From the NCBI GenBank assembly GCA_004431415.1, contig QPMI01000648.1:1-64000 (forward strand): 64,000 bases of DNA, in the 5' to 3' direction. A model generated the notes under the pieces. That model was given only the letters and a program-made list of their open reading frames with translations, made no database searches and was not told the origin of the DNA. The DNA comes from Cyanophora paradoxa CCMP329. Its lineage: Eukaryota > Plantae > Glaucophyta. The translations under genes were made by a program, and so were the position numbers. Shown piece by piece: positions 1 to 64,000 of this stretch (position 1 is the first letter of the stretch; every line of letters starts with the position of its first letter).

Positions 1-3000
1 CCCCACAGACCTCTCTAGATCCATTTTTAGCGTCGTGGCTCCCTAAGACGACCGCTCGCCCGTGGGCGTCGCGCGAAAATCGAATTTCCCTCTGGATCAA
101 TTCCGGTACTTAACCTCCGACAAATGCAGTCCGAGTCAGAAGGTGGGACCCGGTCCCGCCCGGTCCCGCGACGAAATCGCGCCAGGGACGCCCAGAACGA
201 TACAGAATGCCGCGCGAGGGCGAGCGCATCGCCGCAAGCTCGATTTCGGCGCCCTCGACACTCCAGTGCGAAGAGTCGGCCGAAAATTTGATTCCAGCCG
301 GTCCGGCCCGGTCCCGCGACGCGCGCGATCGATGCGTACTGGCGCGCATAGACATAGCAGGGCCTGCACACCCCGAAATCCGCTTTTCGGAGCCGGAATA
401 GCGCAGGAAGGTACCCGACGGCAAAAATTCGATCCTAGACAGGCCCGGAGATCTTTCCGCGCGCCCACGCCGCGGCGCATGCGCGCATCAATCGCATATG
501 CATTTGAGATGTAGAAGAAGACTTCCGCACGCTTTACGGATGTGCCGGGCCGCGAGGACCCAGCCGACCCCGAAAATTCGATCCTGGACGGACCTGCACA
601 TCTTTCCGCGCGCCTCGCATCCTCACGCAAGGACATCGCTACAGTATTCATTCGAGATCTTTTCAAGCTTTTCGCGAGCTCGGAGGACGCGAAAAGCACG
701 AGAACCAGCGACGGCAAAATCGATCCTGCACAGACCCGGGCATCTTTCCGCGCGCCCACGCCGCGGCGGATGCGCGGAACAATAGCATAAGCATCTAAGA
801 TGTAGATCAAGCGTTCCGCACGCTTTCAGATGTGCCGGGCCGCGAGAACCCAGCCGACCCCGAAGATTCGATCTGGACGGTCCTGCACAGCTTTCCGCGC
901 GCCCTCGCGTCCTCATGCATGGGCATCGCTATAATATTCATTTGAGAGCTTTTCAAAGCGTAATGCAAGAACCAAGGGCGCGACAGGGCGCGAGAATTCA
1001 GCCGACCCCGAAAATTCGTTCCTGCATGGACCTGCACGTCTTTCCGCGCGCCTCGAGCTCGCCTCCGCAGCCCTGCACATCGGTGCTATATGCGTTCCAG
1101 ATTCCGTTTAAGCGATTCGCAAGCTCTGTGCGTGCGCCTGGCCGCGAGAACCTTGCCCTCCCGGGCCTCCTTCCCAACAATATTATATTATTAATCTCCT
1201 CTCAATCTAGCTGCTCCACCCGGCCAAAAATGCTTTATTTCCTCGGTACATTAATATTCCTCTAGCCGGCCAGCGCTATAGCTAGCTGGACTGGCCGTAA
1301 GCCAGCCAGCTTCCAGCCAGATAGCTCTTCGCGATCGGCCAGGCCGCTGACCACTGTGGCCAGTGCCTATAGGCCTACTGTGCCAGCCGCGAGGGCGTCC
1401 GCGAGGCTTCGCCGTACTTAGTGCTCCGCAGGAGCACGGATCTTGTCAGGCGAAGCCTCTTTCTCAAAACCAAAAACCGCCGATGAGAATTCTTTTTTTA
1501 ACCTTTCAGGCGAAGCCTCTTTCAGGCGAAGCCTCTTTCTCAAACCCAAAAACCGACGATCTAAATTCCTTTTTTAACCTTTTTTTCCACTCAAGATCCC
1601 CCCTGCTTAATAATTTCCGTGTCGCACTCCCTCGAGGCAGAATTAATAATTCTGCCTCGACACGGACGCGATTGCTGCTAGTCACTCAGCCACACGAACC
1701 CCACAGACCTCTCTAGATCCATTTTTAGCGTCGTAGCTGCCCTAAGACGACCGCTCCCCGTAGGCATCCCGCGAAAATCGAATTTCCCTCTGGATCAATT
1801 CCGGTACTTAACCTCCGACAAATGCAGTCCGAGTCCGAAGGTGGGACCCGGTCCCGCCCGGTCCGCGACGAAATCGCGCCAGGGACGCCCCAGAACGATA
1901 CAGAATGACGCGCGAGGGCGAGCGCATCGCCGCAAGCTCGATTTCGGGCGCCGTCGACGCTCCAGTGCGAAGAGTCGGCCGAAAATTTGATCCGGCCGGT
2001 TCCGGCCGGTCCCGCGACGCGCGCAATCCATGCGTACTGGCGCGCATAGACATAGCAGCGCCTGCGCACCCCCGAAATCCGCTTTTCGGAGCCGGAAGAG
2101 CGCAGGAAGGTACCCGACGGCAAAAATTCGATCCTAGACAGGCCCGGAGATCTTTCCGCGCGCCCACGCCGCGGCGCATGCGCGGAACGATAGCATAAGC
2201 ATTTGAGATGTAGACAAAGCATTCCGCACGCTTTACAGATCAGGCGAAGCCTCTTTCTCAAACCCAAAAACCGACGATCTAAATTCCTTTTTTAACCTTT
2301 TTTTCCACTCAAGATCCCCCCTGCTTAATAATTTCCGTGTCGCACTCCCTCGAGGCAGAATTAATAATTCTGCCTCGACACGGACGCGATTGCTGCTAGT
2401 CACTCAGCCACACGAACCCCCACAGACCTCTCTAGATCCATTTTTAGCGTCGTAGCTGCCCTAAGACGACCGCTCCCCCGTAGGCATCCCGCGAAAATCG
2501 AATTTCCCTCTGGATCAATTCCGGTACTTAACCTCCGACAAATGCAGTCCGAGTCCGAAGGTGGGACCCGGTCCCGCCCGGTCCCGCGACGAAATCGCGC
2601 CAGGGACGCCCAGAACGATACAGAATGACGCGCGAGGGCGAGCGCATCGCCGCAAGCTCGATTTCGGGCGCCGTCGACGCTCCAGTGCGAAGAGTCGGCC
2701 GAAATTTGATCCGGCCGGTTCCGGCCGGTCCCGCGACGCGCGCAATCCATGCGTACTGGCGCGCATAGACATAGCAGCGCCTGCGCACCCCCGAAATCCG
2801 CTTTTCGGAGCCGGAAGAGCGCAGGAAGGTACCCGACGGCAAAAATTCGATCCTAGACAGGCCCGGAGATCTTTCCGCGCGCCCACGCCGCGGCGCATGC
2901 GCGGAACGATAGCATAAGCATTTGAGATGTAGACAAAGCATTCCGCACGCTTTACAGATGCGCCGGACCGCGGGACCAGCCGACCCGAAAATTCGATCCT

Positions 3001-6000
3001 TCACGGACCTGCACATCTTTCCGCGCGCCTCGCATCCTCACGCGAGCGCATCGCTACAGTATTCAGTTGAGATCTTTTTAAAGCTTTTCGCAAGCTCTGC
3101 GGGCGCGACAGGGCACGAGAACCCAGCCGACGCAAAAATTCGATCCTGAACGGGCCTGCACATCTTTCGCGCGCCCACGCCGCGGCGCATGCTCAGAGCT
3201 TTCCGCGCGCCCTCGCATCGTCACGCGAGCGCATCGCTACAATATGCATTTGAGATCGTTTTAAAGCTTTCCGCGAGCTCTGCGGGCGCGACAGCGCACG
3301 ACAACCCAGCCGACGCCAAAAATTCGATCCTGGCCACGCCTGCACATCTTTCCGCGCGCCCTCGCCTCCGCAGCCCCGCACATCGATGCTATATGCATTC
3401 GCTGGCCAGTCGCTGAGTGCCCTATAGGCCTACTGTGACAGCCGCGAGGGCGTCCGCGAGGCTTCGCCGTACTTAGTGCTCCGCAGGAGCACGGATCTTG
3501 TCTCAAAACCAAAAACGAACGGGTCCAAATTCCTTTTTTAACCTTTTTTTCCACTCGAGATCCCCCCTGCTAAATAATTTCCGCGTCGCACTCCCTCGAG
3601 GCAGAATTATTAATTCTGCCTCGACACGGACGCGATTGCTGCTAATAACACTGCTACCCCAACCCCCACAGACCTCTCTAAATCCATTTTTAGCGTCCTG
3701 GCTCCCCTAAGACGACCGCTCGCCCGTGGGCGTCGCGCGAAAATCGAATTTCCGTCTGGATCAATTCCGGTACTTAACCTCCGACAAATGCAGTCCAGGT
3801 CAGAAGGTGGGACCCGGTCCCGCCCGGTCCCGCGACGAAAACGCGCCAGGGACGCCCCAGAACGATACAGAATGACGCACGAGCGCAAGCGCATTGCCGC
3901 AAGCTCGATTTCGGGCGCCGTCGACGCCCCAGTGCGAAGAGTCAGCCGAAAATTTGATCCAGCCGGTCCCGGCCGGTCCCGCGACGCGCGCAATCCATGC
4001 GTACTGGCGCGAATAGACATAGCAGGGCCTGCGCACCCCCGAAATCCGCTTTTCGGAGCCGCAACAGCGCAGGAAGGTACCGGACATCAAAAATTCGATC
4101 CTGCACAGGCCCGGACATCTTTCCGCGCGCCCACGCCGCGGTGCATGCGCGGAACAATAGCATAAGCATTTGAGATGTAGAAGAAGCCTTCCGCACGCTT
4201 TACAGATGCGCGGGGCCGCGGGGACCCAGCCCATCCCGAAAATTCGATCCTCTACAGACCTGCACATCTTTCCGCGCGCCCTCGCATCCTCGCGCATGCG
4301 CATCGCTACAATATTCATTTGAGATTTTATCAAAGCCTTCGACAAGCTTCGAACACGCCGAAGACCACGAGAACCCAGCCGACGGCAAAAATTCGATCCT
4401 GCACGGACCCGGACATCTTTCTGCGCGCCCACGCCGCGGCACATGCGCGGGACAATAGCATATGCATGTGAGATGTAGACAAAGCCTTCCGCATGCTTTA
4501 CAGATGCGCCGGGCCGCGAGAACCCAGCCAACCCCGAAAGTTCGATCTTGCACGGACCTGCACAGCTTTCCGCACGCCCTCGCATGCTCACGCATGGGCA
4601 TCGCTACAGTATTCATTTGAGCTCTTTGTAAAGCTTTGCGCGAGCTCTGCGGACGCGACAGGGCGCGGCAATCCAGCCGACGCAAAAATTCGATCCTGGC
4701 CACGCCTGCACATCTTTCCGCGCGCCCTCGCCTCCGCAGACCTGCACATCGATGCTATATGCGTTCGAGATTCTTTTTAAGCGATTCGCAAGCTCTGTGC
4801 ATGCGCCTGGCCGCGAGAACCTCGCCCCTCCCGGGCCTCCTTCCCAACAATATTATATAATTAATCTCCTCTCAATCTAGATCGATCTGCTCCACCCTTT
4901 AATTATTTCCTCGCTCAGTACATCATGGCATTAATATTCCTCTAGCCGACCAGCGCTAGCTGGACTGGCCGTCAGCCAGCCAGCTTCTAGCCAGAAAGCT
5001 GTTCGCGATCGGCCAGGCCGCTGGCCATACTGGCCAGTGCCCAGGTGTGCCCTATAGGCCTACTGTGACAGCCGCGAGGGCGTCCGCGAGGCTTCGCCGT
5101 ACTTAGTGCTCCGCAGGAGCACGGATCTTGTTTTTCCACTCGAGATCCCCCCTACTAAATAATTCCCGCGTCGCACTCCCTCGAGGACGAATTATTAATT
5201 CTGCCTCGACACGGACGCGATTGCTGCTGGTAACACAGCTCCCCGAACCCCACAGACCTCTCTAAATCCATTTTTAGCGTCCTGGCTCCCTAAGACGACC
5301 GCTCGCCGTGGGCGTCGCGCGAAAATCGAATTTCCCTCTGGATCAATTCCGGTACTTAACCTCCGACAAATGCAGTCCGAGTCAGAAGGTGGGACCCGGT
5401 CCCGCCCGGTCCCGCGACGAAATCGCGCCAGGGACGCCCCAGAACGATACAGAATGCCGCGCGAGGGCGAGCGCATCGCCGCAAGCTCGATTTCGGGCGC
5501 CCTCGACACTCCAGTGCGAAGAGTCGGCCGAAAATTTGATCCAGCCGGTCCGGCCCGGTCCCGCGAAGCGCACAAACGATGCGTACTGGCGCGCATAGAC
5601 ATAGCAGGGCCTGCGCACTCCCGAAATCCGCTTTTCGGAGACCGAACAGTGCAGCAAGGTACCGGACATCAAAAATTCGATCCTGCACAGCCCCGGACAT
5701 CTTTCCGCGCGCCCACGCCGCGGCGCATGCGCGGAACAATAGCATAAGCATTTGAGATGTAGACAAAGCATTCCGCACGGTTTACGGATGCGCCGGGCCG
5801 CAAGGACCCAGCCGACCCCGAAAATTCGATCCTTCACGGACCTGCACGTCTTTCCGCGCGCCCTCGCATCCTCACGCAAGCACATCGCTACTATATTCAT
5901 TTGGGATTTTATCAAAGCCTTCCACAAGCTTCGAAGACGCGAAAGAGCACGAGAACCCAGCCGGCAGCAAAAATTCGATCCTGCACGGGCCCGGACATCT

Positions 6001-8979
6001 TTCCGCGCGCCCACGCCGCGGTGCATGCGCGGAACAATAGCATAAGCATTTGAGATGTAGAAGAAGCCTTCCGCACGCTTTACGGATGCGCCGGGCCGCG
6101 GGGACCCACCCGACCCCGAAAATTCGATCCTGGACAGACCTGCACATCTTTCCGCGCGCCCTCGCATCCTCACGCACGGGCATCGCTACAATATTCATCA
6201 GAGATGTTTTAAAAGCCTTTCGCAAGCTCTGCGGACGCAACAGGGCGCGGCAATCCAGCCGACGCAAAAATTCGATCCTGGCCACGCCTGCACATCTTTC
6301 CGCGCGCCCTCGCCTCCGCAGCCCTACACATCGTTGCTATATGCATTCGAATTCGAGATTCTGTTTAAGCGATTCGCGAGATCTGTGCATGCGCCTGGCC
6401 GCGAGAACCTCGCCCCTCCCGGGCCTCCTTCCCAACAATATTATATAATTAATCTCCTCTCAATCTGCTCCACCCTTTATTTCCTCAGTACATTAATATT
6501 CCTCTAGCCGGCCAGCGCTAGCTGGACTGGCCGTCAGCCAGCCAGCTTCCAGCCAGAAAGCTGTTCGCGATCGGCCAGGCCGCTGGCCAGCCTGGCAGTC
6601 GGTGAGTGCCCTGTAGGCCTACTGTGACAGCCGCGAGGGCGTCCGCGAGGCTTCGCCGTACTTAGTGCTCCGCAGGAGCACGGATCTTGTCTCAAAACCA
6701 AAAACCGCCGATATAAATTCCTTTTTTAACCTTTTTTTCCACTCGAGATCCCCCCTACTAAATAATTTCCGCGTCGCACTCCCTCGAGGACGAATTATTA
6801 ATTCTGCCTCGACACGGACGCGATTGCTGCTGGTAACACAGCTCCCCGAACCCCCACAGACCTCTCTAGATCCATTTTTAGCGTCGTGGCTCCCCTAAGA
6901 CGACCGCTCTCCCGTAGGCGTCCCGCGAAAATCGAATTTCCCTCTGGATCAATTCCGGTACTTAACCTCCGACAAATGCAGTCCGAGTCAGAAGGTGGGA
7001 CCCGGTCCCGCCCGGTCCCGCGACGAAATCGCGCCAGGGACGCCCCAGAACGATACAGAATGCCGCGCGAGGGCGAGCGCATCGCCGCAAGCTCGATTTC
7101 GGGCGCCCTCGACACTCCAGTGCGAAGAGTCGGCCGAAAATTTGATCCAGCCGGTCCGGCCCGGTCCCGCGACGCGCGCGATCGATGCGTACTGGCGCGC
7201 ATAGACATAGCAGGGCCTGCGCACCCCCGAAATCCGCTTTTCGGAGCCGGAATAGCGCAGGAAGGTACCCGACGGCAAAAATTCGATCCTAGACAGGCCC
7301 GGAGATCTTTCCGCGCGCCCACGCCGCGGCGCATGCGCGCATCAATCGCATATGCATTTGAGATGTAGAAGAAGACTTCCGCACGGTCTCTAAATGCGCC
7401 GGGCCGCGAGGACCCAGCCGACCCCGAAAATTCGATCCTGGACAGATGTGCGCATCTTTCCGCGCGCCCTCGCATCGTCACGCGAGCGCATCGCTACAAT
7501 ATGCATTTGAGATCGTTTTAAAGCTTTCCGCGAGCTCTGCGGGCGCGACAGCGCACGACAACCCAGCCGACGCCAAAATTCGATCCTGGCCACGCCTGCA
7601 CATCTTTCCCCGCGCGCTCGCCTCCGCAGCCCCGCACATCGATGCTATATGCATTCGAGATTCTGTTTAAGCGATTCGCAAGCTCTGTGCATGCGCCTGG
7701 CCGCGAGAACCTCGCCCCTCCCGGGCCTCCTTCCCAACAATATTATAAAAATAAACTCCTCAAAATTCGATCCTGGACGGACCTGCACAGCTTTCCGCGC
7801 GCCCTCGCATCCTCACACGAGCGCATCGCTACAATATTCAGATGAGATTAAAGCTTTTCGCAAGCTCTGCGGGCGCGACAAGGCACGAGAACCCAGCCAA
7901 CGCAAAAATTCGATCCTGAACGGGCCTGCACAGCTTTCCGCGCGCCCTCGCCTCCGCAGCCCTGCACATTGATACTATATGCATTCGACGTTCTGTTTAA
8001 GCGATTCGCAAGCTCTGCGCATGCGCCTGGCTGCGAGAACCTCGCCCCTCCCGGGCCTCCCCCCCAACAATATATTAATAATACTAAATTAATCCGGTTC
8101 GACTCCTCCCCTAGCGTTACCGGTTCAACTCCTCCCCTAGTTAATTATATATTCCCTCTCCTCATCATGGCATTACATTGCTCCCTGGCCAGCGAGCTCT
8201 CCATCGAGCTGGCTATCGCGGGCCAGCCCATTGCCGCAGTACCACGGTGCCAAGCCGGCGAAACCCGGCCATGCAGCTGGGCGCGCGCCGGCGCCGGCGG
8301 GGCTGCACCTGGCCGCCTACTGTGACAACCGCGCGGGCGTCCGCGAGGCTTCACCGTACTTAGTGCTCCGCAGGAGCACGGAATATTGTAGCGATGCGCT
8401 CGTGTGAGGATGCGAGGGCGCGCGGAAAGCTGTGCAGGTCCGTCCAGGATCGAATTTTGAGGAGTTTATTTTTATAATATTGTTGGGAAGGAGGCCCGGG
8501 AGGGGCGAGGTTCTCGCGGCCAGGCGCATGCACAGAGCTTGCGAATCGCTTAAACAGAATCTCGAATGCATATAGCATCGATGTGCGGGGCTGCGGAGAA
8601 CCTCGCCCCTCCCGGGCCTCCCCCCCAACAATATATTAATATTAAATTAATCTCCTCTCAATCTGCTCCACCAGATAAAAGCAAGCGTTACCGGTCCAAC
8701 TCCTCCCCTAATTAATTATATATTCTGTCTCCTCATTACATTGCTCTCTGGCCAGCCAGCTCTGCCTCGAGCTAGGTATAGCCTATTATAGCGGGCCAGC
8801 CCATGGCCAAGCCGGCGAAACCCGGCCATGAATATGCCGCAGTGCATGCACCTGGGCGGGGCTGGAGCTGGCCGCCTACTCTCCGGGCGCTCAACAGTGC
8901 CGGCCCCTCTGCTGTGACAGACGTGAGGGCGTCCGCGAGGCTTCGCCGTACTTAGTGCTCCGCAGGAGCACGGATCTTG
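1..8979 (+). mobile_element. Array of ~1.5-2 kb non-autonomous Helitron2/Helentron-like elements (tandem and nested copies)
   Basis: 5' end TCAGGCGAAGCCTC (1446, 1506, 1522, 2240). An 11-bp asymmetric inverted repeat GAGGCTTCGCC lies ~35 nt from the 3' end, followed by hairpin GTGCTCC-GCA-GGAGCAC and GGATCTTG|T (ends at 1445, 3500, 5130, 6689, 8979). Insertions fall in T-runs with no TSD, and no Rep/helicase coding is visible. Confidence 0.8.
420..8000 (+). repeat. ~147-150-bp internal tandem subrepeat of the element (two alternating variants)
   Basis: Motif AAAATTCGATCCTG...CATCTTTCCGCGCGCCC recurs at ~4090/4239/4388/4538/4685 and ~5671/5821/5970/6119/6267. Confidence 0.9.
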
Positions 8980-8980
8980 T

Positions 8981-9305
8981 TGATTTAATCGGAAAAGAAC
9001 ATGATTTAATCGAATTTATTGATATAATTCCGATTAAATTCATTAAGGATTCACTTAAGATCAATCGAAGTTATTGATATAATTCCGATTAACTACAATT
9101 AAGATACAATATCGATTAATCGAGTTTATCGATATAATATCGATTAAATTAATTGAAAATGCATATAAAAATATGAAAATTCATGTGAAAATTCAAATAA
9201 ATTAATCGATTTTATTGATATAACATCGAATCACACATATGAATATTCATATTTTAATCCTGAGGCGGAACGCCGAGGGATTAAAATATGAATATTCATA
9301 TGTGT
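8981..9305. repeat. AT-rich imperfect palindromic repeats plus a 28-bp-stem hairpin
   Basis: TTAATCG..TTATTGATATAA..CGATTAA-like units at 9006, 9061, 9116 and 9202. Perfect inverted repeat 9233-9260 / 9278-9305. Confidence 0.85.
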
Positions 9306-9550
9306 CACGCGCAGCCCGTGGGCCGGAGTGGCCCGTACCGCGTAGCTTTTCCTCGCGATCCAGCTTCTGCTCGCAGCCGCACCGCTGCGCCGACCTCGTT
9401 GGCGCCCCGGCGGCTGTCCCTTTGCGCCGGGCGGTCCGCACCCTCGAGTGTCGCCTCGGCCCAGCGCTTGGCCGCCTCCGCCGGTCTTGCGAGCTGACTA
9501 GCTCTTGCGAGCGCATCAGCGCTGGGCCGGGGTCGATCTACATCTGCCCC

Positions 9551-9637
9551 GTGCATGTCCGTGCCACTACTACTCTTTCATTAGATCCCGATTCCCCCCT
9601 TGCACCCCCGGCGCGCCAAACGTGGCCGGGCCCCTAG
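9551..9637 (+). mobile_element. Canonical Helitron-like 3' terminus (GC hairpin + CTAG|T), family 2
   Basis: CCCGGCGCG..CGTGGCCGGG hairpin followed by CTAG at 9634-9637. Homologous to 38905-38998, and the homology ends just after CTAG. The 5' boundary was not determined. Confidence 0.6.
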
Positions 9638-9688
9638 TATATATATACAGCTGCAGAATCAGTGCAGATAGGTATTAATATCCCTTGT

Positions 9689-10193
9689 TCCTCAGATTAG
9701 TCTTCAGCCGTCCATTGTTTTACCAACTATACAACCTCGATTCCGTTTAGACACTCCGCCAGCTTCGATTCTCCCCTCTAATGGTGTCCTACGTTTCGCC
9801 TCTCCTACTGTTCTGCCACCTCTCGCTCTGCCTCCTGCGACTACGTCTCCTAGTTCTGCTGTTAGCTCTGTCTTGTCGTCTTCGTCTAGATCTTCGTCTT
9901 CGACTGTAGTTCCTCGTGCTCGTTCTTCTTATTCGCTGCGTCCCCGTGCTCCTCGTCGTTCTAGTGTGACTAGTACTTCTGCGTCGACGTCCCTGAGCCT
10001 CGGAGCTCTTCTACTCCTTCTCCTCGTGCTCGTTCTCCTTATCTTTTGCGTTCTTCTGATCGTGTCCCTTCTCGTGATCCCTCTTGATTCTGTATTTTGT
10101 GCTAGTTTTCTGTATCTTTGATTTGTGATTGCTTTGTTGTCCCTAATATCACTACCTACGGGGGGTTCGCCCCACCGTAGTCTCTCAAAAAAA
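9689..10193 (+). mobile_element. Poly(A)-tailed non-LTR retroposon (SINE or truncated LINE), family R1
   Basis: 15-bp TSD ATTAATATCCCTTGT at 9674-9688 and 10194-10208, 3' stem-loop and A tail. Second copy at 48915-50087. Confidence 0.85.
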
Positions 10194-10544
10194 ATTAATA
10201 TCCCTTGTAATTTTGGTCGTTTTCAATTTTCGCCTCTTGATGCTTTCTCACGTGCACGTATACTTTAGATCTTGTCCGGGCCTATTATATTTACGTACAC
10301 GTATCGATATCTTGTTGCAGTAGAGATTAGTACTCTGTACCAAGTACATCCTAGTACTAGTACTTGGTACCTCTGAGCTTCGAATTCATTTTGCAGTTAC
10401 AAAGCGTAATTGATAAGTATTATATGCATATATCGTGAGCCGTGGTTTTTTATAGTATGAGCCGTGACCCCTTCTGGGGTACTCCTGTACTCAGTCCTGT
10501 ATCCAGACTCACTACGTAGTGAGTCTGGGATACCGTACCATGGC

Positions 10545-11800
10545 CAGGAGGAGCCGGCACTCGATTGCGACGTCCGAGGAGCCGGACCAGGACTCCAGGA
10601 GTCGAGGTATTTTATGTTGCAATTGGCCTCCTCGACTGCGGGGGTACGGCATCGCGATCGAACCAGGCAGGGGAAGCAGGGGGCAGGGGATGATGCGCAT
10701 GCGCGGGGCGGGGGTACAGCCCCGCACTTGCGGGCGTCGGGGCCGGCGTTGGGGGCGTCGCCGACGGCGCGGAGGGAGTTCAAGAACGTGGTAGCCCCGT
10801 TTGGCGAGCCCGTGAAGTCTGGCGAGAGGGCCTCGGCCTGCTGATCGCCAGCGCGGGGGGCGGGCGCACACTGCGTGTGTGCGAGGGTACAGGGCGCGTT
10901 CGCTGGCTTTAAATTTGAGAGGTTCTTTCACCTGGGGAGCAAACGTTGTCAGGAGGGAGGGCTGGGCCGCGGGCCCGGAACCCAGGGGCGGGCCGGGGCG
11001 CACCATGGTGCACCGGTCGCTGCCCCGGGCCCGGTGTACATGATCTGCGTGCCCCGTTGCAGGAGCGGTCTCAGGGAAACCGAGAGAAGACCTCTATCGA
11101 GAGGCCTAGGAGGGGATACGGGTACCGCGGTCGCGTCAGCGAAGGTCATCCCGGCATACGCCTTTCCGATCTGGAGGAGGAAGACCTCGTAGGAGTACCC
11201 GTGGTCTGCGCCCGGGGGGTACCCGGCCCTTGGAGATCTCGGAGCTGCGCTTATCTTCGCTTTGCAGCGTCAGCTGCGCCTCGGGCGCGGGGGGGCGGCG
11301 GCGGCGGCGCCTCCGCACCCGCGGGCGACGAGGTTGCGGTGGGCCGCATCCGCCTCCTCCCCGTCGTGCAGCAGCCGCGCCCGCAGCTCCGCCGCGGTCA
11401 ACCCCGCCGTCGGCTCCCGCGACGCGCCCAGCGTCATCTGCGCCGGCCGTCAGCTGAGCATAGCGCAGCCGAGCATCGCTGCGGCGGGGACGGGGGCGGG
11501 GCGCGCCTCGCGGGCGTTGCGGACGAGCTCGAGGGAGAGAACCGCCCGCTCCGCCGCTGGAGGCGGCGGGCCGATCGAACCAGACCGGGGGCGGGAGGAG
11601 CGGAGAGAGGGCGTACCCTCCTGGATCTCCTCGACGTGGGGTACGAAGACGTTCGTGATGACGAGGCCCACGACCAGGATCCCCACGAAGCACACCCTGT
11701 ACCCCGGAGCGCGATCCTCAGGGCCACGGGGGGGAGGGGGGGGGGATTCGAAAAGGGGCGAGGGAGGTACGACACCCGACGAGGGCGCAGAAGACGATCG
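10545..11800 (-). pseudogene. Chimeric mosaic of K+ channel gene fragments fused to a fragment of the PAS/TmcB-like gene
   Basis: 10545-11222 matches pieces of 12807-12908, 13350-13565, 13769-13845 and 14836-14995 in order. 11275-11800 is the reverse complement of ~63460-63970. Introns are retained and the copy has many indels. Confidence 0.8.
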
Positions 11801-12134
11801 CGGGTCGCCTAGGCCTTAATTGCAGCCTTGGTTTTGCGATCGCCGCGGCGCTACATGCTTATACCGTGACGACGAGGTCGACGTGGGCGGGTCGGAGCCT
11901 CGGAGCTCGAGGGGCTAACAGGATGCTGCCGTCACGGGCCGTGCGGGGGATACGCTGTGTCACGGCTCGATCTGTGTCCGCGCGAGTCTTCTGAAAAACA
12001 AATGATGTCCTAGCTAGTGATCATGAATGGCGAGAGACACGACGACGTTTTGCGCGCAGATAGTATTGAATTGCTGAAAAGAACCGCTATCGCTACTGCT
12101 GCCCGTATCTCGAAACGAACGCAAGACCCCAGCG

Positions 12135-15100
12135 CTACAAGGGCGCGCGGGAGAGGACAAAGACAAGGTCGGTGTTCGTGAGCTCCGTCGTCGGCATCGG
12201 GTTCGCGTACCTGCGGGGGTACCACAAATGACCCGGGGGGGAAGGAGCGGGGGGGAAGAGCGGGGGGCACGGCGGCGCTCACACGTAGGGGAGGCGGGAG
12301 CCGGAGGTCTTCTTGGCGCGGTAGAGGCCGAGGGGGAGCAAGGACTTCTCCACAAGGAAGTGGATGAAGAGGTCGAGGTAGGTCTTGCCCTGCGCGCCCG
12401 CCCGCTCTCGCTCGCTTCCGGTTCCGGTACCCCCACGGGCGTGCGTGCGTGCGCGCGCGCGCGCGCGAGCTCTCGGCGGGACGCACGTAGAATTCGCTGG
12501 GGACGGGGATCTGGGAGGGGTAGATGCGGTTCTCCGGGCGGTCCTCGTACCCCGTCGCAGAGACGCCGACGATCTTCTCGAGGAGGTGGACGATCTGGGG
12601 GCCCCGGAAGTAGGCCTGGCGAACGAGGGGGCGTCACGCGATCGGCGGGGGGTACGGCGGCTTCCGGAGGGGGTACGGGGCGAGCCTGGAGGAGGATGGA
12701 CTGGAGGGCGGAGTGCATGTAGACGCGGCCGGCGGCGTATCTGACGGGCGGGGAGGGTCAAAGGGAGTACCGAAAGAAGGAGACGGGCAGGGGTACGCGA
12801 ACACGGGGAGGAGGCGGCACTCGACGTCCGAGGAGCCGGACCAGGAGTCGAGGTACTTCATGTTGGCCTCCTCGACTGCGGGGGTACGGCCTTGAACCGG
12901 GGAAGCTGCCCGAAGGGGGAGGGGGGTACGGCACCGATCTCGACGACGAACTGCGTCCTACGGCTGCGAACGGACTCGACGTTGAGGGCCGTTTGGATGG
13001 CAGACGAGTCGGAGAGCTCCGAGACGACGCTGCGCGCCGATCGGGCCGGGCCCCGCGGTGCCGGGGCGGGGCGCGCACCTCGAGAGCTGCGACTGGTCGA
13101 CCAGAATGACGACCATGTGCGCGCACTGTACCCCGGCGCGCTCCAAATCCTCCACCGCGAGGGGCGAGCCCTGCGGACGGTTCTACAAGGAAAAGGGGGG
13201 GGGGGGGGGGGGGGGGGCGCGCCTGGACGACGAAGGCGTTGGACTCGTGCTCGAGGTACTTGACCAGGCGGTCCGGGGGCGCGTCCGGCAGCAGGATCAC
13301 CACGGTGCGCCCCGCATTCCTGCGGGGGTACGTGCGCGTGAAGGGATGCGGCGCGGGGCGGGGGTACAGCCCCGCACTTGCGGGCGTCGGGGCCGGCGTT
13401 GGGGGCGTTGCCGACGGCGCGGAGGGAGTTCAGGAACGTGGTAGCCCCATTTGGCGTGCCCGTGAGGACGATGTGGTTCTTGAGGCCTGGCGGGAGGGAC
13501 TGCGGATCGTGAGCGCGGGGGGCGTGGGGAGGGGCACACCGCGTGCGCGCGGGGGTACAGGGCGACGTGGGGGGTACCGGGTCGAGCGTGTCCGAGGAGA
13601 GGATGACGCTGCGGGCCATGCTGGCGTTGCGGGGCAGCATGGCGCGCGCCGGCGGCAGGCCGGGCCCCCGCGGCGACGGCTCCGCCTCCTCGTTCAGCGG
13701 CGTCGCCGTCCTGGGACGACTCTGCAGCGACGGCACCGGCGGCCGCGGCGGCGCGTTCGGCAGCTCCGTGAGGTTCACCTGTGGAGCCATCAGAGGAGGG
13801 AGGGCTGGGCCGCGGGCCCGGCGCCCCGGGGCCCGGCGCGCCATGCTACCGCCGATGACGCTAGCGCCGGCGTCGCTCCCGGCCCCTCCGTCCTCGACCG
13901 CCGCCTCGCCCGCCGGCTCCTGCCCGCCCGGCTGCGGCAGCGGGATGCCTGCTCCGCCGCCCGGCGCCGCCCGCGGCGGCCTCCTGCGGCCCCCGCGCCA
14001 GTGCGCTGCGCCGGCTCAGCGACATCGCCCGGGCTCGCTGTACCCCGACGCACACGAGGTCTCCTTCATCACGTTGCTCTGGCGCTCCCAGATGTCCGCG
14101 TGCAGCGCAGCCACGTGGCTCCGCGTGATCTCGTTCTGCCGGCGCCCTCGCGATCAGGCGAGGAAAGTACGCCGCCCGGAATCGAACCCGCGCACGCACC
14201 CGGATGCGGGAGAGGACGGCCCGGCGGTGGGCGTCCAGGCGGATCACCTGAGTCGCCGTGCTGGGCGTCTGCGCGGGCCGACGCCTCCCATGAGTTCGAG
14301 TTCGACCCGCCTTCCTGAAAGCACGCACCGGCCCGTGCTCGCCCAGCTGCTGCCTCGCGATGGCGATGAATTTCTTTTTGATCGAATCGACCGACTCCTT
14401 CGTCATGTCTGGAGGGGGGTACGATGAGGGGAGGACGTGGGGGGGGGGAGGGTGGCAGCGTACCCAGGTCGTGTTGCCGCATCTTCCCGAACTCGAACTG
14501 GTTCACCTGCGAGGGCCGGCATTCCAGTTCGGAGGGATACGCGTTTTGCGAGCGCGGGGGATACGCCTCGCCTCGAACGCGAACTCCTCGCTGGTCGCGA
14601 TCACGAAGCCAACGTCGCCCTCCTGCGCCGGAGGAAGTGGGTACAGGGTTCAGTTTGACGGGTGCGGGGCGAATGAAATGTCCCCGCGCGCCTGCAAGAG
14701 GAAGTCGGACTCGGGGAGAGACATGATTCGCTTCTTGTTCGTCCCGGGGTCCACGATCTGCGGGGCGGTCAGGGGGGCGGCGTCGGGGCGGGGAACGGGC
14801 GCGCGCCTCGACGGCCACGAGCAGGACGCAGTAGACGGTGTACATGATCTGCGTGCCCCGTTGCAGGAAAAAACCTCTATTGAGAGGCCTAGGAGGGGTA
14901 CCGCGGCCGCATCCGCGAAGGTCATCCCGGCGTACGCCTTTCCGATCTGGAGAAGGAAGACCTCGTGGGAGTACCCGTGGTCTGCGCCCGGGGTTCGAAT
15001 CCCGGAGCGGCGCTCATCTTCGCCGGGCTGGGGTACCGTATTCGGCCAGCCACAGGTCCTGCTGCTTGCCGGGGCCGTGGACGCTCGCCGCCGACTCCTG

Positions 15101-17592
15101 CGCGGGCCTTGCGATCGGCCCGCGGCGGAGGGGCGGGCCGGCGAGACATGAGGCACGGCACCAGCTTGTTGTTGTTAGCGCCCAGCACCAGCGCGTGGCT
15201 CACGCGCCCGTTCTCGTCCATGAAGACGGTCTGGGATACGAGTTGGCGGCGGGGGGAGGGGAGGGGGGGGGGCGGGGGGAAGGGGCGGGGGGACGGGGCC
15301 CTCGCCTGGTGGTGGGTGACGAAGAGATTGCAGAGGAGAGTCGAGAGGCCGACGCAGTTCGTCGCGCGGGCGAGGATGCCCTGGGTACAGGTTTGGGAAG
15401 ACAGCCGCCAGGGGGAGGGGTACGGCAAGCACCATCTTGAGCTGGTTCACGCAGATCGCCAGGTCGAAAGATTCGTTGACAACGTGGTCCTGGCGGTACG
15501 TGAGCGCACCGAAAGAGGGGTACAGAGAATCCCGCCTGCCGCACCGCGTGCAGGGGCCGGAGGAGCTGGATGAAAGTGGCGGTGCGCCCGTAGTACTTCT
15601 TGATGGCCAGCGCGCGGTGGATGGTGGCTGGCGCCGCGGAGGGTCGGGTGGGGCAGGAGACGGGAGCGGCCGGGAGTCGAACCGGCATCCTCCTCGAGCG
15701 GCGACGTCGTGAAATCGTCGGCGAGGATAATCACCGCCCGGGCCTCCATGATCTGGGGGTACCGGTCGACATCGCGGGGGGTACGAGAACACGACAAGAA
15801 GAGGCCGAACCTTGGCGCGGTGCAGGTCCTCCTCCACAAGCATGGAGCCCTTAAGGTATCTGTTTTCGCGGCGCTACGTCACGCCGGGGTACCAGAATGG
15901 GAGCCGGGGGGGGGTACGTGATGATGGATCGGAAGCGGAAGGATCGAATGAGGGACGACACGTCGGGCTCCGGCTCGACCGGCCGTAGGACGACGATGTT
16001 CAAGCTGCGGCCGCCGCGGATCTGCGAGACCGGGGATCAAGACCGCGCGGGGCCCCTTTCAATAAGGAAGGATCGGAAGCGCGCCTGCTGCTGGCAGAGC
16101 TCGCGCAGGAAGATGCGCAGGATCGTAGGGGATGCGCTACCCCCCACCACAACGTGCGTAGTCGACTTGGAGGGCTTGTACGACCCGCTGTAGGCTGCGG
16201 GGACGGGCGCTCAGGGAGCGAACGGGGCCCCCCGCCGACAAGCGCGGCGCACCCGAAGTTTGAGAGACGACGCTGATGACCTGCGGGGTACGCGATCATG
16301 AGAGACGGGGGTAGGAAGATTGGCGGGGGGCCGGCCGCGCCTTGCCGGTCTCGACGGGGATGAAGAAGATGGCGAAGACGATCATGAGCGTGACGAAGAT
16401 GCGCCCCGCCGCCGTGATCGGCGTGATATCGCCGTACCCTGCGACGAAGGGTCGGCTGGGCGGGCGACGGGGGGCGGGGCATGCGTCGCTGGTACGGCGC
16501 TTCCGCACCGACTGTCGAGATGGTCTGCGGGGCGGGGGGCGTCGGCGGGGGGCGCGCAGAGCCGGGGCAGGGGGGAAGGGGAGGGCTACAAACTCACTAC
16601 GATGATGTAGTACAGCGCTTCGTGAAACATGAGGACGGGGGGCACGTCCGGCCCCTTGGAGCCGTCGTGAAACTGCGCGGGGGGCTCGGCGGCGGCGGCA
16701 GGGCGGGGCTGCCAGAGCGGCACCTGCTCGATAAGGGTGACCGACTCGATGAAATGGAGCAGGCCCGCCGCACAGAACAGGAACGTGAAGACGGCCGTCA
16801 CTGAGTACATGACCTGCCGCTCCACCTCTGCGGCGCGCGGGGGTCGGATTCGGCGCGCGGTTTCATATACAGTGCGCGCCGCACCGTTGAAACCGTACGT
16901 AAGCATCTTCGTCGAAGCGACGAAGCGGGCGGCGCGGAAGATGACGAAGACGCGGAGGAAGGATGCGCTGTGCTGGCGGAAGGTGAGGAAGAGGTTGAGG
17001 ATCGGGAGGACGGACAGCAGGTCGGCGATGCCCATGAAGCTGCGAACATACTCCATGCTGCCGCCGGCCCCGCCTCGTGAGCGACGCCCGGGCGCGCCCA
17101 GGCGGCCGCGGACCGGTGCTCAGAAATGTAGATGCGGAGAAGATACTCTATTGCGAAGTACGTCGAGAATATCACCTGAAGCGCAGCATCGCCGCGCCAG
17201 GTGCCCACGTAGGAGTCTGCGCGCGAGCGCTCAAACGCCGCTTCGAAAGGCGCACGGCCGCGAAGGCCACGGGGCAGCGGGGCCGCCGCAGGCTGGGCCG
17301 GACCATAGACGTAGAGCCCGCAAGAGGCGACTCCCATCGAGATGAGAAGGATGTCGTGGAGGGTGCCGAACGAGCTGTCGGACAGAAGACGCAGGAAGCG
17401 GACACGGAGAGGTATGTACTCTTTAGTTGCAAACGACGGTGCGACTGCGAGGAGTCAGCAGGACCGGGCACCAGCTAGCGGGTTCAGTGGCGCCGTACTT
17501 TCATTCTTTCGAAATACGAAGTCCAGCGACGTGCGCTTCACGAACTCTACCGAGTTGCGCACTGCGTCCGCAGGCTGCACGGACTGCGCCAT
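12135..17592 (-). CDS. Slo/BK-family (RCK-domain) potassium channel, multi-exon
   Basis: Spliced start [11 protein letters not shown]..., S4-like [13 protein letters not shown], pore GYGDITP, RCK-type segments and C-terminal [19 protein letters not shown]..stop. Exon boundaries were traced only in part. Confidence 0.85.
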
Positions 17593-17687
17593 CCCCGCGA
17601 GCAGCGGGCCCCGCCGGCCTAGGCCTTACCTGCGGAAGTCGGTTTGCGATCGTACCCTGGTTCGCGGCGCAACAGTCGAGGAGAATC
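17593..17687. promoter_or_regulatory. Putative bidirectional promoter (K+ channel / clpP)
   Basis: Only 95 bp separate the divergent start codons. Confidence 0.55.
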
Positions 17688-18824
17688 ATGGCGGCCTTCG
17701 TTGCAAGCATTCCCGCAGTGCGCAGCGGCGCCGTCGAGGCGACAGTGCAACATGCGCAGGTCAGCAAAGCGCCCCAGCGGGCAAATATCCGGAAGCGGGA
17801 CGAGCCTCTCGCTGCCGCCCGCACGTTCGTAGCCGGCTCCTCCCGCGAACGCCTCTTCGTTCCGCTTCGTTCTCCGGTGGCCGAGCGCCCCGCCGGGCCC
17901 AATATTCAGTGCGCCATCCAGCCAGCGGCGGTCGACCTCGGCATGCCCCTGGACGTGCTCTCGCGGCTGTTTGGCGAGCGGATCGTGCTCCTCGGGCAGA
18001 GCATCGACGACGAGCTTGCGAACGTTGTCGGTGCGCGCCGCTCCGAGCGCACTTTGGACCGCACACGCTGACCGCGTGTCGCTACCCGCGCGGCTCTGCT
18101 CGATCAGTGGGCCAGCTTCTGCACCTTGCTAGCGAGGATGACCAGAAAGATATCAAGCTGCTCGTCCAGTCGCCCGGCGGCTCGGTCACTGCGGGCATGG
18201 CTATCTACGACACGATGAACTACGTCAACAACGATGTCTCGACGATTTGCATGGGTCTTGCCGCTTCTATGGGCGCGTTCCTGCTTTCCGGCGGCGCGCC
18301 CGGCAAGCGCTTCAGCCTGCCCAACGCCCGCATTATGGTGCGGCCCCTCGTCGGCCTGACTGTAGCTAGACGCCTGCGACGAACCCGCCGGCCGCTCAAT
18401 TCCTTTATTTCCTTTTCCAGATCCATCAGCCTCTTGGCGGTGCGTCCGGTGTGACCGAGGACGTCGAGATCCAAGTCCGCGAGGTGGGCTCACTGCGGCC
18501 ACGTTCCTGTTTTGCTGCCGCCCTCTCTTGACGCGACCGCGACACAGATCCTTCACCACAAGAAGACCCTCAGCGAGCTTATGGCCATTCACTGCAACCA
18601 GGTCCCGTCCGCTCCGCCTGGGCCGCCTGCGCTCTCCTGATCCGCGCTTCGGCTCGCGCAGGCTGCCAACCAGATCGTGGAGGACACTGAGCGTGATAAC
18701 TTCATGTCTCCCTACGAGGCGTTGCGGTACGGGCTCATCGACGGGGTCCGCGGTTCCCCTCTTTTTCCCTTTCCGCCTCGTCTGAAGCGTCAATCAGATT
18801 CTGGAGTCGCCCGGCGATGCGTAA
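17688..18824 (+). CDS. clpP: ATP-dependent Clp protease proteolytic subunit, predicted plastid-targeted
   Basis: [36 protein letters not shown] (catalytic Ser), IM|IHQP (His) and RDNFMSP (Asp). N-terminal transit peptide [13 protein letters not shown]. About 6 exons. Confidence 0.92.
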
Positions 18825-19091
18825 TGCCCACACTGCTTGTACCATAGCCGGCGTAGCCAGACGCTCCTTTCCAGTATGTACTTAGACCTCTGGGAAAGCA
18901 GCGGCAGCGAGCTGGCGTTTCAATCAACCGTGCTCTAAGTCATCTCGCCCGACACTGCAGCCGGTCCACCCCACCCCGTCAACGAGGAGTCCGGCATACG
19001 AGGAGTTTCATAGAAAGACATGTACACGTGCACGAGGTGGTGGGGGCTAGGGGAAGGCTTGGGAGAGAGGGTCGTCCGCGGGCCACGGCTA

Positions 19092-21030
19092 CTAGACTTC
19101 GTACTTGTCGATCTTTTCGAGAAGCTCCTGAGAGTAGTTGGGCGAGTAGTACTTGACGATCTCCTCGGGGTAGCACGCGTTGATCGCGTCCTTGTACTCC
19201 CGCAGCTTCGTCCCGGGCTCCGCCTCCAACTCCTGGATCTTCTGGAGGCCGCCGCTCGTGACGAAGGCCCGCCTTGCCGCAACGTCGTGCGGCAGCACTT
19301 TCGCGAACTGGTGCACGATGTACTTGAGCACACTCTTGCACTTCGGGTCGTTGAGCTGCGCGGGGCCGCGTCGGCGGGAGCGCGCGGGGCGGTGGGCGGG
19401 GCGGCGGGCGGCGGCGGGGGCGGACCTGGATGTCGTGGAGGAGGGGCTCGAGGGCCGGCAGGTGGACGCACTTCTGGATGATGCTCTTGAGGGCGCGCTT
19501 CGCCTTCGTCTTGAGGTCGTCCGAGCTCTCGTCGTGCTGGTAGACGGCGAGCAGGCGCTGCAGCACGTTCGCGTCGGCGAGGGCCTTGGCGTGGTCCGGC
19601 GAGTGCCGCCCGATCTGGCCCAGCGACCACGCCGACGCCGCCTTGATGTGGTCCTCGGGCTCCGTGACGAGCGCGTTGACGAGGGGCGGAATCCCCTTGG
19701 AGACGATGACGGCGAGCGCCATCGCCTCCTGGAAGGCCGCGATGTAGCCGAGCGTCATGATGCCCGGCAGCCGGTTGTTGCCCTTCGCCTCGTTGATGTA
19801 GTCCACGATCGCCGCCACGCCGCCGCTGTTCACGATGAGCTGCGCCAGCTGCGCGGCCGGGGTCGGCACCGGCGGCGGGCAGAGGAGGGCGGGGCGCGCG
19901 AGGGAGGGAGAGACGGGGGGCGCCGCACCTCCGGCGTGTGCTTGGCGATCTCGCGGATGCAGGTCGCCGCGTTCTTGCGGACCTGGATATCCACGTCCTT
20001 GAGGCAGACCTGCGCGGCGGGGGCGGGGCGCTCGGTCGGGAAGGAAGGAAGGGAAAAGGGAGGGGCGCGGCAAAGCGGGGCGCACGAGGATCTTCGGGAA
20101 GATCTCGGCCTCGACCACGACCTCCGCGAGGTCCACCGAGTGCTTGGAGAGCTGGGCGAGGGCCGAGCAGACTTGGCGCTTGAGCTTCGAGTCGGGGTTC
20201 CCGAGCTCCTTCGTCAGATACGCAACCGCACTCGCGTCCACGACTGCGTGCGCGAGCTGCGCGACGGGGCGGGCCGCTTAGCACAGACCACGCGACGGCC
20301 CGGGGACGGGCGGCACCTCGGGCGTGTGCTTGCAAATGTCGGCCAGCGCGGACGCGGAGATGCGTTTCAATGTGAGCTCCGGCTCCTGGAGGCACAAGAC
20401 TAGAAGCGGGACCGCGCCCGCGTCGACGACGTGCTGTGCCAGCTCTGCCCCGGGGATCGGGACGGCTCGCAGTTTCGGCGCGGGCGAGGGCCGGACCTGC
20501 GTTGTGACGAGCAATGTAGCCAAGGGCCCACGCCGCCGCCTCCTTCACTCCAGGGTCGAACTCGTCCAGGCAGGAGACGAGGGCCTCCAACGCGCCCGAG
20601 TCGACGACCGCCTGGGCGAGCGGCGGCGAGTGCTTCGCGACTGACCGGAGGCAGAACGCTGCCGCCTTCTTGTAGAAACGCTGCGTGCGGCCGAAAGGGA
20701 TGAGGGGCGCCAAAGTTAGCGGGTAGCCAAAGTTAGCGGGCGCACGTTCTGCTCGGAGAGGCTGTAGACAAGCTGCGGTAGAATGCCATTGCTAACTACG
20801 GACTCTGCTAGTTCTTCGTTGTAATTGGCGAGGCGCCCAAGTGCGAGGGCTGCGGACTGCTGGATGCTAGGCAGGTTGTCGAGGAGGAGCGGACGAAGAA
20901 GGGCCATGACGCCGCATGCTTGCAGCGTGTCGATGTTCTGTGGTCTAGTGGCAAGCTTGTCGACTGTCTGTACAAACTCTATTCGGGCCTTCTGGTAGGC
21001 TTCAAAGACCTGCAGGACCGGCCGCGACAT
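19092..21030 (-). CDS. SPAG6: Armadillo-repeat axonemal central-pair protein PF16/SPAG6
   Basis: MSRPVLQVFEAYQKARIEFVQTV..., SIQQSAALALGRLANYN, LPGIMTLGYIAAF, EDHIKAASAWSLGQIGRHSP and CYPEEIVKYYSPNYSQELLEKI. Confidence 0.93.
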
Positions 21031-21194
21031 CCCGATTATGCCCTACGGGTCGGTCCGACGCTGCGAATGCTGTTCGTGCGTGCAGGGGCGCGCTGGCTTT
21101 GGTCGCGCCTTCTGCGCTTATTTCAGTCTCAAGTACTGGTACCCGGACGCGGTCGACCGGGTACAATCAAATCGCGACCTAGAGCAACGTAAGC
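21031..21194. promoter_or_regulatory. Putative bidirectional promoter (SPAG6 / YTH gene)
   Basis: Only 164 bp separate the divergent start codons. Confidence 0.55.
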
Positions 21195-24100
21195 ATGGAC
21201 GAGGAGGACGCTCCTGACATGCTGGAAGGCATGGAAGACGAAGCGGCCGCAAACGAAGAGGCCGCGCCAGGGCCGCAGGCGAGCGTGCCGGCGGCGGACG
21301 AGGACGAAGCCGCGGAGGAGGTTGATTTCGACGAGCGTCTCGAGGAGCCAGATCCGAGTGCGCCGATGATGCCACCACAGTCGTGCCGGCTGCGAAGCTG
21401 ACCGGCCCCTCGCCGCGGCGCTCTCTCAGACGAGATGCTCGAAATGCCCGACGATGAGCCCGCTCAAGCGGATGCGCAGGGCACACCAGAGCCATCTCCC
21501 GGTTCGCACGGCCTGCCAGCGGCGAGCTCACGCTGACGCCTGTGATGTCAGCGCGAGCAGAGGACAGCCGACGTAGGGACTCGCTTCCAGAGCGGCGGCC
21601 TCGCACTCCGGAGCGGTCGCGGGACGGCTCCGCGCCAGACCCGAGACGCTTGAGTGCGTGCTTCCTGCCCGAGCTCGGCACTCCTGCCGAATCGTGGTTT
21701 CCTTCGCCGCAGGCGAGTCGGAGCGGCGCGATGCGGAGAGGAGGCGCGACTCCGATAGGCGCGACGTCGACAGGAGGGACTCCGATGGGCGGCGCGACTC
21801 GGACAGACGGGACGCCGGCCGGCGGGACGCGGACCGGGACCGGGACCGCCACGGAGCGGACAGGCGGGATCAGGAGAGGCGGGAACAGGAGAGGCGGGAC
21901 GCGGAGCGGCGGGAAGTCCAGAAGAAAGAAATGGAGACGCTGGAGGCGGAGCGGCGGGAGGCGGAGCGCCGGGAGGCCCAGAGGAGGGAGCTCGAGCGGC
22001 TGGAAGTCGAGAGGAAAGAAGCGGAGCGGCGGGAGGCGGAGAGGAGAGAGCACGAGCGGCGGGAGTCGGAGCGGCGAGAGGCGGAGCGGCTGGCGGCGGA
22101 GCGGCGCGATGCGGAGAGAAGGGAGCTGGAGCAGAGGGAGGCGGAGCGCCGCGAAGCCGAGCGCAGGAACGCAGAGCGCAGGGACGCGGGCGGTCCGGGG
22201 GGCCCGCCGCGCACGGGCCCGCCGGCTGGGCGCGGCGGACGACCCGGGTGGTTGCCGGCCGGGGCCCCCGGCCTTGGGGTTCCTCCCCTCGGGCCTCAGG
22301 GCTTCGCGTCCCCGGGGTTGGCCCCGGGCTTTGGGGTCGCGCCGGCCAACCTGCGCGGGCCGCCGCCAGCGCCCGCTGCGCCCGTCGAGGGCGAGGAGGG
22401 CCGCTGCCGCAGGCGGCGCCGCGGGGCCCGCCGCACCCGCCGCCGGCGGTGGGCGGCCTGGCGCACCCGCTCTTCCCGCGGGCGCGGACGCGCTACTTCT
22501 GCGTGCGGGCCCTCTCGGAGAAGGACCTGGAGCTCTCCAAACAGCACAGCATCTTCGCGACGGCGCCCGTGAGCGAGCCCGTCCTCAACGAAGCCCTCCA
22601 AGCGGTATGCCCTTCCTCACTCCTCCCGCTCCGGCCTCCCCCGCCCCGCTTTCCTTCTCCGTCTCCCCTCCGCCGCCGCCCCCGCCACTCCCGCCGCCGC
22701 CGCGTGTGGGGCCGTCCCGGCCCCGCCACTCGCTTCGGCCTCGCCTTAGCTCCGACCGCCTAACCGGCCGCCCGCGGCTTCGTCGTCGTGCGGCGTTCCT
22801 CTCTCCGGCTCGTTGCGAGCCGCGGTCCTCGAATGGTCTAGCGTAGTCGTGCCGAGCGGTTTAGACTGGTACGCGGTAAAGGCTCTCGCTCTTTCGGACG
22901 GTGCAGTGCGCCAGTAGGGCCGGCTGGTAATGCCCGTCGGAAGCGCGCTGCCGGCAAGTTAGGGCCTCGGACCCCCGTTTCCCCCTTTTGTTTCGTTTTT
23001 CGTCGCTCTTATTCGCTTTGCCGTTACCGACCGGGCTCCGCCCCTTCTCCCCCCTCCGGTCTCTTTCGGCGCCCCCTCTGGATTGGCCGTACCCTCCCTG
23101 GATCGGATCCCTTCCCCCCTCTCTGGAACGCACAGGACTGCAACGTCGTGCTCATCTTCACCGCCAACGGATCCAGCTCCTTCCACGTGCGCGCGTACCC
23201 CTCCCAGCTCCTCGGGGGTACGCGCCGACGCCCCCGCAGGGGTACGCCGTGCTGCCGGAGCCGATCGCGAGGAACAAGAGCGTGGTCTGGGAGCGGGCGC
23301 ACGCGGGGCAGTCCAAGTCTGCCTGGGGCAACGTCTTCCCCGTCCACTGGATCGCCTGGTACCCCCCGTCCTTTCTCCCCCTTTCCTGCCCTTCGATTCC
23401 CCCTGAGACGAGCGGCAGGCACGAGCTTCCCTTCCGGGAGACAGCCGAGCTGAAGAATCCCTGGGCGGGCGATAAGGAGGTCTCCGCGGGGCCAGACGGG
23501 CAGGTGCCCATGCTCCCCCCGCGTCGCTGCTGCGCCCCGCGGCGGCGCTTTGAGGCGCTCGCTTCGCAGGAGATGCCGGGTCCCATCGGGGAGCGCATCT
23601 GCGCCCTCCTGGACGACGGGTACGTCATCAAGAACCCCGCGAAGAAGGCCGAGATCGACAACATCCGGCGGTCCGTGTACCCCCTTGACGCGCGTGCGCC
23701 CTTCCCGCCCTCCGCGGCGGCCGACGCCCGTCGCAGGTGCATCCCGCCGGGCTTCAACGAACGGCAGGGCCCCATCTCCGCCTCGCTACGGCGGGACGGG
23801 CCGCCGCCGCCCGGCGACTCGGCCAGGGGGCCCTCGCCCCGCGGCCCCCCTCCCCCCGGTCCGCCCTACTCTTTCCCCTCTCCTGCGCCGTTCCTGATGT
23901 CCGCGTTCGTCCCGCCAGCTGCCCCTGAGCCTTCGCCAAGGTCTCAGCAGGCCCCGCCCCGCTTGGCCTCGCCGCCTCGCCGCGGCCCCGCTCCTCCCCA
24001 CGGGCGGTCCAGATCTCCGCCCCGCGGCGGCCGCCCCGGTTCGCCTCCGCGGGGCGGCCGCCCGGGCTCTCCGCCCCGCAGCGGCCGCCCGCGTCACCAC

Positions 24101-25637
24101 CGCGCGGCGGCCTGCCGGCATCACTCCCCCGCGGCGGCGGCCGCTCCGCGTCACCTCCCCGCGGCAGCCGCGCATCCTCGCCGCCCCGCGGCGGGCGCCA
24201 CTCGTCCCCCGCCCGGCCCGACTCCCGATCCCATCGCCCGCCCTCCACTCATCGCTCCCCTCCGCGGACGTCGGAGGGCGGCCGCAAGCGCAGCCGGGGC
24301 CCGAGTCCCATCCGCAGCCGCAGCCGCAGCCCCGGCCCCGGCCCCGGCCGTCCGGTCCGGCGACGCACCCCTCCCCGCCCGCTCCCCGGCGGCAACGACG
24401 TCCTCGAGATGGTGCGCATGTGTAACCCCATTCCTCTTCGAGCGGTTCCGAACCCCTGCCCACCGCAGTCATACGAGCAGTACCTCCACCAGTTTAATCA
24501 GCGCAAGGCTTCCCAGATCACGAATCCGAACCACATTCCGGTCGGAGCACCCCCCCAGCGGGGTATGCCCCCGGCTGCCCTGGCGGGGGGCCCTCCCCTG
24601 CCCCCCTTCGTCTCGGGCCCGAACGCGATGCCCCCTATGCCCGTCGCCCCCGCCCCCGCGCCCCGCTCCCCCATCCCGCCCCCCGCCGCCGGCTCCTCTT
24701 CTGTCCTCATCAACCCCCGCCACGTGCGTACCCCTTCCCCTCTGCACGCTTCCCGCAGCCGGCTGAGCGCTCCGCTCAGGTGAACCAGCTCCTCCCCCCC
24801 AACGTCATGGCGGCCGCCGTGAACGCCGCCGTCGCCGTCGGGTACGCCGCGCTCTCTGTCGAGGCCTCGTACCCCCATCTCAAGGACCGCCCGCGCCGCA
24901 GGAACCAGCTGCAGGGAGGCGGGCCCCCCGGCAGGGGCATGCCGCCCCAGCTCATGGACGGGCCCCCGCCGGGCCCTGTCGCGCCGGGGAGCCCCCAGCC
25001 GCCCCTGGGGCCCTCCTCCCGCCTCACCCCGCCCCCCGTCCCCTTCGCCCCGCCTGCAGGCCCGCCTCCCGGGCCCCCCGTACCCCCTCCGGGACCCGGG
25101 CTCCCCCCGCCGCAAATGGGCGGTCCCGGCCCCGGGCCGCGCGGCCCGTACCCCCCTGGTGGCGACTTCGGTCCCCCGCCCGGCCGCGGCCGGGGCTTCA
25201 GCGATCGAGGCGGATTCAGCGACCGCAGCGGGTTCGACCAGCGCGGAGGCTTCAGCAACCGCGGCGGGTTCAGTGACCGAGGGGGCCCCAGCGACCGTGG
25301 TGGCTTCGGCAACCGCGGCGGGCACAGCGAGCGCGCTGGCTTCGGCAACCGCGGCGGGCACAGCGAGCGCGGCGGCTTCAGGGACCGCGGCGGCGGCTGG
25401 CGCGAGCCGCCGCGGGGCCCCGGCGGCCCGTACGACGGGCCGCCCGACTGGCGGGGCCCGGGCGGGCCGCCGCCCCCGCGCGGGGGCTACGGCGAGCGAG
25501 ACCAGGGCCCGCGGGACCGGCCGCCGCAGGGCCCTCCGTTCAGCGGCCCCCCGCGCGAACGCTTCGGCTCTGATGGGGGGAACCCCGAGCGCGGCCGCGG
25601 CTGGGATCGCGGCGGGCGCGGTCGCGGCCAGTGGTAG
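21195..25637 (+). CDS. YTH-domain RNA-binding protein, YTHDC1-like, with RE/RD-rich, RS/SP-rich and Pro/RGG regions
   Basis: RYFCVRALSEKDLELSKQHSIFAT..LNEA, NVVLIFTANGSSSFH-GYA, WGNVFPVHWI, LPFRETAELKNPW, DGQE and SYEQYLHQF, plus RGG repeats near the C-terminus. Confidence 0.8.
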
Positions 25638-25942
25638 AGGCGCCTGATCTGTGTTCCTTGCTGCTTTCACAATCCACATTTACGCGATATCGCCGAGAAG
25701 AACACCGATCCGCCTATCAAGCTTGGTCGCGGTCAAGCACCTAGCCATTGCATGATTGCGCCGCTAGCGCTAGCGCCGCTTCGCGATCGAGCCCGAGCTC
25801 AGGCGCTGGATCCGGAGCATGCTCACATAATTTTGTGCAGCTTCAACGTCAACGCCGCTTCGCCCCGCGCGGCGCTGGCGCCGGCGGGCATGCGCTACGC
25901 TTCCGAAGTTCCGAAGTCTGCGGCAGGGAGAGCTCATGATCA

Positions 25943-26305
25943 GGTCCCAGAGGGGGTACGGGGGGCCCGGGAGGCGGGCCTGCAGGCGGGGCGAAGGGGA
26001 CGGGGGGCGGGGTGAGGCGGGAGGAGGGCCCCAGGGGCGGCTGGGGGCTCCCCGGCGCGACAGGGCCCGGCGGGGGCCCGTCCATGAGCTGGGGCGGCAT
26101 GCCCCTGCCGGGGGGCCCGCCTCCCTGCAGCTGGTTCCTGCGGCGCGGGCGGTCCTTGAGATGGGGGTACGAGCTCGAGGCCTCGACAGAGCTCGAGAGC
26201 GCGGCGTACCCGACGGCGACGCGTACGGCGGCGCTGACGGCGGTCGCCATATATATGCATGACGTTGGGGGGGGGGGAGTTGGTTCACCTGAGCGGAGCG
26301 CTAGC
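25943..26305 (-). pseudogene. Inverted degenerate duplicate of the terminal exon region (24765-25097) of the YTH gene
   Basis: Near-identical reverse complement carrying four palindromic micro-insertions, one of which shifts the frame. Confidence 0.85.
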
Positions 26306-28223
26306 GCCTGCGCAGCCGGAGCGGGACAGGCGAGGAGGGGCGGGACAGGCGAGGAGGGGCGGGCCCGGGGGTGCGGGGGTTTGAAAAAAGACGGGTACGA
26401 GAAAATTTCCCACCGCGTCGGCGCGCGGCTGGCTGCGGCCCGTCCATGGCGCCGCCGCTGTCGCTCAGCGTGAACAGCATGAGGTAGGCGGCTGGCGCGC
26501 CGAGCGGCGGCGCGAAATGGGCGTCGAGTTGGCGCCTCGGCAGCCGGCCTTGTCGCCGGCCATTCCGCAGGAGATTCAGGAGCGTGCGCGTCAGGGGTTA
26601 GCTTCTATGATGTCTCCGGCTCGGCGAGGAGTGCCGCGGGAGCGGTCGCGGCGACGTCGGCTGGCCGCAATGTCGGCCAGCTTTCGCGCAAAGCCCACGC
26701 CGTCAAGCGCCGCAGCGTTAGTGAACGCGCGGTAGCCGTGGCGTGGCACACTGGCGCGGCGACGTGTTCTGTCAACACGCGGACGGCGCCCGGCCCCCGC
26801 TCCCTTGCTTGGCAGCTGGGGCTCATCGGCGCTCTCTCATTTCGTTCCGCTCCTCATCTCCTCGCTGTCGAGTCGCTAGATGGCGGTTCTTTTCCACATG
26901 CAGGGAAGCTCAGGTCTTTCCGTCGACTTTTGCTTGTCAGGCGTAGTGCCTCTCCTGCCCTCCGCTATACGTGGGTCTTCCCTAGGGCGGACTTCCACGT
27001 CTGGAGGGTGTTTGCGCGCTCTGTTTGCCTTCATCGGTCTGCGTAGGGCGCTGGGCTTTTTCTGCAGGTGTATCTTTCGGCCTCTTGCCCCATTTGTAGA
27101 TATAGGACGTAGATAGAATTTTCCACCACTTAGACAGAGCACAGCACTCGACGGTCCTCAATGTTATCTAGTCGGAGAGATAAATTGGGCGATGTGAAAC
27201 TCCTAGTAGTTGTTGTTGTGTGCTAATGCAAATCCTTCCCCGGGTGCGGGGGTTTGAGGACAGAAGAGGAGCAGGGGGCGCCGGGCGGGATGCATATGGG
27301 GTACTCCGGGAACGGGGCCGGGAGTCGACGGGCTTAGGGGGCCAGGCACACAGCTCGTTTTTTTTCCTAATCGACTCGACATGCCCGTTGTGTGGGCAAG
27401 GGTAGCCGGCGATCGCGATAACTTTTCACCCGCTACGAGCCGGCTAGTGCGCCTACGTCAGCGTGTAGCCGGCAAGCTTTTAAGCTAGCGGGTAGATTGC
27501 ACTAGCTATAGCTAGCTAAAGCCAGGGAATTCCATGCAAATACCCGCGGGGAATTTTAAGGAAAACCGGATACTCGCCGTGTTGGGTCGACCGGTAAAAA
27601 AAACGAGCTGTGATGACGTCGACGTCGACGTCGACGAACCGGCCAGAATAGCCGGGGTACAGGTTTGCCCCAAGTTGCATACCCCGTTTCAATATAGGTA
27701 TATATACCCCCCGCGCCCCTAGCTGTAAATTGCGCAATAACTTGAAACTCCGACTCTCCGGGCTGGGTCGATAGGTCAGGACCCGCCGACCCGGGGGCCG
27801 GGACTCGAGCTCGGCCTCGAGCTCGGGCCCTCGACCCGTGTACCGTACGCGTATACGTAGAACTGCAGCTGCGGGAGTCTGCGACGTCGACAGGCAGCTG
27901 CAGGCTCATGACCTGGCATGCTCAAGCTTATGATTAGCTGCATGCGCAGGCCAGCTTTAGCTCAAGCACTTTCGCGATGAACGTAGCGCAGCTGCAGGGC
28001 TAGGAGCGCCAGCGGCAGAAAGCCGCAGTTCTAGTCTTCTAGCGCGCGTGATTATCGATCTCCACCACCTTTCAGGCCTACAGGTGCCGGCACGCCGCTG
28101 GCGAACTCGCCCGCATGCGCAGAGTTGAACCGCGCGCGCGCAGCACATGTACACCTAGGCCACGGCCAGGCCCGCTTGCGAACTTGCCCGCAGAATTGCG
28201 CCCCCGCGCGCGCCCGTCCGCAC

Positions 28224-31200
28224 ATGGAGACGAAGCGGATCACCGAGGATGGAGCAGTCGGGAAGGTGCGTCTTGTTCCATCTTGTCCTAGACCTTGCCC
28301 CTGCACTGGCCTTGCAGTACAAGTAATAGTGCTTCCCCGTTCGCGAACTCATTGCTGATCATGACTCCGCGCTCGCCCTGGCGCACAGAACGAGGATCGG
28401 GTGCGCCCTCGACGCGCAATTCATAATCTCTGCGCATGCTCTCCTAGCTCACTGAAACTTGAACCAGCTATGGCGGTCGATGTTTGCGGTTCAAGTCGCA
28501 CTGGTCCGCTGCCGCGGCCTGCTACGGGCGCGTGGGTTGCTTTCGATCTCATGATCATCGCTTGCTTTCGCACGCAGACCGAGATAACAACGAAGAAGTA
28601 CAACAACAGGCGAGGTGGGCCCATCGCCCCGCCGCGGGCCGGACCCGAGCTGACTCGGGTTCGGGGCCCCCGTGGCCAGAGCAAATATTGGCGGTCGTCT
28701 GGTCGATCGTGGACGGGCTCCAATTGCTCGCGCTGGTCATAGGAAGGTTCTCGGGTGCGTTTGGCTTGCAGCCGGGGCCGGCGACGTCGACCGCGGCCGG
28801 TTGCAATTGACTAATCTGTGTGCGGCCCGGCCCGGCCGGCGGCCGCAGGCTTCGACGCGGGAGTCACGCGGCCGCTGCTTCAGTGGCTGGACCTGCACAT
28901 CCTTTTCACGCAGCACAGCTGGGATGCCTTCACGGTGCGGTGTTCCGCGCCCGCGCCGCGCCGATCGCGAATGCTCCGCCTCACGCGCACGCCGCAGAAA
29001 ACGTTCTGGGTCTACTTTACGGCCACCCTCTACGCCATCCTGGCTTTCGGGTACTACGCCCTGAGGCAGTCGGTGCGGCCAGCTCGCCACCTGAGGCACC
29101 TGAGGCCCTCGCGATCGCGCGCGGTCTCGCTTGACTCAGGCTCTCGCGAACCGACGTGCAGAAGGGCAAGGGTCGTAGCGTCCAGGTCTACATGTCCATG
29201 GCTGCACGGGTACCGCTTTCTGCGCTTTCCCGAAGCCCGCTCGCGCCGGCCCTAAGGCGGACCCTTCCACCGCCGCCCCGCAGGCGCTTCTCTTCGGCCT
29301 CTTCACGCCCTACCTGAAGGCGCGTCGACGCGCCACCCCCGGCCGGCCCCGTCGGCGCCCCGGCAGCCTGCCTCTGACGCCCTCGCAGCTCTTCGCGAGC
29401 GTCTTCGCCTGCGGGCAGGTGCGCGGCCCGGCATGCGTGAGGCGCCCGCGACTCACGCGAGGCCGGCAGGACGACCTGCGGCCGGCGCTCCCCACGGACC
29501 CCGCCTCGCCGCCGCTCTTCGTCTGCCTCAACCTCCAGTGGGCGCGCCCCTCGCCTGCGCGCGGCCCAGCCCGGTGCGGTCCGAGCCGGGCGGGCGGCCG
29601 CAGACCCTGTATGCGGCGGTCTCGGGCGCCGTCCTCGGCTTCTTCATCCTCTTCTCCACCCTCTACTTCTTCCTGTTCCGCCACAATCACCTCAACTGCC
29701 CGGACTACGAGTCCCGCCCGCACGGCCGGTGCGCCTCGAGCTCGGGCCCGTCGCCGTCCTCGCGGGATCGAGAGTACCGGTGCAGGTTCCACGCGGCGTA
29801 CGCGCTGGCGCGCATCGCGATGGTGGCGGCGACGATCGTCGTACCCTCCACGGACCTCATCGCATGCCTCGTCTCGCTCGCGTGCACCGCGTACCCCCTC
29901 TACCTCCACTTCTCCTTCCTCCCGTCCTACAAGCCCATCATGAACTACGTCGTGCGCGCTGGCCATGCCCCCTCCAACCCCTCCCCCCTTTTCCAACCCC
30001 ATCTTCCCCCACCCCCCCCCCTCCGGCACCCTCCCTCACCCGCACCTCCACCTCCCCCCCCCCCCCCCCCCGCCCCCAGCCTAACCGCCGGGGCGCATGC
30101 GCAGCGGGGCGGCTTCCTGGCGTCGGCGTCGTGCCTGGCGCTGGCGTCGTGCGTGCTGGCCTCGGTGGGCGCCCCGGCGAGTCGAGCCGCGCCCTCGGCT
30201 CGGCCGTCGCCCTCGCCTTCGCCGGCTTCGCCTTCGCCTGCGGCCTCGCCCTCGTCTGGTTCCGCTACTGGCAGGCGCGCCCGCGCCCGCCCGACCCAAG
30301 CGCGCGCGCGAGCCCCTCACCCTCCGCTCTCGAAGGCGGAGAAGATGTCGCGGGTGGAGGAGGTGGACAAGCTGGACCTCAAGACCCACTTCGACGCCGA
30401 GCTCGCCGTCCGCGTCCTCCTCCTCCGCGACTCGTCCCAGCCCGCCGTCGCCGTCCGCCGCGTCCCGCGCCCCTCGCTCCCCCTTCGAACCCCCTCCTTA
30501 TCTTATCGTCCGCGGCCGCGGCCGGCGGAGCAGAAGGCGGAGGCGATGTACCGCCACGCGATCGGCGAGTTCCCGACCTCGGCCTACCTCCAGCTCCAGG
30601 CGCGCCCCCACCCGGCCCCGGCCCTCCGCATGCACGCCCCGCGCCGTCCCGCCCTTGCTCACATTCGCTGCTGCGGGCGGCATACGCATGCGCAGCTGGC
30701 GAACCTGCTGAAGCAGTACGGGAACAACCCGAACGCTGCCCACGCCGAGATCCGCATCGGGTGCGCACGGCCCCGGCCCGCGGCCGGCGCGCTGGATGGC
30801 TCTCCTGCTGAAACTGGAATCGCGGGGGCAGGTGGCGGAAGGAGCCGACCGTCGACTACCGCTACGAGCTGCACGCCACCAAGCTCTTGTGCGCCGCCCC
30901 CGTGATCGGCCTCCAGCGCGCGCGATCGAGCCTGCCGTCTCACTCTCTTCCGCCGGCGACTGCAGCTGGGAGCGGCAGGCGCAGGTGTACAGCGGGGGCC
31001 AGGGGGGGCAGGTCGCCGCCGCGGACCTCTTCAGCTCCGCCGACGCCAAGAAGCAGTACGAGAGCGCCCGCCAGAGCCGTGCGCCGTCCCCCGCCCTCCC
31101 CTCGTCCCGGCCCTCCAATCTGACTGGCCCCGGCCCCGGCCGCGCGGCGCAGACACGAAGACGCTGAAGATGACGCGGCAGTTCTGGATACAGCTGACGA

Positions 31201-34200
31201 AGAAGAACCTGCACGTCGTGGGCGCCCTCGACGACGTCCCCCGCAGGCCCGCCCCGCCCCGCCCCGCCCGGCCGCGCGCCTCTGATCTCGCCGGGCAGGC
31301 TTGCGGACATCCATCAGGTGGCTCTGGGCGCCGAGAGTGCATACGTCGCCCTGATCAAGCGTGCGCGGGGCTCGAGCTCTCGCGCCACGCGTACGGTGCC
31401 GCCGACGCCGACGCCGACCGCCCGGCGCGCAGGCTACGGCAACTCGAAGATCCTCCTCCGCTCCTACGCCTCCTTCCTCGAGCACTGCCTCGTCCGCCCC
31501 GCCCCGGCCCTCCCCTCGGCCCACCGGCAGGCTCTCTGAGAGCCCCGCGCCCGCGCCCCCGTCAGAACGACAAGCAGCGGGCACAGCTCTACTACATGAA
31601 GGCCGACGAGGTCGAGGAGTCCGAGTCCAAGACGGCCTCCCTCTCGGCCTCGCAGAGCCAGTCGCAGAGCCAGTCGGCCGGCGGCGGCGGCGGGGGCACG
31701 CAGTCGGCGTCGGAGTCGCAGTCGGCCTCGTCGGGGGCCTCGTCGTCGGCCGCCGCCAAGAAGCGGGCTGCCAACAAGGAGCTCCGGCTCCGCTCCAACG
31801 AGACCAAGGCCGTCAAGCGCCTCTTCTGGTGCGCGCGCGCGCCCGCCTGGAGCGCGCGGGCCTCCCCGCACCCGCTCACCGCCCCTCGCGGCCGCTCGCA
31901 GGGGCGTCGTTATCGGGCTCCTGTTGCTGGGCGGCCTTGCCTGCGCCATGTTCATCGCCGTCAAGGTAGCCGCCGGCCATGGGCCCGCCCCGTGTGGGGC
32001 GGGCCGGAGTACGATCAAGCCTCATCTGACGGGTACCCGGTGCTCTCCGCAGATGCTCTTCGTGGAGTACTCGCAGAACAACAGTCGGCTGCGCTTCCTC
32101 TCGTTCCAGCGGCGCCGTGTCGTCCACGTGAACACGATGATCCGACACATGCACCTCGCCGCCCGCGCCAACAGTCCGCAGCTCTCTCCCGCGTCTTGAG
32201 CCTTGCGTTCTTTTCTCTTAACATCATCCGCTCGCTACAGACACGGAGCTCTACGCACACTGGGCGAAAGAGATCGGCATTCGCGCCAAGGACTTCTCCT
32301 ACGATCACCGTGGCCTCTACTTCGGATATGACGGTGCATCCTTGCGATAGAGCGTCGGGCCGTCGATGTCCGCGCGCGCGCCGGCGCTGACGCTGGGCAT
32401 GCAGACTTGGGCATCCCGCCGAGCACGAACCCCGAGATCGTGAAGTACTGGAAGGCGCCGGACACGGAGATCGTGCTGCACTACCCGGGGCCCCCCGCCT
32501 ACGAGATCAAGGAAAAGCAGACCATCTGGGACGCCGGCAACGGGATGTGCGTGCCCGTCCCGCTCCGCACCCCAATCTCGGAGACTCTGACGCACGCCGG
32601 TCGGCCGGCGCGGCAGTATGCTCATGTGCCGGCGCATCAGCCTCATGCCGCCAGCAACCTTCCAAGGAGCGAACCTCCTCGGAATCCGAGAGCTAAGATA
32701 CGTCTTCCAGAACGCCCTCTTCGGCATCCTGGAAGCCCTCAACGTCGGCGCCGAAATCTACGAGAAAGACGTGCGCGCGCCACAGACAGAAACGTTCACT
32801 GGGACCGACTTGTAGCGATTGCAATCTGCATCGCAATTGCAAGCGGCATGCCGGCCGCGGCCCGCAACTTATTTGGCCCCGCCCGTGCGCAGGTGATCAT
32901 GACGATCGAGAAGGCGAAGTACATCCTCCTCGCCATCTGCCTCTTCTCCTGTGTCACGCTCCTCTGCTTGGCCGTCTTCGTGTTCCGGTGCGGGCTGCCT
33001 TATTTCTTAGATCAAATAAGAGATCGACGCTTAATTTCACCGAGTTCCTCTGCCGAGCCGCCTGAACCGAACGCAAATCTCGACCTAACTGCGCACCGGC
33101 GCGCAGGCCCTCGTTCGCGAAGGTGCGGGTGACGATGCGGGGCATGAGCGACATCCTGGAGGGGATCCCGCGGCCCCGTGCGCCCCCCGCCGGCCCGCCC
33201 CCGCCGGCCCGAGCGCTGACCTGCGCCCGGCCGCCGCCAGTGCTGAAGCAGATCGCGAAGCACTACAGCAAGGCGCAGAAGCGGGACCGCGAGGGCGACT
33301 CGGAGGAGGAGGAGGAGGAGGAGGGGGGCGCCAAGGGCGCCAACTCGTCGGACAGCAGCCGCGAGAGCACGAAGAGCTTGGGGTCGGACGGCGCCGAGGA
33401 CGGCGGGCGCCAGAAGTCGGCCCGGCGCTCCAAGCCGTCGCGGCGCTCCAGGGCGTCCGGCAAGGGGAAGGAGCGGGAGGAGAAGGAGGCGGCGTCGGAG
33501 TCGAGCGCGGACGAGAAGGGGAAGAAGGAGCGCAGGAAGGGGAAGCGGAAGGAGAAGGGCGGCTCCAGGAAGCGCGGGGCCGCCAAGAAGTACGAGGTCG
33601 AGAAGAGCGCCGGCGAGGCGTCGGAGACGACGGCTGCCGAGCTCGAGGCCCCCACCGAGTCGAAGCGGATGTCGATGCCGGTGGATGTCGTGCCGGCGGC
33701 CGCGGCCGCCGCCCCGGCGCCTGCTTCGGCCACGGCCGTCGAGAAGACTTCGGTGGATGGCGCCGGCAGCCGCGGCGGCAGCGCGGGGAGCCGCCGCGCC
33801 TCGAGGCCGCCGTCGGGATCGGCGGCGGCGGCGGCGGCGGGCCCCGCTGTGGTTGGCGACCTTGAGCTCGAGGCGCCGTCGTCCCCTGAACAGGGAACGC
33901 TTGGCGTTGGCGGGGCGGGCACGGCGCGGTCGAGCGAGGAGCCGGAGGCGGTGCTGGCGATCCCCGAGCTGCGCGACGCCGACGAGGCGCTCGTCCACGT
34001 CCTCCAGTCCATCCGCCCCGCTAGCGCTGACTCGGACAAGCTGAAGGCGAATTCGAAGACGGGCGTCGCGAGTGCGCCCGCCAGCGCCTCGAGCGGCCAC
34101 GGCGCCGGTAGCTGGACCCCCGATGAGGAGGATCAGCGCAAGGAGCGCCGCGACCGCAGCGCCAGCATCCAGCTGACGCAGAAGCCGCGGACGACACCGC

Positions 34201-36415
34201 TGGTGCGCCAGGGCAGCAACGGTGGCGCCACGGGCGGCATCTTGCGCAAGGCCGCAGCAGAGGCGGCAGCGTCTGCGGATGAGGACAAGCCCAAGGCCCC
34301 TGCGCATCACAAGCGGCAAGCCAGCGGCAAGGAGGCGCAGGAGGGCGCGGAGAAGAGCAGCAGCAGCGGGGAAGATGCCAAGAAGGACAAGAAGAAGAAG
34401 AAGGACGCGGAGCAGAAGCAGAAAGCGCGCCGGGGCGACGAGGGCGAGAAGCAGGGCGCAGACATCCTCACCAAGTGCGCTCCGAGCGCTCCGGGTGCTT
34501 CTCCTCCGAGTGCTCCTCACCAAACACGCCGCGCGCTCTCCCCGGCGCAGGCTCACGTACAAGTACACTGCCGCCTTCTTCGTCATCGTGCGCGGCCCCG
34601 CGCGCGGCCCTTTGAATCCACTTCTCCGCCTCGGCTCGAGCTGCTCCACCATCCAAGAATATTTTAATTGCTGATCGGTCCCCTCATGCAGGCCGGCATC
34701 TTCATCGTTAACTTCATGGTCTGTTTCATCATCCTCGACGCCGGCAAGAATTACGCGTACGAGATCAACCTCGCCGGCCGGGTGCGCCGTGAGCTGCTGC
34801 TGCAGATCTAGATCTAGAGCGCGCGGGCCTCGAGCCGAGCGCGCTGACCCGGCCGGGGCCTGCAGCGCCGCTCGATCGCCCGCGAAGTCCCCTTCTACGC
34901 TCGCGAGCTCTACATGCAAGGTGCGGCGGGCACCGCCCGTCTACCCTCTGTCTTAAATACTGCATAAAAAATATCCGAGGCTCCATTCTCGCACATACTA
35001 TATAGAAAACATATTGTTCGATTTCAAGCCCATGCTTCAACAGCGGAGGCAGCGGTTTTCTCTCGGGATCCTCACTCTGGCCGCGCGCCCGCGCGCAGGC
35101 GTCATCTTCCTGCCCCGCGCGCAGGTCTTCGAGCGCCTCATGAAGAAGATGGCCCTGTGCGTGGCCACGGCTCTTTCAGGACGGGAAAGTGCACTCACCG
35201 ACGGCGCTGGGCCGCCCGCGCGCAGCCTGAAGGAGATCCACCAGGCGCTGAAGTTCGGAGACCCGGAGCTGAACGTGCTGGGCGCCAACGGGCGCAACAA
35301 GCAGCTCGACGCCATCATGTACGAGCCCGGCTGCCTTCGCCTCAACGTGCGCGCGGGCACATTTGCAGATGCGATCTTTTTCGGGAGGCCCGCTCTGACG
35401 CAAAGCATGCGCAGGCGGCCAAGTGCGTCGACAATCGCGTTGCAGACATGCAGCTCGTCGGTGCGCGCTCGCGGCTGCAGCTGGCGCGCGGCTGGCGTCT
35501 CACCAGCCACGGAAGTCTGACCCGCGGGCATCGATATCGGCGCAGACAACGGGCTGGACGCCCTGGTGCTGGGCTTTGGGGACTTGCTCATTGAGCTGCT
35601 TTTGGAGACGGCCCCCGACCTGCTGCTCACCGGCAAGGAGGATAAGAAGTACATCAAGGTGGGCGCCGTACAATCGCTCCAATTTTCTCATTCTTGATCG
35701 AACTATGTGTACTAATATAATTCGGCGCAGCCGAACACGACACCGAATTCGGCCACGCTGGATCTCATTATGGATGCGCGTCTGCTTCTCTTATTATTTT
35801 CAAAGCACCCAATCGAGCGCGACGTGTCCCGCCGTTGGGCTGATCGGACGGGCCGGCAGATCGACGACGGGGACCTGGACGACGGGCTGAACAGGGCGGC
35901 CGCCGCCTTCGTCGCCGAGTCCCTCACCTCCATGGGCGTCATCGAGACGATGGAGGCGCGTGCACGCTCTCGCATACGCGCTCTTACTGGTTTCAGAGCG
36001 CCGTCCTTGCATTTTGAGATGGTTCGGTAACGTTTGGCGAGCAGGCGCTGATCCTCACCTTCGTCATTTTGTTCTTGGCGGGTTTATACTGTGAGCGCTG
36101 GTCCCCCGCACGCCCTATTATACTTCCCGGTACCGTTTGTTTAACGTGGCGTGCGCCTTCACCCGTCGCGAGCGCGCAGTGTACCTCTTCGCGCCCATGC
36201 TGGCGCGCCTGAGAGAGGAGACGGGCCGGGCCGGCCAGATCCTCCGCATGATCCCCAAGGACGTCGTCCTCAAGGCGCGCCCGGCCTCGCCCGCCCTCGC
36301 CCTCCGCTCGCGAGCGGCCCCGAGCGCGTGTCTGATGGGGCGCGTCCCGCTCGCGCAGTGCGTGCACCTGCACCACTACTTCGTGGGCATCGGCAAGGAG
36401 GAGGAGGACGAGTAG
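28224..36415 (+). CDS. TmcB/TmcC-like polytopic membrane protein without PAS domains, copy A (many exons)
   Basis: N-terminal multi-TM region (FLPSYKPIMNYV), TPR-like AEAMYRHAIGEFPTSAYL and YGNSKILLRSYASFLEH, two TM-flanked ectodomains and C-terminal LRMIPKDV. An apparent 1-bp deletion at ~30168 may be a sequence error. Confidence 0.75.
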
Positions 36416-37052
36416 ACCGGCGGCGCCCGCGCTCGTACGCGTCGACGTCGCTCGAATTCGGTTCCCTCGATCGGCTGCGCTCCCGGCCTCCGAGGCGCCG
36501 GCCCATCGTGCGGCCGGTTGCGACGCCATCGACATCGCTCGACGGCTCGTGCTTTAGCTCTAAATCGAAATGTTTATTAGGCCGCACATGGCAGTTTTCA
36601 GAATATTTATACGGTAATGAATAAGTAGTAGGTTTTCCGGATCCTTCTGTCTCAAATTGCGATATCGATTAATATTGAGCTGCAACTCGGACTGAACAGG
36701 GACACTGTCATTGTCTGTCAGTCACACTTCCCAGCTTTCTGTCTGGTGAAATAATTCATTTTGCGTATACTATCATAACTATAGTATCGCAGTATACTAT
36801 GCGATGAAGCGTTAACGTTGTGATCATGAGTATGCAGACAGCTGCAGTAGGAGACTACCAAAATTATATAAACGCTTCGGAGTTTGTATACTAACTCAGC
36901 ACATATCTGCAGCTGAGTCATGATCGATATCGATGTAGTGAATGTTAACTACAATGATAAGAGCCGTCTCGGTATGTAGATATCGATATCGATGTGCGTG
37001 TTCATGTTGTCGCCGCCGCCGCCGCGTTCAAAATTTGCCGAGAGATATCGAT

Positions 37053-37690
37053 TTATTTTTTTTGGTGAATTACCGGCCACAGTCTCTAGACACCAGCACT
37101 GCGGGGGCTGCCCAGGGGGCATAAAGACAAAAAAGCAAAATAACTAAGACAAGAGCACGAAGAAAGATAAGACAAAGAGCCAAAATCGACAATAATAAAG
37201 AAAAGACACAGAGCTCGAGACAGATCGAGAAGAGACGATAAAGCGAGCAGATCGAGGGACAAAGGAGGACTGACACGAAGAAGAGCCAGAGCTAGAGATA
37301 CCATCAAGATCGGAAGGAATTACAACACTAAGAAGCGGAGGACAAAATTGAGAAAGATAAATAACAGGAAGCAGACAAGTAAGAGGAACAACAAGACGAC
37401 GTGGAGGCGGAGGCGAAGCAGGACGATGCGAAAGGGCAGAGCTACGGCACGAGGTCGACGAGGACACAGGAGGCGGAGCAGGCGGATCAAGAGCAGGCAA
37501 AAGGACAGTCAAAGGAATCACTAAAGCCGGCCGGGGTCGAGGCGGGCAGTCGAACTGCAAACGACGGCGAACAACAGGTCGAGCACGAGGACTATAGCTA
37601 GTATTGAAACTAACTCTAGCATCAACACTACGATCAGAATCCGAACTGGACCGAACTCGTCGAACTCGTTCGCAAGCTGAGATTCGAGAG
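37053..37690 (-). mobile_element. Poly(A)-tailed retroposon fragment, family R2
   Basis: T-run at the left end. The ~50-nt 3' tail is shared with the SINE at 39368, and the body has a strong purine strand skew. The TSD and right boundary are uncertain. Confidence 0.55.
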
Positions 37691-37766
37691 GATATCGATG
37701 GTGCTGCTATCGATATCGATGGATTTGGAATCCTCGCAATCCTAGAATTCGAATCTCCTCCGCTTG

Positions 37767-37798
<32 letters not shown>

Positions 37799-38904
37799 GG
37801 GCCCGTCAACCAAACCAATTAAGGACCGACTCCATGTAAGGACCGATTGATATTTGTTTTTGCGACCGTCGACGTCGACGCATCGACTTTTCAAGCTCAT
37901 GATCACCTACTTACAGATCCCGGATCATGATCACCCATATGTGCATGGCCAGCTGCAGCCTGCAGGCTTATAATTACTGCTTAAGCTTTCGGTGGATTTT
38001 AATAATTTCCGGAATGATCGGGCGCCGGCCCCGCCGCATGCGCAGTTCAACGGTTGCCGCTCCCGCGGCGGTCAAGTTTATTGCCAAGTTGCCCCTCTTG
38101 CTTCCCGTTCCCTCGCTTTGAATTCAGCCAAAAGTTTTCTATGAGGCCGTTTTCGAGGTCCAGTATGCAACACCAGAAAAAAGGGCGCTTATTCGCGTTC
38201 CGATTGGCTCGGTGGACCGGTCAGCTCTCGCCGAGTCGACTTTCGAGCGTCGGACTCGAGCTCGCGAGAGCACTCTCGACTCGGGAAAAGTGGTTTTCGA
38301 TGGGAAAACCAATCTCTCACTCCTCTTGCTATAGATCTGGGCTCTCCGGGCCTCTAGATCTCCCTCGCCGAGTCGAGCTCGCGCGGCGCTGCACTGTCAC
38401 GCGGCGGTTTTGCATGGCAACCACTTCTCCCTACTAAGAGTCCCTAGCTGTCTCCTCTACAGTCTCTACTAAGCTAAATTTCCTCTTGCTCGCACTACGC
38501 TGTTAACGTTCTGCCCGGCACCGCGAAACCGCTTGCACCGCTGCCTCAGGGCCTGCGCCGCTAGCGCTGATCGCAGCCGAGCATGCGTGGCCGTCCAGAC
38601 TGTAGTCTTTTGCTGCGCTCAGCGCTAGCAAGCCGGCGACATCGCGTGCGCCGCAGAACCGCGTGCGCCGGCCGAGCACGCCTGCTGGGCCGGGCGCTCT
38701 TGTTGCGCTCGGCACCCGGCCAGCAGACTAGTTCGCGTGCTGCGCACGACGTGCCGCTTGTCCGCTTAGTCTGCGCCCCGCGTGCGCCCCGCGTTGCGCC
38801 GCGCGCCTGCGTCCCCGCCGCCTGCCACCCGGCCAGCAGTCCAGCTCGGTTGCTGGGCACGGCGCGCCGCTGCACACCGCTTGCCGTTCGTTACGGTTCT
38901 GCCG

Positions 38905-38998
38905 CGCGCATGTGCGTGCCACTATAGCTAGGACTCTTTCACTAGATCCCGGTTCCCCCCTTGCACGCCCGGCGCGAAAATCGCGGCCGGGCCACTAG
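38905..38998 (+). mobile_element. Canonical Helitron-like 3' terminus, family 2, second copy
   Basis: CCCGGCGCG-AAAAT-CGCGGCCGGG hairpin followed by CTAG|T at 38995-38998. Homologous to 9551-9637. Confidence 0.6.
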
Positions 38999-39367
38999 TA
39001 TTTGACCTGCAGCTGGAATTCGAATCCGGATTGGAGTGGCCATGATCATGATTGGAGTTGAATTCGAAATTCACACAAATTAAAGCTTTACATGCGTATG
39101 CACACCACAAATGCAACGTCTATTACGCTAACAAACAACTGCAAGCGCTAGCTATATCCCATGATCATAATATTCAGCGGGTCTTAGTCCTTGGCTCTAA
39201 ATTGTATACTTTCTTGTATAATGTAAATACAGCTATCGATTACGTATATATACGCAAGCAAACAACTGCAAGCGTAAGCGCTAATATGTATCGATATCTC
39301 ATGATCATAATATTCAGCGAGAGGTATCGTAATCCTTGGCTCTAATTATATATACATTGTATACGTA

Positions 39368-39582
39368 TTTTTTTTTGGTGAATTACCGGCCACAGCCTCT
39401 AGTCTACTCCAGCACTGCGGGGGCGTATACAGGCAAGGTGGGACATGATCGATCGGAATTATGTGGAGCGGGCGGGATTCGAAGGCGTGATTCTCATCGC
39501 AGGGCGATTCGAACACGGAAGGCATGATATAGACAGCGTGTATGATAACCACACCGCTATGAGCGGGGGTATAAACATACCC
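39368..39582 (-). mobile_element. Putative tRNA-derived SINE
   Basis: 11-bp TSD TTGTATACGTA (39357-39367 / 39583-39593). The minus strand has an A-box-like TAGCGGTGTGG, a B-box-like GTTCGAATC and a poly(A) tail. Confidence 0.7.
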
Positions 39583-39802
39583 TTGTATACGTACATTGTA
39601 TAAACACTATTTATATGTAAGCACTGCGCTAAAACAAATCCTTGCATGCGACTGCTGTTGAACCGTGGGCGAGCGACGGCGTCGGATCCTAAGCACCATC
39701 CCTCGAGCGACGGCGTCGGCTGCACGCCAGGCCGGCGCCTTGGGAGGCCGGGCGACGGGACGATCGCGAGGGAAGCGAGCGACGGCCGCCGGCGCAGCCG
39801 GC

Positions 39803-42800
39803 CTACTCGTCCTCCTCCTTGCCGATGCCCACGAAGTAGTGGTGCAGGTGCACGCACTGCGCGGGCGAGGCGCGCCGCATCAGACACGCGCTCGAGGCCG
39901 CTCGCGAGCGGAGGGCGAGGGCGGGCGAGGCCGGGCGCGCCTTGAGGACGACGTCCTTGGGGATCATGTGGAGGATCTGGCCGGCCCGGCCCGTCTCCTC
40001 TCTCAGGCGCGCCAGCATGGGCGCGAAGAGGTACACTGCGCGCTCGCGACGGGTGAAGGCGCACGCCACGTTAAACAAACGGTACCGGGAAGTATAATAG
40101 GGCGTGCGGGGGACCAGCGCTCACAGTATAAACCCGCCAAGAACAAAATGACGAAGGTGAGGATCAGCGCCTGCTCGCCAAACGTTACCGAACCATCTCA
40201 AAATGCAAGAACGGCGCTCTGAAACCAGTAAGAGCGCGTGTGCGAGAGCGTGCACGCGCCTCCATCGTCTCGATGACGCCCATGGAGGTGAGGGACTCGG
40301 CGACGAAGGCGGCGGCCGCGCGGTTCAGCCCGTCGTCCAGGTCCCCGTCGTCGATCTGCCGGCCGTCCGATCAACCCAACGGTGGGACACCTTGCAGCCC
40401 GATCAAGGCGGACGCGCCTCCATAATGAGGTCCAGCTTGTTTGATTTTATGTCGAAGTTGTTTTTCTGCGCCCAATTAGTACACGTGGACGTATTCGTAT
40501 ACGCAGTTCGATCAAGGCGATTGTAAGGCGCCCACCTTGATGTACTTTGCCTCCTCCTTGCCGGTGATCAGCAGGTCGGGGGTCGTCTCCTGCATGATCT
40601 CGACGACGAGGTCCGTCACGCCCATCACGAGGGCGTCCAGCCCGTTCGCTGCGCAGATGCTCGCGCGTGAGGTCGAACCCGGTAGTCAAGCAAGAGAGCC
40701 ACACGCACTGACGAGCTGCATGTCTTCAACGCGATTGTCGACGCACTTGGCCGCCTGCACATGCTTTACGTCAGAGCGGGCCGCAAGAAAAGATCGCATC
40801 TGCAAATGTGCCCGCGCGCACGTCGAGGCGAAGGCAGCCGGGGTCGTACATGATGGAGTCGAGCTGCTTGTTGCGCCCGTTGGCGCCCAGCACGTTCAGC
40901 TCCGGGTTTCCGAACTTCAGCGCCTGGTGGATCTCTTTCAGGCTGCGCGCGCGCGGGCCAGCGTCGTCTGTGAGTGAACTTTCCAGTCCTAGAAGAAACT
41001 ATCCGCCGTCGCGAGCTTCGAGCTCGGGCGCGGCTACGCACAGTGCCGCCTTTCTGACGAGGCGCTCGAAGACCTCGGCGCGGGGCAGGAAGATGGCGCC
41101 TGCGGGCTGGAGTGAGGAAGATCTGGCCATGGAGACGAAACCTTCGGGGGCCAGGCCGGCGCCGGCGCGTCGCGGGTCGCGGGCTGTGCCGCGGCACATG
41201 GACTAGACTTCGAATAGCACGTCGCGTACGTAGATGGAGATTTTTGAGGCGTTGTTTAAGACAAGGGACACAAGGACGGCGCCGGCCGCACCTTGGAAGT
41301 AGAGCTCGCGAGCGTAGAACGCCACTTCGCGGGCGATTGAGCGGCGCTGCAGGCCCCGGCCGCGTCAGCAATGTTTGCAGGCTCGGCTCAAGCTATAGGT
41401 CTGCTATGCTACAGCTGTTCACGACGCACCCGGCCGGAGAGGTTGATCTCGTACGCGTAATTCTTGCCGGCGTCGAGGATAATGAAGCAGACAACGAAGT
41501 TGACGATGAAAATGCCGGCCTGCATGAAGGGACCGATCAGCAAACGAAGTTCTCATGGATGGTGGAGCAGCTCGAGCCGAGGCGGAAAAATGGATTCAAG
41601 GGGCCGGGCGCGGGGCCGCGCACGATGACAAAGAAGGCGGCAGTGTACTTGTACGTGAGCCTGCGCCGGGGAGAGCGCGCAGCGCGTTTGGTGAGGAGCA
41701 CTCGGAGGATGGTTACGAGCGCTCGGAGCGCACTTGGTGAGGATGTCTGCGCCCTGCTTCTCGCCCTCGTCGCCCCGGCGCGCTTTCTGCTTCTGCTCCG
41801 CGTCCTTCTTCTTCTTCTTGTCCTTCTTGGCCTCCTCCCCGCAGCTGCTGCTCTTCTCCGCGCCCTCCTGCGCCTCCTTGCCGCCGGCGTGCCGCTTGTG
41901 ATGCGCAGGGGCCTTGGGCTTGTCCTCATCCGCAGACGCTGCCGCCTCTGCTGCGGCCTTGCGCAGGATGCCGCCCGTGGCGCCACCGTTGCTGCCCTGG
42001 CGCACTAGCGGCGTCGGCCGCGGCTTATGCGTCAGCTGGATGCTGGCGCTGCGGTCGCGGCGCTCCTTGCGCTGATCCTCCTCATCGGGGGTCCAGCTAC
42101 CGGCGCCGTGGCCGCTCGACGCGCTAGCGGGCGCACTCGCGACGCCCGTCTTCGAATTCGCCTTCAGCTTGTCCGTGTACGAGTCAGCGCTAGCGGGGCG
42201 GATGGACTGGAGGATGCGGACGAGCGCCTCGTCGGCGTCGCCCAGCTCGGGGATCGCCAACACCGCCTCGGGCTCCTCGCTCGACCGCGCCGTGTCCGCC
42301 CCGCCAACGCCAAGCGTTCCCTGTTCAGGGGACGACGGCGCCTCGAGCTCAAGGTCGCCAACCACAGCGGGACCCGCCGCCGCCGCCGCCGCCGATCCCG
42401 ACGGCGGCCTCGAGGCGCGGCGGCTCCCCGCGCTCCCGCCGCGGCTGCCGGCGCCATCCGCCGAACTCTTCTCGATGGACGAGGCCGAAACTCGCGCCGC
42501 AGCTGGAGCTGGGGCGGCGGCCGTAGCCGCGGGCACGACATCCACCGACATCGACATCCGCTTCGACTCGGCTGGGCCCTCGAGCTCGGCAGCCGTCGTC
42601 TCCGACGCCTCGCCGGCGCTCTTCTCGACCTCGTACTTCTTGGCGGCCCCGCGCTTCCTGGAGCCGCCCTTCTCCTTCCGCTTCCCCTTCCTGCGCTCCT
42701 TCTTCTCCTTCTCGTCCGCGCTCGACTCCGACGCCGCCTCCTTCTCCTCCCGCTCCTTCCCCTTGCCGGACGCCCTGGAGCGCCGCGACGGCTTGGAGCG

Positions 42801-45800
42801 CCGGGCCGACTTCTGGCGCCCGCCGTCCTCGGCGCCGTCCGACCCCAAGCTCTTCGTGCTCTCGCGGCTGCTGTCCGACGAGTTGGCGCCCTTGGCGCCC
42901 CCCTCCTCCTCCTCCTCCTCCTCCGAGTCGCCCTCGCGGTCCCGCTTCTGCGCCTTGCTGTAGTGCTTCGCGATCTGCTTCAGCACTGGCGGCGGCCGGG
43001 CGCAGGTCAGCGCTCGGGCCGGCGGGGGCGGGCCGGCGGGGGGCGCACGGGGCCGCGGGATCCCCTCCAGGATGTCGCTCATGCCCCGCATCGTGACACG
43101 CACCTTCGCGAACGAGGGCCTGCGCGCCGGTGCGCAGTTAGGTCGAGATTTGCGTTCGATTCAGGCGGCTCGGCAGAGGAACTCGGTGAAATTAAGCGTC
43201 GATCTCTTATTTGATCTAAGAAATAAGGCAGCCCGCACCGGAACACGAAGACGGCCAAGCAGAGGAGCGTGGCGCAGGAGAAGAGGCAGATGCCGAGGAG
43301 GATGTACTTCGCCTTCTCGATCGTCATGATCACCTGCGCGCGGCGCAAGGGACCAATTAGGTGCTGGCCGGGCCGGGCCCGCGGCCGGCCCGCCCCCTCC
43401 CCCGCGCACGTCGTCCTCGTAGATCCCGGCGCCGACGTTGAGGGCGTCGAGGATGCCGAAGACGGCGTTCTGGAAGACGTATCTGGGGGAGGTTCGCGCT
43501 TTGCGGCATAAGGAAGGCGTAAGGAAGGCCTACTTGAGCTCGCGGATGCCGGCGAGGTTGATGCCCTGGAAGACCTCCATCGGCATGAGGCTCACGCGCC
43601 GGCACATGATCATGCTGGAGGGCCGGCCGGCCGACCGGCGTGCGTCAGAGTCTCCGAGATTGGGGTGCGGAGCGGGACGGGCACGCACATCCCGTTGCCG
43701 GCGTCCCAGATGGTCTGCTTTTCCGTGATTTCGTAGATTGGGGGCCCAGGATAGTGGAGCACGATCTCGGTATTCTTCGTCTTCCAATAGTTCACGATCT
43801 CGGGGTTCGTGCTCGCCGGGATCCCCAAGTCTGCACGCCCCGCATCAGCCCCCGCGCACGGATGTCGACGGCCTCAAGTTCAGTCGCAAGGATGCACCGT
43901 CATATCCGAAGTAGAGGCCACGGTGGTCGAACGAGAAGTCCTTGGCGCGAATGCCCACCTCGCTCGCCCAGTGCGCGAACATCTCCGTGTCTGTAGCGAG
44001 CGGGCTGATGTCAAGAGAAAAATGGGCGCGGCGCGATTCAAAAGCGGGTAAAAAGCTGCGGACTGTTGGCGAGGGCGGCGAGGTGCATGTGGCGGATCAG
44101 GGTGTTCACGTGGACGACACGGCGCCGCTGGAACGAGAGGAAGCGCAGCCGACTGTTGTTCTGCGAGTACTCCACGAAGAGCATCTGCGGAGAGCGCCGG
44201 GTACCCGTCAGATGAGGCTGGATCGTACTCCGGCCCGCCCCACACGGGGCGGGCCCATGGCCGGCGGCTACCTTGACGGCGATGAACATTGCGCAGGCAA
44301 GGCCGCCCAGCAACAGCAGCCCGACGACGATGCCCCTGCGAGCGGCCGCGAGGGGCGGTGAGCGGGTGCGGGGAGGCCCGCGCGCTCCAGGCGGGCGCGC
44401 GCGCGCACCAGAAGAGGCGCTTGACGGCCTTGGTCTCGTTGGAGCGGAGCCGGAGCTCCTTGTTGGCCGCCCGCTTCTTCGCCGCCGCCGACGACGAGGC
44501 CCCCGACGAGGCCGACTGCGACTCCGACGCCGACTGCGTGCCCCCGCCGCCGCCGCCGGCCGACTGGCTCTGCGACTGGCTCTGCGAGGCCGAGAGGGAG
44601 GCCGTCTTGGACTCGGACTCCTCGACCTCGTCGGCCTTCATGTAGTAGAGCTGTGCCCGCTGCTTGTCGTTCTGACGGGGGCGCGGGCGCGGGGCTCTCA
44701 GAGAGCCTGCCGGTGGGCCGAGGGGAGGGCCGGGGCGGGGCGGACGAGGCAGTGCTCGAGGAAGGAGGCGTAGGAGCGGAGGAGGATCTTCGAGTTGCCG
44801 TAGCCTGCGCGCCGGGCGGTCGGCGTCGGCGTCGGCGGCACCGTACGCGTGGCGCGAGAGCTCGAGCCCCGCGCACGCTTGATCAGGGCGACGTATGCAC
44901 TCTCGGCGCCCAGAGCCACCTGATGGATGTCCGCAAGCCTGCCCGGCGAGATCAGAGGCGCGCGGCCGGGCGGGGCGGGGCGGGGCGGGCCTGCGGGGGA
45001 CGTCGTCGAGGGCGCCCACGACGTGCAGGTTCTTCTTCGTCAGCTGTATCCAGAACTGCCGCGTCATCTTCAGCGTCTTCGTGTCTGCGCCGCGCGGCCG
45101 GGGCCGGGGCCAGTCAGATTGGACGGGCCGGGGCGAGCGGAGGGCGGGGGTCGGCGCACGGCTCTGGCGGGCGCTCTCGTACTGCTTCTTGGCGTCGGCG
45201 GAGCTGAAGAGGTCCGCGGCGGCGACCTGCCCCCCCTGGCCCCCGCTGTACACCTGCGCCTGCCGCTCCCAGCTGCAGTCGCCGGCGGAAGAGAGTGAGA
45301 CGGCAGGCTCGATCGCGCGCGCTGGAGGCCGATCACGGGGGCGGCGCACAAGAGCTTGGTGGCGTGCAGCTCGTAGCGGTAGTCGACGGTCGGCTCCTTC
45401 CGCCACCTGCCCCCGCGGTTCCAGTTTCAGCAGGAGAGCCATCCAGCGCGCCGGCCGCGGGCCGGGGCCGTGCGCACCCGATGCGGATCTCGGCGTGGGC
45501 AGCGTTCGGGTTGTTCCCGTACTGCTTCAGCAGGTTCGCCAGCTGCGCATGCGTATGCCGCCCGCAGCAGCGAATGTGAGCAAGGGCGGGACGGCGCGGG
45601 GCGTGCATGCGGAGGGCCGGGGCCGGGTGGGGGCGCGCCTGGAGCTGGAGGTAGGCGAGGTCGGGAACTCGCCGATCGCGTGGCGGTACATCGCCTCCGC
45701 CTTCTGCTCCGCCGGCCGCGGCCGCGGACGATAAGATAAGGAGGGGGTTCGAAGGGGGAGCGAGGGGCGCGGGACGCGGCGGACGGCGACGGCGGGCTGG

Positions 45801-48006
45801 GACGAGTCGCGGAGGAGGAGGACGCGGACGGCGAGCTCGGCGTCGAAGTGGGTCTTGAGGTCCAGCTTGTCCACCTCCTCCACCCGCGACATCTTCTCCG
45901 CCTTCGAGAGCGGAGGGTGAGGGGCTCGCGCGCGCGCTTGGGTCGGGCGGGCGCGGGCGCGCCTGCCAGTAGCGGAACCAGACGAGGGCGAGGCCGCAGG
46001 CGAAGGCGAAGCCGGCGAAGGCGAGGGCGACGGCCGAGCCGAGGGCGCGGCTCGACTCGCCGGGGCGCCCCACCGAGGCCAGCACGCACGACGCCAGCGC
46101 CAGGCACGACGCCGACGCCAGGAAGCCGCCCCGCTGCGCATGCGCCCCGGCGGTTAGGCTGGGGGCGGGGGGGGGGGGGGGGGGGGGGGGGAGGTGGAGG
46201 TGCGGGTGAGGGAGGTGCCGGAGGGGGGGGGGGGGGGGGGGGCATGGCCAGCACGCACGACGTAGTTCATGATGGGCTTGTAGGACGGGAGGAAGGAGAA
46301 GTGGAGGTAGAGGGGGAACGCGGTGCACGCGAGCGAGACGAGGCACGCGATGAGGTCCGTGGAGGGTACGACGATCGTCGCCGCCACCATCGCGATGCGC
46401 GCCAGCGCGTACGCCGCGTGGAACCTGCACCGGCACTCTCGATCCCGCGAGGACGGCAACGGGCCCGGCCCGAGCTCGAGGCGCACCGGCCGTGCGGGCG
46501 GGACTCGTAGTCCGGGCAGCTGACGTGGTTGTGGCGGAACAGGAAGAAGTAGAGGGTGGAGAAGAGGATGAAGAAGCCCAGGACGGCGCCCGAGATCGCC
46601 GCGTACAGGGTCTGCGCCCGCCCGCCCCGCTCGGACAGGACCGAACTGGGCCGCGCGCAGGCAAAGGGACGCCGGGCGCGCCCACTGGAGGTTGAGGCAG
46701 ACGAAGAGCGGCGGCGAGGCGGGGTCCGTGGGGAGCGCCGGCCGCAGGTCGTCCTGCCGGCCTCGCGTGAGTCGCGGGCGCCTCACGCATGCCGGGCCGC
46801 GCACCTGCCCGCAGGCGAAGACGCTCGCGAAGAGCTGCGAGGGCGTCAGAGGCAGGCTGCCGGGGCGCCGACGGGGCCGGCCGGGGGTGGCGCGTCGACG
46901 CGCCTTCAGGTAGGGCGTGAAGAGGCCGAAGAGAAGCGCCTGCGGGGCGGCGGTGGAAGGGTCCGCCTTAGGGCCGGCGCGAGCGGGCTTCGGGAAAGCG
47001 CAGAAAGCGGTACCCGTGCAGCCATGGACATGTAGACCTGGACGCTACGACCCTTGCCCTTCTGCGCGTCGGTTCGCGAGAGCCCGAGTCAAGCGAGACC
47101 GCGCGCGATCGCGAGGGCCTCCGGTGACTCAGGTGGCGAGCTGGCCGCACCGACTGCCTCAGGGCGTAGTACCCGAAAGCCAGGATGGCGTAGAGGGTGG
47201 CCGTAAAGTAGACCCAGAACGTTTTCTGCGGCGTGCGCGTGAGGCGGAGCATTCGCGATCGGCGCGGCGCGGGCGCGGAACACCGCACCGTGAAGGCATC
47301 CCAGCTGTGCTGCGTGAAAAGGATGTGCAGGTCCAGCCACTGAAGCAGCGGCCGCGTGACTCCCGCGTCGAAGCCTGCGGCCGCCGGCCGGGCCGGGCCG
47401 CACACAGATTAGTCAATTGCAACCGGCCGCGGTCGACGTCGCCGGCCCCGGCTGCAAGCCAAACGCACCCGAGAACCTTCCTATGACCAGCGCGAGCAAT
47501 TGGAGCCCGTCCACGATCGACCAGACGACCGCCAATATTTGCTCTGGCCACGGGGGCCCCGAACCCGAGTCAGCTCGGGTCCGGCCCGCGGCGGGGCGAT
47601 GGGCCCACCTCGCCTGTTGTTGTACTTCTTCGTTGTTATCTCGGTCTGCGTGCGAAAGCAAGCGATGATCATGAGATCGAAAGCAACCCACGCGCGCGTA
47701 GCAGGCCGCGGCAGCGGACCAGTGCGACTTGAACCGCAAACATCGACCGCCATAGCTGGTTCAAGTTTCAGTGAGCTAGGAGAGCATGCGCAGAGATTAT
47801 AAATTGCGCGTCGAGGGCGCACCCGATCCTCATTCTGTGCGCCAGCGCGGGTTATGATCAGCTATGGGTTCGCAAACGGAGAAGCACAAGACTATAGCTA
47901 GTACTGCAGGGCCAGTGCAGGCGCGAGGCCTAGGAAAAGATAGTCAATATGGTACAAGACGCACCTTGCCGACTGCTCCATCCTCGGCTATCCGCTTCGT
48001 CTCCAT
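39803..48006 (-). CDS. TmcB/TmcC-like polytopic membrane protein without PAS domains, copy B (inverted paralogue of copy A)
   Basis: Reverse-complement paralogue from METKRIAEDGAVGK to GIGKEEDE*. An apparent 1-bp deletion at ~45655 may be a sequence error. Confidence 0.75.
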
Positions 48007-48914
48007 GTGCGGACCCTATCCGCTTCCTCCGGCTCTATCCTCTCTTGGCGGGCGCGCGGGTGCCGAGGGGCCCGGCTCTTCTGCGGCCAAGTGTGGCAGC
48101 GGCACCTGCACCCGTCCTGTAGGTGTGAGGAGTTGCAGCATATGTACGCGATCTTCGGAAAGCGTACCGGTACTGCCGCTCCTGTGCCAGGAAGCACGTC
48201 GTCAGTGCTGCTTGCGGCAGCGTACGCGTCCAGCCAGCAGCCCGCTGCCAACTGCAACTGCAATCTCAAGGGTGTGCAATCTTCTAAGAGACTAGTTGCT
48301 CGTCGGGCCGAGTCGGCCCGCGGCGGAGTCTGTTTCGGGATCCCACGCGCTCCGGTCCGGAACTTTGAAACTTGATATGCCAAACCAGCTGCAGCCTGCA
48401 GCACTGCCGCACTGCGGCAGTCTCTCAGAGTCTAGATCTGGCAGCGGATAACGTAGTACCGGTATCCCGCCGAAATAATAATCCCGGATATCGATCGAAA
48501 TCCAGCTTAATTGTGCCGATCGAAGCTTGCGAACGGTGGGGAACTTACTAAGTTAAGCAGCGGTAAGCTTAAGCTTGGCACGGCGGCCCGTCGCCGGGCC
48601 GTCGGCGGGGGGAAGAGCTTCGAATTCAGGGGGTATAAAGTCTTAAACGACAACAAGAACTGGCCAAGCCGCCTAGGCCTGCCATTTCGAATTCCAGGAC
48701 ATTTCCGAAATTTTCAAGCGAAGCCTCTTTCTCAGACCCGGTCACCGACGACCCTAATTCCGTTCAAGCGAAGCCTCTTTCTCAGACCCGGTCACCGACG
48801 ACCCTAATTCCGCTCGGATTCGAACCCGAACTTTTTCATCTCCCCTGTAAATAATTTCCCTGTCCAGCCTCCTCATGAAAAATTAATAATTTTTCCTCGA
48901 CACGGACGTGACGC

Positions 48915-50087
48915 TTTTTTTTTTTGAGAGACTACGGTGGGGCGAACCCCCCGTAGGTAGTGATATTAAAGACAACAAAGCAATCACAAATCAAAGATAC
49001 AGTAAACTAGCACAAAATATATACAGAATCAAGAGGGAGCACGAGAAGGGACACGATCAAAAGAACGCAAAAGATAAGGAGAACGAGCACGAGGAGAAGG
49101 AGTAGAAGAGCTCAAGGGCGTCGACACAGAAGTACTAGTCACACTAGAACGACGAGGAGCACGGGGACGCAGCAAATAAGGAGAACGAGCACGAGGAACT
49201 ACAGTCGAAGACAAAGATCTAATCAATGAATTCGCACACACCGAGACAATACGGCTAATGATAGAACTGAGGTGTCCGTAAAGTGTCAAGTCGAAAGATG
49301 AGCCTACTGGTTACGCCGGGTAGGGAACCTATCAGCCATCGGACAGGGTGGAGCTAGTCAAGGAGACGTAAACTAAAGCAAAGCTAACCCAGAGCAGAGA
49401 GCTACTACCTATACATCTAGCCTAGCTTAGGACTAGGCTACAGAGAGGACTACCCAGGGGTCTACGAGTGCTGCCTGCTAGTGCTGCCTGCCTAGGGACC
49501 GTCGGGACGTCCGGAGCTCGCGGGCTGTTCTACTGTACGGTAGGAAAGCCAGGACGGACCCGCGGTCTAATCTGCCTACTCTCGACGCGGCCGCGACTAC
49601 AGCTAGCGCGGCGGGCTCCGCGTCGAGGGGGCCGCTCGCCCGAAGCGCGGGTGGAAGCACGTCGGCGTAGAGGGGCCGAGGGGAATGAGGCGAGGGGGGA
49701 CGTTGCGGGGAAGAAGTGGGGCGGGACGGAGAAGGTCGGCGCCGGCCGTGGCGGGGAGGGGGAGGGTCGGATTTCTCGGTCAGCAGGGCTTCCAGCCTCG
49801 AACCAGCCGCCGCACCCCCGCCGCGGGCAATTGCGAGCCCCCTCCGCGGCGGTCCTTCAACCCACGGTCCTGGCACGATGGCCGGGGTATCTGGTGGGTG
49901 CAACGACCAGCCGAAGCCTTCCGCCAAGCCTTCCGGTCCATCGTTCCCTCCCTGTCGAGGCGCGAGGAGCGTTGGCGAGGTCGTGAGTGGGAGGCAGGGC
50001 CAAGAGAGCGAGCAGGAGGGCAGAACGGGAGAGGGAAGTCGAAGACAAAGATCTAGACGAAGACGACAAGACAGAGCTAACAGCAGA
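48915..50087 (-). mobile_element. Family R1 retroposon, 5'-truncated
   Basis: TSD ACGGACGTGACGC(TT) at 48902 and 50088, T11 tail, and homology to 9854-10193. Confidence 0.85.
49222..50036. mobile_element. 815-bp insertion of unknown class nested in R1
   Basis: 19-bp direct duplication AGTCGAAGACAAAGATCTA at 49203-49221 and 50037-50055. The insertion is absent from the R1 copy at 9.7 kb. Confidence 0.75.
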
Positions 50088-51351
50088 ACGGACGTGACGC
50101 TTCCCCCATCACACACAAATGACTCAGCTACCCTAACCCCCACAAACCTCTCTAAATTCATTTTTAGCGTCGTGACTCCCCTAAGACGACCGCTCGCCCG
50201 TGGGCGTCGCGCGAAAATCGAATTTCCCTCTGGATCAATTCCGGTACTTGAGCTCCGACAAACGCAGTCCGGGTCAGAAGGTGGGACCCGGTCCCGCCCG
50301 GTCCCGCGACGAAATCGCGCCAGGGGCGCCCCAGAACGATACAGAATGACGGGCGAGGGCGAGCGCATCGCCGCAAGCTCGATTTCGGGCGCCCTCGACA
50401 CTCCAGTGCGAAGAGTCGGCCGAAAATTTGATCCGGCCGGTCCGGCCCGGTCCCGCGACGCGCGTGATCGATGCGTACTGGCGCGCATAGACATAGCAGG
50501 ACCTGCGCACTCCAGCGATCCGCTTTTCGAACCCGGAGAAGCGCAGGAAGGTACCCGACGGCAAATATCTGATCCTGAACAGGCCCGGACATCTTTCCGC
50601 GCGCCCGCGCCGCGGCGCATGCGCGGAACAATATGATAAGCATTTCAGATGTAGACAAAGCCTTCCGCACGCATTGCAGATGTGCCGGGCCGCGAGGACC
50701 CAGCCGACGCCGAAAATTCGATCCTGGACGGACCTGCACAGCTTTCCGCGCGCCCTCGCATCCACACGCATGCGCATCGCTACAATATTCATCTAAGATC
50801 TTTTAAAAGCCTTTCGCAAGCTCTGCGGACGCGACAGGGCGCGGCAATCCAGCCGACGCAAAAATTCGATCCTGGCCACGCCTGCACATCTTTCCGCGCG
50901 CCCTCGCCTCCGCAGCCCTCCACATCGATGCTATATGCATTCGAGATCCTGTTTAAGCGATTCGCAAGCTCTGCGCATGCGCCTGACCGCGAGAACCTCG
51001 CGATCGCCCCTCCGGATCCCGGGCCTCGCTCCCAACAATATTATATAATTATAATTAATCTCCTCTCAATTTGCTCCACCAGTTAAAAGCCAGTCCAACG
51101 GTCTCCAACCCCTCCCCTAATCATATATTCCCTTTATTTCCTCAGTACATTAATATTCGTCTCTCGTAGCTGGACTGGCCCATGGCCACTGGGCCGGGCC
51201 AGTACTACTGGCGCTGCAGCTGGCCGCCAGCTTCCGGGGCCAGCGCTGTTCATGATCACGATCGGCCCGGCCGCTGGCCGGTGCGCTAGGCCTACTGTGA
51301 CAGCCGCGAGGGCGTCCGAGGCCGGATCTTGTCCGCAACTTGCATGGCCTA

Positions 51352-51722
51352 TTTTTTTTAAATCTACGGTGGGCGTACCCACTCGTAGTACACAACGAGG
51401 ATACAAGTCACAGTACTGTAGGAATGCTTAAATTGCCGCGTAGTTAAATTGCCGAATTCGACCAAAACCGGAATTGCCGTGACGATAAATTGCCGAAACT
51501 TTGGATTTCTTCTATGGCGCCATACAAAAGCGGCCATTTAGCCCTACCCCCTGAGAATTGCCGTGGCTTAAAATTGCCGAATCCGGCCTCTCGGCAATAA
51601 ACGGCAATTTAAAACATCGGCTAAAAATGCATTCCTACAGTATCGGGAACCACGAGGGTTCGAAGTACAACGAAGCGGAAACAGCAGGAGCCGAACCCGG
51701 AAATCCGGGAAGTCGTAGCACG
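51352..51722 (-). mobile_element. Short poly(A) retroposon with an R1-like 3' stem-loop
   Basis: 15-bp TSD AACTTGCATGGCCTA (51337-51351 / 51723-51737), T8 tail, and 3' hairpin CTACG-A-GTGGG-TACG-CCCAC-CGTAG on the minus strand. Confidence 0.8.
51416..51640. mobile_element. MITE (Tc1/mariner/pogo-type) with TA TSD
   Basis: 12-bp TIR CTGTAGGAATGC / GCATTCCTACAG flanked by TA. Six internal AATTGCCG motifs and two inverted CGGCAAT. Confidence 0.85.
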
Positions 51723-52500
51723 AACTTGCATGGCCTAGGACTTAAATTTGAATTAAATACCCCTATTTAATTTACATTAAAATTATCTTAAATCTCCAAG
51801 ACTCAATTAAATATTTGTTTTCGTGGTACGCGGTCGCTTCCCATTGGTCTGGATTTGTCAAGCTGCAGCTAGCGCTGTTGGTTGGCCCAGCTAGAGCCTG
51901 TACCCCCAAGCGTGAAAGAGGCTTTCACGCACCCAGCAGCCTGGCAGCAGGGCGCGGCGCAGCAGGCTTCCAGGCTAAGCAGCCGAGCGCAGGCAGCTTT
52001 AGGGCTGCAGCAGGGTAGCGTGCTGCTGTCACGGACCCACGGTATGACTAGCCCGTGAGCTCGCCGAGCTCGTAGCTGCCGAGCAGAGATTACATTGTTA
52101 CCTCCGGCCTGTTCGGAGCAGTCTGGTCCAACCTCAGCTCAGGTCCAGGTGGATATATCCAGCGGCTGAGCTTCTCCCGGAGCAGCTACCTTTCCGCCTG
52201 CAGAGCGCACCGCGCGTGAGCACCCGCAGGCGAATGCTTCCAACCGCACCTGTTACCGGTGCGAACTGCCGCCGTCTAGCACTCGTCAAATGAGGCAGCG
52301 CCGTCGATGGCCCTGACCGCCGGGCTGCGCCCGCTTGCCCTGCTCCTTCCTCAGGCTTCCTGACCCTCTGAACGCGTGTCCCGTTCCTTTCGCAGGCCCC
52401 TCGGAACGCAGCGTGCCCCACGGGCAGCCGTAGCTAGGCAAGGTCTTCCGGGCGCTGTGCTGCCGGCCCCGCGGGCGGCGCGCGGCGCGGCGTTGGCACC

Positions 52501-55500
52501 ATGGGCATCGAGCAGAAGAAGACGATCAGCAGCTTCAGCATGGGCTCCAAGTCGATGGCCGTCAAGCGGCCGGCCTCGTCCATCGGCGGGGCGAGCTCCT
52601 CGGGCGGCGGCTCGGGGGACTTCTTCGGCAAGCTGGGGCGCGACGGGAAGGACACGTCGCTCTCGCAGAAGCAGCTGGAGGACAGCATCTTCTCCGTGCT
52701 CTACGTGATGCGCGGCAAGAGCGAGCAGCACCGCCGCGTCGTCATCCTCTCCCTCCTCATCGACTTCGCCCAGCTCCTCGCCTTCCCCCTCGACCAGCGC
52801 TTCGTGCGGCCCGGCCCGCCCCGCCTCGCCCCGCCCCGCTGACGGGCGGGCGGCCCCGCCCCCGCAGAACTGGGTGTGGCCCCCCGGCGCCTCAAACTTG
52901 ATCAGCGTGTTCGCCTCCATTGTGCCCTACAACTTTCTTGAATACAGGCGCGCCCTGCCGCCCCGCCCCGCCCCGCCCCGCCCCGCCCCGCCCTGCCCCA
53001 GCTTGACGCCCGCGCCCGCCCGCAGCCCTTACTCAGTCTTCGCTTACGTGTTCGGTCCGCCCGCCACGCAGTCCGGCCCCTAATCTTTCGTCTCTCGTCT
53101 GACGCCCTCCCTCCCCGCAGCCGCCACGACACTGCTAGTCGTGCTTTCGTTCGCGGACGCGATATGGGCGCGTACCCGTCCTTCCTCCTCCACCACCTCC
53201 GCGCTGACGCCTCCTACCCCCCGCAGGTCCTCAACAACTTTCGGAAGAATCAGTGCGTTCGCGTAACCCCCTGCTTGCTGCCCTCCCTCCTGCACGCCGC
53301 TTGACCCCCTTCGCTCCTCCTGCCAGCTTTCCGTTCATGTGGCCAAGTGCGCCCACCGCGGATCTCCCGCACATCCCTGAGCTCTTCCCCTAACCACGTA
53401 CCCCCGCAGTCAAGGTGCTGAAGGTGGTCGTGGCACTGTTCTTCAAATCGCTGTACCTCTCCACCATCTCGATCCTCCTACGAGCCCTCGACTGCAACTA
53501 CTCCTCCCCGGTGCCCCCCCGCCCCCTCGCCCCGCCCCCTTCTCGTGCTTTAACCCCCCGGCCGCCCGATCGCGTCGCAGGCGCCGTTCGTGCTGAGGCA
53601 GTTCCCGACCTACGGCTGCTGGGGCTTTCCAAACGGCCTCCTCGCCGTCGTCGCCGTGGTGCGTTGCCCCCCCCCCCCCCCCCCCCCCCCCTTTCCCCCC
53701 GCCGCCGCTCACCCCCTCGCCCAGCTCGCGACGGCCGGCGTCATCGCGTTCGCCATCGCGCTGGCGATGATTGAGAACGAGCCGAACCCCGCCACCGAGT
53801 CCCTAGAGGCGCGTACCCCCTCCAATAGCTCCCCCACTTCTTCCGCCCCCCCCCCCCCCCCCTCCCCCGCCTCCGGCTCGCCGGGCGGGGCAGCTGAGGG
53901 ATACACTCCCGCAGGCGACGGCGTCGAGCACGGCGGCGGTCGAGTCGGTCATCGGGCGCGCCTTCCTCGCCCTCTCCGCCGTCCTCCTCCAGGTGCCCGC
54001 CCCGCCTTCAGCGGGCCGGGGCAGGGCCCTGACACCCCGCACGCCCCGCCCCGCCCCCCCGCAGAGCTACCCCTTCATGTTGGCGCTGGTCAACGGCCTC
54101 ATCAACACTTTCATCGGCTACCGCGTGCGCCGCCCCGGCCGCCGCCCCGCCCGCCCCGCCCCGTCCGAAATCGATCCCGGCTGGCGGGGGCAGATCTACC
54201 ACTTCCTGCCCTTCTACAACCTGCGCATGAACTGCGCGCGCGTCGCCATGCAGGCCGTCGTCTCGTGCGCCGCACCCCTCCCCCCCCCTCCCCCCCTCAC
54301 GCCCGCCGGCGCAGCTGGGCGTGCTTCTGCGCCTTCGCGCTGACGTTCCTGCCGGGCGTCGCCCTCGCGATCACGGTCGCCTTCGGCGTGGGCGTCCCCG
54401 CCGTCGCCGCCGCCTTCTGGCTCCTCACCCGTACCCCCCGCCCCGCCCCGCCCCGGCCCGCACCCGAGCGGCGTCTCCGCCCCTGACGCGTTCGCAGTGC
54501 GGCGGTTCTCGCGGATGTGCAACGCGCGGCTGGTGGGGGTCGACGTGGCCGGCCAGGCCGCCTACTTCGGCCGCCTCGAGTCCCCCGAGCACGTCGAGAT
54601 CGCTGTGCGCCGCCCCCGGACCGGCCCGACCGGACCGGACCGGCTCGCTTGGCTTGCCGTGCGCCTGAGGGCCGCCTTTCGCCGCAGGCGCGGTTCGTGC
54701 GGAACGCGCGGGACCCGAAGACCGACCAGATCGACGAGGAGCTCGTCGACCGCGCCGAGGCCGTCTACCAGGTGGCCCCGTACCCCCCCCACCCGCCGCT
54801 TCTCCCCCCCCCCCCGGTTCGACCCGGCCCGCCCCCCCGCCGCGCAGCACGGGATCAAGGAGTACCCGCGGAGCGCCCTGGTGTACCTCGCCTTCTCCAA
54901 CTTCGTTCGCGTCTTCCGCGACAACGCCCAGCTCGAATTCACGTGCGCGGGCCGTACCTAAACCCCCTCTCCTCTCCCTGCGCCTGACTCCCCTCCTCCT
55001 CTGCAGGTACGTGGACCGGTCGCGGCACCTGCCGCTCAGCTTCCCCCTCCGGTGCGCTTCTCTGCATGATCGATCCCGTCCTGCACCCCTGACGACGTCG
55101 TACCCCCTCCCCGCCAGGTACGCGCTGTTCTGCAAGGACCGGGAGAAGGACGCCAAGTCTAGCGCGGCGGGCGGCGAGGGCGGCATGGACCTTGTATCCT
55201 TCGTCGAGTTCCAGAGTCCGTACCCCCCTCCCCCCCCCCCCCCCCCCCCCCCTCCCTCTCTGACGGCGGGGCGCGAGCAGAGCAGCTCAAGTCGGCCAAA
55301 GAGGGCCACATCAAGGTGCCCCATGCACCACCCGATCCACCCATCCATCCACCCATCCGCCTGAGCGCCCCGCAGTGCCTGAAGTGCATCAAGACGTTCT
55401 GGACGCTGCTGCAGGACGACGCGGAGGGGGCCACGAACCGCCTCTCCGACGTCCTCCGCCTCATCGATATGTACGAGGCGCGTGCGGAAGAAGGAGGGCG

Positions 55501-58500
55501 GGGCGGGGGCTTGGAAGCGGCCTCGGAGAGCTCTCCTCGGCTGACGCTGCGGCGCGGGGCGGGGCGCAGGCGCGGGCGGAGAAGAACTACACGGCGCTGC
55601 TCTCGAAGTACCCCTCCTCGATCAAGATCCTGCGCGCCTACGGCGGCTTCGTCGAGCAGGTCAAGAACGACCCCTACAAGGGTGCGAGCGCGAGGCGGCA
55701 GAGCTCGGGCGAAGCGGAGCGCTCGAGCTCAGCTCTGGGGCTCGCTCGCGCAGCGGACGAGTACTTCCGGATGGCGGACCAGGAGGAGGAGGAGCAGTCG
55801 CGGCTGAACACGGAGGGCGGCGGGCCCGGTGGCATCGAGGACGCCCGCAAGAGCGTCGTCGTCATCACCGCCGTGCGCCCCCCGGCCCCGGGGACGGCTT
55901 AGCCAAGGGCTTCATGCTCCCCCCGGCCCGTGACGTCGCTCGCCGACCCCGTGCTTCGTTCGCTTTGCGCCGCGCAGGACGAGGTCATCGTCTCCGTCAA
56001 TGCGGTACCCCCTGCCCCCCTGCCTCCTTCGCCCCCGGCGGGCCCCGCCCACCGTCCTCCTCCTCCGCAGATGACCTGCCAGCTCTTCGGGTACAAGAAG
56101 CACGGTGCGCGCCCGCCCGGCCTTGGGCGCGAGAAGCACGGCGCGGCGCCCGTCTAAGCGCCGCCCTCCCTCCCCGGCACGGCAGAGCTGGTGGGCAAGC
56201 GCATCCACACGCTCGTGCCGTCGCCCTTTCGCGAGGAACACACATCTTACGTCAAGAACTACGTGCGCCCGCTCGCTCTCAAGAAGCCCATAGAACACCG
56301 CAACGAAAGAGAGAACAAGATGGCGTGGACAGCAGTAGGTAGCGGTCCCGCTGACGTTCGGGCCCGCGCGCAGCTGCGGACGGGCATTGCGAAGGTCGTC
56401 AACACGAGCCGGGACCTCTACGGACAGTGCGCCGTACCCCTCCTTCCCTCCCTCCCCTCCCCTCCACGCGGACCTGATCGACCGGGTCCCCCCCCCCCCC
56501 CCCCCCCCCCCGCAGGAAAAAGGACGGGACGGTCCGGGCCCTCCACCCTGCCCCCCCTTCCCTCGACGAGCCGCCCTGAGGCCCGTACCCCCTCTTGCAG
56601 GTCATGCCGATCAAGCTCTACGTCACGCGCATGGACGTGGGGGAGCAGGTGCCTTCCCCCCACCCCTCCCCCTCCCCCCCAACTCACCCCCCCCCCCCCC
56701 CCCCCAGACGACGTTCGTGGGGGCGATCACGCCGGTGGAGCAGGCGGACCCCGTCGCCATCGTCAACGCCGCCGGCCGCCTCACCGGTCCGCCCCGCCCC
56801 GCCCCGCCCCGCTTTGCTTTGCTTTGTCTTGCACAGCTAGGCCAGGCTTCAGATCTCTGCTAGAGCACATCGCGCTAGTTTCTAGCTCGTATATCGTTCA
56901 TTCGCGTGCGCCTGCGAGGCGGTCAGAAGTCCGGAGCCCGCACGAAGGCCTTCCCCTCTGCTAGAGAGCCTCCCTCTCGCCCCCGGAGCACCCTCTGACC
57001 CCCTCGCTTGCTTGCAGCGTGCAACGAGGGGGCGGCGCGCCTCTTCGAGATGTCGCCTGAGGAGCTCGCCAAGCGGGACATCCGGGACCTCTTCCCCCCC
57101 CGCTACTGGGCCCACTTTGACCCCGAGAGCCGGCGCGCCCGCCCCCGCCCGTCTCCCGAGGCAGGCCGCGCTGCTAAGCCGAGCTCGGGACGAGCAGGCG
57201 CCCCCCGCTGGCGATGGCGCGGCTGGCGCGGGCCGGGGGCGTGGGCACCGGCGGGGAGATGACGACGAGGAACCGGGCGGCGGGCCTGGCGCTGCCCTCC
57301 CCGGGGGCGCCCCGCAACGGGGCGGCCCTCGGCATCTCCTCCACCGGCTCCCTCGCCTCGGACGGCGGCTTCGGCGACAACGTGCGCGAGCGAGCGAGCG
57401 CCGCGCCCCGTTAGAATGACAGGGGCCGAGCCCGCTGGGAGCCGTCCATCTAATGGCGCTCGGCCTTTGGGGCAGTCCAGTCTAATATCTAGGAGCCTAG
57501 GACCCGCTGGGAACCATCCATCTAACGGCTCTAGAGCGGATAATAGGGGCCGGGCCCGCTGGGAGCCGTCCGTGTCAGCGCGCGCCGCGCGCTCTCCGGG
57601 ACGGCTAGAGGGGACACCGCCCGCCTCGGCGGGCACGCCTCGTGCTCTCCCCTGCCCTTTCGCCTTAAAAATCTCGCGTCGGCGACAACGTGCGCGCGCG
57701 AGCGAGCGCCGCGCCCCGCTGGACTGGGGCCGAGCCCGCTGGGATCCGTCCAACGGCTCGGCCTCTAGAGCGGGGCCGTCCATCTAACAGCTCGGCCTCT
57801 AGAGCAATCCAGTCTAATGTCTAGGAGCCGAAGAGCGATCCGCCATCTAGGTCTTCTCTTTTTGGCCCCGCCATCTAGGACTGGGGCCGAGCCCACTGGG
57901 AACCATCCGTCCATCTAGCAGCTCCGCCTCGCTCGCTCGCTCGCTCGATCGCGGCGGGCGGCCCGGCTAAGGGCGGCGGGCGGGGGCAGGTGTGGGTCAA
58001 GGTGCAGGGCCTGGCGGCGGACGGGACCTCCTTCCCCCTCCAGCTCAGCGTCTCCCGCATGTTCGACGGCGAGCGCACGGGTCAGTCGCCTCCCCCTCCC
58101 CTCTTCTCTCTTCTCCTCTTCTCCTGAGCCGGCCGGCAGTGTTCATCACGAGCCTGCGGGAGGTGCAGGACGCGTCGTCCCTCATCTCCCTCGCCGCAAA
58201 GGTGCGAGGGGGGTTCCTCTAGGGCGCCTCCGCGAGCCGGGGCCGAGCCGGCGGGCCCGCCGCAGGGCGTCATCCGCTCGGTGAACCGGCACGCGTGCGC
58301 GCTCTTCGGGTACAGCGCCAAGGAGCTCGTCGGCCAGCGCATCGTGCGCCCGCCCGGCCTACCCCCTCCCCGCGCCCCCTCCTGACTCGACCCCCGCCCG
58401 CCTCCGCAGGAGATGCTTATGGTCCGGTCCCCCCCCCCCCCCCCCTTCCCCCCTCCCCTTCCCCACCCCACACACACACACACAATTGATTTCTCCGCTC

Positions 58501-61500
58501 CTGTCTGACCCGCGCTCCACGCTCGTGTAGCCAAGTGCGCTCCCTCGCGCCCCCGCCCCGTGGCCCCGCCCGCCTCCCGCCGGCCCTCCGCCCCCTCAAC
58601 CGCCGCGCAGTGCCCTACTCCTCGTACCACCAGTCCTACCTGGACCGCTACATGCAGACGCGCGAGGCGCGCCGCCTCCCAGCGCTTCCTGTAGCTTCCT
58701 CGTCTAAGCGCTCTTCCCTCCCCGCAGGCGCACGTCATCGGGAACAAGCGGCGCGTGGAGGGCAAGCGAAGGGACGGTTCCACGTGCGCTGCGCCCGGCC
58801 CCGCCCGCCCCCCCCGCCGCCCCTCTAACGACCGCGCCGCTCTCGCAGCTTCCCGCTGCAGCTGGAGGTGAGCGAGACGCGCGTCGCCACAGAGAGCGGC
58901 GACGTGGAGACCATGTGCGCTCCCCCCCCCCCCCCCCCCCCCCCCTCTACTTCGCACGCTGCTTTCTCAGCACCTGACCCCGCTTCCACGCAGCTTCATC
59001 GGGCGCCTCGAGCAGTGCGGCGGGACCCCCGCACCCCCCGCCGCGCCCCCTCACCGCGCCGTACCCCCCGCAGGCTCACGGAGGACGAGGGAAACGAAGC
59101 CGTCATCACCATCAACAGCAACGGCATCGTGCGCGCCGCGAACCCGTACCCCCCTCCGAGCCTGCCCCAGCCTGACACGCACCCCGCGCAGATCCAGTCC
59201 TCGAGCTCCGCTTGCAGCCAGGTACCTCTCCCAGCCGTCCTTTCTGATCTCGTTTTTCTTGTGACGCTGGGGGTACCGCTTTCAGGTCTTCGGGTACCGG
59301 ACGTCGGAGCTGGCGGGGAGGAACGTTCGCATGCTCATGCCCAGCCACTATGCCGTCCGGCACAACGAGTTTCTCCAGGTACCGCCCGCCCCACGCCCCC
59401 CAGGTACTCCTCCAACTATTTTGTCTTGCCCGGGTACAGCGGTACATGGAGACGGGGATCGCGAAGGTCATCGACCAGGGCGGGCGCTCCCTCGAGGGCC
59501 TGTGCGCCTTGTACCCCTCCCGTTCTGCCACTCCTCCCAGCCCGCCGATGAATTGCGGTACCCCAGGCACAAGGACGGCAGCGTCTTCCCCATCGAGCTG
59601 AAGGTCCGGAGGGACGATTCCATGGCCTCCCAGGGGGTACAGTCCCCAACCGCCCCCGAGCAAGCGTACCCCTAAGGTTCGGGCAGGTCACGCTGTTCGT
59701 GGGGACGGTGACGTCACTGGCGGACGTGGACGGGATCATCACCATCGACGAAGCGGGTACCATCACCGCCGTGTGCGTTCGGATCCCTCCGAGGGCATTT
59801 ACATCGATGGAGACTGAGCCATCGATCTAGGAACAAGAACGCGTGCAAGCTCTTCGGGTACCGCTCGACCGACGAGCTCACCGGCCGCAACGTTAAGAAG
59901 GTGCGGGAAGCGGAGCGGGGCAGGCCGCGGGCTCTCGCCCCCATCTGCTGACGGCGGCGGGGCCCGGCCCCGGGTGCAGCTGATGCCGGACCGCTACGCG
60001 GTGGAGCACGACGGGTACCTGAAGCGGTACCTCACGACGCGGGAGAAGCATGTCATAGGGAGCAAGCGGGAGCTCCAAGGGCGCGCGCGCCTTCTCCCCC
60101 GCCTGCCGCCCCCTTCTCTTCGCGCTGAACCGCTCGCCCGGGCATGCACGCAGGCTGCACGCGGACAACAGCGAGTTCCCCCTCACCCTCGAGGTGCGTG
60201 GCTCGTGGCTCGGGGGAGTTCCTGGGCCCGAGGGAAGGAGGGCGAGCTAAGCCAAGACGGGGGGCCGGCAGGTGAGCGAGACGACGGTGGACGGGCACGC
60301 GGTCTTCACGGCCCGCATCCTCCGCATCGGCGAGGTGCGATGGCCGAGCGGATAGACGCAGGGGAGGGAGCCAACCCAGGCGACCTTGATCCGAGCGGTG
60401 CCGAGCCGCGCCGCGCGCTGACTCGCCGGCGCCCGCCGGGCGCCCCCTCGCAGGCCTCGTCGGGCTCGGCGCGCTCGGCAAAGATGCGCTCCGGCGGGCT
60501 CCAGCCGGCCGGCGGCGGCGGCCTGGACAAGCCGCGCTCCCTCAACTCGATGCGCCCGTCCTCCCTTACGCTCCTGCCCGGCGCGGCCGCCGGGGCGGGG
60601 AGGCGGGGCGGCGACGGCGCGCTCGGGGCGGCGACGGCACGCTCGGGGCGGCCTCGGCGCGGACGGCGCGCGGGGGCCTGCCCTCCTCGCGGAGCGCGCG
60701 CTGGCACGAGAAGGACCCGACGGACCTCGACCGCGCCCACGGGGCCCCGCCGGCGCCGCCGCCGGGGCCGCCGGGCCGCGGGGTCGGACGGGGAGGGTAC
60801 GGCGGAGAGCGTGACGCCCCGGAGCGAGTTCGCGGACGATATCGGGCCGCTGCCGCCCCCGCGCGCCCCGGCCGCCATCGCCTCCCGCCGCCGCTCGGAC
60901 GTCTCGCAGGCCTCCAACGCCTCCAACGGCCGCCGCCGTTCCCAGGAGTCCGTCCCCTCCTCGGGCGAGGCCGCCGCCGGGGCGCTCGCGGGGCGGCGCG
61001 CCCCCGCTCCCGCGCCCGCCGGGCCGGGCGTGCAGGTGCAGGACTTGGACGCCTCCACGGGGCGGGCGCCGGGGCCCCGTCCTCTCCCAAGCTCGCCCCC
61101 AGCGGCGACGACCACAGCGACCACAGCTCGAGCAGCGGCAGCGGCAGCGGTGGGGGCGGCGGCGGGGTGGCGGGGCCGGGGCGGGGCGCGGGGCGCCCAA
61201 GACAGGCAGCAGCGCATCGCCCGGCGCACCTCCGTCGTGCGGCTCCGCCTCCGCCCCGGCCCCCGCCCGCCGCCCGCCCGCCCGCCCCCTCACTACCTTG
61301 CCCTCGCAGAGCGCGTCGTCGGTGGGGTCGGCGGGTCGGCGGCGGCGCGCGCGGCGGCGGGCGCTGCTGGGGGCCAACAAGAAGGCGTGGACGCCGGCGC
61401 GGCGCCTGCGCGTCAACATCGTCGCCTCCATGGCCGTCGTCCTCGTCACGCTCCTCGCCGAGTTCATCGCCGTCGACGTCCTCCACGTGAGTGAATGCCG

Positions 61501-64000
61501 CCCTTTCTTCTATTAAGGGCTCTTATGCATTCTTTCTAATATTTCTAAGTGCTCTTCTATTGAGGGCTCTTGTGCATTCTTTCCTTCTAATATTTCTGCA
61601 GGACGCGTTCGAGTCCCAGATCGGGACGCTGCGCGTGAGCGGGGAGGTCGCCATCGACGCCCGCCTCGTCGCCATCGAGGCGCGCCCTTCTTCTTCTTAT
61701 ATGAAGCCTTTGCCCTCGCTCGCGAGGTCTCTTATATTTCTTCCTCCTCCTCCGCAGGCGCGGGACGTGCAGACGCACGCGGCGGCGCGCGAGGTTTCCG
61801 CCCTCTCCGCCGCCGCCGGCCGCCTCGCCGCCGCCTCTGCGCGGACCATCGACGCGTACCGAGCGCTGACGCTGGGGCTCGGGCCCTACGCGGTACTCCC
61901 CCTCCCCCCCCCCCCCCCCCCCCCCCGCCCTCCCCGGGCTCGAGCCGCTGCCCCGCCCCCGCAGCTGCCGACGCTCCCGGCGCTGATCGACCTGCTGGAG
62001 GCGCCCCTGCTGAACGTGACGGAGTACCAGAACACCGTGCCCCCGCGCGCCCTCGAGGCCCGCGCTTCTTTGAACCAGCTCACGTGCGCTGCGCCCGGGC
62101 CCTCCATCCTCTCCGACCCATCGCCGCTCGCCTCGCCGTGTTGAGCCGGGGCCCCGGCCGGCCCGCGAGCGCAGGCAGAAGTTCGTGCAGGCGGCGCAGC
62201 AGATCGCCACCGCCGCGAACGTGCGCCCGCCCGCCCGCCGGCCCTGCCCCCGGCGCCCTCTGAGGCCGCCCGCCCTGCCCCGCAGTACACGATCGCCTCC
62301 ATCGAGGCGGCGGTCGCTGCCAACGGCACGGCCGCCTCCGCGGCCTCCGCCGCCTCGTCCTCAGGGAGCCGGGCGCCGGAGGCGTGGCGGTGCCTGGAAG
62401 ACCCGACCTCCTGCGTCGCCTTCCAGTACGTCATGCGCAACGCCCACGCGCCCCGTCCGCCACCCGCCCCGCCCCGCCCCGCGCAGCCCTCGTTCCGCCC
62501 CTCACTCGCCGGGGCAGTGCTGCCGGCGACGATCGAGCTATTCCACCTTTACGCATCCCAGGCGCCTGCCCCCGCCCCCGGCCGCCCAGCACAGAGCCCC
62601 TCCGCTCAGCTGAGCCCTCTCGCCGCCGGCAGATCGTGGGGAAGCTGGGGATGATCCGCCTCGTGTACGTCGTCGCCTTCTGCGCCGTCGTCGGCATCGC
62701 CGCCGGCCAGGCCCTCCTCGTCTTCCTCCCCACGTCCGCCCCGCCCCTTCTCCCTCCTGCGCCTCGCTCTCTCTGTGCTGCTCCTCACGCCCTCACCAGG
62801 TTCCGCGAGATCCGGCGTGAGCGGCAGGGGGTCATGAAGCTCTTCCACCACATCCCCAAGGCGAGCGAGCCCGCCGGCTTGCTCCGCCCCGCGTGCCTCG
62901 GCCCCTCCGCCAGCCCCTGACTCGCCCGACTCGGACTCAGGTGACGCTCATGAAGCTCGCGCGCACGAAGATCAACATCCGCCTCGACTCCGAGGAGGAG
63001 GTTCGAATCCCGCGGGGCCCCTTTCCTCTCCTTTCCGTTCCTCCCCGCCCCTGAGGCTTCCCTGCCCTCAAAAGGACGACGAGTACGACTTGGACGACGA
63101 GGACGGTCCCCCGGCCGAGGACAAGAAGAAGGAAGAGGAGAAGAAGGCCAAAGAGAGCAGCGCCGGTGCCCCTCCCGCCCCGCCCCGCCCCGCGCGGCGT
63201 CGCTCAGGCGGGGCGGGCGGCCGCAGCGCTGGCGCGGCGGGTCTCGTTCGTCGCGAAGGTCCACCCGTCCTCGTCCTTCACCGGGACCGGCGCCGCGGAC
63301 GGCAAGGGCGGCACGCGGACCGGCCCCAAGGGCGCCGTCGCCCCGGAGCTCGCCACGGCGCGGGCGGTCCGGCGGCCCACGCTGCGGCAGCGCTTCCTGG
63401 CGCTCTTCCGGCGGGGCAAGGGGGCGGCGTCCGAGGGGCCCCGGCTCCACTCCCACGAGGTCCAGTTCCTCGTCTTCTGCGCCATCGTCGGGTGCCGTAC
63501 CCCCTCGCCCCCTCTTTCCCCCCTTCCCCCCCGTGGCCCTGAGGATCGCGCTCCGGGGTACAGGGCGTGCTTCGTGGGGATCCTGGTCGTGGGCCTCGTC
63601 ATCACGAACGTCTTTGTACCCCACGTCGAGGAGATCCAGGAGGGTACGCCCTCTCTCCGCTCCTCCCGCCCCCGGTCTGGTTCGATCGGCCCTCCGCCCT
63701 CAGCGGCGGAGCGGGCGGTCCTTTCACTCGAGCTCGTCCGCAACGCCCGCGAGGCGCGCCCCGCCCCCGGCCCCGTCTCCGCCTCAGCGATGCTGTTTTA
63801 TGCTCAGCTGACGGCCGGCGCAGCTGACGCTGGACGCGTCGCGGGAGCCGACGGCGGGGGTGACGGCGGCGGAGCTGCGGGCGCGGCTGCTGCACGACGG
63901 CGAGGACGCGGAGACGGCCCACCGCAACCTCGTCGCCCGCGGGTGCGGAGGCGCCCCCGGCCCCCGCCCCCCGCGCCCGAGGCCCGGCTAGAAGCATTTC
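52501..64000 (+). CDS. TmcB/TmcC-like membrane sensor with five PAS domains (FixL-like), 3'-partial
   Basis: MGIEQKK..LEDSIFSVLYVM, FLPFYNLRMN, GIKEYPRSALVYL, KYPSSIKILRAYGGF, PAS repeats such as LMPDRYAVEHDGYLKRYLTTREKHVIG and further TM helices. The gene runs off the window end. Confidence 0.85.
57373..57950. repeat. Expanded intron with internal direct repeats and a duplicated exon/intron junction
   Basis: CGGCGACAACGTGCGCG at ~57373 and ~57680. GGGGCCGAGCCCGCTGGGA..CCGTCC-like units occur four times. Confidence 0.7.

Follow-up and report, generated by a model that had tools for sequence, protein, structure and literature searches.

Patchy gene conversion as the likely source of a mosaic inverted pair of TmcB-family genes in Cyanophora paradoxa

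The stretch of DNA analysed here (the window) comprises 64,000 nucleotides of contig QPMI01000648.1 from the glaucophyte Cyanophora paradoxa CCMP329. It contains an inverted repeat with two ~8.2-kb arms around a ~3.3-kb spacer, an arrangement that was first proposed from the letters alone (hereafter, the sequence-only reading) and is borne out by an inverted-repeat search and a global alignment of the arms (28216/28374-36443/36470 against 48014/47849-39772/39740; Table 1). Each arm consists of one gene, from the ATG to just beyond the stop codon. The right gene matches the left one in exon plan, and the two form a convergent (tail-to-tail) pair of 43/44-exon genes. The high-copy repeat in the spacer occupies ~37055-39402 and is opened by a 34-nt motif found at 37056 and 39369; in contigs from public sequencing runs, the word depth from 36919 on is 100-1000 times that of the flanks. 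The flanks of the arms contain no further family member, the sole match being a weak, low-complexity one at 55.6 kb.

Table 1. Coordinates of the inverted gene pair and its parts in the window
Feature	Positions	Strand	Remarks
Left arm of inverted repeat	28216..36470	+	reverse complement aligns with 48014-39740; similarity fades beyond the ends
Right arm of inverted repeat	39740..48014	-	inverted-repeat search and global arm alignment
Spacer, ~3.3 kb	36471..39739	.	3' UTRs of both genes and a very high-copy repeat
Left gene, tig00021522_g22099.t1 (protein P0001, 1560 aa)	28224..36415	+	all P0001 exons map exactly
Right gene, tig00021522_g22100.t1 (protein P0005, 1600 aa)	39803..48006	-	exact mapping of P0005 exons
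TPR region, exons 15-23	30336..31828	+	Pfam TPR_TmcB at residues 437-551
Exon 24	31902..31965	+	helix 619-637, opens loop 1; Kyte-Doolittle peak 2.74
Diverged block 1, left arm	32150..32892	+	exons 26-28, introns 25-28; partner 44087-43334
Exon 29	32893..32987	+	helix 819-837, closes loop 1; peak 2.92; RNA-like contig
Exons 32-33	34551..34781	+	helix 1284-1302, opens loop 2; peak 2.91
Diverged block 2, left arm	34750..35859	+	exons 33/34-35 and 38-39 with their introns; partner about 41460-40356
Exons 41-42	36045..36274	+	helix 1496-1514, closes loop 2, and start of cytoplasmic tail; peak 2.53

The left gene has 44 exons, including a 12-nt mini-exon (28389-28400), with GT/GC..AG junctions throughout, and ends with a TAG stop codon at 36413-36415. 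RNA-like contigs support its exons at 32893-32986, 33241-34474, 35545-35656 and 35860-35953 and extend its 3' UTR to ~37050. For the right gene, a 1582-nt RNA-like contig carries the right-arm variants over exons 29-31, and both copies appear to be transcribed. The right arm contains a 51-nt intron-like insert. The right copy may be less than fully functional, since it carries a 1-nt deletion in exon 16, inside a perfect tract, and, in exon 28, an insert that contains an in-frame stop.

Judging by sequence, both arms encode multi-pass membrane proteins of the TmcB family, with clusters of predicted helices on either side of a TPR region. The TPR region of the left protein (P0001) matches the Pfam domain TPR_TmcB (PF25474) over profile positions 14-124 of 125, with E 2.3e-20 and 73.2 bits, the cut-off being 27; the same domain is precomputed for the right protein (P0005) and for the relatives P0006, P0007 and P0008, whereas P0004 falls short. 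Hydropathy peaks in P0001 precede the TPR region at residues 45-63, 139-157, 189-207, 226-267 and 296-314 and follow it at 619-637, 819-837, 1284-1302 and 1496-1514. The resulting plan, that is, an N-terminal helix cluster, the TPR region, a TM-loop-TM module, a charged linker and a second TM-loop-TM module, is the first one for the Cyanophora branch of this barely studied family, and the locus indicates that the two loops are the most variable parts of the family. In Dictyostelium, tmcB is reported to take part in cAMP signalling and in the formation of macrocysts (PMC12750705). The Cyanophora proteins share with Dictyostelium TmcB the large size, the multiple membrane passes and the TPR region between helix clusters, but differ in their TM-loop-TM modules and a 435-residue charged linker, which have no match in Pfam or PDB. 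A word search, limited by length and by shared words, yielded only Cyanophora proteins as relatives outside the TPR domain, and the literature yielded no paper on TmcB in algae. A cyclase or another output domain after the last helix was ruled out, as the left gene stops at 36415 without one. When the two TM-loop-TM modules were compared with hhalign, they aligned over the closing helix and the subsequent 'G..IL..IP' motif with E 0.015 and a probability of 3%; given that probability, an internal duplication of the modules was dropped as a candidate.

Loops 1 and 2 (residues 638-818 and 1303-1495 of the left protein) lie between strongly hydrophobic helices. The helix flanks in P0001 are rich in K and R on the sides of the TPR region, the linker and the tail, and the loop-side flanks of helices 819-837 and 1496-1514 are acidic; by the positive-inside rule, both loops are probably non-cytoplasmic. 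The loops had been described as sensor domains, a designation that finds no backing in their sequences: nothing credible was retrieved for them from Pfam, at E values up to 10, or in a PDB profile search, AlphaFold models of both modules (from 5-sequence alignments) are mostly helical with pLDDT 40 and 51, and the look-alikes in the Atlas are unnamed eukaryotic proteins.

The arms align over 8274 columns, with 7436 identical positions, 423 mismatches and 415 indel bases, and these differences are distributed very unevenly. Perfect arm-to-arm tracts of 637, 568, 414, 389, 388, 266, 240 and 238 bp run through exons and introns alike; in none of 2000 shuffles did the longest identical run (mean 110, maximum 212) reach the observed 637 bp. 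The long near-identical tracts named in the sequence-only reading are real, introns included. Identity is mostly 99-100% over 28374-32150, with small patches of 90% at 29.47-29.76 kb and an indel of 40 nt near 29.96 kb, 99-100% over 32890-33675 and 98-100% over 35860-36370, but only 95-98% over 33676-34650. The two diverged blocks differ in both introns and residues, as proposed, and all six peptides quoted to illustrate them lie where they had been placed. Block 1 encodes residues 679-809, the membrane-distal portion of loop 1, and shows 82-88% identity in exons and 52-92% in introns, with dS 0.35 and dN/dS 0.34. Block 2 encodes most of loop 2, with 65-89% identity in exons, 52-68% in introns, dS 0.19-0.40 and dN/dS 0.48-0.81, and is broken by an island of 93-96% identity (35186-35400, exons 36-37). 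All dN/dS values were computed from the joined coding sequences of both arms; the highest among sizeable segments is 0.81, in exons 38-39, and the only one above 1 is 1.47, which comes from 6 changes in the converted island. Outside the blocks, dS falls to 0.00-0.06 (N-terminal, TPR, linker and tail regions), as against 0.35-0.40 for the blocks, and silent divergence in the blocks exceeds that in the tracts more than 10-fold. Introns follow the same pattern: mismatches make up 1.2% of introns 2-24 but 10-16% of the introns in the blocks (Fisher p 1e-11 to 1e-25), and the block introns differ between the arms by indels of 20-72 nt. The six-base X-revcomp(X)-X insertion signature does not feature among the indels between these arms.

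The blocks had been equated with extracellular domains between transmembrane helices. Indeed, they lie mainly in the helix-bracketed, probably non-cytoplasmic loops, and 60 of the 91 residue differences between the arms fall within the two loops, which make up 24% of the protein (odds ratio 7.1). The fit to the topology, however, is imperfect: the membrane-proximal part of loop 1 (residues 639-678), the island in loop 2 (1356-1410) and the 33 residues that end this loop (1464-1496) are homogenised, whereas helix 1284-1302 is diverged at silent sites.

We infer that this mosaic is best explained by an old inverted duplication followed by patchy arm-to-arm gene conversion, with the blocks escaping mainly through heterology, and assign this reading a probability of roughly 0.68; the membrane side of the loops is deduced likewise. 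Arm-to-arm conversion, already invoked in the sequence-only reading, accounts best for introns and silent sites that are identical in the tracts and strongly diverged in the blocks. Silent divergence, high only in the blocks, marks these as old remnants, with the rest recently converted; the contrast in dS reflects a difference in age and not in protein constraint alone, and the zones of intermediate identity (95-98% at 33.5-34.7 kb and 93-96% at 35.19-35.40 kb) suggest conversions of different ages. Under this scenario, an ancient inverted duplication would have produced two convergent copies of a TmcB-family gene, and breaks in one copy would have been repaired repeatedly from the other, that is, by intrachromosomal non-allelic gene conversion with tract lengths between a few hundred bases and a few kilobases. 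Exons and introns alike, some three quarters of each arm would thereby have been reset to 95-100% identity at several times, and two escaped stretches, encoding most of the two TM-bracketed loops, would retain the original divergence. Conversion would neither start in nor cross a stretch that has come to contain numerous mismatches, large indels in its introns and an intron that the other copy lacks; the 20-70-nt intron indels in the blocks would alone hinder conversion. The escape was most likely mechanical and self-reinforcing, through such a heterology barrier, and loops under weaker constraint would get there first, with both copies staying under purifying selection.

A very different origin of the pattern, in which the palindrome or its perfect tracts arose during assembly or polishing, as a fold-back chimera or by cross-polishing of two diverged copies, seems scarcely credible. 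Short-read contigs from independent studies, spliced RNA-like contigs included, hold both arm versions: variant letters equal the right-arm base at 37 of the 38 listed positions, the diverged blocks of the left arm show no differences to two DNA runs from separate studies, and independent runs also contain the point where the left arm meets the spacer. The contigs end at the tract borders, as expected where two copies have a tract in common, and the perfect tracts 33132-33519 and 36006-36245 have no second variant listed, with the caveat that Logan contigs cannot show tracts of 100% to be identical in each read. Moreover, the differences between the arms, ~10% in all, follow a pattern in keeping with the reading frame. 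An artefact would be compatible with the deletion in exon 16 of the right arm, which could be a consensus error, and with the spacer and its very high-copy repeat, which no read or contig from the independent runs spans; the evidence that the two arms are inverted neighbours consists of the assembly and the consecutive numbering of the genes, which may itself derive from that assembly. It is also very improbable that the duplication is recent and that ectopic conversion or exon shuffling later brought in the blocks from other family members. We retrieved six further members with the block regions, all on other contigs, and two N-terminal fragments; within block 2c (53 residues), the right arm resembles P0007 (36/54) slightly more than it does the left arm (32/53). 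Nevertheless, trees of annotated proteins with 5-6 paralogues make the two arms sisters in the conserved parts, in block 1 (ultrafast bootstrap 88-92%) and in block 2 (100%), and a 2-residue insertion in block 1 is shared by the arms and lacking in all other members. No retrieved member qualifies as a donor for the blocks, identity to either arm being at most 78% in block 1 and 67% in block 2c, and searches with the whole protein, the C-terminal module and the family profile gave no additional members. The suggestion that the ligand-facing domains were swapped in from other paralogues thus runs against both the trees and the distances.

Selection offers a further explanation, namely, that conversions touching ligand-facing loops are removed and the pair represents two receptor specificities on one concertedly evolving scaffold. 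Chance would not easily produce a match this good between blocks and loops, and there is thus room for such selection. Family-wide, the loops change more rapidly than the remainder of the protein (between the left arm and P0006, the ML distance is 0.37 in block 1 but 0.20 in the conserved parts), and the elevated dN/dS in exons 38-39 and the apparent transcription of both copies point the same way. In block 2, the ML branch of the left copy is ~7 times as long as that of the right one (0.39 against 0.06), a disparity that would not be expected from mechanics alone and hints at relaxation or a change in function. That the left copy evolves asymmetrically was, however, rejected as a conclusion, given that derived residues number 22 in the left copy and 15 in the right one overall, and 13 and 7 in block 2, differences that are not significant. 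The claims that the blocks are protected from conversion and that the locus is a receptor-diversification system fare poorly: dN/dS is never convincingly above 1, introns and silent sites have diverged as much as residues, both loops are homogenised in part, Pfam, PDB and the AlphaFold modules gave no recognisable ligand-binding fold, and the retrieved members include neither a donor paralogue nor a donor cassette. We therefore regard as unlikely a functional pair with a concerted membrane and TPR scaffold and two outward loop sets kept apart by selection, with left loop 2 in mid-shift; if true, a TmcB-type receptor would gain two specificities. Conversion mosaics with some segments kept distinct are known from the inverted RHD/RHCE pair and from opsin and MHC/KIR genes, which resemble the Cyanophora pair in their homogenised common backbone and differing outward-facing segments. 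In several of these systems, however, diversifying or balancing selection has been demonstrated, whereas the Cyanophora blocks have dN/dS below 1.

Patchy conversion in an inverted pair is a well-known type of gene-pair evolution, and the locus as it stands reveals no new mechanism. The ampliconic palindromes of the human Y chromosome likewise combine inverted arms, a unique spacer and near-100% identity that extends to non-coding sequence; conversion proceeds there without loss of the pair, the inverted orientation preventing deletion, and the same would hold here. Unlike the Y palindromes, the Cyanophora arms are short (8 kb), carry a single gene, are homogenised only in patches with two blocks of 50-90% identity, and reside in a glaucophyte. 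Our literature search yielded no paper on conversion in the Cyanophora nuclear genome, and the pair provides a clean, fully annotated case of patchy concerted evolution in the glaucophytes, where the dynamics of nuclear genomes have received little attention. Conversion between neighbouring paralogues can mislead the dating of gene trees and the counting of paralogues in this genome. Introns have a GC content of 78% where homogenisation is strongest and of 60-66% in the blocks, with two converted zones at only 67-68%, a contrast that fits GC-biased conversion and lends it weak support.

The window is GC-rich, with 53-76% GC per 2-kb step, and an inverted-repeat search identified 18 collinear pairs that link 28374-36443 with 47849-39772. 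Weak similarity extends to 28216 and 48014 at the outer edges and to ~36470 and ~39740 at the inner edges, with a spacer of ~3.3 kb between the arms. In the global alignment of the arms, 7436 of the 8274 columns are identical, with 423 mismatches, 415 indel bases, and a longest perfect tract of 637 bp. Counted per 100 columns, the identity is 96-100% over most of 28.4-32.15, 32.9-33.7, and 35.87-36.37 kb and 95-98% at 33.7-34.7 kb; it is 28-89% at 32.15-32.89 kb (block 1) and 46-87% at 34.75-35.86 kb (block 2), save for an island of 93% at 35.19-35.40 kb. The search and the alignment bear out the palindrome with near-identical tracts and two diverged blocks that had been described from the sequence alone, and all six peptides quoted in that sequence-only reading are present at the positions assigned to them.

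The extent of each arm is, approximately, that of a single gene, reaching from its start codon to a few dozen bases beyond the stop codon. When a left-arm stretch free of stop codons was compared to 1.84 billion representative proteins, only four matched, all from Cyanophora paradoxa, including P0001, the protein encoded in the left arm (see the table). The P0001 model consists of 43 exons and a 12-nt mini-exon, with GT/GC..AG junctions; g22100, which encodes the right-arm protein P0005, is the next gene after g22099 in the annotation, and the two genes are convergent. Two runs with RNA-like behavior yielded contigs that lack the introns and support several junctions of the model; for example, a 1582-nt contig leads from 32893-32986 through 72 unplaced letters, consistent with the 71-nt exon 30, into 33241-34474. 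One RNA-like contig carries right-arm variants, and a further one is identical to exon 38 as it reads in the left arm, within a block that has only 78% identity between the arms. This suggests that both genes are transcribed. GC-AG introns account for an unusually high share of the annotated left-gene model (8 of 43), mostly with GCGCGC donors, which follow exons 8, 10, 14, 16, 20, 39, 40, and 42 (for example, at 29320, 29542, and 35956); one RNA-like contig leaves the genome within 2 nt of the GC donor at 35955/35956.

Genes of the inverted pair and predicted domain plan of the left-arm protein (residue numbers are those of P0001)
Feature	Position	Strand	Basis or remark
Left gene, P0001 (tig00021522_g22099.t1, 1560 aa)	ATG 28224, stop 36413-36415	+	exact mapping, best match
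Right gene, P0005 (g22100, 1600 aa)	48006 to 39803	-	exact mapping; exon plan as in left gene
Helix cluster	residues 45-314		hydropathy
TPR region	residues ~320-560		
Helix opening loop 1	residues 619-637		hydropathy
Loop 1, 180 residues	residues 638-818		
Helix closing loop 1	residues 819-837		hydropathy
Linker, 435 residues, K/E/S-rich	residues ~840-1275		
Helix opening loop 2	residues 1284-1302		hydropathy
Loop 2, 193 residues	residues 1303-1495		
Helix closing loop 2	residues 1496-1514		hydropathy
Tail, 45 residues	after helix 1496-1514		

P0001 matches the Pfam family TPR_TmcB with a score of 73.2 bits (cut-off 27), and no further Pfam match to this protein was found. The tmcB gene of Dictyostelium is said to function in macrocyst formation and cAMP signaling (PMC12750705). 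The domain plan of P0001 was derived from hydropathy, and the two helices that close the loops have basic flanks on the side of the linker or tail and acidic flanks on the loop side. Given these flanks, and because TPR regions and charged linkers are typically cytoplasmic, both loops are probably non-cytoplasmic, that is, predicted to be extracellular or lumenal. Loop 2 contains the conserved Cys1391 and Cys1399, and loop 1 has NxS/T sites at residues 652 and 678, all of which would be candidate markers of the topology. AlphaFold models of each TM-loop-TM module, built from alignments of only five sequences, are mostly helical and unreliable (pLDDT 40 and 51), and neither a PDB profile search nor an Atlas search detected named relatives; the label of sensor domain, therefore, stays a guess. 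The closing helices and the motifs that follow them appear similar (P0001 residues 802-866, 'MRGMSDILEGIPRPLLK', versus 1472-1539, 'GRAGQILRMIPKDVVLK'), a likeness that spans ~32750-33250 and ~35880-36270 of the window, with an hhalign E-value of 0.015 and a probability of only 3%. The two modules may derive from an ancient internal duplication.

The arms are 95-100%, mostly 100%, identical across exons 2-23 with the associated introns, and 96% and 94-100% identical in exons 36-37 and 40-43, respectively. The identity is 82-88% in exons 26-28 (introns, 52-92%), 83-92% in exons 33-35 (introns, 55-68%), and 65-78% in exons 38-39 (introns, 52-65%). Of 91 residue differences in total, 60 lie in the two loops, which make up 24% of the codons (odds ratio 7.1, p 2e-18). 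The diverged blocks follow the topology well, though imperfectly: the suggestion that they lie between TM helices holds for most of the residue differences, but homogenization extends to 40 residues at the start of loop 1, to residues 1356-1410, and to 33 residues at the end of loop 2, and the helix opening loop 2 has diverged between the arms at silent sites.

The right copy differs from the left one in two further respects. Right-arm exon 28 is split at 43533-43483 on the minus strand by a 51-nt GT..AG insert that contains an in-frame stop codon, and the left-arm counterpart is one uninterrupted exon (32617-32770), in what appears to be an intron presence/absence difference between two young paralogs. 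In exon 16, within an otherwise perfect tract, one G is missing at right-arm position 45656 (CTCGGCC to CTCGCC), opposite left-arm 30580-30581, which shifts the frame in the TPR region and reflects either a genuine lesion or an error in the consensus; the annotated P0005 bypasses the frameshift via a later donor, with 22 unrelated residues replacing the family-wide 'SAYLQLQ'.

The differences between the arms are clustered far above the chance expectation. Mismatch is 1.2% in introns 2-24 versus 10-16% in the block introns, and the dS values estimated with the Nei-Gojobori method from locally joined coding sequences for block 1 and exons 38-39 are 0.35 and 0.40, respectively; the N-terminal and TPR parts have values of 0.02-0.03, and the linker and tail have values of 0.06 and 0.00. 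Thus, at neutral sites, the blocks are more than 10 times older than the remainder. Together, the clustering and the age contrast are the classical marks that non-allelic gene conversion leaves on duplicates, in agreement with the conversion between the arms that had been proposed, and the zones of intermediate identity indicate overwriting at several times. The intron GC content is 78% in the most homogenized zone (28504-32052) versus 60-66% in the blocks (32174-32892 and 34782-35859), and GC3 is 0.93 versus 0.83-0.85. This contrast may reflect GC-biased gene conversion, which is weakly supported because two other converted zones reach an intron GC of only 67-68%.

We searched for paralogs using word searches with the whole protein and the C-terminal module, plus the family profile. 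Altogether, six further family members were found, including the N-terminal fragments P0002 and P0003; only four contain block regions, namely, the full-length P0004, P0006, and P0007, and P0008, which ends after loop 1. No donor paralog for the blocks is visible in these searches. Block 1 is 82% identical between the arms and 73-78% identical between the arms and P0008 and P0006; in a 53-residue part of block 2, the corresponding values are 60% and, against the other members, 53-67%. Maximum likelihood trees place the arms together for block 1 (88-92%), block 2 (100%), and the conserved parts (100%), and a two-residue insertion in block 1 is common to both arms and absent from all other members. 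These results speak against blocks swapped in from other paralogs; the blocks appear, rather, to be remnants of the original duplication, which, going by block 1, would have about half the age of the divergence from P0008. The six further members lie, by their names, on six different contigs; adjacency is found only for this pair. Genes of the paralogs include g15641, g5756, and g16855.

The X-revcomp(X)-X micro-insertion signature is absent from the arm-to-arm indels. The block introns differ between the arms by indels of 20-72 nt. Because such heterology, along with the 51-nt insert, would alone be expected to halt conversion tracts, we favor a self-reinforcing mechanical mosaic, in which the less constrained loops would drift beyond the point at which conversion still acts. 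The competing explanation, that selection maintains two loop versions in the pair, appears unlikely to us. The dN/dS ratios of block 1, exons 33-35, and exons 38-39 are 0.34, 0.48, and 0.81, respectively, and the single value above 1 comes from a converted island with six changes; in the maximum likelihood tree of block 2, the left copy has a branch ~7 times longer than the right copy has, and the derived-residue counts (13 versus 7 in block 2 and 22 versus 15 in all) are not significantly different. These ratios and counts do not show blocks protected from conversion in a receptor-diversification system.

Contigs of four public runs were placed on 31600-37500. The variant letters correspond to the right-arm base at the aligned position in 37 of 38 cases, none are listed inside the perfect tracts, and the tract borders coincide with contig break points; the diverged blocks of the left arm are present with zero differences in two DNA runs of different studies. 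A 705-nt contig covers the junction of the left arm with the spacer, and none from the four runs spans the whole of this high-copy-repeat spacer, so that the inverted adjacency of the arms rests on the assembly. The spacer repeat (36919-39402) has a very high copy number, its word depth in the DNA runs exceeding the flanks by a factor of 100-1000, and probably represents a transposable element. The spacer also contains a 34-nt motif (eight T, then GGTGAATTACCGGCCACAG...) at both 37056 and 39369, a purine-rich stretch (37.1-37.5 kb), and a C(21) run (37778).
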